From: Botryllus schlosseri | Taxonomy: Eukaryota | Length of the DNA: 64,000 nucleotides | Direction: 5' to 3' | Assembly: GCA_051294905.1 (NCBI GenBank) | Contig: CM119372.1 | Coordinates: 35,280,001-35,344,000, forward strand | Shown here: positions 1 to 64,000 of the stretch, piece after piece | Numbering within the stretch: the first letter of the stretch is position 1 | Layout of the letters: each line of letters begins with the position of its first letter | Made by a program: the position numbers and the translations under genes | Notes under the pieces: generated by a model | What the model was told of the DNA's origin: nothing | The model's input: the letters and a program-made list of their open reading frames with translations, nothing else | Databases searched by the model: none

Positions 1-239
1 GTATCACTTACAATATGAAATATTGAATAAAAATATTGAATCCAGAATGACTCCGCTAGCTAATGCATAATATTTTCATTTGCCGTTGTCGAACGTCAAT
101 GCAATATTTCTCTAGAATATTTCTCTAGAATGGTTAGGTTGAATAAATAAATGCTGTTCACCACATCCGTCCATTAGCGTAGAACTGCAATGAATTGGTG
201 AGGCTTTATTTCCGAAGGTACAAGATTCACCATGAGAGT

Positions 240-465
240 ATTATTAATATTATTAATAATAATAATAATATTTGCACAACACGGTGGCCCTTATCGCTTT
301 TTCAGGCTATCGTGTGGCCATCGTGGTCTCTGCTGCCGACTTGTAGCACGGCTCACTTTATGTCTGGGCTTTTCAATACACTACGGTAGTAGTGAGATCG
401 GCGTTGAGGAGCCCATTTCCATTGGTGTCGTGACTTAGTGCGGAACCAACTGCGCCACCGCTCCC
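240..465 (-). mobile_element. Degenerate tRNA-derived SINE copy
   Basis: Shares ctgccgacttgtagcacggc and cattggtgt segments with the copies at 21552 and 41691; ends approximate. Confidence 0.55.
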
Positions 466-549
466 ACCCGCTTCTCCAAATAGAGATATATACTGCGATG
501 TATACTGTATAAATATATTTTTATTTCATAATAGTTGGATTTATTACAG

Positions 550-726
550 ATTGATACTGCGACCTTTACTGAACGCTGTGGGATTAAAGAAGTGAAGGAC
601 AAAGATGTTCAATTTATCGAACATTTCCTGAAATATGTATCAAATTTCTGTGATTTAACCGGCTGGAAATTTACCGAAGACCATGTCTCCCGTATACAAG
701 TTGCACTGGATGAGATTAAGAAACCA
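550..726 (+). CDS. Probable upstream exon (phase 0-0) of the large ZU5/death-repeat gene; possible degenerate LRR-like segment
   Basis: ttattacAG|ATT ... AAACCA|GTaaga; open frame IDTATFTERCG...FCDLTGWKFTEDHVSRIQVALDEIKKP. An alternative in-frame acceptor lies at 535. Joins in frame to the exon at 3227. Confidence 0.6.
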
Positions 727-891
727 GTAAGAGATCTGGTTATAAATCTACATTATATATTGGATGGGACAGACTCTTATTTGAATCTTCAAACAATGTA
801 GGGATAATGAAAAATAAATATTGTTGCAACGAATGTCATTGTAAGCTTTTGTGTAAAGGGGCAAGGAGTATACGATACGTTATACTATGAC

Positions 892-2769
892 CAGGGCTGT
901 GAAGTCGGAGTCGGTGGAGTCGGAGTCGGAGTTTGGCTAATTTTCGTCTGATCGAGTCGGAGTCGGAGTCGTGCAAACTATAGTGGCTGGAGTCGGAGTA
1001 GTGGAAAGAATACGGACCGGAATCGGAGTCGGAGTTCGTGAAAGAACTCTGACTCCGACTCCAACTTCTTTATCAGGAAAACAATTGCTTTCAAAGGATT
1101 TTCAATATAATTTTTATGTACCACCAATCACTGATATTAGTAACGATACAGATCAGGGGTGGCCAACCCGTGACCCACAGGCCGAATGTGGCCGCGAGAA
1201 GTTTTTGTGGGGCCTTCGAGATAATTCTCGGAATTGGTTATAACATCAGGTAAAATTGCAAGGCCAACCAAAATTTGATTAGCCTGACCGCGAAATTGGA
1301 TGATGACTAAAACAGCAGTTCTGACGCATTGACGTAACCAGGGGCCAGACACATTTATCCCAGACCGTGTATGATCAAAAAGTAGAACATTTCGTAGCAG
1401 ATTTTTTTGTGTTGAAATTTTTCGTAGCACTTCACATGATCTATTGTTACTGGATTTCATGCATTCAACATTGGATCCCCCTCCTGAAAATTATAAATAG
1501 CCTACTTGTAATCTACAGAATTAAATCTAACTATATTCACAATTAGGAGATAACATGCAACTTCGCTTGTGCGCTCGATGCGAGATCGTCGGCGATGAAA
1601 CATTTGCACAAAATGATCGAAGCATGTTCACCGAAACCGTCGATATTGCTATGTCTAAACGCCGAATAATATCGTCCTTGCCAAATGAACCCAGTGTTAT
1701 ACAGAGGTGACCCTTAATATATGTAAGTAACATTTATATTGATAGAACTCATTCATACCTTTGAAAAAATTTCGCGCTTTGCGTGACCAGGGCATGACTG
1801 CACACTGCACAGTTGCACACGGAGTTTTCATGACATAGTTGTTATCAATTTTAAATCGTAGTAATATAAGTCTTGTTTTTAATGTTACCGAATTCGGTTG
1901 GCTCCTATCGGACGACTAAAAAAAGGTGTAACATTCCAGTTGCCCGCGCAATGATTCGTAAACATCATGAGGTCCTTTGGCCGAGAAGGTATGCCACCCC
2001 TGATGTAGATAAAATTGGAAATTATTTGCAAATTACAATTCAGTTGCATAGAGAAATATTATCACAAAATGCATCTTCGCGATGCAGTCAGAAATTGATG
2101 AAATTTTTGGAATTATACCATGAAGCTGTGACATAGTAAATACATCGTCTGGTTTTGAACAATTGTAAAATTGATGTGAATATAACGCTGCTTGCCACTT
2201 GACAAAATGCTATTTGACTAATTCCTAAATTTCGTTTATGACCAATGTCTATTAGTAGTGAGAGTGTGTGCGTGCTTGTAATCAGTACAGTATGTAATAT
2301 GAAAATTAGTAAGTTGAATGTCTGTAGTTGCTGACTCATTCACAAGAGCACTTCGATTGCTTTACCTACATTTTAATTATACAGGATTTGATATATGTCA
2401 TGTTTGAATGCTTCATACATATTAGAATATTAGAGAGTCCATGTTATAAAAACATATAAAATATGAAAAAGGAAGGATATTTAGAAAGGCATTCTTTCAT
2501 GTTAATTACATAATGAATAATTCGAGCTGTGCCACAATGAAACAATTTTGCATGCCATTGTTAAGCATATGTTTGCATATGTTTAATGGTTATATGATAG
2601 TCATTTAACCGTCAGTGTGGCATATAATTTTATAAGTAGATTGGTAATACTGTTGGAATCGGAGTTGGAGTCGAAGTCGGTACGTTTAAAGACTCAGGAG
2701 TCGGAGTCCGTATATTGAAAATGTGTGGAGTAGGAGTCGGTGGCAAAATTTAGCGACTCCACGGGACTG
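892..2769 (+). mobile_element. Non-autonomous hAT-type element with (GGAGTC)n subterminal repeats and a nested MITE (~1154-2003)
   Basis: Ends CAGGGCTGTGAAGTC / GACTCCACGGGACTG; 8-bp TSD ACTATGAC (884-891, 2770-2777). Confidence 0.85.
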
Positions 2770-2885
2770 ACTATGACTATTGATATTTCTTTTTGACTTC
2801 GGTAAAAATCTGATGGGTTTACTTATCTCATCAGTTAACATTGTCTTGTTAATAATTGAATTGGTAATAATTGGTGCCACTATTT

Positions 2886-3208
2886 CAGTGGTTCTCAACC
2901 TGGAGGGCGCGCCACCCTTGGGGAGGGGAGGGGGGCATGAAACATCTTAAGGGGGCGCGAAGAAGCGGTCAACTGAGAAAATTTTGGCGCTCTCGTGATT
3001 CACCTCCAATTCACGTGTGTTTCTCTATATCTAGACTGAATTTCATGATTTTTAATTATCTCATCAACAGTCGTAACCTTCCATTCCATCAAACAATCTG
3101 ATGGGTTTGCTAGCATCCCGGTTGGATTTTGGGATATGACGATAAGGGGGACGCAAAATTTTTCACTATCATTAAGGGGGACGTGTCTAAAAAAGTTGAG
3201 AAACACTG
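2886..3208. mobile_element. hAT-type MITE
   Basis: TIR CAGTGGTTCTCAAC / GTTGAGAAACACTG; 8-bp TSD CACTATTT; second copy at ~58176-58488. Confidence 0.85.
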
Positions 3209-3226
3209 CACTATTTTCACTCACAG

Positions 3227-3293
3227 AAATTGAAAGTGCAGATCGATGATGGGATAATACTTACAGCGCGGCGAAACTGGCGCCAAACGTCTG
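3227..3293 (+). CDS. Small exon (phase 0-1), linker before ZU5
   Basis: ttttcactcacAG|AAATTG ... TCTG|GTaatg; KLKVQIDDGIILTARRNWRQTS; in frame with both neighbours; followed by a 64-nt intron. Confidence 0.6.
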
Positions 3294-3357
3294 GTAATGA
3301 GCTTTTAATTCAGTTCGTACGATAGATAGTCACAGTAAATATTTTAAAACGTTCCAG

Positions 3358-3440
3358 AGTCAACCATGACTGGGAGAGGTGGAATCTCTGAGCTGCGAAA
3401 AGTGAATATTCAAAAGAATTCATTGCCCAACGGAACTAAG
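3358..3440 (+). CDS. Exon encoding N-terminal strands of ZU5-like domain 1 (phase 1-0)
   Basis: gttccAG|AGTCA ... ACTAAG|GTaaaa; (E)STMTGRGGISELRKVNIQKNSLPNGTK aligns with AEIGQEGGAIEVGGCKISFVAGSFNNVK of the second module (ZU5 'GxxGG...IP.GAL' pattern). Confidence 0.75.
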
Positions 3441-3868
3441 GTAAAATGTAGGTTTACTGGTATTTAACAGTAAATTGCATTATCAGAATATATTTTAGTG
3501 TGGTTCAAACCGGAAAATATTATTAGTTACGACGTCTTGTATACATCGCCTTTGTAGTATCTTTATGGTAAACACAAACCTGTAGACGTTACATATTTCA
3601 GTCATATTTAAACGGGTAGATACGAATCCCAATCGGCTATAATGATGCATTGGGCAATGTGAAGTTAAAATGCAATGAATTATGCCCGTAACCTATTATA
3701 GGTAAAAAAAAAAATTCGTTTTTCTATTTTTCCGGGTGACAAACCAAAGAAGTTTCCGTTTTAATTACCAAGAAAAATTTGAAATAATGTTGTTCGCATT
3801 CACATCAAGTATGGCCAGGCTACCTATCAATCTTATGTAGTGTTTAGGTATATTTTCCTTTTCTACAG

Positions 3869-4610
3869 ATTACGTTGGAACGGATGAATCAAATGCCGCA
3901 CGATTTAAAAATGGATTCGGGCCTGCCTATCACACCAGCTATACGTGTGAATTTAGATGGTGACCATCAAGTGCCACAACACTTTTGGATGACCATGACC
4001 ATGCCAACTTATCAAAGATACAACGTCAATGACACGGCTAGAATTCTTTTCATCGCTGACGAATCAGACATTTGGGAAGATATAGGGGAAACAGATGCAA
4101 AAAAAGAAATTACATATCGTTGCACGAGGACCGATGGAACCTTTCGAGTTTTTTGTGATGTCAATTTTGAATCCACAATTTTTCGGATGGGCGGTACGTT
4201 GTGGGCGAAGAAAACCAAGTTGATATTGACATTTCAGCAAAATCACCCACTTTGCCGAAGCGAAGTCGAAGAAGTAATGACAAAGTACGGCTACCAAGTC
4301 GTTACTGACCTGTTCAATGTCACAGCCGTTAAACTGGAGGATGTCATCAGTGTAACTATGAAGATAACGAATCCATCAGATGTATCATTCGATGAAAAGA
4401 ACAGAGTGACTACGAGATTTCGACTGACCAAACGGTTTCTTGAATGGGGTTCGTTTTTCACGTCAAAGACATACAAATTAAAATCAAGCAGCTGTCAAGA
4501 ATGCCGGGTGAAAATCTCCTACGAGGTATGCAAAAACAAGAAAACAATCGATCGGAGAGTCGACGTTGATCGAGAACGAAAAGTAACTTTCAGAGATCAG
4601 GATATTTCAA
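3869..4610 (+). CDS. Exon: remainder of ZU5-like domain 1 plus UPA-like beta domain (phase 0-1)
   Basis: ttttctacAG|ATTACG ... ATTTCAA|GTaagt; 742 nt open (ORF 3875..4633). ITLER...LPITPAIRV matches the ZU5 'lsPvv' motif and is paralogous to ITVKA...EAITPTIHV in the 55250 exon. Confidence 0.8.
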
Positions 4611-5806
4611 GTAAGTTACTTCGTGATTCATAACTTCCAAATACGGTAAATACGATTCTACTGACTGAAATTCGAAACTATTCTGGAAATTTCATGACGG
4701 TAATACAACAATATTACAAAATTGTTAACTGTATTGCTACTCCTTATGTAACCTTACAACGTTAATATTTATCTCTCATATATAAATTGCTTTTTATAAA
4801 GATCTACAGAATTAAATCCGCTCTGTCGTTCCGGATTTTAAAATTCACTCGTATCAGTCAGAGACCGAGCACAATTGAAAACAGTGATAGCGCATCATTG
4901 TCCCGATCTCAAAATTTACGATTACTGGTATCAATTAAATTGGCACACTGAATTATCTTCCTCTGCGGCTCGCATTTGTACTACTACTGGCTGTTCGGAT
5001 TGCGAGGATGGGACTACTCTGCGACGAATGCTGACCATTTCAACGACCGAGCATACGAAAATATGAAGGTTTGCCCAATCAGCGGCGGTCATCTTTGGCG
5101 ACGGCTTGTCGCCGCCCATCTTTTCGACACAGCATTTTCTCACCGCTATTTTGGCCAGAGCTTTACGTCTTCGTGTGTCCCGACGTACAAGGGGTTGACC
5201 TAGAAATTAATGTGTGTCATAGACCCGCACCCGTTGGTTTGGATTTGAATAATATAGTATTTACGGTGAGCACCACGATAATTAATAAATAAAGTGTTGG
5301 TCACCGTAAGTACTATTTTATTCATAATCCAAATTTTTCGACGACCATAACTCCGCTTCTACTGGTTGGAATTGAACCAAATTTGGTAAACATCGTTTCT
5401 ATACACAACGTAACACTTTCATGGGGTGAACAGAAACTTTTCAAATTTTTTTCTATTTATTTTTATGTAATAAATATAAACTTTCTTCTCCTGCAGCAAT
5501 GCGGCTTCTGGTTGCAATTGAACCAAATTTGGTGTGTGGGCTTAAATTAGGTAGCCAGTACGATTTGAGAAAAAAATTCATTTTTGTAGAGCCCTATTGC
5601 ACACCTCTACACTAAAGCATTCCACCGGTCTTCGACGGTGAGTTCCAGATATATTGATTATAGTACCCAAAACCGATACTTTGGATATGTAAACCTAACC
5701 CCCTGAAAATCGCGCAATGCGCGAAGAAATTGAAAATTGTTAACACATATTACATACGTAATAACTGTTCGCTCTGGTGCTATGGCGACCAAAAATTCGA
5801 CCCTTT

Positions 5807-7643
5807 GGGATCCATACTTTAAGAGAGGAGTTCTTATGGGATTTGTCGCGACCTGGGTATAAATTCGGGTCGCGACCGCACTACGGCAATGTTTTAATAT
5901 CCATGTAATATTTCTTGCAATTGCGATTCTCGCATTCCACTGTAAATATGTTATGTTAATACATGTTAAAGGTCACTGTGTTGCGTACTAGCCTACAGAA
6001 ACGACAAACGTGGTTACGAGTATATTGCTTGATGATCAAAATGTACCGAACATTGTATTATATAAATTTGTTGGACGTTATCATTAGATTTGTCCGACAT
6101 TGTTTGTCTGGAAAGCTCTAAATGACGTGGGTATTATTCGGACGTGATAAGATCGAGGGAAAAGCGGGGTCTAACTATCGCACAGCGATTTATTTTGAAC
6201 ACGCCCAATTTTTAGAAATGTATCTTCAAGTTTAATTGTAATTTTGAATGAACTGTACTCCCACTACCGTCTATCAATGTGCACTACCGACCACCGTCCC
6301 CTCTATGTGGCCATGCCCGTCAAACCTAAGCATATACTGAAAGTAAAAATGTATCCCTTTCAAATCGTGAAGCTTAGGTCGTAAGATTCAACTAAAAGTC
6401 TGATTTGGGTCGCGGTATAAAACGTATGAGAGCACTGCCTGAGAGCCCTTAAAGGCGAACAATTAGCATTTACAGTAACTTGCCAATGTGATTTTATAAC
6501 TATAATAATGGTATTTACTACTTTTTCCGTACCTCGTGCTAATCGAGCCGTTATAATAATCGGATGATAGTTCAGAGATAGGAAACCGAACGTCAATTTG
6601 ACGTCATTTTTCGAGCACGTCGCAGGCTCAGACGTACTAGTGCACTGTATAGGCCTACCGGCCACACACTCGCTTTCAAACCAGAATTTTGATCTCATAA
6701 TAATTATAGTGCGGCGGTAGTCAAACAAGTTTTTACAATTGCGTCGAAACCACTAAGGTTAGGGAGCGATCGCACTTGAATTTCCTATTTGGTTTATTTG
6801 AATTATTCCACGTCGAAAAAGTAAAAATTATTTGCGCTTTTCATCCGCACTCATCCGGATTTTCATCTGCCTCATAGACACCACGCTCAGCATCCGCACT
6901 GCAATATTTTCATTTGCACAAGTGCGTACCATCCCGCAGATTGAGAAGAACTGTATTAACATATTGAAACATAATAAAAATGTCCGGTCTCCAGACACCT
7001 CCAAATCGCAAATTAGGCCTACTGTGGAAGCTAGTTTCGTTGCGTACAATGATATCGAGTGGAAACAATACAAGAAGAAGCACATATTAATTAGAATCAC
7101 CCATTGTTGGTGTAACAATCCGACAGTCGCATTTACGGGCACAGCCACATAGAGAGGACGGTGATAGACGGTAGTGGGAGTACCGTTCATTCAAAATTAC
7201 AATTAATGTTTCAGATTCATTTCTAAAAATTAGGCGTGTTCAAAATAAATCGCTGTGCGGTAGTTAGGTACCGCTTTTCCCTCCCTCTACCCTGTCCGAA
7301 TAATACCCGCACCATTTGGAGCTTTCCAGACAATCAATGTCGGACAAATCTAATGATACCGTCCATCAAATTTATATAATACAATGTTCGGTACATTTTC
7401 ATCATCAAGTAATATACTCGTAACCACTTTTCTCGTCTCTGTAGGCTAGTACCCAACACAGTAAACTTTGACATGTATTAACATAACATATTCACAGTGG
7501 AACGCGAGAATCGCAAAGAAGGTTTTTTATTGCAAGAAATATTACATGGATATTAAAACATTGCCGTAGTGCGGTCGCGACCCAAATTCATACCCGGGTC
7601 GCGATAAATCGCCTAAAAACTCCTTTCTTAAAGTATGGATCCC
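5807..7643. mobile_element. Foldback-type element with ~500-bp inverted arms
   Basis: 5807-~6325 (GGGATCCATACTTTAAGA...) is the reverse complement of ~7130-7643 (...TCTTAAAGTATGGATCCC); no clear TSD. Confidence 0.8.
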
Positions 7644-7693
7644 ACACGATCTTTGAGATATTCGGAATACCAATGCAACCAAGCTCTTTTTAG

Positions 7694-7891
7694 GTTCAGA
7701 CATGTGCGACGAATGCAGCTTCACTGAAGAATTATTAACGCGATTTTCTGATTCCGCGGAGTTCAATGAATTTGCGAGATCTGTAGATGGGCTGCGTATT
7801 GATCGAAATCAACATGGGAGAATTCAAAAAAAATATTCGACTGATGGAGAACGGCAAATCGCAATGCTCAATTATTGGCGATCGAACAACG
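7694..7891 (+). CDS. Exon: canonical-looking death domain, approx. helices 1-4 (phase 1-1)
   Basis: cttttttAG|GTTCAGAC ... AACAACG|GTatga; FNEFARSVDGLRIDRNQHGRIQKKYSTDGERQIAMLNYWRSNNG fits the death-domain pattern lAR.lgl....i..I......EQ...ML..W....G. Confidence 0.8.
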
Positions 7892-8179
7892 GTATGAGAA
7901 TTAGCTTCCTCAATGCATTGCAAGTATTTTGATACTTGTCTTGTATCCGTGCTGGTGACACTTCAAATGCTATTCGCTATGCCATAAGGGCCTAAGTCTT
8001 GTAGATGGAAATATCTCTCCAATATCGTGGTAATTGAACCTAATATCAATTCAATTCGATCGTCACTCGAAATCGCGGGTAAACTCGACAGCAGTTTGTG
8101 GTCAAGTTCGATAACCGTTTATTAATAGCAACCATTTATTAAATTCGATACCTTAATTATGAGAATTCGTGTGATCAAA

Positions 8180-8957
8180 AGGAACGACTTGACTTGACTA
8201 GGCCCTACAGAAATGTGGATTGACTCGTGACCCGCAGTAAAATTTGCGAGTCAATTTCAAGTCATCAAGTACACAGTGTCGAACAAATCACCGAATCTTA
8301 ACTATGTTAGGATTGTTCGCGATACGCCGGTTTCACTAGTGAGAAAACCCAGCCTTTCACTGATTGCACTTATCACTGGACCATAATTGTAGCAACGTAT
8401 CCCTGTTTCTTAGGCCGCTCGGTGCTCACATTGCGCAGTGATCCCTTTACCAACCCTCTTGTATAGTTTGAATCGAACGAATTAAGTTTATGCTGTTATA
8501 TTCCCCTGGATCTGTAGATAGTAGCGTATTGTACCACATTACCATATTAATTTGTATCTACTTCTCGAGGCTTTGTATGCGTTCCCCAAGTTTAGCTGAT
8601 AATACCAAATTGTAGCATGCAGTTATACAGTTACTCAGCTGTTTTATTAGCAGTTCCAGATGTGCGTGAACGATACGTCTTCTTGCATGTATATTTAACA
8701 CTATAAATTGTTTATTTCAAGATAAATGACCAATTAATCTGTCTTTCACACAACTAGCAAAATTTAATGACTTTAAACCATCACTAATATTTCGAAGATT
8801 CAATTTGACATGGATTGTGACTTGACTAGTGACTTGACTTGACTTGATTCAAGTCACCTTCGAAAATCGATTGACTTGACTTGACTTGACTCGAGTCACA
8901 ATGTCCAATGACTCGAGATGACTCGTTATTCGAAGGTAGGGACTTGATCCCAACACT
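8180..8957 (-). mobile_element. Truncated copy of CAAGT/GACTCGAGTC-repeat hAT MITE
   Basis: Ends GACTTGATCCCAACACTG; homologous to 9373-10251 in the opposite orientation. Confidence 0.75.
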
Positions 8958-9372
8958 GTTGTGTGGTAGGCTACCCGTCGGTAATAGTAAAACCAATAAT
9001 TCTAAGGTTTTCTGACACTAAGTCGAATTCGTGAATGTGGATAACACGATAAGACATACCTGGGAAAATCAAATAGCTGTACATTTGTTCTTTGCAGTGT
9101 GTCATGCATTTAACTTGAATGAAAAACTTTAAAAATTAAAATACGAATTTACTCTACATAGACGCGTATACTTTATGTCGGCGCCTAAATGATATTATAT
9201 GCATAGCATCACTCACAGCTTATAGCTGTATCGAAGTACATAGATTAATAAATCATCCTAATGGCTAATAGGTATTTCATTGTTGAGAATCGCCAAACGC
9301 AAACAATTGTGAAGTTTACTGGTGCTACTGAAAGAAAATGAATTTATATGTCCCCACCTTTATTATATATGG

Positions 9373-10251
9373 AAGTGTTGGGATCAAGTCACTACCTTCG
9401 AGTCACTAGTAATTTCTAGTCATTTCACATTTTGACTCGAGGCTAGTCAAGTCAAGTCAAGTCACGAGTCAAGTCACATTTCAAGTCACATTTCAAGTCA
9501 AGTTGCCTTTTTGAAGTATGAGGCATGATTACGTCATTGCAATTTGCTAGCTGTCTGAAATACAGATTGAGTGGCCATTGATTCCGAACCGATGAACGAA
9601 TATAGTTAAATATACACGCAAGAAGTCGCTATTAAAGTACGTAAGTAATTGCATAGCCTCCGTTTATAGTTACCAGCCGAAATAAGATTATAAAAACAAA
9701 CAGATAAGATGCAATACAACACCCATTTACAAATAGATATGATACAATTCGAGCATGCGCTAATGGTTGAGGACAATAGAAACTACAGTAGAATTCAATT
9801 TAAATAAAACAAGAGGTTTGGTAAATGTAAAAGAACATAGAACAGTAATATACATTTTGCTATTTTGTTACTTTACTACTAGAGTTTACGACAACGTACA
9901 AGCTGTAAGCTTCGATCACTTCGTTTGCGATCAATTTATTTATGAGATAATAATCGAGGCTCAGTGAAACGCTCGATCATTGAATGATTGGTCGCTTTCA
10001 AGGGTTACACCAGCGTTTCGCGAACAATCCGAAGATATGCAAGATACAGTGGTTTTTATCGATATTAATTACTTGATGACTTGAAATTGACTCGTGAATT
10101 TTGCTCCGTGTCACCATTCAATCCACATTTCTGATATGCCGAGTCAAGTCAAGTAATTTTAGCAAATTGACTCAAGTCAAGTCAAGTCATACGAAAAAGG
10201 TTACTCGAGTCTGACTCGAGTCAAGTCATGACTCGAGTCATCCCAACACTG
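9373..10251 (+). mobile_element. hAT-type MITE with CAAGT/GACTCGAGTC subterminal repeats
   Basis: TIR (c)AGTGTTGGGAT / ATCCCAACACTG; TSD ATATATGG/ATCTATGG. Confidence 0.85.
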
Positions 10252-10286
10252 ATCTATGGATATTACTGGTGAATCAAATCATTTAG

Positions 10287-10547
10287 GAAAATTTGTTAAA
10301 GCAAAGCAGCTACACCAAGTGGTGGAGCGCTATCTGAAACGAAGGGAGGTGCTGGAGCGTTCATTGCAAGTGATAATCACAGAAATATTATCGAAGATTG
10401 GAGATAACGCTCAACTAATTGAGTTTTTCAACTCACCGAAAGGAATGTGTTTGTCAATGGATGATATCCAGGACATATGCGGAGATGGTGACACAATAGG
10501 CCCAGTTCAGCAAACACGTATATGTCGCGAATGGTGTCGAATAAAAG
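10287..10547 (+). CDS. Exon: divergent death-like unit (phase 1-1)
   Basis: atttAG|GAAAATTT ... ATAAAAG|GTaaca; 261 nt; ILSKIGDNAQLIEFFNSPKGMCLSMDDIQDI...QTRICREWCRIKG. Confidence 0.75.
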
Positions 10548-11427
10548 GTAACACGATATATGAATACATTACAGTTAATATAGCGTGTACGTTCCAAATA
10601 TGATCAAGACAAGTATACCTAACTGTCGATATCGGTCATCTAGTTCGTTCGAAAATGAGAGATAGTCGATCGGCGTGTCCGGTGTTGGATTTGCCAAAGC
10701 CTATCAGTCCTCCAATGCCAACACGATGATTAGACTCATGGCGCTACACCAGGTGCGGGCAACTTCTACAGTCAGCGGGAAGTCGGATTAAAGCAATACA
10801 ATATAATCGCGGTTCTATTCAACTATACTATGAATATATCTTACTTATTGTGAACTTTAAACTTAAAGTATAGAGACTAAAAGAATGTTCAATAAATATA
10901 TTACGGAAATGTACTTTAACGGTTGTTGTGGTCAATAGGACATATTTGTGATCGATCAAAGTTGATAACAAGTTCTTTGAACTCTGGCTGCATGTCGGAC
11001 GTAGGGACCCGTAGTAAAGACAACAAGTAAACATCAGTTTGATATGAGCGCAGCTTTGTCTTGCTAATGCGTATGATCGAAAATATTTGCTCGCAAATTT
11101 GCTTTCATGGCCATGTTTGTAAGATTGGGAGACTTGGAATTGTTCAGTGACGCATTTATGCACATCACAACGAAAACAAAGAACTAACGAATAACCTGCA
11201 GTCACTATAATTTGACGTAGTAAGCAAGCAGTGGGGGATTGTGACAGACTGTGGCCGTGGGCAACGTTATCATGTAAGACCGGATACAGTCCGCGGGACG
11301 CTCAAAATCACGTTGCAGGTCGTATATTTCCCGCCCCTGCTCCACGCCAATGACAGTCCTGCCGAAACCACGACCGTCTATCCGGGCTTGCAACTGGCGC
11401 ATGTTTTGTATGTCAGTGGCTGTATGG

Positions 11428-12837
11428 CAGTGGTTCGCAACCTTTTTCATCTCGTGCCCCCTTTGCCGAAATTTGAGCCCAAATTCCCCACTTAGGAGAA
11501 ATCTTACAGATCAGTAAACAGGTCATTTTCACCGCGCAAACACCTGTTGACTGAAAAATAAGACGAGTGGTACCGAGTGTTTGTTTCTAACAGGGCTGTA
11601 ACAACAATTTGTAGACCTCCTAAAACAATAGTCGTCGGCCCAATCAAACAAATTCCGGATGGCTTGACTCAACAGACCCCCACACTTCCATTTGTGTTTT
11701 CGGATTACCATGCACAAATCGCTAATATATAATAACTGTGTGAAAAATCAGTATGCATCAATTTACTGGTCTCGCGAATATTTTCTCAAGTTTGCGTCTG
11801 CATTTGGCCAATAATATTGGTACTTTCATATATAAGAGGGTTTATCAGACTCGAGTCCGATTCGGGTAACCATTTTCTGATGACTCGACTTGACTCGAGT
11901 GCGGAAACGACTCGACTCGAGAGAATCTGTGTATTGACTCGACTTGGACTCGAGTCATTGTGCATGACTCGAACCAAGGCATATGATTCGAGACTATAAT
12001 ACGGCCACATTCATTGTCATTTCGAAGAACAGTTAAGTGACTATATATACTCTATTGGAATTTCGTCTATCGGTTCTGGTACTTGAGAATGCGACAGGAA
12101 ACTGCTCAAAGTGATGAAAATTAGTATATTACAAATCCAAATCATTCAATATCACCAAACAGAGTTATAAAAAGTGGGTTCAACAGACTTCAACTGGAAA
12201 CTGAGCAGTCAACACAATGATTCGGACTCGAGTCATAATTCCATGAATCGGACTCGACCCTCTGCTCGGTTACTTGGGCTCAGACTTGACTCGAGTCAAA
12301 ACTATGAAAGTGAGATTGACTTTGTGACTCGGAGCCTCGTGACGTGGTTACAGCCCTGATATGTAACATACGCGTGATCAGATTTCCTGGTGGAGCTCAT
12401 TGAAATTTAGGACACCCGTTCCGTTTCGGCATCATTGCACCAAGTTTAACTTGTCATTTTTACGATCGGCTAGCTATTCACTAAAGGTAAAGCAAGGCTA
12501 GCGATCTCTTTGACTTGAATCGATGACGTTGGAATATTTTGTCACTGTCTGAAAATGTTGACATGAAAATATAAGATGAATACTTTCACTAGAGGCCTTG
12601 TCGTGATAGATTCGGCACGAGATTTTCTCGCTTAGGATATATTTGATAGAGAGGTCGTCGTCGGCCTACAAAATTGTCTTGCGAACTGCAGCACATTTGA
12701 ACTAGTTTAAAAAAATGGGAATTTGTATGTGAAAAAGAGATTTCAAATAGCGGTTGAACATACTTCCAGCCCCCCCCCAAAAAAAACATAAGGAGCATAC
12801 GTTCGGATATAACTTCCTCCCCGGTTGGGAACCACTG
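11428..12837. mobile_element. hAT-type MITE with nested GACTCGAGTC-repeat element (~11840-12358)
   Basis: TIR CAGTGGTTCGCAACC / GGTTGGGAACCACTG; TSD CTGTATGG. Confidence 0.85.
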
Positions 12838-13001
12838 CTGTATGGATTCTTGTGAGCTAGCTAGCTGTAACCGAGCTAGATATGAATTGTTTGCAAAATC
12901 AAAAGTGGCCGGTTACGTATCTAGATATTTTGTCGTGAAATGTTGCAATTTTGCTACAATTTTGGCCTCACTATGCCAACGATTTCAACTTGTATTGACA
13001 G

Positions 13002-13217
13002 ACAACAAATTGTCGCCAAAAAAGATTAATTGCTTGGTTGATCAATATCAAAAGGAGAAGTGCTTCGAATATACGTGTTCACAATTCAAAGATTATGACG
13101 AATGGGTTTCATTCACACGTGTTAAGTTTGGAATAGATCCAACGGGGACCGATACAGAGATAAATAATACTCCGAAGGAACTTCGAAAACTATTCGAAAA
13201 ATGGTTGGACTACATCG
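13002..13217 (+). CDS. Death-like repeat exon R1 (phase 1-1, 216 nt)
   Basis: ttgacAG|ACAAC ... TACATCG|GTgagt; SPKKINCLVDQY..KCFEYTCSQFKDYDEWVSFTRVKFGID...LRKLFEKWLDYIG. Confidence 0.88.
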
Positions 13218-14120
13218 GTGAGTGCAACTGTAGTTATAGAGGTTCAGCAATGTCTTCGGAACGTGCTGTGAAATATATTACATTATTCAATTGTGCTGCC
13301 ATTGGGAGATAAATTGTGCTAGATATACGATTATTGTTGATCATGTGTTATGTCACCATTAACATTGTGATTTAACGCAAATAAAGGATTTTAAAATTAT
13401 GATTTTAGGTAATGTAAACCAGTCTTTGATACTATTTTATTCGAAGTTTATATAGTTTCCCGGAGTATACTGAAATATTGTCTTAGCTTCATTAGGCCGA
13501 GTCCCGCGGAACATCCCCCAATGTTTATTTTCCTATAAAAGTGATTAATACCGATTACCATAAAATTAATAACGATATATGGGTTTGTGATATTTTGTAG
13601 GTTGTACGTTTGATATCAATTTTGAATCGAACTACGACGTTTCAGCACATTATATGAAATTTAAATTCCAAAGACCAACATAATGTGACGGTCATGTTTT
13701 GAGGTGTGGAATAAGTACCATTCGCGGGTAATAAAAACTTGCTCTACAATGCAATTCATTCTTTAGAATTCCTGCTTGATTCAATGTTGTTTAAACAGGC
13801 CTAGTAGCGTTGATATGATCAAAAATAAGGCTGATAGTCTTACGTGGGATCCATATCAAATTTTGTCTAACCCGATATATATGCGCGCCGCCCGTTATAT
13901 GTTCTATCCTTTTAATTGCAACTCGCCAACGTAAAAGAACATATAAAACGTTCAAGATTGCATCAATTATGGTTTCCATCCCTGTACATTAATACTGGAC
14001 TTTACAAACATTAAACATTATAAGCGTTTCTGATGATGGGCTTCATAGGAATTCAGTGACTTGGTGAAAAATCATTATTTGCAGTGCTACATTCATTACC
14101 GATTTAATATTTTTTGAAAG

Positions 14121-14348
14121 GAAATACATCATCTCTGACGGACATTCGCGGTTTTGTTGATGAACATCGAAAAAATAATATCGAAGACTGCTTTGAATAT
14201 ATGTCTTCCAAATTTCGCGATTACGGGGAGTGGGTTTCGTTCACACATGCTAAGATCGGAATGAATCTTTTGAATGGTGCCGGAGAAGATACAATTGAAG
14301 TATCAAAGAAATCTCGGACATTATTTGAAAAGTGGTTGGAGCACATGG
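14121..14348 (+). CDS. Death-like repeat exon R2 (phase 1-1, 228 nt)
   Basis: tttttgaaAG|GAAAT ... CACATGG|GTagga; SLTDIRGFVDEH..DCFEYMSSKFRDYGEWVSFTHAKIGMN...TLFEKWLEHMG. Confidence 0.88.
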
Positions 14349-14923
14349 GTAGGATTTAACGGCTTATCTGTGTGCCCTTTATTCATTAGTATATTCAATA
14401 TAGGCTTTAACAGCAAATGTACAAGAGTGTAATTGCTGCAGAAGAAGCTTGTTTTTAATGATTTGTCTTTTGATTCCGTGGTAGCAAAACCAATGTAACG
14501 CGCATTGACAATCGAGCCATCTTTTATTGATACATTCTTGACAACCGGTACCTCTTCCTTGACACCAGCCAAATCATTTTCATTTGTTTTCAATCTCTTG
14601 CCTGGTTTTCTTGAAACCTGACCTAAGTGTGTCTCGTTACGTAACCGATTTTTTCGGCTCTCATTTTACCTTGATAGACCCAAAAAACCATTTGAGATCA
14701 GAAAGATTACGTCATATAATTTCGTTTCAATTCTGAAATGGTGTCTTACTTCGCAGCGTATATCCATTATACAGTCCATGGACTCCATTCCAATACGCAT
14801 ACACAGTAAAAACACACATCTATTCTATATATAGCCTATCTATGCATTGGAATTGCTGTGCAGGTTGTAGGTTTTTTGTTGATACGTTCCGCGGATTACC
14901 AAACTACATTATGCCATTATATG

Positions 14924-16255
14924 CAGAGGTGGTCAGTAACGAAGTACTTCTACTTTTTCGAAGTACTCAAGTAGTTTTCCTCTACTTCTGGTACTTACTC
15001 AAGTAGATCTGATTTTCGCTACTTCTACTTCTACTTCGTAATATTTTGTGATCTACTTACTTACTTTTCGCTATTTTCAGTTTGTCAAGTAGAGGTAGTT
15101 CAATCTTCCAATCAGGAAGATAGCCTGAGGAATTTCAGGGCTGTTTTCACGGAGTATCAACATTTAATTTTCATTAAAGTTGAGTAAGGCCCAGAATTTT
15201 CGTCGCGCTTCGCGCGCAGTGGATGCGGAGTGACCAGTATGATTTGACGAAAGTATCGATGACTATAGTTTAGGTAGCGGATTGGCGTGGTTCGGTTCAC
15301 ACAGGGATATCTGGAACTAGATACCTAGATATACCTGCGTTTACACCACATTGTCGTCCTTCGCCCATATGAAATAATTCACCACAGTATATATGGCTCA
15401 TCATAACGTTTGAAACTGATGTTTCGCAATCTAGCATTTACTTGTCATATCGTAATCTAGCATGTCCATGGGCGCGTCATAACCTGGAAAAGTCGACTCT
15501 GACTTTTTTTGTTAGTTTTAGAGCTGTTTTAGGATACCACCTTTGAAACTTTCTGGACTAAAGGCACGAAAAACATGTTCTGCTTTTAAAAGTAGTATTT
15601 ATGTTTCACTTTCAATTCCCAGTATCATGTACCTTGAGTTATAATTATTATCAGTTCATTTGGCTGGATAACATACATGTTGAAGAATAAAAGCAAGCGT
15701 AGTAATGCCTTTAATTTCCGGAAATAAAGCAACACAATATGGCATTTTTACGGTCCATCATATTTTTATTAACGTTTACTAATCGCGCAAAGCGTTTACA
15801 TCGTATCCTATACAACTTCTCTTCGACTAAACTACGGGCCTTATAATATGGGGGATGGCGCCATACCATGCTATTTTCTAAAACGTGCTGTTCGAGAAAA
15901 CAGATGATTAGTATCGCATTTCCATATCAATACTATCATTTTCATCCCCTGATGTGGACGAATGCTCATGCTATCGAAAATTGGATACCTGCTGGTATGC
16001 ATCAATATGAATCAAGCTCGTCACCTTGCGAAAAGCTCCATTTGTCCCCTTTTACAATCCATGTGAACGAATTAGGATCGTTTGCACAACTGCTTATTTA
16101 CTTGAGTACTTTTAAAATCAGTCAATTCTACTTCTACTTCAAGTAGTTTTAGGATGCTTATGGAAGAAGTACTTCTACTCGTACTTGAGTAGATTTTTTC
16201 GTCGCTACTTCTACTTCTACTTGAGTAGCTTTCTTGACTACTTTGACCACCTCTG
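14924..16255. mobile_element. hAT-type non-autonomous element with TACTT(C) subterminal repeats
   Basis: TIR CAGAGGTGGTCA / TGACCACCTCTG; TSD ATTATATG. Confidence 0.88.
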
Positions 16256-16379
16256 ATTATATGTCATTGTATACAGGATATGGAAATTCTACCGAACACA
16301 TTATCCCTAATATTATATCCACTTTTCAGTCGTTTTGTTCCAACCTCATCTGATCGAAAAATTAACTGTTCTTCGATAG

Positions 16380-16610
16380 GCAACGAAGCGTCTCTTACGA
16401 CGATTCGTAAAATGATTGATGAATATCACAATGAACGAATCGACGATTGCTTCGAATACATATGTTCAAAACTTCAACATGAAAAGGAATGGATCACTTT
16501 TACACGCGTCAATGTAGGAATGAATCAGGACACGCCACTGTTTAACAAAGAGAAAAGTGATGATCCAAATAAACTTCGGGGAATTTTCGACCAATGGTTA
16601 GATTACCTCG
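16380..16610 (+). CDS. Death-like repeat exon R3 (phase 1-1, 231 nt)
   Basis: ttcttcgatAG|GCAAC ... TACCTCG|GTgagt; ASLTTIRKMIDEY..DCFEYICSKL..EWITFTRVNVGMN...LRGIFDQWLDYLG. Confidence 0.88.
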
Positions 16611-17772
16611 GTGAGTATGTCCGTAAATTAGGTCATTCAGAATCATGTCGTTAACGACCGTCGCCATGGACTAATGACAATAACATGTTAAAAGTCGAAA
16701 AGGTTGTGAAAAGTAATACAGCTGTAGCATTCTTTCTTACGTATGTCCAATACAATACCGGGTCATTCACTATTGTGAAATGATGTTCTGTAACATCTGG
16801 TGGGAACATCCAACACAATTGAAAACAGATTGGGAATTGCTTCTATTATGAACACATCTATGCAAGGATATCAATACGTGTTTACCAAAACAGTGGATAT
16901 AAAACATCGATGTAGTCGGGGACTATCGTGTTATGTAAAACTTAAGATAGATCAAGAATGTGAGATAATAGATCGGTTGTTTATGTCCACAATTTTAGTT
17001 CCGCATATTATTATTATTATCATCATCATTATTAATACACGACAATTCATTGACTCTTATCGCCCTTTCTGGCCTTGCGCATCATGACATTGATATTGGA
17101 TAGATCAGTTTCAATGACTTTGTATCTTTCAGCATATATATCTTTTTGTATCTTCTTCATTCGCTCACTTCCACTCTTCAGTCACAGACTCTCTCGCATG
17201 TATACAACTTCGGGTCTCTGGGGCCGACTTTTTATAGCGTGGCTGACTGTACTTCTGGGCTTTTTTGAACACACTATAACGATTTGAGGTAACCTCAAAG
17301 ATAACATCCGCATACGAATGTCCATCTATTTTCGTTCTATGCAGTATTTTTTCCGCAGTCAACCGGTAAGATTCCTGAACGCATTGATTGTCCGAGTGCG
17401 ACTCGTATTGTCACCTGATGACAATAATGTTTTGGTAAAAGATAATTTCGTGTTGAAAATTGATAAAATGTACTGCCGGATGATAAATTCGATGTTCTCC
17501 AGCAAAAGCCTTATACAATGTAATTAGAATAAGAATAATGTATGTTCTAATTCTCAAGCACACGCTCATCTTTGGTGAAATCGCTCTCGAACCTGTATTT
17601 TCCTTTATAACACTTAGGATTACTAGTCTTACTAAATATGAATAATGATGGCCGGTATCGCAGTTGATTACTGTTTTTTTTCGACTATATCCTGGAATAA
17701 TGATTTTCCAATTGGTTGATTATACTGTATCGTCTTTCGATTCTGACCACGGGATTATGGATATGTTGACAG

Positions 17773-18003
17773 ACTGCAGAGCATCTTTGACGAAGATTCG
17801 TCGAATGGTTGATCAATTCCACAATCGGAGATTCGATCAGTGCTTCAAATATATGTGCTCAAAATTTCAAGTTGCCGACGAATGGGTCTCATTCACTCGT
17901 TCAAAGTTGGGAATGGATTTGTCGGTACACTTGTTCAACGATTTGACCAGAGAGATGCCAATCGAATTACGGGAAGAATTCGAAAACTGGTTAGGGGGAA
18001 AAG
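17773..18003 (+). CDS. Death-like repeat exon R4 (phase 1-1, 231 nt)
   Basis: ttgacAG|ACTGC ... GGAAAAG|GTatgt; ASLTKIRRMVDQF..QCFKYMCSKF..EWVSFTRSKLGMD...LREEFENWLGGKG. Confidence 0.88.
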
Positions 18004-19552
18004 GTATGTTTAGCGGTTCCTTTTCGCAATATACATATCATTTGATTTCGATAACTGGGCCTCACTTGAAATTCGTGCCCTTAATAAGCAATCGTTTTTT
18101 AATTTATCCTCAATAATTTCCAGGATGTAGTAACATTCGCTAAATATCAGTATTTTGCTATATTACTGTCCGCCAAAGCTGGCTTACATCACATATCTTC
18201 GTCGTCAGGCAATAGCATTCTTGTAAAATTATTAATTTAGACAGTCTGATTCCGCTCACTTTCGGCCGAATCAAGCGGGGATACGGCTTTATCCGAGTAT
18301 ATTCGATACTAAATCTATTAGCAAAAACTGCATTGCTGTACGTGTACATGCATCTAGTACTTTTTGATATCCGCACCAACTCAAATAATTGTCGAACTGT
18401 CGGGTACGCGTCTATACTTTGTTGTGGTTTACTTTGAAGAGCAATTTCACCTCTTCCGCTACACTTTTCCGCACCAATTTGTTGTTCGAGATCGGCGCAA
18501 TTTCACCCAATTGAAACTAATATGAATATGTCATGGCTTTCTGTGAGTTATTTCAACTGCCCCTAATATCTTGTGTAAATATGCAGGTTCTTCTCGACAT
18601 TTTTTCCTGCACCGGCTATCGTTGAAAATTGCCTAGGTCTGCCCCCCTTCCCTATATCTTGAACACGGTAGTAAAAACAGGGTATAAGAGTTCAAAGTCT
18701 AGTCGGTCTTTTCGGTTCCGGACTCCACTATTCGAAATCTCTTGAATCGCACCGGAGGACCACTCGACTAATTACCGCTATAATATTTGTATGTGCCTAT
18801 ATTCGAGATCAAATCAAGGTTATTATAACAACCATGGGGTACGGGCTCATGCCGTTTGGTTCGAGCCCGCTGTACACATTCCGAATTAAGCTCTGCGATT
18901 GGACATACGGGGACGTTAATTATACTGGGTTTTGTTTTATAGCTTTCCGTGACTAGCAAATCAAATGCGTGAGGTAGGGGTTGAGATCTTCGCTCACATT
19001 GAATTTATTAATGCACTCGGTTATCAACTTCAACATGAATGTATCCCAAACAAAGCAAGCAACATTATGTAACGTCAATGTGAGGTTACGGCCTCGAATC
19101 AACCTCGAATGTTGCATGGTAAATGAGTTTGGTATTGTGTCAGAACAATGCCGTCTTGAATAATACGGCGCAGCTAAGGAGCAACTGCGCACAAGAGTGA
19201 GGGTGTGAATGCTCAATCGCCTGCGCAACAATGGCCAATACGCTTTCTGTTTGCGGTGCTCCTCACCTGCTCCCAGACGGCATTGTTGCGTTACAATAAC
19301 TATCTCCGGTACAATGCAACATTCGCGGCTAATTTTGAGGGGTCTCACGACCACGAGCGGGGTAGAATTTACATTTTCGCAATCAGTACCGTAGTAGATT
19401 TAGATTTATATCAATTTTATCAATTATCGCGCTCGGATATCCGGTCAAAAATTAACGTAAAATTACCTTTGGCCAAATGGAAAGTGTGACGTAGACCAAT
19501 CACAGTGAGCCGTGAGATTTGCTTGTGTCCACGCCATTGTAGGACACTATGG

Positions 19553-20677
19553 TAGGATTGCCATACGTCCGGAATTTCCAGGACATGTCCGGAGTTTCAC
19601 TGTTCAAACTAACGTCCGAAGGGAATTTCTAAAATATGCCAAAAGTCCGGAATTTCGAAGACTTTATGTAGGCTCATAATTTTTTCGTTAATCAACATAA
19701 AAACATTATTGTTGGGAATATTTATGCTGATGCATGATAATGTTATTCGCGATGCGCGCGATTTACTATCACATTTATTGATTTTAATATGGAGACTACC
19801 ACCCTCGCAAAAACTACAATAAAATATGAATAAAAACAACCTTCATTTACTGGAATAAGCCTAATTGTAATCGCAATTATAGGAGAACGGTATGTTCCTA
19901 GAGATCGCTAAGGCCGTTTAAATGCTATATTCAATTATATATAGTGGTTCCAAACGTTGGGGTCGTTTGCCTTTATTCTGGGGTTCGCGAATATGTTGAA
20001 AGTAATCAGCTTCCAAATTAACCCGGGAGTAAGTCTGGGCAAAGGTGCGGAATTCTTTTAGTAATCAGCTCGTCAAATTTTGATCTTGGCCACGGAACAT
20101 TTTTAAATTGGAGATGGAGTCGCGACCATAAAAGGTGGGAAACTACTGGATGTGAGGTGATTATAAAGCTCCGTGGTGCGCACCGGCATAAGACTGATAA
20201 ACGATCTTATCGGTGGGGCATGAAAATGACTTAACGATGTAGGCTACAATTACGCTCCCTGTATTTTAGAGCTCATCATCCTCCACCAGCTCTACCGTTA
20301 ACTCTGATCATGTGGGCGGAGAGTAGTAACTATCTAGTAATATATGGAACAACTAATATTATTGACAGAATTTATTCAATAAATTCAACGACCAGATGTA
20401 TATAGAAACCAGATTCATGTAGCAAGCCCCCACGAAGTTGCATCGATTACTCTATGGTGGGCTCAAAATCATTGTTTATTTGGGCCGGAAGGGGCTGAAA
20501 ACATGTGCTTTCGGTCCCGGTTACACAACACACAGCCACATACTCCTGAACCGGTTCCTGACCACCTCTGGTCTATGAGCAAAGCTTTGCTAGTGTGACG
20601 TCATAACTCATTTTGAAATCCACCAGTCGGCGCTAAAGAGTGTCTGGAAGGTGGGTCACAGAAATATGGTAACCCTA
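19553..20677 (+). mobile_element. hAT-type element with nested MITE
   Basis: Ends TAGGATTGCCATA / TATGGTAACCCTA; TSD CACTATGG; relative at 34668-35737. Confidence 0.85.
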
Positions 20678-21551
20678 CACTATGGTATAATCCGTATTGG
20701 AACCATGGAGAAATATTCTGAAGATTTAATTTTGTAGCTCACAAATACAAGTATATTTAGTTATTCATTTTCGCCAAAAAGCTTCAATGCATTTTAATGT
20801 ACAATGCGCTCTGACACTCAAAAGTGGCATTATCGAATGGAATGGCAACAACCGAATTTTTTTGTTTCTTTTCGCTTCGCTGTGGCTGGGGAGTGGATTG
20901 ATTCGCCGCACCGACTGTAGGATTTGTTGCAATTCAAAAGCTATCGTGCAGAGCGCAAGATTGACTGCATATGGTCTTGGTCGAAAGTTACGGTTGTACA
21001 GATTCCGAAAACATGAAGAAAAATATCTTTAGGGCGCCGGAACCTGATCAAAAGTCGCCCTCAACATTTGAAATCTGCATTGTTCAATTCATTTTTTTAG
21101 TAAAATATTCATCATTCCAATACACCACAACACTCCGATGCAATGGACGGTAGGAAGGTGTCGTAACGACTTGGAGAAGTCTTGCAAATCAGACACCCAA
21201 CTGGCCGTGGCGATATAAAAAAGGAGTCATGCACACTGAATGAAAAGTAAAACAAGATATTATTAAAGGACATGTGGCAAAACAGGTGACATGTGTCTAA
21301 AGGCGAGATCGATATGTCAGATCGTGGTCTAGTAAACTAGAGGGTTAACTATAGTATTTATTTAGTACAATTGCTTTTATTTCGACATGAATGTGGACAT
21401 GCTCGATGACTGTAGGATGTTCATTGCGGCACTCCGATTGTTTGGACAATGCCTATATTTCAGACGTGGATGGTTATTTCAGGGTGGCTTCAGTGCCTGA
21501 TCATATAATAATTTATACTTATCTTTAATTTACAATCCATCGTAGTACATC

Positions 21552-21773
21552 GGCGAGATAGCGCAGTGGTAAAATCCGTGGCTGCAACACCAATGGGTTG
21601 CCGGTTCGAGTCCGACCGAGGTCGACGTAGGCTCCTCCTCGCCATATCATCGGCGTAAGCGGTGTCTTACAAAAAGCTTCGAAGTGGGCCGTGACCGGCA
21701 ATTACGGTTCAAAAATGACGAATATCATCGGCCATAGTGGTCGACCGACACCATAATTACCACAAAAACCAAA
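21552..21773 (+). mobile_element. tRNA-derived SINE
   Basis: A box TAGCGCAGTGG (21559) and B box GGTTCGAGTCC (21603); non-tRNA body; CAAA-rich tail; 13-bp TSD CCATCGTAGTACA/CCATAGTAGTACA. Confidence 0.85.
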
Positions 21774-23291
21774 CCATAGTAGTACAGTCCCAGCAAACAC
21801 AAAACCGTAAAAGGATCATCCGGGATCATCTCGATTAGGTTCTGATTTTCTAAGTGTCGAGGGAATGTCTAAAATACGTAGTAGGATGGTCTTGTGGTTA
21901 TATTCAATCAGAATAAATTCATACTCGGTGTTGTTCCATCTCATGCATTAGGCTTCGTTATATCCGGTAGTTAACCTAATAATGCAAATTTTCTATCTCT
22001 CGCGGGTACGACTAAAATACGTAGAAAGGATGACTTTGTCGGTACATTCAATCACGATGAATTCTATCCGGTTTTGTTCGATCTCATGCGGTAGCTTCGT
22101 TCTATCCATTAGAAAACAATGTTCTCCCTTCGTTTTATTGCGTGAGGATGTCACCGGTGTTGTATATTCGTGTTGTTGCTCTAAGGTCGAATAGTTTTGT
22201 TTTCCTCTGATATATATGATCTTCATTATATATATATTCGCTCTTTCGGTAATCTCGCATGTTCAACGAGTATGGTTTATAGTTTTATTCAGAGAATAAC
22301 TAAATAAGTGATATGTTGTACGTTTAGGAATATGATTATCGATGCGTGACTTCTAGAATATTTCGGCGATTCAAATTTTACGTCATCGCGCCATACAAAG
22401 ATTTGAAGCGCAACAGGTCGCAGCCAGGCATAGTTCGCTCTTTCTGTATGGTAAATGCCGTAAATATATAGGAATTGTGACTGACTGAGGTAGCGGGTTA
22501 AAGGTATATATACAGTAGCATATAGCTTATGGGGTATTTCGAATTGCCTGTAGTATATGACGCCTAGAGCTGTTTGACTTTCTGCAAAACAGGTGTAGAC
22601 AACTATAGAAAAGTTTCAGCTTTTCCAGGTTAGAATTAGAGCTAAACCGTTTTTCCGAATTAGATTACAATTATATTGCTGGCATTTCGCTCTAATTTAG
22701 TGAAATTAGACCACTATAATTCGCTTCAAACATCTGAATTACCGGTACCTATACCTACGGTATATCATAATATTTATGCTTGAATTTTCTAGGTATATAA
22801 GTCATATAGATACATTCCTGTAGAACACTGATTCATGATTTTATAAAAGTTGGTGCAAGAATGGACATTTTCAACTTGATGTTGATTAATGGAGCAAAAT
22901 TTGATATTTGAGTGCAATTATACCTCGAATCCAGTGACAAGATTATTAATCGTTGAAACCAAACGCAGCTTGATTATGTTGGCCCAGAGAATTTGGCTAG
23001 CCAGACCATATTGATGGAATATGGTCACAGTAAGATAATATTTTGGGCTATTTTACATGAACTTTCCAACATTTGATTTGATATGTCCACTAAAACAGTT
23101 GTTATTCTGCTTTCGAATAAGACCTTAATTGCTGGTTTCAATGGTAACTGTGTTTGTCAAAGGCTGCAAAGGTAATTTCTTTTCCTTGTTAGATGTTTAT
23201 TTGTTTGTTTGTGGTGTTCATGGTGGTGGTTCGACTACACTGGTCATTTTACACCAGGCCGGTTCTTATTATTATTATTCCGTATCTGCCC

Positions 23292-24181
23292 GATTACCAG
23301 TGAACTCGGCACTTGGTGAATTCGGCCGCACAAACTCGGCACTTGGTGAATTCGGCCGTGGTAGATCTCGTAGCGGTACCGGTCACCATGATTGGTTACT
23401 GGAATGTTTGACGGTGAACTTGGCACTTTGAGTGGTTGTCAATGTTGTACGGCGGTCAGGGCATGCGTAGATCACACAGTCACGGCGTGATTAGATCACA
23501 GATTGCGTAATTGCGGGAAATAACGCAACGCTCTTCACTTGGTGAACTCGGCCCTTGGAGGAATTGGCACTAGAACACCTTCGCATTAGAAATGCATTTA
23601 GTATGAATGAACAGTATCAAAAAGGAAATTTAAACGTGTCGTGGCTCGTGGTAGATCTCGTAATCTTGGGATCCTTCAACCGTGTTATCGAGACACCCTA
23701 ATCCCAGAGTGGAATCGTCTCTCCAAAGGCAAAAAATAATTTATTTTGACGTGATCATGCGAAACATTTGTTGATGAGGAACACTGGCTTGTCGTGATCG
23801 ATAAACGAAGAAGCGCCGCTTGATGTTCCACAGTTTTGATCTCACATACAACGCCAAGATCCATCTTCTCAAAACTTACACGACACAGGCCCGTGACTCA
23901 CGCCATCGATTCCAAGCAGACCGCGCGTGGTCGGTATATGAGCGCTGTGTTATTTCCCGTGGCTACGCAATCCGTGATCTAATCACGCCGTGACTGCGCG
24001 ATCTACGGATGCCCTGATCTCCTTACAAGATTGACGAATCACTTGATAATACTATTATTAGTTTGATAATTCATATTAATAGCTGTAAATACACTTCATT
24101 TCAAAATTTCCCGAGGGCCGAATTCACCAAGTGCCGAGTTAGTGCGGCCGAATTCACCAAGTGCCGGGTGCATCGGCAACC
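23292..24181. mobile_element. Foldback/MULE-like element inserted into a minus-strand SINE
   Basis: AACTCGGCACTTGGTGAATTCGGCC repeats on the left and their reverse complement on the right; TSD ATCTGCCC; SINE halves at ~23200-23291 and 24182-24370. Confidence 0.75.
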
Positions 24182-24814
24182 ATCTGCCCACTTACAGCAC
24201 GGCCCACTCCTAGGCTTTTTAAGACATGGCTATGCGAATCAGATGGCGAGGAGGAGCCTAGATAAACGGCCAACACTTCGGTAGGAATTATGGAGTCGAC
24301 GTGTCACGCTCGAACCCGCAATTCATTGGTGTTTAGCTATAATGGAACGTACCACTACGTTTCCTCGCCATACCTTGTAAAATGAGACCGTAGCATTTGG
24401 CATTTCGTGTGGCAATTGACTTTTGTGTGGAAAATTGTGTTCGTTTTAGAACTTATCCGAAACTTTTATTCCGCCATAGATTGTATATGATAAAACAATA
24501 TCGGAATTGATCCTAGAAGAATTCCAAAGCAACTCACCACAAAGGAGGATTTAAAGAAGTTTGATGGAAAATTGAATGAAAGCAAAAGCCTTTGCAAGAG
24601 ATGTGGTATGTTGAATCTGTTTTGGTATTTTTAAATAGGCCTACTTTGTTGTGCCGATAGCAGACAGTATATATAAACGTAAGATGTGGAAGCTATCAAG
24701 GTGTTTTTAGAAATTCAGTCGGTCAAAGTGGACGATCGTATTGCTTGGATTATATTTAGGCTTATTTTAGCATCTTTGAGATGCAACTCTAAACGTGGAC
24801 GGTCATGAACAGTA

Positions 24815-25476
24815 GGGCTCTTCAAAAATGACTTTTTTTCTCAAATCGTACTGGCTACTTGATAAAATTGTTAGGTTACCTAATTTAAGCCTACAAACAA
24901 AATATGGTTCAAATCCAGCCAGTATCCGCTTTGCTACAAGAGAAGAAAGTTCCTATTTATTATATAAAAATGAATAATAAAAAATTTGAAGATTTTCTGT
25001 TAACCCCATGAAAGTGTTAGGCTGTCTATAGAAACGATGCTCACCAAATTTGGTTCAATTCCAACCAGTGGAAGCGGAGTTATTGCTGTCGAAAAATTTG
25101 GATTTTAATAAAATAGTACTTACGGTGAGCACAACTTTAATAAGTAAACAAAGAATCGGTCACCGTAAATACTATTTTATTTAAATCCAAATTTTTCGAC
25201 GGCAATATCTCCGCTTCCACTGGTTGGAATTGAACCAAATTTGGTGAGCATCGTTTCTATAGACAGCCTAACACTTTCATGGGGTGAACAGAAAATTTTC
25301 AAATTTTTATTACCTATTTATTTTTATATAATAAATAGAAACTTTCTTCTCCTGTAGCAAAGCGGTTACTGGCTGGAATTGAACCAAATTTTGTGTTTAG
25401 GCTTAAATTAGGTAACCTAACAATATTATCAAGTAGCCAGAACGATTTGAGAAAAAAAGTCATATTTTAAGAGCCC
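24815..25476. mobile_element. Nearly fully palindromic MITE
   Basis: TA-GGGCTCTTCAAAA ... TTTTAAGAGCCC-TA with ~320-bp arms; related pieces at ~5240-5595, ~27650-27955 and ~50755-50954. Confidence 0.85.
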
Positions 25477-26621
25477 TAATGTCCATGTGAGAGAAACGTT
25501 TTAGGGTAGGCCTACTCATATGTCTCGCAGCGTTCTCTACATAATTGTCAATTGCGATACAAACTGTTTGCTTGTATTGGTAAAGCCATCCAACTTCGAA
25601 TTGTAAAATGTTGGGAGCCTTGATATCAAATTTTTGAAAGGTGCACTTTGAGAAGATTTGGGAATCTGTCAAATTATACAAAAATTTAGCAAATTCTTTG
25701 ACATAATTCATCTATTTGGGACTCGATCAACGTAAAAGAATTGGTAATCATTTTATACAATGTATTGTATTTGTAGTTGAAGTATAGTAATAATTCTTAT
25801 GGTTACCGCACTTGTAACGATTCACGGCCATAACTGGAATAATTAGAATGATGTAACTTTCAAATTGTCATGCATTTTGCAACAACATTGTTCTCAATTT
25901 TCAAGGTGCTGACCATTCGAGGAAGAATCACCCACCGGGAATTCACGATCCGTAAACGCGGCCGACTGTTTCTCTCCTCAAGCGGAAGCGACAGAGAAGA
26001 GGAACGAAGAGAAAAAAGGAGCAGAAATAGCAAGAGTGTGACAAGTCGCGTCCGTTCGCTTTAATGCGTATTTCCATCCGCGAAGTAGTAGGTGGGAAAA
26101 CTAATGGGCGTTTGGTTAGGGCTTATATAAGGTTGACTCCAGCGCTGTATTTGCTAAATGTTGCTATGAAATAGGGATGGTGTCATTTGGTATCAATATT
26201 GACTATTGAAAGACCATTTGTTAGTGGTCATGGATTTGTTCGGCCAGTATGCAGTAATTTCTGATGGTCACTTCCCGGGCTTCTGTTCTCTAACCCCTCA
26301 TGATTGTTATTCTGCTTCTAGTAAGACTGTCGATTCTAATGTTTTATCGTATCATTTGTCGGAGGTTTCGCTCGCTTTATTTACAACGTTTTGCTCTCTG
26401 CTAGGTCAATTACTGGCTGAGTATCACTACAGCCTAAGAAACTGCACTAATTCTCATTTTAATGTCTTGCTGGTTATCTTGCTGTCAATTCTAATAATTT
26501 ATTAATGTCTATACCAGTGCCGCCACTCAAATGTTTTCTCTGTACACAATATTGTTAGGTCTTCAGCTTTCCAGGCAGAGTATCATTCCACTTTCTAGAC
26601 TTGAGTATATATCTCTCCAAC

Positions 26622-28661
26622 CAGGGTTGTAATGACTCGAGTCATGACTCGACTCGAGTCAGACTCGAGTCACGATTTTTTTATGACTCGACTTGACTCG
26701 AGTCATTTTCTTGAAATGGGAAAATGACTCGACTCGACTCGAGTCAATATTTGGATTGACTCGATTTGTACTCGAGTCATTACGCATAACTCGACCCAAG
26801 TCATTGACTCGGCTTATTTTATATGACTTGAAGATGAAGAAATTTGCGAATCATAATGGCTAGATCAACGCATCCGACGAATTCTGCCGACATCGCTATT
26901 TGTCACCACTGCTTTCGTTGCACTTGTCTGATATCAGATATGCCGCCGTAAAAACAACAGAAAATGATACATAGTAGCAATGCATTGTACAAAATCGTCC
27001 AGTGATGAAGAGGTAATAGATCCTCCGCAATTAAAGTACTCAAGACTTTTCAATTATACAAGCAAACAATTGAATCAAAGTTCAATTAGAGCCAATGAAA
27101 TGACTCAGATGGTGAAGAGACTGATAAGCTCATGTGTAGATTTGAAGGCGATGATTCTTTGCATTTTTATGCGACTAAAAAGAATGAGTATTCAATGCTC
27201 TTCAGTGTGGTTCAAAAATGCTTGTCAATTCCTGCATCTAGTGCACTAGTGGAACGTGTATTCAGTAGATGTGGATTCATTCTACGGCCATGCCGCTTCA
27301 ACATATTTGAGGATCTTCTTTCCACATTAGTATTTTTGAGGTGTAACTCATTGATTTGATCTGCTGTCTGTGAAAACACACAATGCCCCTCGTCCATTTG
27401 ACGTTTTGTTAGGTATGTGCATTGTGCACGTGAGTAATAATGAATGGCTGATGTTGTGTGATGTTTGTACAATATGGCTGTTCTAAAATAACTTCTTTTT
27501 TATTTTACTGGGTGGTTACATGATAAAATTGTTATGTTGCATAAAAGGAACACTGCATCTGGCTTAATTTGAAAAAAGTGGAATCAATGATGTGAGAGGA
27601 GAATATTTTGGATTTGAAAATAAATGGAGTATTTTAGTGAGAAATTCTTTCATATATTATAATTACATAGTAGTAAGCCGACTATTTTTCATATCCAAAA
27701 CATTCTACTGTAATAAGTTCACTTTTTCTAGTTGGAATTGAGTCAAATTTGCTATGAATCATATTTTTACACAATGTAACAATATCATGAGATAGCCGGT
27801 AAAATTCGAAAATCTCTATTTGTAATTAGTCTAAAATTTTCTTTCATAGCATTGCTTTCTACTGGTTGGAATTGAGCCAAATTTGATTTTTTAGGCAATC
27901 TAGCAATTTTAAGAAGTAGCCGGAAAATTTGAAAAAATGTTTTTGAACAGCCCCATTGTACAATTATTTCTCCAATGCTGTAACTGCGATGTAGTCTGTA
28001 ATGCAATTGGGAAAACCTTTAGTATAATCAAAAGGTATCTGTTCTGTTGTCACTGCACAATGCACATAGTTGCATGCACGCTTTTACAGCATGCTGGCCA
28101 GTTGTAAATACCTCTACATAAACATGCATCTATTGATTCTCTATCAACTAGTATCTTGACGTTCTCTATCAGATAGTATGTAGACGTGAATTCGTTGGTT
28201 CTCTATCAGCTATTCGTGAGCTATCGTCGATGTGTTCATAATAAAAACTGAATGCTTGTATTGGTGATGTATCAGACTGACAAGAGAGATATTTGGTTTT
28301 AAGTTCTAAGATCAGTAAAGTTATCTTTAGCATCGGTAAATGAGGCCAGGATCTGTCCGTTATCTGCCTAAATAAACACGTGCCAAGACTCTGATAGGGA
28401 CAAAATGAGCATGTTTCGCAAACAGGGAATTCGATATCACCCAAGCAGGATTGAAAACATGAGTTGAACATGACTTCAATACTGTGACTTGGACTCGACT
28501 CGAGTCATAACACCATGACTCGGACTTGACCCTTTGAACGGTGACTTGGACTCGGACTCGAGTCTGTGATGAATTGAAAATGACTCGTCTCGACTCGAGT
28601 CAAAACCACAAAAGTATGATTGACTCGTGACTCGGAACCATGTGACTTGGTTACAACCCTG
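26622..28661 (+). mobile_element. Internally deleted hAT transposon retaining C-terminal dimerisation domain
   Basis: TIR CAGGGTTGTAA / TTACAACCCTG; TSD TCTCCAAC; ORF 27132-27359 LSIPASSALVERVFSRCGFILRP is the hATC motif. Confidence 0.92.
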
Positions 28662-30656
28662 TCTCCAACTAGCGGCCAAATAACTGATTCATTTGGATTG
28701 TTGAATTGATCATTTTGGACAGAATGTGAAGAAATTTTAGTCAAGAATTCTTTTTGTGTTAGTGGCTGTTTTCAAAGAGTGCTGAAGTAGTCATCGCTGA
28801 TCTTGATAATCAAGTAGAAGTGACGATTGAAGTCAGTTCTCTAGTCATATAATATTAAAAAATATAATAATAAAACTTGAAAACTTGAGTGGAAATAGTT
28901 CAGAATCGAATCCATTTTAGTAAGTATGGGCGAAAAAAATGTAGGAGTCATTCGTTAGTCGCTACCTCTGCCATTTTCGCAGTACGAATGTCTTAGCTAT
29001 TAATCATCATTTTCATTTTATTTCTGCAGGGTGTTGAAAAAAAAAGGCCGCATGCTGGTTATTTAACTGGCTCATCAGAAGATGAAACCTGATGATAAGG
29101 ACTGTTTTCACTTTATTTATAATGACATTCGTTCGTTTGTTCGTTTTATTTTTTACAACGGCATTATTGCCAATTCGTTTGAAATTAAATTATCACAAAT
29201 GTGATTAATATGTAGTAAATAATGTGGTGTGTGTACGCAGCCGTGATCAGGTTAAGCCCATAGTGGTAGAAAACAGGTTATTATATCAGGATCTTCTTCT
29301 TCTAACGTAGGATCTACATTCTACTCACCATGTTTAAAGGCTGTAGCATCTGCATAATATTTACATTATTGAAGGACATGGAAAAGACGTTGAATTGAGT
29401 CGACACAAAATCCCCCTTTCTACGACCTGCCGAGATCTAATATCTACTATATCGGCTCGGCTTTTCTACATCTTTGGTCTGTACTGTGTTTGCTGGGGTG
29501 CCTCTTTATTCGATTTTGACATGCTGTGCGCAGCAGGATAAAATACCTAGTTGGAATCATTTTGTGGAAAAGAACCTGAGCTATTCGAACATAAGTGTTT
29601 CAACGGGGAATTGGCGATCTAAAAGTACACGCAATTCATTTTACATGAATGTCAATAAACCTCTGCATTCATGCAAACGTGTTGCAAACATTGTCGGTGG
29701 ATATTTTGCGAGGCGTGAGACGAAAACATTTGAGTTTTGGCAGATTTTGTCGAATATTAATTTGCAATGAGAACTCAGGGTTAAATACAGAAGTCTTGTT
29801 CTACTTTATAGTCATATGTCCTTACTTCACCCTCTACTGCGACGCCATTTTTCATATCGCCCCTTGGGGGCGCTTGCGATCAGGTTAAGATATACTGTGC
29901 TAAACCATACTGTTTGTTGAGGCATGACCTAATGATGTGAATTGCGAGTCTGTGTCCGAACTAGGCGGGCAAATTCCCGAATTAATTTGAATGATTTACG
30001 TGCAGTCTTTACTTTAGCTCTTTTCCTGAGAGTGTTGACCGGGTGGAGAGATTACAGAGATTAAAATAAAGACCATTTTTATCGTTGTTTGGGGCATTAA
30101 CGTTCAACTACATTTATTTTTGATGGCTTCTACGGATTCACCTCCAAAAGTTTATTGAAATGGGGCCGTGATAACCCTCTAATTCCTGAGGGTGTACCAG
30201 CGGGGTGAATAATTGGGCAACTCTCCTCAATTTGGCGATCGTATATTTGATATTTTGCGCGCTTTCGTATTTCCTATTCATGGCAGAGAGTCCCACATAA
30301 TCAATTGCTTAATATAACAATAGATATGAATTGAATTGTAATTTGAAGCGGCTTTTGATTGGAATATCACATAGATCTAATACATGATCATAACACCATG
30401 ATCCTGAGTTATTAAAAGGATATTGGTAATTTGTGTCAAGATGGGTTCACCATCAGCTGACACATTCCTGTTTTAACATATCAAAGTTAACCGTACCACA
30501 CGCCTTGAAATCATTAATATTGACCCATAAATCGTGTCATCATACCCAGGTCTGATTCCCCATTCAATCATTGACTCACGAGTCGGTCAATGTTTCGTTC
30601 ATTCGTAACTTTCTTCGGAATGTATCATTTACCTTTGTACCTTTGACCTTTGACAG

Positions 30657-30884
30657 ACAGTGGAAGGTCTCTGACGAAGCTTCGAAGCATGGTTAAAGAA
30701 TATCACGAAGAAAGAATCAAGCAATGCTTCTCATATGTATGTTCCCAAATGGAAAACTACAAGGAATGGGTTTCGTTTACGCGTCTTCACGTATCCGTGG
30801 ATATTTCGGGCGAAATTGAAGAAAAGACAAATGACTCCTCAACAAAATGTTGGAAACTATTTCAAAAGTGGCTCGATCACATTG
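30657..30884 (+). CDS. Death-like repeat exon R5 (phase 1-1, 228 nt)
   Basis: cctttgacAG|ACAGT ... CACATTG|GTacgt; SLTKLRSMVKEY..QCFSYVCSQM..EWVSFTRLHVSVD...KLFQKWLDHIG. Confidence 0.88.
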
Positions 30885-32220
30885 GTACGTACTACGTGTC
30901 GGAATCAAGTCGACACCTTCGAGTACCGCCTACCACCTAGTAATTGTGAGTCACTGCAATTTTTTCCCCAGTCAATTCCATGACAGCAACGATCTTCACT
31001 CCCTTTATCATGTTACAGTGCTCACTGAGCACTGCTCAGTGACCGTATCTGAATTAAATTTGTGGGCTGTCCGGCATAGAAATATAAGCGAATCCTGGCA
31101 TTAATCATATGCATATATTTATTAACGCAAAGTATCAAGTAGGCCTTCTTGATCACATTAGTACCGAAACATAATTTTGTCACCCTCCACCCCCAAAAAA
31201 TCGTTGCTCTTGGTCCTGTCATAGGAATGTAAACCAAACTTCTGAGGAGTTTCACCCCCAGGCCCACTTTTGCGACGGCTGTCTTTTATCACTACTAGTC
31301 AGCCACGTTTTACTGGAATGGGGGTACTGTGTTTAAGTGTATATCTTGTCGCTCGTAGGGCGAATTGAGGAGGCTGAAGGTACCCATGTAGAAGTGAACA
31401 TTTAAGTACAAAAAATCGAGCGCAGCGCGAAAAAAAATCGAAGTTGTAGCAAGTAACCAACTAAATACTTTACAATTTATCTTGATTTGCAAAATAATTT
31501 TGGGATCACTTCGAGCTGCCCTGAATTGGTGGGTTTGGGGTGCGGCAGTTACGCTACTAGAATGCATATATACGCATGGTTACATATATACTATATACGT
31601 CGAACCAAAACCTTGATAAGGCATATGACATGGCGATGCTTCAACATCTGCTGACGTCTCCTTCCCCATAACAACCAACATTGATGGAATTGACGATAGG
31701 GAATGTGCAAAGAAGGAGCTCGACGAGCGTCAAGTGTGGTACTTGTGAGTGCTCAACTGGTGTGGGTAAGATTGTGGATGTGTCTAACTCAATGCTTTTC
31801 AACCTGCGATATGCTTACCCCTAATGGTACGCGAAGTCATTTCAGTTTGTATGCAGTAAATGCATTTCTTCTGACAGATTTCACAAATCGCTAACCTACT
31901 TTTTTCTAATTTGAGAATATTATTATCGAAAACATCGATGAATCCTTTTGTCCTGGCCTTGTTATTTTCGTCATCGTGACACCGAAGTGACGCATTAATC
32001 ATATACCTCTGTCATAATTAATTTAGTCAATGTCGGTACTGGGGTATCTATCTTATAAACTTTCAACGGTTTTATGTCATATGTAATGTCCATTTCTTCT
32101 TTGTCCTAACTCCAAGCAAACCTAACTAAAGTCCAATCGCATATTCCATCAATCAAGGACTCATGAGTAATGTAATCAATACGCTGCAAACTATATCAAG
32201 ATATTACAATTAGGCATCAC

Positions 32221-33769
32221 CAGGCCTGTTTATTTTTGGATTTCTCCAAAAATAACAAAAATAGCTTAGTTTTGGATGTTTTCAAATTTTATTTTTGGAG
32301 AATCTCCAAAAATAAGAAATGAAGGTGTTTTTAGCCCTAATACTACTAGAAAACTTCACAGAAAGTATGTTATTATCATGTATTCATGTCCTTCAACACA
32401 TCCACATCATCAGTGACCTTGATCTAACTTTCCAATACTTTCGTCACAAAGTCTTTGGCCTGGAGAATGCCCTTTAAATAAAAATCAGAGGGTGACGCCC
32501 GGAAGAGACCCTTCTCCCAGTGTATTTTGGTGAAATCGGCTTCGACCGTCGCAGTTGTGGGAAACATCGAGCCATCTGGGTCCAAAGAACCGTCGCTTGT
32601 CAATAATGCGCTTGAAAGTGACGTCCATTTTGTATCGGACAGACATGGATTGGAATCGGTCTTCGATATTCTGTGTCTACTCAGGTGTCCACTTGTTCGA
32701 CAGCCCACTCCGGTGTTTGTCGATCAATTCACTGAGCTGCAAATAAAGTAGCTGAAATATATGTATCACTCTTGTTTATATTATTAGAATCTAAAAGAGC
32801 AAGAAGTGTTTGTTCTGTCCTGCCTACGATGTTGCACCACTTGTAGTAGTAGACAGGGCAGAACCCTTTCATTGTCGGCAACTTCAAATTTCCTTATGCC
32901 GTCGGCCGGTTGCCTCGAATGTGGACTGCTTCTCTTCTTCGTCGATATTCTCGAGGACTGCACAGTGCACTGTCTAATCCTCCACGAAGTTGCGTGCCTC
33001 AGTGAACTTGATAGCCCAGCACCCTCTGACCAGAGGACCTTACTTGCCGCGGGTGTAATTGTCCAGTCCTCAGCTGGGCACCGAGATCGAATGCGTTCGA
33101 CCAGGCGATAGAGCTCCTCCTGCTGCTCCACGATCAGATGACCAAGTCCCTGAATCTTTGTGACGGTGGTGCTCAGATCTGTGGCCATGGGTTCGAGGAC
33201 GATTAGTTGGATCCCCCACTGCAGCGAAGGTGCACAGGCCGGACTTTTATCGTTTATAACCTCGAGGAGTTTGGTACGGTGTCTAGTCAATCAAGTGGTC
33301 ATCCTCTTAATTGACAACCAACATGTGTCAGCAAACTTGGGGCACATACTTTTCTTTTCCCGGATCAAGTGCTGTTGCCGTCGGAGGTAGCCATTCAGTA
33401 TCATCATCGTGGGGACGAAGTGACTGTTGTAGAGGTGGCGGTATTCGGCCTGCGTCACAAGGTCCCACCCGCACCATATTCGCACGAATTCATACCAAGC
33501 CGCCTCTTCAACCCTTGTCGCCACGCCTCTGATCCATCCAGTGAGGGAAAGTATTTTTAGCGTTTCGGAGACCCCCTCCCTCACACACATGCTGTTTTTG
33601 TGAGTTTACTGGTTGTTTCCACAGTATTTACACTGCTCTGACACGTTTATTTCACTAAAAAATTTGAATAAAACATCATCCAAAAAAAGCTTATTTTTGG
33701 ATGTTTTCAAATCTTATTTTTGGAGAATCTCCAAAAATAAAACCCAACATCCAAAAATAAACAGGCCTG
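32221..33769 (-). mobile_element. Decayed hAT transposon with GC-richer transposase fragments
   Basis: TIR CAGGCCTGTTTATTTTTGGAT / ATCCAAAAATAAACAGGCCTG; TSD GGCATCAC; minus-strand fragments RIWCG..YLRRQQHLI..CPKFADTCWLS and FPTTATVEADFTKIHWEK..LKGILQAK. Confidence 0.9.
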
Positions 33770-33807
33770 GGCATCACTTATTGAATGATTCTGTATCTAA
33801 TTTGTAG

Positions 33808-34026
33808 GGTCTCCAGCGATGATTCTTCCGTTAGTTGATCAATATAAGAAAGGCAAAGTCGACGACTGCTTCGAATATGTACGCACAAAATTTCGACACG
33901 ACAGTGATTGGATTACATTTACACGATGTAAAGTCCGGATGGATGTACCAGACCTTCTAGGTCGTGTCGATGGTGATGCTACGAACAAGCTTCGGACACT
34001 ATTTAATGAATGGTTAAAGCACATGG
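33808..34026 (+). CDS. Death-like repeat exon R6 (phase 1-1, 219 nt)
   Basis: atttgtAG|GGTCT ... CACATGG|GTgagt; SPAMILPLVDQY..DCFEYVRTKF..DWITFTRCKVRMD...LRTLFNEWLKHMG. Confidence 0.88.
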
Positions 34027-34522
34027 GTGAGTACGAGAATACATGTAGCTGCCTAACCATTTCTATGCAATGTTCTTCAGTGGAGTTCTCTAATATGGAA
34101 GAATTGTGTCTTCCAAAGCACATGTTCGAACATGCTCAATATGTTCGATATCCATTGGCAGATGCAGTCACTTTCGGCGATGTTCATCATCGGTGAGGTC
34201 TGACTCCTTTAGAGTCAGATTTATATATTATAAAAACCCTTAAAACCCATAATGGCAGTTGATTCAGTTGCCAACTTATGTTTGATGACATGAACACTCT
34301 TGACACTCATGCTACGTAGGAAGCTACTATATACAATATAGCCTACATATCCAGAATTGAGGATGGTTATAGATGAGGAATACCTAACAGTTACAGTAAC
34401 TGGGGCATGAATTTCCTCTACACTATATGTCGGCCGTCTCGAGTACACGATCCATACTATATAGTCGGTTTGAGAATTGGACAGCGTATTATTTCGCTGT
34501 GATGCGGCTGTCTGACCTGGTT

Positions 34523-36650
34523 GGTTGCCCGATATAGCCTATGAGCATGCGACACAATGAAAAACGATAGGTAAGCATGCGACGCTAGAGCATGAGAACA
34601 CATTAGCACGGCGACACATGATCATAGGGACATATGAGCATGGTGAAACATGAGCAAGGGGATACATTAGGGTTACCATATTTTTGAGAAGCAAATTCCG
34701 GACACTTTGTAGCGCCCACTAGCGGATTTTATAATGAGGTGTAAACTCATTGACCGTCAATATGACGTCAGACTGGCAAAGCATTGCCCATCGAATGTAC
34801 ACACTCTACAGGAATGGAGTGAAACATAGGGCATGAATTAGGCCATCTGTAATGTGAGCTCTGGTGATTGCTACTTGCTAGGGTCTGCAATAGATTTCTC
34901 CACGGGCCGGATGAAATCATCTGACGGGCCGTGTTTGGCCTGTCAGGATTGTGATTGGCAGTCCTGCTATACTGTTAGGTCGGTGGGCTATCGGTATATG
35001 TGTTTTATTCATATCCGAACCAACATTTTCCCCTCCCCCTCCCCCTCCTTCCGCCCAAAAAAGCACTGATCTTGAGCCCACCATAGGATAGTCGATGTAC
35101 CTTGTTGGGCACATACTATATGCATTTGGCTGTTAAATTTTATGTATGAATTCTGTCAAAAAAATATTGATATTGATTCTTCCATATATTAGACTATTAT
35201 AAATGCACCAGCAGGTTGCACATCCGGTGATTTCCAACCTTTTATGGTCGCGACCTCATTTCCCACTCGAAAATGTTCCGTGACAAAGCTCAAGATCATC
35301 GCGATCGCCAGATAAAGGCGAACGACCCCAAGATTTGGAACCATGCACTGTCTGTGATTGAAGCATCCAATCGGCCTTAACCAACTCTAGGAATATACCA
35401 TTAGCTTATAATGGCGATTACAATCAGACTTATTTCAGTAAATGATGGTTATTTATATTACTTCTGATTGCAATTTTTGGAGAGGGTGGTGCCTGGTGCC
35501 CATACTAATATCATTATACTTTGCATTAACTCGCGCGCGGCGCGAAGAACAATTTTGAATAGCATAAATCTGCTTGAAAATAGTATTGTTTATGTTGATT
35601 TACGAAAAACTTTTGAGCCTGCTTCAAGCCTTCAAAATTCCGGACATTTATGCATATTTTAGAAATTCCTCCCGGACGCAGATTTTTCAGTGAAATTCCG
35701 GACATGTCCGGGAAATTCGGGACGTATGGCAACCCTAGGATACATAGGCAAGGAAACAGATTAGCGTGCGCTTCTTGAGCATATAATTACGCATTAGCAT
35801 GGGGACTAATCAACATGGTTACATATGGGCTTGGTAACACGTGAGCATGGGGGCACATAACCATTGGGACATTTCAGCATGTTGACACTTGTGCATGGTG
35901 ATGGTGATATATGAGCATGGTGAGATATTACCATGGTGACAAATGAGCATGCGGACACCTGCACATGCGACACTTGAGCATGCGACACCTGAGCATGCGA
36001 CACTTGAGCATGTGGCACCTGAGCATGCGACACTTGGGCATGCGACACTATATCATTTGTCATTTATTAGTGTGTAGTTAACTAGCGTCAAAACCATGGC
36101 TTTATACCAGTTCGAAAATGATATATCCCCCTCCCTGCCCTAATACCAATCACCCTCAACCCTAATCTTGGGATACCTTAACCCTAACCCTAACCTAAAC
36201 CTTAACCCTAACGTTAACCCTAACCTAGCCTAATATCCATCATCCCCAACCATATTCTTGAGATACCTTAACCCCAACATGTACGCTAACTCACCTCCAA
36301 CCCTATGTTCCCCTACCCACCCACGTAACCTAAAACTTCCCTATCTGAGAATAATAATTCTCACTGAATGAATTTTTATTGCAAAATAGATCAAGTGTCG
36401 CATGCTCAAGTATCGCAGGCTCAATTGCTCATGTGTCACCATGCTCAAGTGGCACTTACTAAATTGTCACCATGGTCATGTGTCCTTATGGTCACGTGTA
36501 TCCATGCTCGTGTGTTCCCATGCTAATATGTCCTTATGTTAATTTGTCCCTGTGCTGATGTGTCTACATGCCCACGAGTCGCCATGACCAAAAGTCGCTA
36601 TGATCAAGTGTCGATTGCTATTGTGTCGCATGCTAATATGTCCACGGACC
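34523..36650. mobile_element. Foldback/MULE-like element with 15-bp GAGCATGCGACACTT-type tandem arrays in inverted arms and a central (CCCTAA)n-like tract
   Basis: Arrays at 34540-34667 and 35750-36050, inverted at 36390-36640; flanking duplication GACCTGGT(T/C); CCCTAA tract 36150-36280. Confidence 0.7.
34668..35737 (-). mobile_element. hAT-type element nested in the foldback element
   Basis: Ends TAGGGTTACCATA / TATGGCAACCCTA; TSD GGATACAT. Confidence 0.85.
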
Positions 36651-37919
36651 GACCTGGTCATTGTTTCTCCGCCGTCATCGTAAGTAACTAGCGTACGTAA
36701 TTTCACATTACTTGGTGATTTGGAAAGGAGGTTCTAGGGCAGACCTGGGTAAAGTGCGGCTCGCGAAGTCATTCTGTGCGGCCCGCGAACAGTTGCTTGG
36801 AATTCATAACATTAAACCTGATTTTTGAGTGTTGATGCGTGGACTAAAACCATAGGCTGTATCAACTAAACAGTAAATTCTTATACTTTGAAGCCTGTTC
36901 AATAATATGCCACGATTATGTGGCAAAGTATGAGTAACAATTAAATTTACATGAAATTACTCTTTCAATATGGTTTGGGTCAAATTTTTGTTGCCATGGT
37001 CTTATTACGAATCATACGATACGCGTTTCAAATTTATACATGAGTCGTTTCCAAATCCCTAATCCAGAAAATAAGTCAATCAGTGCTCGCGATTACTATA
37101 TGATTCATCATATCTATCATCCATAAAGGACGAACGCGCGTGTCAAAAAGAGAAAGCCGAAACCAGAAATTCAAAAAAAGGTTTAGAGCACTAAATATCA
37201 TTACACTGGAGTTAAGGGTAAACCCATGATTTTAGTTTTCTCCGAGCATGTCGTCGTCCCCCGCGCACTGATGACAAATTCGCCGCGCATAGAATAATCT
37301 TGCCGCTCTCAAATAAGCTGAAGTGATGACCTATTTTAGTCGGTACTCGTTACGCACTGCTGGTCAAGGGACCGCATGGCGAGTTGATGAGTGCGCGCAC
37401 ACTCGTGAAAAGTAGAGCAGTGGTTCTCACTCGGGGGTCCGAGAACCATTTTTAGGGGGTCCGCGAGACCTTTAAATTTGTAAAGCGATTGATAACCTAC
37501 TATTTTTTTATTCAGGAAAAGCATGGCACAGTTTCGTTTCATAATTGATAAAACTTTTGGACTCACAACCAGGGTTGTAACCAAGTCACAAGGTTCCGAG
37601 TCACAAGTCATTCTCAATTTTTTAGTTTTGACTCGAGTCAAGTCGAGTCATTTTCAATTCGGCGCCGAGTCAAGTCCTAGTTCAAGTCACTGAGTAGAGT
37701 GTCGAGTCCGGGTCCTGGTGTTTTGACTCGAGTCCGAGTCCAAGTCATTGTGTTGACTGTTCAGTACGGAGTTGATGTCATGTGAAACCCACTTTTTACA
37801 ACTCTGCTCGGTGATATCGACGGATTCGCATTCATAATATACTAATTTTCCTCACTTTGAACAGTTTCTGGTATCATTTCCAGTACCAGTACTGATAGAT
37901 GAAATATTAATAGTGCAGC

Positions 37920-39100
37920 ACACTGAATGAAAAATAAAGCGACATTTATGCTGTGAAGCATTGGAAAACAAAAACCGTTAGCTTCAAGTGTTCCAATCGT
38001 TCGGAGAAAGCCAATGGTCGTTGTTACTTCTGATCATGTGTTGTCTTTGAATTCAATGTCAAATATGAGTATATAATTCAATAATAAACTGCTCTGCGCA
38101 ATACGACCGATTCCACATGGGACGGATGTAGCAATTTCATTGCCTTCTACAGTTTTACTAACAGTTGAAGAAGATTCTTAGGTGAAGAGTCTTTGTCTGA
38201 AGAATGTTCTCATCATGAGTGTCATGGTGATCAGCAGCTATATAAAGTTGGATCAAGCGGAACTAAATGATTTTGTCATAAATTTGAAATTACCAAAGGA
38301 TTCTGCTCGTATTGTAGGTTCTAGATTGAAAGCCAAACGTATTCTTAGCACTGATACTACTTTTGATCGGTATAGGAATCGTGATAGTGAATGCACAGTA
38401 GCACACGCTTCTTTGCCTCCGAACCCTCTTTAGTATGCTGTGTGGGTGTTCAAGGTATCATAGAGAAATTGGGAAATGAAGGAAAACGTTTCAGAGCCTG
38501 CAGTTATTGACAGATCTAATTTATATTTCTAGTGGCAGTTCCACCATTATATATAAAACTGGATGTAATGAAAAGTTTTTTGAAAAGCTCTAAACAAAGA
38601 GAGTGTACGTTTTGAAAACATTCGCACAAATTTTTCTCACTAGAATTCCGAGAACGTTAAAAAGGGTGTATGTGATGGTCCTCATATTAGGACACTCATC
38701 AGAAACCACATGTCTCTTATTACCAAGACGGGTTTAGAGAAGATACATCACTCTCTTTCATCGAAGGTACATCTGAATTTCTTGGAAATACTGAGGATCC
38801 TTATTATTTTGAGGGTAGGCCTATAGTTTGAGATAATAAAACCCCAAATCCCATTAAGTTAGTTGAAAGCTTTGTATGATTTGTTTCGTATCGTATAACC
38901 ATCTCCTGAGTTGTACTGGGGCATAAGCGCCCTTAATACAGCCGTTTTTTATTAAAATTTTCGTTCGATTTTTGCGAAAAATTGTGACGTGATGAATGAC
39001 TTCTGACGGCAATTTCTGAATTATCATCGTCGAACTAAATACACTCAATTATTCGTTCTAAAAAAGTAATACAAAAGTTGAAAAATACCACCCAGAGTAA
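37920..39100 (+). pseudogene. Decayed DNA transposase, Chapaev3 (CMC)-like
   Basis: Broken-frame motifs RPIPHGTDV, QAELNDFVINLKLPKDSARIVGSRLK, PPLYIKLDVMK, KGVCDGPHIR; family assignment from memory of the ELNDL..L.L.K and PPLHIKLG motifs. Confidence 0.65.
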
Positions 39101-40072
39101 TTATTGGTTTACTAATTTATCAATGACAAAATGTTCCGTCTGTCTTCCCTGACCGAATGCCACTGATTAAATACGTAGTAGATGTGTATCGTGGTAAATT
39201 TTTGTTTCCTGGCTCAACGAAAACTGGAGTTGATTGCAGGTTAACGTGAAGGTTGCCCAGGTTGGTAACGGTTAGGTACGACATAGATATATATATCCGA
39301 TGTATTAGTATATTGAAAGAACCCCCGCCACGCCATGTGTCAGGTAATCGATTGACACCAGACACAACTACCTCATACGAGAAGATGATTGTCAACACTC
39401 TGTCTATAGTTTCAAATTTCAAGGTAGGCCTTATTATTGATGTTTGGATAAACCTGGATAGACGTAGTTTGAGCTCTGCTGCTTGGCTAGGAGTTTGTAC
39501 TTTTGTACTCGTCAAAACATTACATGGTGGCAATTTCCATATGGAAGCAATAAAATCATTGGCTGCGGATATAAATCATGGTCAAGCTGTTCTTTGCCGA
39601 TACCCGCAACGGCATCTCGCAATGTATGTATTCAGTGGATTACAGACAACAGGCGTACGCTCAACCGGAAGAAGTATTATACATTACTGCAGAATCTTCT
39701 TTTTCTGATTCTCATATCGCCCTATATCTAAAACGGGCACCAATCGTTATTTTGCAATTCCTCACTCAACATTTCACGCCATAGCCACCGCTTATGCCCC
39801 ATGTAAGCAGGGATTGCAGCTAGTATAAAAATTGGTGGGGTGAAATGGCCCGCGAGGTGTAGTCATCCGCGATAAAGATGGCAAATAATATAATATGACG
39901 GAAAATGCATGTGACGACCCATTTAACGATAAAATTGTTTTCTCATGCCGACGCCCTCTGTTTGCAATCGGTATATTGTCTTCAACAGGATAAATATGGC
40001 TCTCACGACTACTGCCATAAATAGACATCATCATGAGAACACCCATTCCGTACCAATGATCTATATCTACAT

Positions 40073-41453
40073 CAGTGTTGGGATGACTCGAGTCATGACT
40101 TGACTCGAGTCAGACTCGAGTCAACTTTTTCGAATGACTTGACTTGACTCGAGTCACTTTGCAAAAATGACTTGACTTGACTTGACTCGGCGCTTCAAAA
40201 ATGTGTATTGACTCGTGACTCGGAGCAAAATTTACGAGTCAATTTCAAGTCATCAAGTTAACGGTGTCGACTAAATCAATGTATTTTGTGCATGTTCGGA
40301 TTTTCCACGATACGCTGTTGTGACTTGTGAGAGCAACCAGTCATTTACTGGTTGTACGTTTCACTGATCCTACATTGTTACATCACAAATACTTTGACCG
40401 CAAATGAAATGATCACAGCTTGCGTTGTCGTAGTAGCAGATTAATTTGATAGCAACTTATCACTGTTTATTGGGCGGCTCTGCTCTTACACTGCACGGTG
40501 CTCACCTTTACCAACCTTCTTGTATGGTTTAAATGGAACAAATATATTTTATGCATTCATATCCTCACGAATGTGTATAGATGGCTAGTGTATTGTACGA
40601 TATCAATTTCCTCCATCTTCTCGAGGCTTCGTATTCGATCCTCTATTTTGGCTGATAATAAGAGAATGTAGCATGTAGTTCAGAGTTGTCCAACTCAACT
40701 GACGTCGCGGGTCGAATTCAAATATTCAGATCACTCGCGGGCCGCAACAATCAAATGATTCCAAAATATTACTAACTCTTAACTCAATATATGCACTTTT
40801 TCGCATTCTCGGAATTGAGTGTCAATGTCAGCGATTTTCTCCTGACGATGACTACAATCAAAACTCCACTGTCGGGTGGTTATAATGTGGCCTATGAATA
40901 TACTCGAAATTTGCTATCTTGAAGGAATATATATTAGTAGTATTTCTTACAAGAAATTCGAGAAATATGTTCGATTAAATCACGCAATTTTCAACATATA
41001 GCCTACTCAGAATTTCTTCGCGGGCCGAATGAAATCATTTGGCGGGTCGTATGTTTGACACCCCTGATGTAGCTATGCAGTTACTGACATATTTTATTAG
41101 CAGTTCTACGTGTGCGGGAGCGATACAACGCATTTTTGCGTGTATATTTAACTTTAAATTCGTTATTTGATTCAAGATTATTGACCAATTGATCTCTTTA
41201 ACACAGCTAGTAAAAGATAAGGAATTTAAATGATCACTCATACTTCGAAAATTCAATTTGACTTGAATTGTGACTTGACTCGTGACTTGACTTGACTTGA
41301 CTTGACTTGACTCGAGTCACCTCCAAAAAACGAGTGACTTGACTTGACTCGAGTCACCTTTGAAAATCTATTGACTTGACTTGACTCGAGTCAAAATGTG
41401 CAATGACTCGAGATGACTCGTGACTCGAAGGTGGTGACTTGATCCCAACACTG
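40073..41453 (-). mobile_element. CAAGT-repeat hAT MITE with nested MITE (40681-41066)
   Basis: TIR CAGTGTTGGGAT / ATCCCAACACTG; TSD ATCTACAT; nested TSD ATGTAGTT/ATGTAGCT. Confidence 0.9.
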
Positions 41454-41690
41454 ATCTACATGCTAAAACTGTTGAACCGATGACGATTTCGAGGGTTCCT
41501 GCTACCCCATATCGTATCCGCCGACTATCATGTGTGCACATCGCCGTACTACATGGTTTTGAGGATGTGTTTACGCAATTACGGTATAATTAGACTGCGT
41601 TTGAAAAAAAACAAGTTTTTTCGTAAAAGGCATTTGTTTAAAACACTGTTTTAAACATGATTTAAACAAAATGTTTTAACACCGTGTTCA

Positions 41691-41951
41691 TTTTTGTTTG
41701 TTTGTTTTTGTGGTATTCGTGGTGTGTGTCGACTACTATAGTCATTTAAACCAGCCCAATTTTGTTCATATGTATTCCGTAGCTGCCGACTTGTAGCACG
41801 GCCCCCTCGTAGGTTTTTTTATAGGACACCGCTAACACGGATGACATGGCGAGCCTAGATAAACCTCCAACACTTAGATAGGAAATCTGGAGTCGACCCG
41901 CAACCCATTGGTGTTGTAGCTGTGGCTTATACCACTGCGCTATCTTACCAC
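41691..41951 (-). mobile_element. tRNA-derived SINE
   Basis: Reverse complement has AGATAGCGCAGTGGT A box, ACACCAATGGGTTGC and a (CAAA)n tail, as in the 21552 copy. Confidence 0.8.
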
Positions 41952-42304
41952 CCCGTTCGTTTTAATGCAACCGTATAGCTACGGCCAGGAAGTTGAAAAG
42001 CATTTCCGCATTGAGTTAGGTCGAATGGCTGATCGGCATCCAACGTTCATTCTGCAATCTGTATGAAATTATCAGTTCATTGATATTTGCACTGGTGTAA
42101 TCCCTGGTAACGTAATTTTTTTATAAATGAGTGGGTGCATATAAAGCTGATATGCCATTGGCAATTAGCTGCCGGTAAGTTAAGATCAGATCCTCTTAAA
42201 CTGCTTAGTGTATTTATCGTAGGCCTATGTGACGAGCAGTTGGGGCATTCACTTGAAAGTAAGCGAACTGTAAATGCATAATTCGTTATCCCCTTTTTCA
42301 TTAG

Positions 42305-42532
42305 GCGACCAAGGATCTCCAACAAGGATTCGTCGCTTGGTGGACAAATATCTGAAAGAAAGCCGCGACAAGTGTTTCGACTACGTATGCGCAAAATTCG
42401 AAGCTCTCGGGGAATGGGTTTCATTCTCACGAGTAAAGATCGGGCTGGATTTGCCGAACAAGATGACAGAAGAAAAAGCTGATGCTCACATTGACCGTCG
42501 CGAAATATTCGAAAAGTGGTTTGAACACTCGG
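42305..42532 (+). CDS. Death-like repeat exon R7 (phase 1-1, 228 nt)
   Basis: ctttttcattAG|GCGAC ... CACTCGG|GTaaac; SPTRIRRLVDKY..KCFDYVCAKF..EWVSFSRVKIGLD...EIFEKWFEHSG. Confidence 0.88.
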
Positions 42533-42773
42533 GTAAACCCTTCCACATACTTTTAAGTCTAAACGTTATTTCCAACAACGTGGTGTTTTCCTATTTGGTT
42601 TGGGAATATATAACAAATTATACCAGTAAAATATCCGTCCGTGGGATGAAGAAGCCGATGAAATTATAACTTTCTGCTACTCGAGACCAAACTCAAATGT
42701 GTCCCGTCTGAATATCGCGTACGATTGACGTATGTCTATTCTCATAAACAGCGATTTTGTATTTATTTCTTAG

Positions 42774-43016
42774 GCTTCGAAATGTCCCCTGAACGAATTC
42801 GCTGCTTAGTTGATGCTCATCATAAAGAAACAATCAACGAGTGCTTCGAATACGTGCGTTCAAAATTGCAATACTACGAGGAATGGGATTCTTTCACTCT
42901 CCTAAAAATAGGAATTGATATTCCGGCACAACTTTCCAAAGACGACCCCACACGCGAGAAGAATAGACCACCTAAACAACTTCGCGAAATATTTGAAAAG
43001 TGGATAGGGCACATTG
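42774..43016 (+). CDS. Death-like repeat exon R8 (phase 1-1, 243 nt)
   Basis: tatttcttAG|GCTTC ... CACATTG|GTaagt; SPERIRCLVDAH..ECFEYVRSKL..EWDSFTLLKIGID...LREIFEKWIGHIG. Confidence 0.88.
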
Positions 43017-44218
43017 GTAAGTAGGCTATGACCTTGGATGGACAAAATTAGGATACAGCGCCTTTTGCATAACTATATACTATACAATGTACTATATCCT
43101 TTACTCGATTCCTTATTAGTAGAGAATAAATCATCCCTAAATGATACTCCGAAATGATATGCTTGATTTGGTGATGTGGATCCGATGATATATTGGGACG
43201 GAGATATGGGCATAGCTCTCTCTCTCTTCATATCACAATTTTTCATCATGCGCTTGTTGATATATGAGCCAATGCCCACGCAGCCTTGCTTAAGTTAGAA
43301 TATTGAGGTACGCTGACCATAACACCATGTCAACCTATTTGTTTCATTTAACCGTTTATGATTCACAATTAGAAGACAACGGTCCGTCTACAACGGTAGG
43401 CCTATACAGGCTGTAAAATATCGAATGAAAAGTTAACCGACAGTGTAAACATTTACGATACAAAATAAATGTAGGTTGCTTTGCAAAATAAATTTGAGTT
43501 TGTTAACAATTTTGACAACTTTATGACCTGACGCTACAATTTTGAGTAATATTTTGACTTTTTTGACATGAAAAACAAAATCGCTCTATATATAACAAAT
43601 CTGTGATGTGGTAGATTTTTGTGAATCAACAAACATATGGCGTTCCGCCAAGGCTTGTAAATTAGCGTGAGTGTTTCGCGAAAATGTTCACCTTGACCCT
43701 TGATTACTTTGCAAAGATAAAACAGAACAATTCTTACACTGACTATACTTCACTCAAGAAAATCGGAAACGTTGAAGTGTCTGCAAGCATGAAAATATAC
43801 TCAATTTCAGAGACTGAAAGAATTGGTTATCAAAGAAAAAGTATTTCATGTCGCACTGTGTCCAAGGCCGAAACAGCACTTCATCACCAACCCGTAAAAT
43901 CAATGGTCTTGTGTCCCCCATTTTGTGATAAACAAAACTTACTGGGGGGTTTGTTCCCCAGATCCCCCCCATCAGGATATACATTTTTTTACCGCTGCTA
44001 CCAATTATTGAATCCGGTTACGTCGAATATTCGCGCGGTGCGCGAAAAATTAATGCAATTCATGTTTGAAATGATTAATAATATTGGGATTGGCATATTA
44101 ATTGCTCTAATAGAGCTGAGTGAGGTGTTGTCTTGGAAAATGTAGGACCCGTCAATGTTTATATTCAAACATATTCGGATGGTCCAGATGATATACTGAC
44201 TTCGCTACGGCTACATGA

Positions 44219-45317
44219 CAGTGTTGGGATCAAGTCACTACCTTCGGGTCACGAGTCATTTCGAGTCATCGCACATTTTAACTCGAATCAAGTCAAGTCA
44301 ATCGATTTTCGAAGGTGACTCGAGTCAAGTCGAGTCAAGTCAAGTCAAGTCAAGTCAAGTCAAGTCACGAGTCAAGTCAAGTCAAGTTGTCTTTTCGAAG
44401 GATGAGGCATGATTACGTGAATGAATTTGGCGAGCTGTCTGAAATCAAGATTGAGTGGTCATTGATTCCGGACCGATGGACGAATAGAGTTAAATGTATG
44501 CGCAATAAGGCGTTGTATCGCTCATATACGTAGAACATACGTAGGACTGACTCTTTGGGGTAGAGAACTTCAACATACATTTTAATATTATATTCATAGT
44601 AAAATATATTAAAACCCGAAGCTTTTCGAGCTGACACTTTTCAAGGGCAATCGTCACCAAATGGAGAATTTCAAAAACATGCATCTAGCTACATTGCATA
44701 CAACCAACGTAGAACTGTTAAACTACGTAATTAATTACAGATAGCCCCAGTTTATAGTTACCAGCAAAATAGAGAATAGAGAATAGAGAAAAGATTTGAT
44801 AAAATGCAATACATTACCCATTTACTAATTGATATGGTATTATTCGAGCCCGCGCAAATGGTTGAGGACTTTATAAACTATATTCTAATTAAATTTCAAC
44901 AAAGCAAGAGGTTTTGTAAAGGTAAAAACACAGATAAGGAATAGACATTTTGCTACTAAATTAATTTCCTACTAGTTTAGGACAACGTATGCCGTAAGAT
45001 TCGGTCACTTCGTTTGCGGTCAATTTATTTGTGAGAAAACAATGGAGGTTAATTAAAACACACGATCATTGAATGATTCGTCGCTCTCTCGGGATACACC
45101 AGCGTTTCGGGAACAGTCCGAACATATGCATGATATGGTGATTTTTATCGACACCGATTTCTTGATGACTTGACATTGACTCGTGGATTTTGCTCCGAGT
45201 CACGAGTCAATCGACATATCTGATATGCCGAGTCAAGTCAAGTCAAGTCATTTTAGCAAAGTGACTCGAGTCAAGTCGAGTCATACGAAGAAAGTGACTC
45301 GAGTCCTCCCAACACTG
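44219..45317 (+). mobile_element. CAAGT-repeat hAT MITE
   Basis: TIR CAGTGTTGGGA / TCCCAACACTG; TSD CTACATGA. Confidence 0.9.
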
Positions 45318-45629
45318 CTACATGATTATATTTCTTGATTTCTTGTCTGCTATGTCAAAAGATATTGGAATCGCCCAAACGCACGAAACTAAATGACTCA
45401 CACGATTTCAAATTGGTATTTCCCCACTGGCATATAATTTGTGTTCATTCACGAAATCATTTCGTGCCCATCCGAGGTCTCCGCCAATGGGGTTTGAGGT
45501 GCGGCGGTTACGGTTCTGACTGTGTCATCGGAGCCACATCGCCCCCTATTGATACGACATGATCATCGTACACAAGTGTTAAGATCAAAATGTATAATTC
45601 GTGCGTATTGTTTTCAATCTGAACAAAAG

Positions 45630-45857
45630 GGTCGCCCGCAAGACTCCGTAGCATGGTAGATGAATATACGAAGGAAATGCTCGAAGAGTGTTTTGAGTAT
45701 ACACGTTCTGCATTCCTAAATGATGACGAATGGGCTGCGTTCACACATTCGGAAATCGGTCTGGATCGGTCGGTGCTTTCAAATAACGATACCAATGTGG
45801 AGCCAAACAACCCAATCAAACTTCGCAAACTTTACGAGACTTGGTTAGAACACCTCG
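45630..45857 (+). CDS. Death-like repeat exon R9 (phase 1-1, 228 nt)
   Basis: gaacaaaAG|GGTCG (weak purine-rich acceptor) ... CACCTCG|GTaagt; SPARLRSMVDEY..ECFEYTRSAF..EWAAFTHSEIGLD...LRKLYETWLEHLG. Confidence 0.82.
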
Positions 45858-46148
45858 GTAAGTACGACAGAGGTTTTCGGTTTCGACCTTCTCTGTAAAA
45901 ATTTCGTCAAAGCACGTCATACATGCGATATATAAAAAGGATACGTAGAGTAAAAATGACGAGTTATTGCGAACTAAACCTATAGTCACCGCAGATGAAA
46001 TTCACTCTCGTGTATCATCAGTGTCATCCTCTTCTAGTACAAAAAACATCGAACTGTATCACTTTCTCACATTATCATGAAATGCATCACGTATTTCACA
46101 CAGTAATTGTAATTTATAATTTTCAAGTCAACATTGTTTTGTCTAAAC

Positions 46149-46533
46149 CAGTGGTTCCCAACATGGGCGATGTTGGGAATCAATGGGGCGAAAATACCAA
46201 AGGGGGTGACAGGTGGCGCTGGGGGGCGAAAACATAATAATGACCGTTGAGATATATTTAACAATCATGGCCAAAATGCACTTGAATGCGGATTTTTCTG
46301 CATATGACGCGAGGAAAAGGTCAACTATAGGCGCCAAGTAGACGTGAAAACCGGTTCTCCGAACACCTACTCTGAAAAATTATCTGTTTTTTTAGTCAAT
46401 TCAGAAGCGATCAGAGTTAGGTGAACCAATATCCAGTTTATATGTCCTCATTTTCGGAAACGTATATATGGGGGCGAAAATTACTATCGAGCTTGATAAG
46501 GGAGCGATGAGTCGAAAAAGGTTGGGAACCATG
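46149..46533. mobile_element. hAT-type MITE
   Basis: CAGTGGTTCCCAAC / GTTGGGAACCATG; TSD GTCTAAAC/GCCTAAAC. Confidence 0.75.
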
Positions 46534-47447
46534 GGCCTAAACTTTAATCGGAAGGAAATCCTAATTCCTGCAATCAAATTTCGAACGCCATTATTGGCTG
46601 CTGTGCATTTCTTTGTACACAATATGCAACATTGCTGCTAAACACCAACAGATGATAGCACCTAATTTCTTTGGTTTAACTAACAAACAACCACAAGATG
46701 ACTATAGAATGAAAAGATAGGAAGTTGTGGAAACGACTTTGATTAGTCTTCGAAACCATACACCCAGATAGGTATTTTCCGTAACTAATATGTGATACAT
46801 TCACTACCGATTACGCCAATAACTAGCACCTTCGCCCAAAACCTATATATATTCCGCTCATTTAAAACACATGACCTCACATGCGAAAAGCCTTATCGCC
46901 ATGAAATAAATGAAGGCCGCATCTGAACACCCGTAAGCAGAGGTGGGTCATTATGAATGTACTTCAACGTCATCAGAGTACTCAAATAGTTCCGGCTTAT
47001 TACCCAAATTTCCCAAGTGGTTATGATTTTGGAAACTTTCGACATTTACAGTTCTCTGCTCTTTTGACAAAAACTTGGCACAAAATAATTACTTTTTTAC
47101 TCCTCTGGAAATGGCTAATGTTCTCCGACTATTATGTTGTTAGTTCCCAAAATTTGCCGGTATTTTCGACCTCTCGTGGGCGATACGATATTTCTTTCAA
47201 AGTGCAGTATTGATTCGATATTATCGGCGAACCGTTAATCGGTCGAGTTGTAATTTTAGCCATTGAATATGATGTCTTACACATATCTACTTATTACTCA
47301 TACCACTCCGGTTTCTATGCTTTCAGTGCTAAAACTAAAAAATACATTATTGAAAATCAAAATAAATACCTTATTACAGTGGTTCTTGACTGGATTAATA
47401 GAAAACCACAGGGATTTCCCGAATTCGTCTCAGGGCTTCCGCTAGAG

Positions 47448-48099
47448 CAGTGGTTCCTAACGGTGGAGAATTCCCCAGTGATGGGGAATTCAATGGTTTC
47501 CAGTGGGGAATAGACGCATTTGTTAAACATAATATATAATATAGTATACTGATTTACGAAGAAACCTACGCGATAACCGTTACCAGTTAACTGCTCTGGG
47601 AAATATGTATCGAAAATTATACAGTCTCTTGTTCACTAAAACTATTTTCTAACTCTGGATAACCAATGACGGCGTCCCAAACGCTTCCAGCACGAGCAGT
47701 ATGACGTGAAATAACGCTTTTGCTAAATTTTGAGAGTTACCGGTATCGGCTCATAATACGTTTTATGTTTTAGTTATAGGCGATTGTCTTGCGTATTGGT
47801 GTGGTTGTGCGTCTGGTGTATCCAAACAAGCAGCGAACGTCAGAGTTTAGTGGAAAATCGGGAGCCGAGTCAAATTAATTACCTTTATTTTAGTCAACAC
47901 AATATATTTTTGGTCGAAAAATTTTCAGAATCACCAGTTTTCTAGGAGCTTTGATGGTTTATAAAAAGTGTTCTCTTTTGGGATGTCAGAATATGGTAAC
48001 CCTATTTCAAAGGGCGTATGGGAGTTTTGGGTAGTGGGGAATGAAGACTCGGAATAAATCTGGAGCGGGGAATGAAGACAAAAAGATTGGGAACCACAT
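47448..48099. mobile_element. hAT-type MITE
   Basis: CAGTGGTTCCTAA / TTGGGAACCAC; TSD CGCTAGAG. Confidence 0.75.
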
Positions 48100-48427
48100 C
48101 GCTAGAGGTCAAGCCACACAATCATCTCGTATATATGATTAGCGACAATACGCTTGTCTTGATTATCATTAGCGGCAGACCATTATATGCGCAGTAGGTT
48201 GTCGAATTTGCGACCCTTGTTATGTATGAGGGAAGGGCCGGGGTATCCAGGGTAGGTTGGGGTTCGACCTCGAAACCACGTTATTTTGAAATACTGATAA
48301 TATATGTTCAGTATCTATTAGCTCATTTGTAATTAAGAAATTGCTGAACAATGAGTAGGCGCTTTTTAAGGCGAAGCCTCGTATGTCCAACGGGTATCCT
48401 GGAGGAAATAGCAATGAATCAATACGC

Positions 48428-49158
48428 CAGTGGTTCCCAACCGGGGGGGGGGGGATTCCCTTCTTGGGGGTATTTTTGAATTTTTTAGGGGGGAATCTGG
48501 CTTAATATTTTCAGGGGATATCTGGCTTTGGCATTGTATCGGAAGATACACTATCTTCACAAGTTTGTTAGATTTGTATGGTATAGAACTGTTAGGTAGA
48601 AATTAGTTCTTTACAATTGTATGTTTCTTTGGCGGATTTAATGCTAGGTATATGTTTAAATGCCTTCCGTAGATATTACACCTTCTGAGAAAACGACGCT
48701 CACGAGCCTATATCGTTGGGTCCGCGACAGCCACTCGACCAAAATGCTACTAAACAGGAAAACGTCAAGCCGAATTCAGCACAACGCCGCTGATGAAATT
48801 GTTTAACTTTTCAAGTCAACATATGAGCTAACGTGAAAAACATACCGTACAAAATCCATCGATTCGAATCAAGTCCATAGCAAGCGGACTTGGTGATTTA
48901 TTTTTCGTCAGCGGCTACCCGGCCGATCAAGAACAGGTCAAGTTTGACTGTACTTCACTAAAGTTTAGTGCTGTCCGTATTCGCCATAGTTCGGACATAT
49001 CAGAATATCTTGGCCATTAATTGCTTAATCAACAAATGGTTACGCGTTAAAAAGCTCATTTTTTAGTCACAGGTAACTTTTTCATAAGGAGGGGGGGGGA
49101 ATTTTAGCTCAAATGTCGGCCAAGGGGGGCACGATACGAAAAAGGTTGGGAACCACTG
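48428..49158. mobile_element. hAT-type MITE
   Basis: CAGTGGTTCCCAACC / GGTTGGGAACCACTG; TSD CAATACGC. Confidence 0.85.
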
Positions 49159-49813
49159 CAATACGCTATCGAATACGCACGATGATTTGGTTACCCTATT
49201 ATGGATCATAGAGTTGCAACGGCCAACACGCAGTGCAGAGTATTATCATACCAATGCAGCTGTATGCACTGCCAGCCAGACCTACCTGCAATTGTAGATA
49301 TGCAGTTGTAACTTATTACGTAACATGGGCGTCAAAAGTTCTAATGTGATAACAAATAAGTCGTTACCGGAATTAGGTATCATTTTGGGTTTATATATTT
49401 GTAAATGTCACTGTAACAGCTCAGTGTCTCACCATCTATGAATTTTGCCGCACGTCACTGAAAGTTAAAAACCACTGCAATACAAACTATGGCTAGATTT
49501 TTAACTTTCTACCCCACTGTCATTTACCAGATGACAACGTTTGACCCTTGCGCTTACTTGATTGGTTCATATCAGTATTGGTAAATAATCGTATTACCCT
49601 ACTATCTTTCACGACTCAAGGTTGTTTTACGTGTTCGTACATAGGTTTAAATTCTCGAAGTGGGTATATAGATGTTATGGATGAAAAAATCTTCTCTTCT
49701 CTTTGGCTTTGAAAGATGAACAATATAAATTATAAAACCTCAGAAAATTGATCATGTAGTAATTTGCGTTATGTCTGTCTTTTTCCTTGATGTGATAATT
49801 TTTCTTTCAATAG

Positions 49814-50056
49814 GAACTAATGCATCATCAATCACGATTCGTCAGATGGTGAATCAATATCAGAGCAAAAGACTTGGAAATTGTTTTAAATTTTTGACGT
49901 CACGATTTCAAGATTACGACGAATTAGTCGATTTTTCACGCTCCCAAATTGGAATAGATCTGCCTGAACCTTTCCTAAGTGGTGCGAGCAAGAGGAAGAC
50001 AAGTAATGGTATATTCCAACATTGGAACGCATTCGAAAAGTGGATGAATCACATGG
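49814..50056 (+). CDS. Death-like repeat exon R10 (phase 1-1, 243 nt)
   Basis: tttctttcaatAG|GAACT ... CACATGG|GTgagc; ASSITIRQMVNQY..NCFKFLTSRF..ELVDFSRSQIGID...AFEKWMNHMG. Confidence 0.88.
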
Positions 50057-53000
50057 GTGAGCATGTTACTGTCGTGACTATACAGTATACATTGGGGTTA
50101 CCATATTTTTGTGATGCAAATTCCGGACACTCTTTAGCTTTACACTGAGGTATGGACGCATTGCCAGTCAATATTACGCCATACTAGCAAAGCTTCACCT
50201 GTCAACTGTATATAGCAGTGGTTCTCAATCGCCGTTCGCGTTTCCTACGTGTCTCGCTTGATGGCTATCATACCCATGACAGTGAAGTCGAAGTCGTTTT
50301 ATGTATGTAATATTTCCTGAATTCCCAGCAATACTTTATTTTTCCTCGATCCTGAGTAGCAAGCACTGTGCACAATAAGTGACACTAGCGTAAAAGTTGT
50401 TACAACAATGTTGTTTTTGGTTGAGGAAGTGAAAAAGTAATGATAATAAAGAAAGTATTTTGCCTCATCTGACTCACTTTTATACGTATTTCATGTAAAA
50501 CCAGAACACATGACTTTGTTAGACTGTAATCTATTGAATCAGAATTTATATAGTAATCTGACCACATATATTTGCATAACATCCTTTGAGCGCTGTAACT
50601 TGCTTACGACGAACTAAATTTCAGTTCATTTGTTTCGGAAAATCTTATGTCATTTTGCACTTTTTCCATTATCGGAATTATGTGTGGATGTCTCATACTT
50701 GCAAAACGAAAAATTGCCACTGCGGGGCGGCTATAATGTAGCGTAGGAACTTAGGATTGTTCAAAAATGGCCTTTTATCTCAAATTCTACTGGCTACTTG
50801 ACAGAATTGTTGGGTTACCTGATTGAAGCGTGCACACCAAATTTGGTTCAATTCCAACCAGTGGCAGGTGTGCATGCTTTAATTTGGTAACCTAACAATT
50901 TTTATCAAGTATCCGGTAAAATTAAGGGAAAAAAGTCATTTGTGAACACCCCTATTGAACATGCTCAACTTTGCTTGCCTTGAGGACATATTTACTTAGG
51001 AGGATTTCGCATTAAAAATCCGTCTCTTTGACGGAAGTGTGCTGGGTGATACAGACGTAATATGTTAATATTATTATCAGTCATTCAGTAAATCGCACTC
51101 GGGAGGTGACGTTTTGTTTTTGTTTTTGGGGTATTCATGGTGTTTGTCGACTACTATGGTCATTTACACCAGGCCGATATTCTTCTTATTTTTCGTAACT
51201 GCCGACTTATAGCACGGCCCACCTCTAGACTTTTGTAAGACACCGCTGACACGGATGAGGTGGCGATGAGGAGCCTAGGTAAACCTCGGGAGGTGACGTG
51301 AGTCCACTCTTCCGTACAGAGACTGTGATCACAGTGCTATAAATTAATACATCAGAGGCCCTACACTCGAGGTGAGCATGGTGCGGTTGAACGGTCGATG
51401 GATTGGTTGCTTATAAGTAATTGATTGATTGATTAGTCGATCGCTCGACACCGTGTTACGGCCCATTGCCCACAATGGGTGGCGACATATCGACAGCAAT
51501 ACGTTCCACGGCTGTAACACCAATGTGTTATGAGTTCGACCGACGACGATTTGGGAAAAAAATCATGTCAATGGACAGTATAGATCAGCGGTCCGAAACA
51601 TATGACTCGCAAGCCATAGATGGCTCTTTTGGGTATAAGATATGACTCTTTGCCAAACATTTTTTTTTACTGAATTGATCAATATTACGGCAAATTATTA
51701 GTAAATTTTCATCACGACGAGAATAATTATTCTCGTGACCGTATAAAAATGTATTTGAGAGGTAAAGACAATGTCGTCTTCGGGGTTAGGGACTCGGGCC
51801 CCCTTTTCACAATCCCAAAATCTAAATTACTGTCGCTCCGGCAACCAATATCACTCGCAATTTCGATGTACCCGACTCGAAATCTTGGATTGCACGATAC
51901 AACGTTTTTCTCAAATACACGCTGTCTGCCTAATCTACGGCGAGAAATAAACTGCCTTGAAGTGACATTCAGAATTACAATTAAACTCTAATTACAAACA
52001 ACGTCATAGCTATCCACGTTCTTGATTGGTAAGTCGCTTTGTAGTTCCGGTGATCAAAATTTAGGCGTTATATGTTCCCGCTGAATACTTCGAGAATTGC
52101 TTGCCTTCAGGACATATTTACTTGGTAGGATTTCGCATTAAAAATCCGTCTCTGTGACGGAATGTTCCCGCCGAATACTTTGAGAATTGAGAAGTCGATC
52201 AGTATTTAGATTTTTAGAATCAGTGCGACAGTTACATTCGATTATTTACAGTCATTACAAATTCTAAGCTATTTACGATGAATAGCGGTAGTAATGGCGA
52301 GTGTTTGCCTTACCTCTCGTTGTGGGCTTTATTTTCGAAAAATAATAAATATGCAAATCGCCTAATTTTGGGAGTAAAATGTTCAAAATCCAGTCATTCA
52401 TCGACATCGATAGAAAATACCAATAGTTATTGAAGGTTTCAAAATTTTCGCTCTCTCATCCTGACGGCAGGTGAGGCACTAGGTCACTTGCCTCCCCTGA
52501 CCACACGTCACTGATGTATCACAACTTAAACTGGGTATATACTGCTGTAGTGACCAGGTTTAGCTTGACTCACGCATGTTATCATGGGTTCTCGCATTTA
52601 TAAGGAGCACCACGACGAAGCTACGTTCTCGTAACTCAAGTTTCGCATACCAGTACGCTTAGTAGGACTTTAAAAAGAGAAAACGAGGCGCACACGACGA
52701 ATCCGATGTAGTGAGTTTGCATAAGTGATGTCATGGCGTCGAGAATTGTCAATTGGGACGTACTAGTTGATTGTCATGTATGGAATTTCTGGAGTTGAAA
52801 TCGAAAAAAATGGGCCAATATGGCTCTTCGGACGCAATAGGTTCCCGACCACTGGTATGTAGATGATAGATAGTCAATGTTGACCGATCGACAATGAATA
52901 TAGATACTGAAGTTATTCAGCGAATTCATTCCATAACTTTGAAATAATTTCGCGTTTCGTACGGACGCGAACCTTTGTGAATGGTTCTTTGTGAACGCGA

Positions 53001-53676
53001 ACGTTAACCTCATGACGCCACGTGACGTCATATTGCTAATTCCAACCCTACATTTCTGTGAAGTGATTGATATTAATGTACAGAATACCTAGAGACGACT
53101 CGGGCTACATAATGCCGCAATTCTGATGTATGACATACTGACTTCTTAAACGTCGTCAAATGAGTAATCTGTCGCGAACTAGAGCAATCAAATGATACAA
53201 TAATCCCATAAAATCAATATCTTCCGTGGCTTTGCCAACAATTTCGACGAGTACTCGCAAGGGAATACAAGCTTACGTTTTAAAGGGGCACCGCCCTCTA
53301 AATATGATGAGGCCTCATATTGAAGGGAAAAACGAAAAAAAAAATATGCCGCAGCTATTTCGTTCAGAATTCCACCGTAATGGAGCGGCAATTTATAGAA
53401 ATTTCCAAAGTACCTTCACGGTCCAGCTGTCGCGGCTGCGCGTCATTCTTTAACCCGTTATATGGCACCATGTCTTCACCGTCGCACTTGCTCGACGCGA
53501 ATATGCAGCCACGCAGGCAACGAACTTTAGATAGTTGGAAACCGATGTTATGAAGGAAATATGTCATCAACTATCTATCAACTATCTATCAACCTGCTCT
53601 TGTCACCAAGATCTTTCCTGTCACTGGTGATATGTGAGATTCGATTGACTTCGCTAAATATCTACATTGAATTATT

Positions 53677-54640
53677 GGGGAGATGTGGTACCGATGGATC
53701 AAAAATTGCAAAATGATCTCTGGCCCTCAAATCTTCAGCCGAGAATAGCAGATCTTTTGCTGTCTCAACACTTCGATACAAGCTTTACCTTTCGCGGACA
53801 TTTACATGAATATCCGCCTTTTCCAAAAATATTCATAAACGTTTAAAAGTTGCTGCTCGAACGTGTCACCGGTCCCCACCCGGTGGGTCCAAAGGCACAC
53901 GACCATGGGATCTATGAGACATACGCTCAAAAACTAAAATTTGTTAACTTGTTTTGTTGTGTATTATAAGCTAAGCTACAGCAAGTCAATGAAGAATGTT
54001 TCGTCGCGACGTTCAAGAATAAAATAGATTATATCAACTCAAATGTTGGCAAAAAATCATGTTTTGTTTTACGCCTAAACTTACAAAATTAATGCTACAT
54101 ACATATTTCCCGCAAATGGACATTTTGACTTTCAAATACCTCGCAATAGCGATAAAACACCACAGGTAACTATGATTTACAGCCTATATATATTTAGGCG
54201 AGTTTCTGTTGTTAAGTAATTAGTTGGTCCATCTATTTTGCTTGATTTGGCTATGGTACCATAGGTCCCCCACCCCATAAATATTGTAATTGACTTGAAA
54301 ATAGTCCACTCGAGGATGGTATTGATTCAAAAAATATGTGCCAATGTATACCCTGATACAAGCCCTATACTTCACATCAAAAATTATGGCGGGTTTGTTA
54401 GTCTGAAAGGTGATATAGAAAAATGAAAATGTCGATCCAAATTTACTTTACACCCCCTAAAACGTAAATCATTCGTCACAGACCCCATACCTCACGCAGG
54501 TCGATTTTTTTTTTGCATGTGAGGAAAGATTTTGTCAGCATGTAATTGTAGAAAAATTCACGGAGTGTAATCATGGAATTATCATGGAGAAATTTTCAAG
54601 TATTTTCGGTCCCAGTGATCCATCGGTACCACATCTCCCC
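53677..54640. mobile_element. Non-autonomous TIR element
   Basis: Perfect TIR GGGGAGATGTGGTACCGATGGATCA / TGATCCATCGGTACCACATCTCCCC. Confidence 0.85.
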
Positions 54641-55249
54641 TACTGCTGGAGTATAGGCTTCCTTAGGCATAATCTATGATCAATTTCTACTTCGAATATC
54701 CTTTTTATTGTCTAGAAATCACAATATCTACTTGTTATTCAGTCTACATTTAGCGCAAAAATGTATTGTCCTTGTGTGTTTGCACCTACTATACTGCTGC
54801 AACTGACCACCTCTGTAGCATTTGTACATTTAGTTATGTTCCTGACTCCGATATTCCAGCACATCTATACCCAGATCCGACATTCTATGATAAGAGTCAC
54901 AAGCATAGTGACGAGAAAACTTAGTGGTATGATCTACAGCTGCAACATCAATAGGTTTTGGATTCGAGTCCAACCGATGTCGACTGCAAAATTCCTTGCA
55001 AAGTTTGCAGGTAGCCTACGCCTATATGATGTCTAGAAGTCGGCCGTGCTAATGTCGGCAGGTACGGAATCATGAAAAATACCAGCCTGGTTTTAATGGA
55101 CAGAGTAGTCGAAAGTCATCGTGACTGCCGCAAACAATAACTCCGGCTAAGAATAGCCGGTATGATGGGAATTTGCGAAGAGCTAGACAAATAAATTTCA
55201 AGTTTACGAGTATCTGGAATTGATTGAACTGGTTATTGCCAATGTTCAG

Positions 55250-56122
55250 ATTGTGTCACGAGGAGTCAATTTATTTCCTTCTTCGAAAAAGAGAAAAATA
55301 TGCGACAAATGCCGTGTCAGAGCACAACAGCGGAAATCGGACAGGAAGGAGGCGCTATCGAAGTTGGCGGCTGCAAAATCAGTTTTGTGGCTGGATCATT
55401 TAATAATGTAAAAACTATCACGGTGAAAGCAGAAATCGACTGTACGAAACGGCCTCTTGGGATGGAGGCGATAACGCCCACTATTCACGTTAACACTCAA
55501 GCGAATAAGCAAGCAACAGTCGAACTTGAAACATGGTGCAGTTTAGAAGGCGACGAGGAGGACGTAATAGTAATATTGTATAACAATGAAATCACGAAAT
55601 GGGAAATGGTTGCACCCGTTACCATGAAAAATGAAAGATTGGTTCAGTTTCAAATAAAAGATCACGGTCATTATGTCGCCACCATGCGCCCATCATCATC
55701 GCATATCCCCAAATGTTTCGTCAGGCCAATAATCAGTTTCAAAAACACGACCTTCGCAGTAGCTTTGATTCGCGACACAGTCCTCGACAAGAATCAACTA
55801 CTGGACACAATGAGACAAAATCTGGGAAGCGATCCGATAATGCTGGATTTCGCCTCAGTACCATGCAATAAAACTCAAAAAATCACTACTTGTCTTGAGT
55901 GTGTGGTGCCCACCAAAGGTTTCCGATTTATTGACAGTGGATCGTTCATCCATGACATTGATTGCATTATCACATATTCCAAGCAATCGTATGGATACTG
56001 TGTGTTAGAAAGTGATGAGACTTATCGAGACTTATCGGGACTTATAAATCTTCGACTAAATCTTTTGGACGGTGAGACGATATTACGCACGGCAGGCACA
56101 ATCAAACATATCTGGAATCGGG
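55250..56122 (+). CDS. Exon: closing helix of last death-like repeat plus second ZU5-UPA-like module (phase 1-1, 873 nt)
   Basis: aatgttcAG|ATTGT ... AATCGGG|GTgagt; (D)CVTRSQFISFFEKEK then TTAEIGQEGGAIEVGGCKISFVAGSF...ITPTIHV...ATVELETW, a ZU5-type pattern; contains ORF 55300..56163. Confidence 0.85.
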
Positions 56123-56607
56123 GTGAGTCGAAGTATTTTTTTATTCCGTTTTTATTCTCATAATAATAATTTCCTCCGTTTCACCAACGTTGTGTGTTAC
56201 CAATTCATTGTCAATGTATCGTTAACACTGGTCGACATTTTTAAATATATTTTTTGCTGTTTTAGAACGATCAATTGAGTTTACCTAACTTGACAATGCT
56301 GATTCCGAATTTGCGTTCAGAATTTACTCTTCACGTCAGATTTTTTCGCAAAAATCGAATAAAAATTTTACTCAGAATAGGCTGTATTGAGGGCGCTTAT
56401 GACCGTTTACGTCCGTATATGATACGAAACACACCCTACAAAGCTACCAACTTACTTTATTGGATTTAAGGTCTTATTATCTTAAGCTATACCCTCAAAA
56501 TAATCTGGATCCATAGTATTTCCAAGAAGTTAGGATCCCACTTCAATGAGAGAGAGTCATATTTTATTTCCAGATCCGCCTTCCTAATAAGAATACACCC
56601 TCTATTG

Positions 56608-58125
56608 CAGAGGTCTCGAACACGCGGCCCGCGACGGCATTTTGGAATTTCAAGTACTCAACAATACAATCAAGTGCCATATATCTTTTTTAGATACAGG
56701 AACTTGAAGTTCACGCTGAAACTACTGTAAAAATCTCTGAAATCTCAACAAACTTCACTATCACATCACTTTCAAAAGCTACCATACGCGGTAGAAGATC
56801 AGCTATTACGTCACATTTCTAGTTCATGGTGATAGAAAATGACCCGTTGATGATTCGTGACTGAAAATTGTGATTTGGTTCGGTGCGACCTTCTTGTAAA
56901 ATTACTCGATTTCGGATTGACTGAGTGATTAAATAAAAATGACTCTAATTGAGTCGGGTTAAACGTTAAAATCAGAGAGGGACTTGCGACTCTGAACGGT
57001 GACTTGGTAATCCTACGGACGCAACAATCTATGAAACTTTCATGGAGAATAGTAATATATCAAAATGTCGTAGTTTGCGTTGCGTAGGGTATATAGCTAT
57101 CTAATCAGGTCTGTATGGCAACAATTGGTTTTTTGTGACCCCCGTGACGCACAGTTGGTTACATGCTGGGTGTTGGTTGTTCTCTTTATCCATGGTATAA
57201 TTGATAGCGAGTAAGGTAGTAGCAAGCTCAACAGCTGTAAACCAATGAATTCTTCGCCGATTGGACATTTCTATTCCAGGGTTCTCAGCCAGGGCCCGTA
57301 GACCACATCGGGGTACGAAGCACTACATCAGGGTGTACGAGATGCATTGTGGAATTAGGCCTGTATGCTGTAGAATATTGTCTTGGCCAATTTATTCAAC
57401 GGGAAAATAGTCTTCGCGCCACGCGCGGTTTTATGTGAATGGGCTTTCTGATTTTAATATTGGTACCATCAGAAATTGTATTGAAAATGGACAGGGGCTA
57501 CGAGAAATATTATTGGAAGGGCAAGGGGTACGATCGCTAAAAAGGTTAGGAGGATATGCTATTACTATGGCTCAATAATGAATATATTTAAGTTGGTATT
57601 GTTATGTTCCAATAATAATCAAAATCGAACGCTAATTTAATTTGACTTTGGCGATGACAGTAACAACAGCCACTACTTATCACAACGATATCAAAACTAG
57701 GATTAGGCTACATCGCTCAAATGCTCTGATATAAGATCAATCTTTAGTAGACTTTAAAATATTCTACATAAAATTGTGGCACCTCAAATGTCCACTAGCT
57801 GCAATACTATGACCCGACAGTTTTATGATGCCATGATGCATCCTCTCGCATGATGTCTGTAACTCATTAATTAAAAAAGTATGCTCTGCACAAAAACATC
57901 TTTATTCAAATATTTGAAAATGTGTTTTGTCCGTGTCAAGCGTCAATAGTACAATAGTATATTACATTTACACGATGATTGTGGAATACCTGTCTGCGAG
58001 TTACCGTCAAATAAGACCTACTTGGAAATTATACATTGAATATTCCTATTGTGGATGCTACGGCCCGCGGCGTCATGAAGAACTAAGAAATTGGCCCGCG
58101 TGCGCATTTGAATTTGAGACCTCTG
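56608..58125. mobile_element. hAT-type element
   Basis: CAGAGGTCTCGAA / TTTGAGACCTCTG with GCGGCCCGC motifs; TSD CTCTATTG/CTCTATTC. Confidence 0.8.
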
Positions 58126-59103
58126 CTCTATTCTATCAACTTCAGTGAGGAAACTATTCGTGAATGTCTTTAGAGCAGCGGTTCTTAAACTATGGGGTGC
58201 TCCCCCTTGGGGGCGTGAAAGAATCTGAAGGGGGGTGCGAATCTGCGATCAACTGAAAAAAATTTCGCTCCCTTCGCGCTTTTCCTCCAATTCGTAGTTA
58301 TTACTCTGTGTATGGTCACAATATCGTATTGAAAAATTATCTCATTAACAGTCATGACCTTTCATGCCATCAAACTATCCGTTGGGATTGCTAGTATTCT
58401 CGTTACAGTTTGTGATAGGACGAAAATGGGGGCGCGAAATATTTCATTATCATAAAGGGGGAGTGTCTAAAAAGTTTGTGAACCACTGATTCAAAACGTG
58501 CACTATCTTTGATCACACCCTTAACCATGAGATCCAGTTTAATATATAATGGTGGGAATACAACATAGGATCTGTCGATAAGAGAAGGCTCTGAAACATT
58601 TTAAGGCCTGGTTTAATATACTCCTTCATCGACAACTTCCTTTTAAGTTAATGATTTCCACTGTCCCCTTCACACATAAAACAAGCATACCTTGTAGTTC
58701 TATACAGTTGAACCAGTAGCATATTTATGAGTTCAAAACCAACGGAAACTCTCACGTTTGAGAACCATGTTCCAAATTTGAAATCAAAGTTTCCTATTTT
58801 CGTAAGACTACTTGACGCCAGTTGTACTAGCTACAGAGATAGAAGAACATTGGTTTGTGTTGTGCGACAAAACAGCTTTTAGGCTTGATGCGTAAATAAA
58901 AAGGCGCAATTCACAGTTCCCAATGTCTCTCTGAGACCTTGAACATCGACACAATAGACAAAAGAGGGATCGGAGGCAAAGAAGCGTGTGTAATGTGTAT
59001 TCACTATCACGATGGATATATCAAGCAAACGTGGCGTTAGTGCCAAGTATATGTTTGGCTTTTAATCTGGAACCTATATTAAGAGCAGATTCATTTGGCA
59101 AAT

Positions 59104-62100
59104 CAGGGCTGTGGTGTCGGTAAATTTTACCACCGACTCCAACTCCGAATCCGACTCCCCACATTTTCAATATACCGACTCCGACTCCGACTCCTGAGTC
59201 TTTAAACGTACCGACTCCTACTCCGGCTCCGACTCCGACTCCGACTCCAACAGCAATACCAATTTACTTCGAAAATTATATGCCACAGTAACGGTTAAAT
59301 GACTATCATACAGTAAATAAACATGCAAATATGATTAACGATGACATTTAAAATTGTTTCATTGTGGCACAGCTCGAATTATTCACTACGCAATTAACAT
59401 AAAAGATTTCCTTTCTAAATATCCTTTCTTTCTTCATATGTGATGAACATGGACTCACGAATATCCTAATATGCACGAACCATTCAAACAGGATATATAT
59501 CCAATCCAGTATGATTAAAATGTAGCTAAAACTATCGAACTGCGTAGCTCTGGTGTATGAGTCAGCAACTGATACAGAGATGTAACTTACTAATTTTCTC
59601 GTTACACATTGATTATAAGCACACAAACTCTTACTACGAATAGACATTGGTCATTAATAAAATTTAGGAAGTAGTCAAATAGCATATGTATTGTCAACAT
59701 GCACTAAGTCAGTGGTTCTTAACCTTTTTTCTTCCAGCGCCCCCTTTTAAAAATTATCGTGCTCCAGCGCCCCCCCAACTTCATATTGTAAGGAATGTAA
59801 TAAAGACAATGAGTAAGAGGGAGGGCCGTAACAGCACTTCGTTAACCCCCCTAAAAACGATTGCCTTGCGCACCCAGAGCGTGATAAACCGAACTTCTGA
59901 GGGCTCCGCCCCCACGAACCCCATATCGTGATTTTGATGGTCAGCAAAGTTTGTGTGGCCTGGTCGCCCTAGGTACCAAAATTTTCCATAATGCATGAAT
60001 GAATAGGTGGTAATCAGATTTACCAGTAGCACTGAGTGAGCTGTTGTATAGGAAAATAAAGGGCACGTAATAAATAATTAAACATATATTCGGGCGTGCC
60101 CGCAGGTACAATTATTTGTTACCAAACAAAAAACGTTGGTCCTGGGCCCCCATCGGGTGATAAACCAAACTTCGCGGGACTTCACTCCCAGACCCCCATT
60201 AGGCTGTCCCCTATTTGCTGATAGCCTATTAGGTATCTACATTTGGTGTCCATTTACTGAGGCAGCTATTCTCGCCTATTCGCGCGAAGTGCGAAAAATT
60301 TCACTAATTAATGATTGAATTGGTCAATATCATCGGGAATTGCATGTAAATTGAGATCAATTTTTATCCTCCCTCTGCTCACGTAAACACATTTACCGGT
60401 AGAGCTGAGTGAGGTGCAATGTTTCCTCTAAGCTGTGCACGTGCGCAGTGCTGACACGGTCTCTGCACACAGAAAATATACGTTGCGCACAACAAATCCG
60501 GAGTTATTACCTTATTTTAGTCGTTACGCACTGTTGTCCAAGGGTCAGCGCAGTGAGTTGTTGAGTTTGCGCGGACTCATCAAAACTTAAAGCGAACATT
60601 GTGAGGTTTCTTGGAAACTGTACGGCCCGTTACTATTAATTAAACATATTCGGGCGGGCGAACCCGTTGGTATGACTTCGTTGCATGATGTTATTTCGTG
60701 ACCCCCTGTCTGCAATATCAAAAAATATAGAATCGCTCAACGGGGATATCGCCCAACAGGAATATCCCTGTCGCCCAATCGTACTAAACTAAAAGACGCA
60801 CACGATTTCAGATTGGTATTTCTTCACTGACATATAATTTTTCCCTGCCAGATGGAATTCGTCTTCTGGGGTTCAGATTTCCAAGACAGGAACATTCGGT
60901 ATCAGTCATTTAGGCGCCCATGGACAATTAAACCTATATGTATTTTGAAGGCTATATGTAACGAAGCTTTCGGTGTTAATTTGCTCTGAATACTCAATAA
61001 GGATATGTCCTATCACCACATCATCTACTGCGAAGCCATTTTTCTCCAGCGCCCCCCATACCGCCCCCCTGAGCCCAGCGCCCCCATATCGCCCCCTGAG
61101 CGTTTCCGCCCCCCTTCAAGATCGCCAGCGCCCCCTGGGGGGCGCTGGGGGCAAGGTTAAGAACCACTGCACCAAGTCAAGTATTCAAAGACTAAGACTT
61201 GCAGTCTTTCTTAGTCAATCGACCCCAGCAGTTCAGCTACACTACAAATATATCTAATTTTGTCAAGTGGGAAGCAGCGTTTGGTTATATTTACATCAAT
61301 TTTACAAAAACCATACGATGTATTTACTCTGACACAGTATCATGGTATCATTCCAAAAATCGCATCAATTTGTGACTTCATCGCGAGGATGCATATTGCG
61401 ATTTTCTTCCTGTATGCAACTGAATTGCAATTTGCAAATAATGTCCAATTTTATCGATTTCAGGGGTGACAAACCTTTTCGGCCAATGGGCCACATGAGA
61501 TGTACTAACCATCGGGCGGACAACTGGAATGTTGATAACTTTTTTTAGTCGCCCGATAGGAGCGAACCGAATTAGGTAACGTTAAAAACAAGACTTATAT
61601 TACTCCGCTTCAAAATTGATAAAAATTATGTCATGCAACTGCGCAGTGTGCAGTTATGCCCTGGTCGCACCAAGCGCGAAATTTTTTCAAAGGTAATGAA
61701 TGAATTCTATCAATAAATATGATACTCACATGTATATGGCAAGGACAGGATTATTCGGCGTTTAGACAAAGCGATATCGACGGTTCCGGTGAACATGCCT
61801 CTATCATTTTGTTGCAATTTTCTAATTTCGAGAATTACCTCGCAAGCCACACAAAACCTTCTAGCGCGCCACATTTGGCTTGGGGGCCACGGGATGGCCC
61901 CCCTGATCTGTATCGCTATTAATACCGGTGATTGAGGAAACATGAAAATCCTCTTGAAAATCCTTTGAAAGCAATTGTTTTCATACTGAAGGAGTTGGAG
62001 TCGGATTCGGAGTCTGAGTCAGGGTCATTTTCACCCACTCCGACTCCAGTCAATATTGTTTCCACGACTCCAACTGCGACTCCGACTGCAGCCACTATAG

Positions 62101-62164
62101 TTTTCACGACTCCGATCCATCAAGCGAAAATGAGTCAAACTCCGACTCAGGCTCCACAGCCCTG
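59104..62164 (-). mobile_element. Second copy of the (GGAGTC)n hAT-type composite element, with an extra nested MITE (~59710-61169)
   Basis: CAGGGCTGTGG / CCACAGCCCTG; TSD TGGCAAAT; nested TSD CACTAAGT/CACCAAGT. Confidence 0.88.
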
Positions 62165-64000
62165 TGGCAAATTCAAATTTATGACAAAATTATTTCACAC
62201 TTCACACTCATGCTGAGAACATTTTTAAGACAAAGACTCTTCACCGAGAGAATCTTCTTCAAATGTTGGTAAGACTTTGGAATGCAATGGAATTGTGACA
62301 TCTGTCCCATGAGGGATCGGTCGCATTGCGCAAGTCAAATTGGATATTGAATTTTATGCTGATTTTTGACATTGAATAAAAAAAAACATGAACAAAAGTA
62401 ACAATCTTTTCCATGTCCATGTGGCTCTCTCCAAACCGTTGGCACACTGAATACTAGAGATTTTCGTTTTTGAATGCTTCACAGCCTCAATGTCGCTTTA
62501 TTTTTCATTGTTTGTGCTGTGCAATCTGCATACCTCTTCTTTACATCGCCTTGACCTTGGTGGGTGTCTGATTTCAAAGGCCACTCCAAGTCGTTCCGAC
62601 ACATCTTTTCATCGTATCGCAGTTTTGCAATGTTTTGAAAGTAATAAATTATTATTAAATTGATACTGATATCAAAAACTAGGCCTAGAATAATTGCATT
62701 TGTACATTCTTATAAAAAGTTACTTTTACTTCTACTTGAGTAGAATAAAAGTTACTTCTACTTCCACGTGAGTAGAAATTGACGCCGCTATATCTACTTC
62801 TACTTGAGTCCCTATGCTAAGTACTTTTATCACATCTGATGACGTCAGAATGGTTATAGCTACGACCAAACAGCAAGCAATACGTTCCGAGAACAGGCTA
62901 TTTTTAGCACTGAAATGTAAGATTTTAAATCAGAGATTATAAAAATTCTTCATGCGATAGAAAAGAAAGCGAATTCATATTCATAATCAACTAGTAAAAA
63001 CCCAGAAAGCAACAATCCTGTCGATCAGTGTAAATTCTTCCCCTGTATATATGTAAGTGTGATTCATCGATGAAATCACAATGTCTCAAAGTGAACATCT
63101 TAGCAGTTCTAATATTGAATTCATGGTATTTCATAATATTGCATTTGAACACTTCGTTATAGTTGTCAACAAATTAGTTATTCGGGGTGTCAAGCGATAT
63201 CATGGTTTCATCCTTTGTCGCTGTACTCATTGCCGTGTGACTTTTGATTTTGAATCTCATCATCGAAAATTTCATCATGCAAAATTGTCTTGATATATGT
63301 CTGAAGCGACAGTGTAACTATGATCTATCGCGTAGGAGTCCAGAATATCATGGCTCTTCTGAATAAAATGGACATTGCTTACTGGATGTTAATATTATTA
63401 TATTTATTATTATAAGTAAAAATCGTGATAGTGGCGTCTATCACAGCACAGATTTTGTGCGCTACTTCTATACTGGTTATTACAATGAATTTGCATTATC
63501 CAAATATATACAGCATCGCTCAGTCCTATTGGCATACCAACAATAGGGTTGTTCAGAATTGACCGACTTTCAAAAAGTCCAGGTTTTCAGTCCGATTCCC
63601 ATGCCTTATACCTTAAAAACATATTCTGGCTACTTTTTTTTGTAACTCGTCCCCTGCATCCGTGTGCACATTGAGCTGGAAGAATAGCAGCTGAAAATAG
63701 GGGATTCCCCTAAAATCTGAGTGTCACGATTTTACCTAGCCTAGTTAAAGTGACATATAACAGGGATTTATGCAGCTGTTGCGGTTTGGAGTGCTACAGA
63801 ACCTCACTATATAAGTCATTCCTAGTTCAGGATATCATTTCCATGTCCCACACTGCCTTAGAACTGCTCAAAACTACCTAAAACTGATAGTCATTTTGTT
63901 GGATCACATATCCTACACCCCTCAAACCTATCCGGCACTGCTCATCAATTTCCTGGATCCCCATGTGCAAGAATACAACTGTAAATGTAACATCCACTCA

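Follow-up and report, generated by a model that had tools for sequence, protein, structure and literature searches.

A tandem array of homologous, apparently constitutive exons in Botryllus schlosseri, putatively encoding a chain of death-domain-like modules beside a ZU5-UPA module

Ten similar exons, arranged in tandem and each framed so that it could be skipped without a frameshift, raise the question of whether this locus of Botryllus schlosseri is a combinatorial splicing system or simply encodes one long chain of related protein modules. The window, that is, the whole stretch of 64,000 nt analysed here (GenBank assembly GCA_051294905.1, contig CM119372.1, positions 35,280,001 to 35,344,000), contained these exons on the forward strand at 13002-13217 (R1, 216 nt), 14121-14348 (R2, 228 nt), 16380-16610 (R3, 231 nt), 17773-18003 (R4, 231 nt), 30657-30884 (R5, 228 nt), 33808-34026 (R6, 219 nt), 42305-42532 (R7, 228 nt), 42774-43016 (R8, 243 nt), 45630-45857 (R9, 228 nt) and 49814-50056 (R10, 243 nt). 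All ten had an AG immediately upstream, a GT immediately downstream and phase 1 at both ends, and upon joining by script they gave 2295 nt, equal to 764 codons, without a stop. The coordinates, phases, splice sites and open frames proposed in the initial annotation were thus all borne out, with the boundaries of R1 to R4 and R10 being predicted ones (no junction of R10 was present in the reads); for R2, a second in-phase acceptor would set the exon start at 14085.

Each R exon corresponded to a single repeat of 71-80 residues, referred to here as the unit. Alignment of R1-R10 revealed 35-49% identity to R1 and five invariant columns (S, C, F, F and W), and it recovered the unit consensus described previously; a hand count of 35/77 identical residues between R3 and R4 agreed with the computed value of 46%. 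This resemblance is far above chance. An HMM of the unit, run against the six frames of the window, gave exactly 10 matches corresponding to R1-R10, each with an E value of 1e-30 to 1e-34 (R1, 3.1e-30; R2, 3e-33; R3, 9.9e-35; R4, 4.2e-33; R10, 3.2e-32), and no decayed extra copy was found in this six-frame search of the window. A single-protein query of the 495 Mb assembly returned 11 unit matches, which were R1-R10 plus one locus on another contig.

Two more-diverged units of the same phase 1-1, which had been missed in the initial annotation, were located upstream on the forward strand, DDx at 7694..7891 and R0 at 10287..10547, both with splice sites. DDx, the first unit and the most death-domain-like one (helices 1-4), was alignable with the R units, and an alternative acceptor would set its start at 7700. 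R0 had a counterpart in a paralogous locus, C3 (E 1e-7), which itself matched the R HMM at 1.1e-6, and in the tree R0 and C3a formed a pair with support of 92/79. DDx, R0 and R1-R10 are one family of about 12 units. Further upstream, two regions on the same strand were also conserved in C3. The first, an open frame at 535..801 that is a probable coding exon lying between a NACHT ORF and the array, had a 42%-identical counterpart at the same relative position (tblastn, E 5.7e-16) and gave no match in Pfam; the second, a large exon at 3869..4610 (phase 0 to 1, with AG/GT sites), had a colinear counterpart with 37% identity (E 1.7e-40). Since comparison of the latter with the ZU5-UPA alignment by hhalign gave a probability of 0.2%, which is not significant, it was not called ZU5-UPA; it may conceivably belong to a first module of the ZU5-UPA type.

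The order of elements in C3, namely NACHT, two conserved exons, DDx, three R-like units and ZU5-UPA, was colinear with that of the gene in the window, and the spliced model of the paralogue contained 596 stop-free codons. The NACHT ORF preceding the window (600 codons, same strand) ended 0.75 kb before it and matched PF05729 with an E value of 9.1e-6 and 26.0 bits, just below the cut-off of 26.7; no read joined this ORF to the array, and it presumably belongs to the array gene.

At the other end, an exon at 55250..56163 on the forward strand was assigned to ZU5-UPA (FIIND-like) by means of an AlphaFold model (pLDDT 82, pTM 0.80) and Foldseek, which matched it to UNC5b (3g5b, E 7.6e-11), the ZU5-ZU5-UPA-DD of ankyrin-B (E 1.5e-8), rat NLRP1 (7crw, E 7.2e-8) and CARD8 (7jn7, E 2e-5). 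There were 18 PDB matches with E <= 0.001, those listed being all UNC5b, ankyrin, NLRP1 or CARD8, and a tandem ZU5 plus UPA beta-sandwich fold was thereby confirmed for the predicted structure. Only fold comparison identified the module: Pfam gave nothing in 15 of 15 members of the family, the family profile gave nothing against PDB sequences, and a word-indexed protein search with the exon returned no relative. Genome-wide, the exon had at least 38 matches. It begins with a helix that would close the last unit of the array and may be the last coding exon, with an in-frame stop at 56161-56163 and an alternative phase-1 donor after 56122. Joining the exons from DDx through ZU5-UPA gave a model with 1208 stop-free codons. 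According to passages of a published account, an autoproteolytic HF/S or SF/S site sits at the ZU5-UPA boundary (PMC3210808). The corresponding column read D-H-G in the window copy versus [H/K/N]-[F/L]-[S/C] in 14 of 14 aligned paralogues; the terminal ZU5-UPA, which has neither the Phe nor the Ser of this site, is therefore predicted to be without self-cleavage.

The nature of the repeated unit became visible when units were cut across exon borders. As a reference set, 13 PF00531-positive death domains, all from the B. schlosseri genome, were compared by hhalign with the units, the alignments being small (Neff about 3). Exon-delimited units matched with a probability of 10.5% over 26 columns, whereas cross-exon units of 72-87 residues matched with 86.4% over 66 columns (E 4.6e-6), and a set of 16 cross-exon units, with DDx, R0 and the paralogue units added, with 93.0% over 69 columns (E 3.3e-7); upon removal of the DDx units from this set, the probability was 80.8%. 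The match ran in a single register from helix 1 through helix 5. Controls with reversed alignments of the cross-exon units gave only 0.6% and 0.4%, and none of the column shuffles (100 per run) reached the real score, their maxima being 19.4 and 16.1 versus the real 33.5 and 39.2. These profile comparisons suggest that the unit is a remote, death-domain-like module, in keeping with the earlier proposal of an intracellular interaction domain. Exon and structural domain appear to be out of step: all introns would cut the module at one homologous point, in phase 1 within a conserved glycine codon after helix 4, and each exon would therefore carry the closing helix or helices of one module plus helices 1-4 of the next.

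That the unit is instead a lineage-specific helical domain, one per exon and unrelated to death domains, with a convergent profile match, is unlikely, although a number of searches would fit this reading. None of the ten R exons matched Pfam Death with a threshold as lenient as E 10, and of the 116 matches in a PF00531 scan of the animal's own genome none fell inside the window. The unit profile, searched against 1.84 billion representative proteins, had only 2 matches, both translated satellite repeats, and against PDB sequences it gave one chance row (E 1.1); no relative emerged from word-indexed protein searches with the unit alignment, and an Atlas feature search with R8 gave no usable match. 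A death domain is a six-helix (Greek-key) bundle of about 80-90 residues; the R3 product, when folded alone as a single exon by AlphaFold, formed three helices (pLDDT 74) and had no clear structural neighbour: Foldseek found nothing at E <= 0.001, and in a wide structural search the best Z of 5.3 belonged to an unrelated protein, with the Fas/FADD death domain at rank 41 (Z 3.5). On the other side, the match to death domains spans 66-69 columns in one register, its length triples with cross-exon cutting, and all reversed and shuffled controls fail. Independent evidence makes DDx the strongest candidate for a death domain in the region: it ranked first with an HMM trained on the animal's own death domains (E 0.0086), and Pfam Death PF00531 matched it at E 0.17 and 12.5 bits, under the cut-off of 22.6. 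In addition, the spot beside ZU5-UPA is the site of the death fold in UNC5, PIDD, ankyrin and NLRP1, as described in parts of the same account (PMC3210808). We consequently prefer to regard the unit as death-domain-like.

Splicing was seen in two assembled contigs derived from RNA, one from each of two runs of one study, which as a type drop rare variants. The first (X1, 1016 nt) joined R5-R6-R7-R8-R9 in order, and the second (X2, 435 nt) joined R6-R7-R8 in order; all joints over R5-R9 were GT..AG, at the predicted sites and with 0-1 mismatches. In this way 8 of the 20 exon boundaries were directly seen, namely the R5 donor (X1), both junctions of R6 (X1, the donor in X2 too), both of R7 (X1 and X2), the R8 acceptor (X1 and X2) and donor (X1), and the R9 acceptor (X1). 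No exon-skipping joint occurred among the 15 joints listed of 35 over 30600-50100, and in the bulk RNA runs X11 and X15 none of the sampled reads covered an R exon. R1-R10 are thus best read as constitutive exons that are included consecutively, inclusion being seen for R5-R9 only. The fallback of the initial annotation, exon duplication with constitutive inclusion, fits this consecutive splicing, and its main suggestion, a Dscam-like combinatorial system, is not supported by it.

It was proposed that regulated skipping of subsets of R1-R10 would produce many array isoforms, and the layout of the gene would permit it: every exon from DDx to ZU5-UPA is in phase 1-1, so the reading frame survives any skip, and with the introns at a homologous point of the module a skip would rebuild an intact hybrid module. 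Rare isoforms could also escape assembled contigs, and the joints listed were 15 of 35. Nevertheless, we consider such a system quite improbable, because both spliced molecules that were seen run through their exons (five and three) in order, with no skip among the joints listed, and because the exons are successive modules and not alternatives for one position. The expected docking/selector pairing was likewise not borne out: blastn-short (both strands, E <= 0.01) detected no shared or complementary intronic element in 300 nt on either side of 12 exons, the sole match being a trivial overlap in the R7/R8 intron. There is accordingly little reason to expect skips that join helices 1-4 of one unit to a closing helix from a unit further along and thus give arrays varying in length and with chimeric surfaces; if true, skipping would generate combinatorial arrays of interaction surfaces within an innate immune receptor. 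The symmetric phases and lengths are no evidence for a splicing switch, since the offset of the exon unit from the structural unit accounts for the phases and alternative splicing is not needed. Constitutive inclusion of all units is the reading retained here, and the uniform 1-1 phase together with lengths in multiples of three would be the trace left when an exon plus its intron was duplicated in tandem.

The copies were anciently diverged. In 45 of 45 pairs among R1-R10, pN was lower than pS, codon-position identity among the copies was 0.56/0.69/0.47, and synonymous sites were saturated (mean pS 0.65). In the tree, C3b lay outside R1-R10 (97/94), and R1-R9 were not resolved, giving a deep star without young pairs. 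These pN and pS values, along with the open frames and the splicing of R5-R9 in RNA-derived contigs, uphold the previous claim that the copies are under purifying selection. The open frames, the visible selection and the existing spliced transcripts led to the rejection of a pseudogene or dead array. Unequal crossing-over typically acts on homologous exon-intron units in tandem, and the number of units has changed in the past (4 in the paralogue versus 12 here), but a locus now unstable in copy number, with haplotypes gaining or losing exons, is very improbable, because copies only 35-49% identical with saturated synonymous sites, exon-proximal introns without detectable common sequence and a deep tree leave little homology for misalignment, and this ancient divergence argues against ongoing unequal exchange.

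Taken together, the array is probably a run of constitutive exons encoding a chain of about 12 death-like modules within one NLR-type gene that has NACHT and ZU5-UPA. In this gene, about twelve tandem, diverged death-like modules would lie between the upstream NACHT region and the terminal ZU5-UPA (FIIND-like). The paralogue, with four units only, suggests that the middle unit of the window gene multiplied in the distant past from one copy to about nine, after which the copies would have diverged for a long time under purifying selection. Within the effector part of the receptor, the array may act as a scaffold for homotypic, multivalent death-fold contacts, recruiting or nucleating death-fold partners, and it may stay tethered to the C-terminal ZU5-UPA whose autocleavage motif is lost. 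On a bolder reading, the twelve units might fold in cis to give a helical tower of death domains, resembling a PIDDosome or Myddosome assembled in advance. If the scaffold reading is true, the locus would be a natural test case for higher-order death-domain assemblies encoded in cis.

Exon variants of Dscam1 are mutually exclusive for one position and are selected by docking-selector RNA pairing. Clusters of this type likewise consist of tandem homologous, frame-preserving exons over tens of kilobases, whereas the exons of the window are consecutive in one molecule (R5-R9) and their flanks are without complementary elements. The array instead appears to be a clean case of a repeat in which the exon unit is offset from the structural unit.

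Closer parallels are found among signalling proteins. PIDD1, UNC5 and ankyrins likewise have ZU5-UPA directly beside death-fold domains, and the model of the window ZU5-UPA had its best matches in UNC5b and the ankyrin-B ZU5-ZU5-UPA-DD. However, these proteins have one death domain, after the UPA, whereas the window gene would have about twelve death-like units before ZU5-UPA. PIDD has two ZU5 modules, as stated in parts of the account cited above (PMC3210808), and an HF/S cleavage site where the window ZU5-UPA has D-H-G. NLRP1 and CARD8 also combine an effector death-fold part with FIIND, and the window gene would be of the NLR type if, as we infer, NACHT is linked to it; in NLRP1 a single CARD follows a self-cleaving FIIND (SF/S), in contrast to the long death-like array and the terminal ZU5-UPA without Phe and Ser in the window gene. 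Double death-domain repeats on an invertebrate STAND NTPase are described for amphioxus Apaf-1-like proteins in portions of another paper (PMC2246300), being two tandem death domains in what is described there versus about twelve units in the window gene. Phrase searches of a library of open-access papers turned up no long array of death domains, and surveys of invertebrate NLRs and death domains based on Pfam/SMART would probably undercount such genes, whose unit subfamily has diverged too far for standard domain libraries to detect. By comparison with these systems, the window gene would represent an extreme elaboration of the known NLRP1/PIDD-type design, with about 12 death-like modules in one chain.

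A unit of 71-80 residues was repeated in ten open frames on the plus strand of the window, R1 (13002-13217), R2 (14121-14348), R3 (16380-16610), R4 (17773-18003), R5 (30657-30884), R6 (33808-34026), R7 (42305-42532), R8 (42774-43016), R9 (45630-45857) and R10 (49814-50056). Each lay between an AG acceptor and a G/GT donor in phase 1-1; the lengths ranged from 216 to 243 nt, every one divisible by three, and the concatenated exons gave 764 codons with zero stops. Alignment of the ten units recovered the consensus proposed in the initial annotation, with S, C, F, F and W invariant and R2-R10 being 35-49% identical to R1. A unit HMM, run on all six frames of the window and 60 kb of flanking sequence, retrieved exactly R1-R10 (E of 1e-30 to 1e-34 each) and no decayed extra copies in the long introns. 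Boundaries, frames and HMM thus confirmed, far beyond chance, that these are ten symmetric, stop-free exons with intact splice sites, as first described.

Pfam at its own cut-offs gave no match in any of the ten R exons, and a unit profile searched against 1.84 billion representative proteins matched two, both translated satellite repeats; word-indexed searches found no relatives of the unit, and an Atlas feature search with it returned no usable match. The product of a single exon was predicted to form three helices (pLDDT 74), a model for which known structures offered no decisive neighbour. Two more diverged plus-strand units lie upstream of R1, DDx (7694-7891) and R0 (10287-10547), both in phase 1-1 and ending in the W...G/GT pattern like the R exons; DDx matched Pfam Death weakly (E 0.17). 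Pfam-positive death domains gave 116 matches in the same genome, 20 of which were fetched and 13 aligned (alignment A3). These domains extend beyond the conserved "W...G" into a helix resembling the start, not the end, of an R exon; therefore, units were recut across exon junctions by script and compared with A3 by hhalign. The probability was 10.5% (E 0.0029, 26 columns) for exon-delimited units, 86.4% (E 4.6e-6, 66 columns) for cross-exon units, 93.0% (E 3.3e-7, 69 columns) for all 16 units (DDx, R0 and R1-R10 of the window plus four from a paralogue) and 80.8% (E 1.3e-5, 69 columns) for this set minus the DDx units. As controls, reversed alignments gave 0.6% and 0.4%, and 0 of 100 column shuffles reached the real score in either run (maxima 19.4 and 16.1 versus 33.5 and 39.2). 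An HMM of the own-genome death domains, run on all frames of the region, ranked DDx first (E 0.0086). In our reading of these alignments, the R unit would be a strongly diverged death-domain-like module, and each intron would cut it after helix 4, within a glycine codon, so that an exon would begin with the helix or helices that complete one module and continue into helices 1-4 of the following one. A novel helical domain unrelated to death domains, with which the empty database searches would agree, appears unlikely beside the cross-exon comparisons.

In Dscam1 exon clusters the choice is mutually exclusive, and a Dscam-like splicing had been proposed for the array. Transcript joints were looked at on 30600-50100 in contigs of X1 and X2, two small RNA-derived runs of one study that contain about 1/10 of the words in 42200-50100, a fraction close to that taken up by exons. 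One X1 contig (1016 nt) ran through R5-R6-R7-R8 into R9, and one X2 contig (435 nt) joined R6, R7 and R8, all joints being GT..AG at the predicted boundaries with 0-1 mismatches. Since R5-R9 were joined successively in one contig, mutually exclusive choice is ruled out for R5-R9. Nor was any shared or complementary docking/selector candidate found in the 300 nt of intron sequence next to 12 exons (blastn-short, both strands), where the only match was a trivial overlap within the 241-nt R7-R8 intron. Regulated cassette skipping of R exons would keep the frame and rebuild an intact hybrid module upon any skip, because all introns lie at a homologous point of the module; however, apart from the consecutive joining, no R-exon-skipping joint was among the 15 joints listed of 35, in contigs that show the presence rather than the absence of forms, and we regard such skipping as quite improbable. 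Depth on the R exons within 30600-50100 was zero in samples of about 1.9 and 1.5 billion letters from two bulk RNA runs, so expression is low or restricted.

Other sequence was also noticed. A transcribed element in the R5-R6 intron (about 31900-33200; depth to about 25 per strand in the bulk run X15, where the reads differ from the window at many fixed positions) has a 168-codon minus-strand frame (32784-33290); the source is probably a diverged copy of a repeat that is expressed at another place. Dispersed repeat copies (37110-37760, 39714-40364, 41016-41666 and 43620-45572) had X1/X2 contig depth to about 400 with many chimeric joints; several of them, and likewise regions near 11736-12010 and 28360-28771, gave serine/valine/glutamine-rich frames. 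The 12.6-kb R4-R5 intron holds a hAT remnant (27099-27359; dimerisation domain PF05699, E 2.7e-7). Many Pfam Death matches in the genome were equal-scoring opposite-strand pairs about 10 kb apart (e.g. C4:20656892(+)/20667428(-), C5:25440527(-)/25450416(+) and C12:17220158(-)/17243607(+)), as if a repeated unit bore inverted death-domain-bearing ends.

A one-unit query against the whole 495 Mb assembly gave 11 matches, R1-R10 and a single locus on another contig, the sole other locus with R-like units. There, within 13.4 kb (L040:555-5927 (-) and L001:2552-8937 (-)), the parts stand in identical order: a NACHT ORF, counterparts of 535-801 and 3869-4610, DDx, three R-like units and ZU5-UPA. Its NACHT ORF was 42% identical to a 600-codon ORF that stops 0.75 kb short of the window on its upstream side and matched NACHT with E 9.1e-6 and 26.0 bits, just below the 26.7 cut-off. 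Because of this colinearity, the NACHT ORF, the array and ZU5-UPA are treated as one gene, with a putative NACHT linkage. The spliced models had 1208 codons in the window (DDx to ZU5-UPA) and 596 stop-free codons in the paralogue, with 12 versus 4 death-like units, which makes the compact paralogue, a whole gene in 13.4 kb, a useful unexpanded comparison. For the 3869-4610 exon as a first ZU5-UPA, comparison with the ZU5-UPA family gave a probability of 0.2%.

By Nei-Gojobori counts, pN was lower than pS in 45/45 pairs of R units (mean pN 0.37; mean pS 0.65, saturated), and identity at codon positions 1, 2 and 3 was 0.56, 0.69 and 0.47. The copies are old and constrained, and R1-R9 formed a deep star in the unit tree. 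The interpretation in the initial annotation was partly supported: purifying selection on the copies and a duplication-born symmetric phase were retained, and its Dscam-like splicing was not. R0 paired with the first unit of the paralogue (support 92/79), the middle unit fell outside R1-R10 (97/94), and the last, a long branch, showed a weak grouping with R10 (80/86). Most simply, the ancestor would have had three units besides DDx, the middle one of which was amplified to about nine in the window gene; later the introns may have filled with mobile-element debris such as the hAT remnant between R4 and R5. That the locus is actively copy-variable seems very improbable beside such old copies.

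Downstream of R10, a 311-codon plus-strand frame (exon 55250-56163) matched 38 or more places in the genome and nothing in Pfam or PDB sequence searches; its Atlas features led to ZU5/UPA/FIIND clusters (score 0.95). Its AlphaFold model (pLDDT 82) matched the UNC5b cytoplasmic domain (E 7.6e-11), ankyrin-B ZU5-ZU5-UPA-DD (E 1.5e-8), rat NLRP1 (E 7.2e-8) and CARD8 (E 2e-5). An HF/S-type autocleavage site in ZU5-UPA proteins is described in PMC3210808. In the corresponding column, compared over the window copy and loci L001, L005 and L027-L039, [H/K/N]-[F/L]-[S/C] was present in 14/14 aligned paralogues; the window copy has D-H-G, so it is probably non-cleaving, while most of the family looks capable of cleavage. 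About 5.2-6.1 kb past the window end lies another ZU5-UPA frame, its HFS motif intact (L005:5191-6099 (+)), which may belong to a neighbouring gene; it is preceded by two long minus-strand frames of 537 and 273 codons (L005:81-2413 (-)) with zero Pfam matches. In L031, L034 and L039, the paralogue frames continue past UPA as short Asn/Gly/Val-rich tails.

Taken together, we consider it rather probable that the R exons are constitutively included and encode part of a multivalent death-fold scaffold or nucleator, placed in the effector portion of a receptor of the NLRP1/PIDD-like kind, their uniform symmetric phase being a scar left by duplication of the exon unit. A long array of death domains was not reported in the open-access main texts searched; for tandem or multiple death domains, or ZU5 with NACHT, they yielded only the "double death domain repeats" of amphioxus Apaf-1-like proteins (PMC2246300). 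Invertebrate NLR surveys describe Death-NACHT-LRR and FIIND-CARD types (PMC11508797, PMC12909245).
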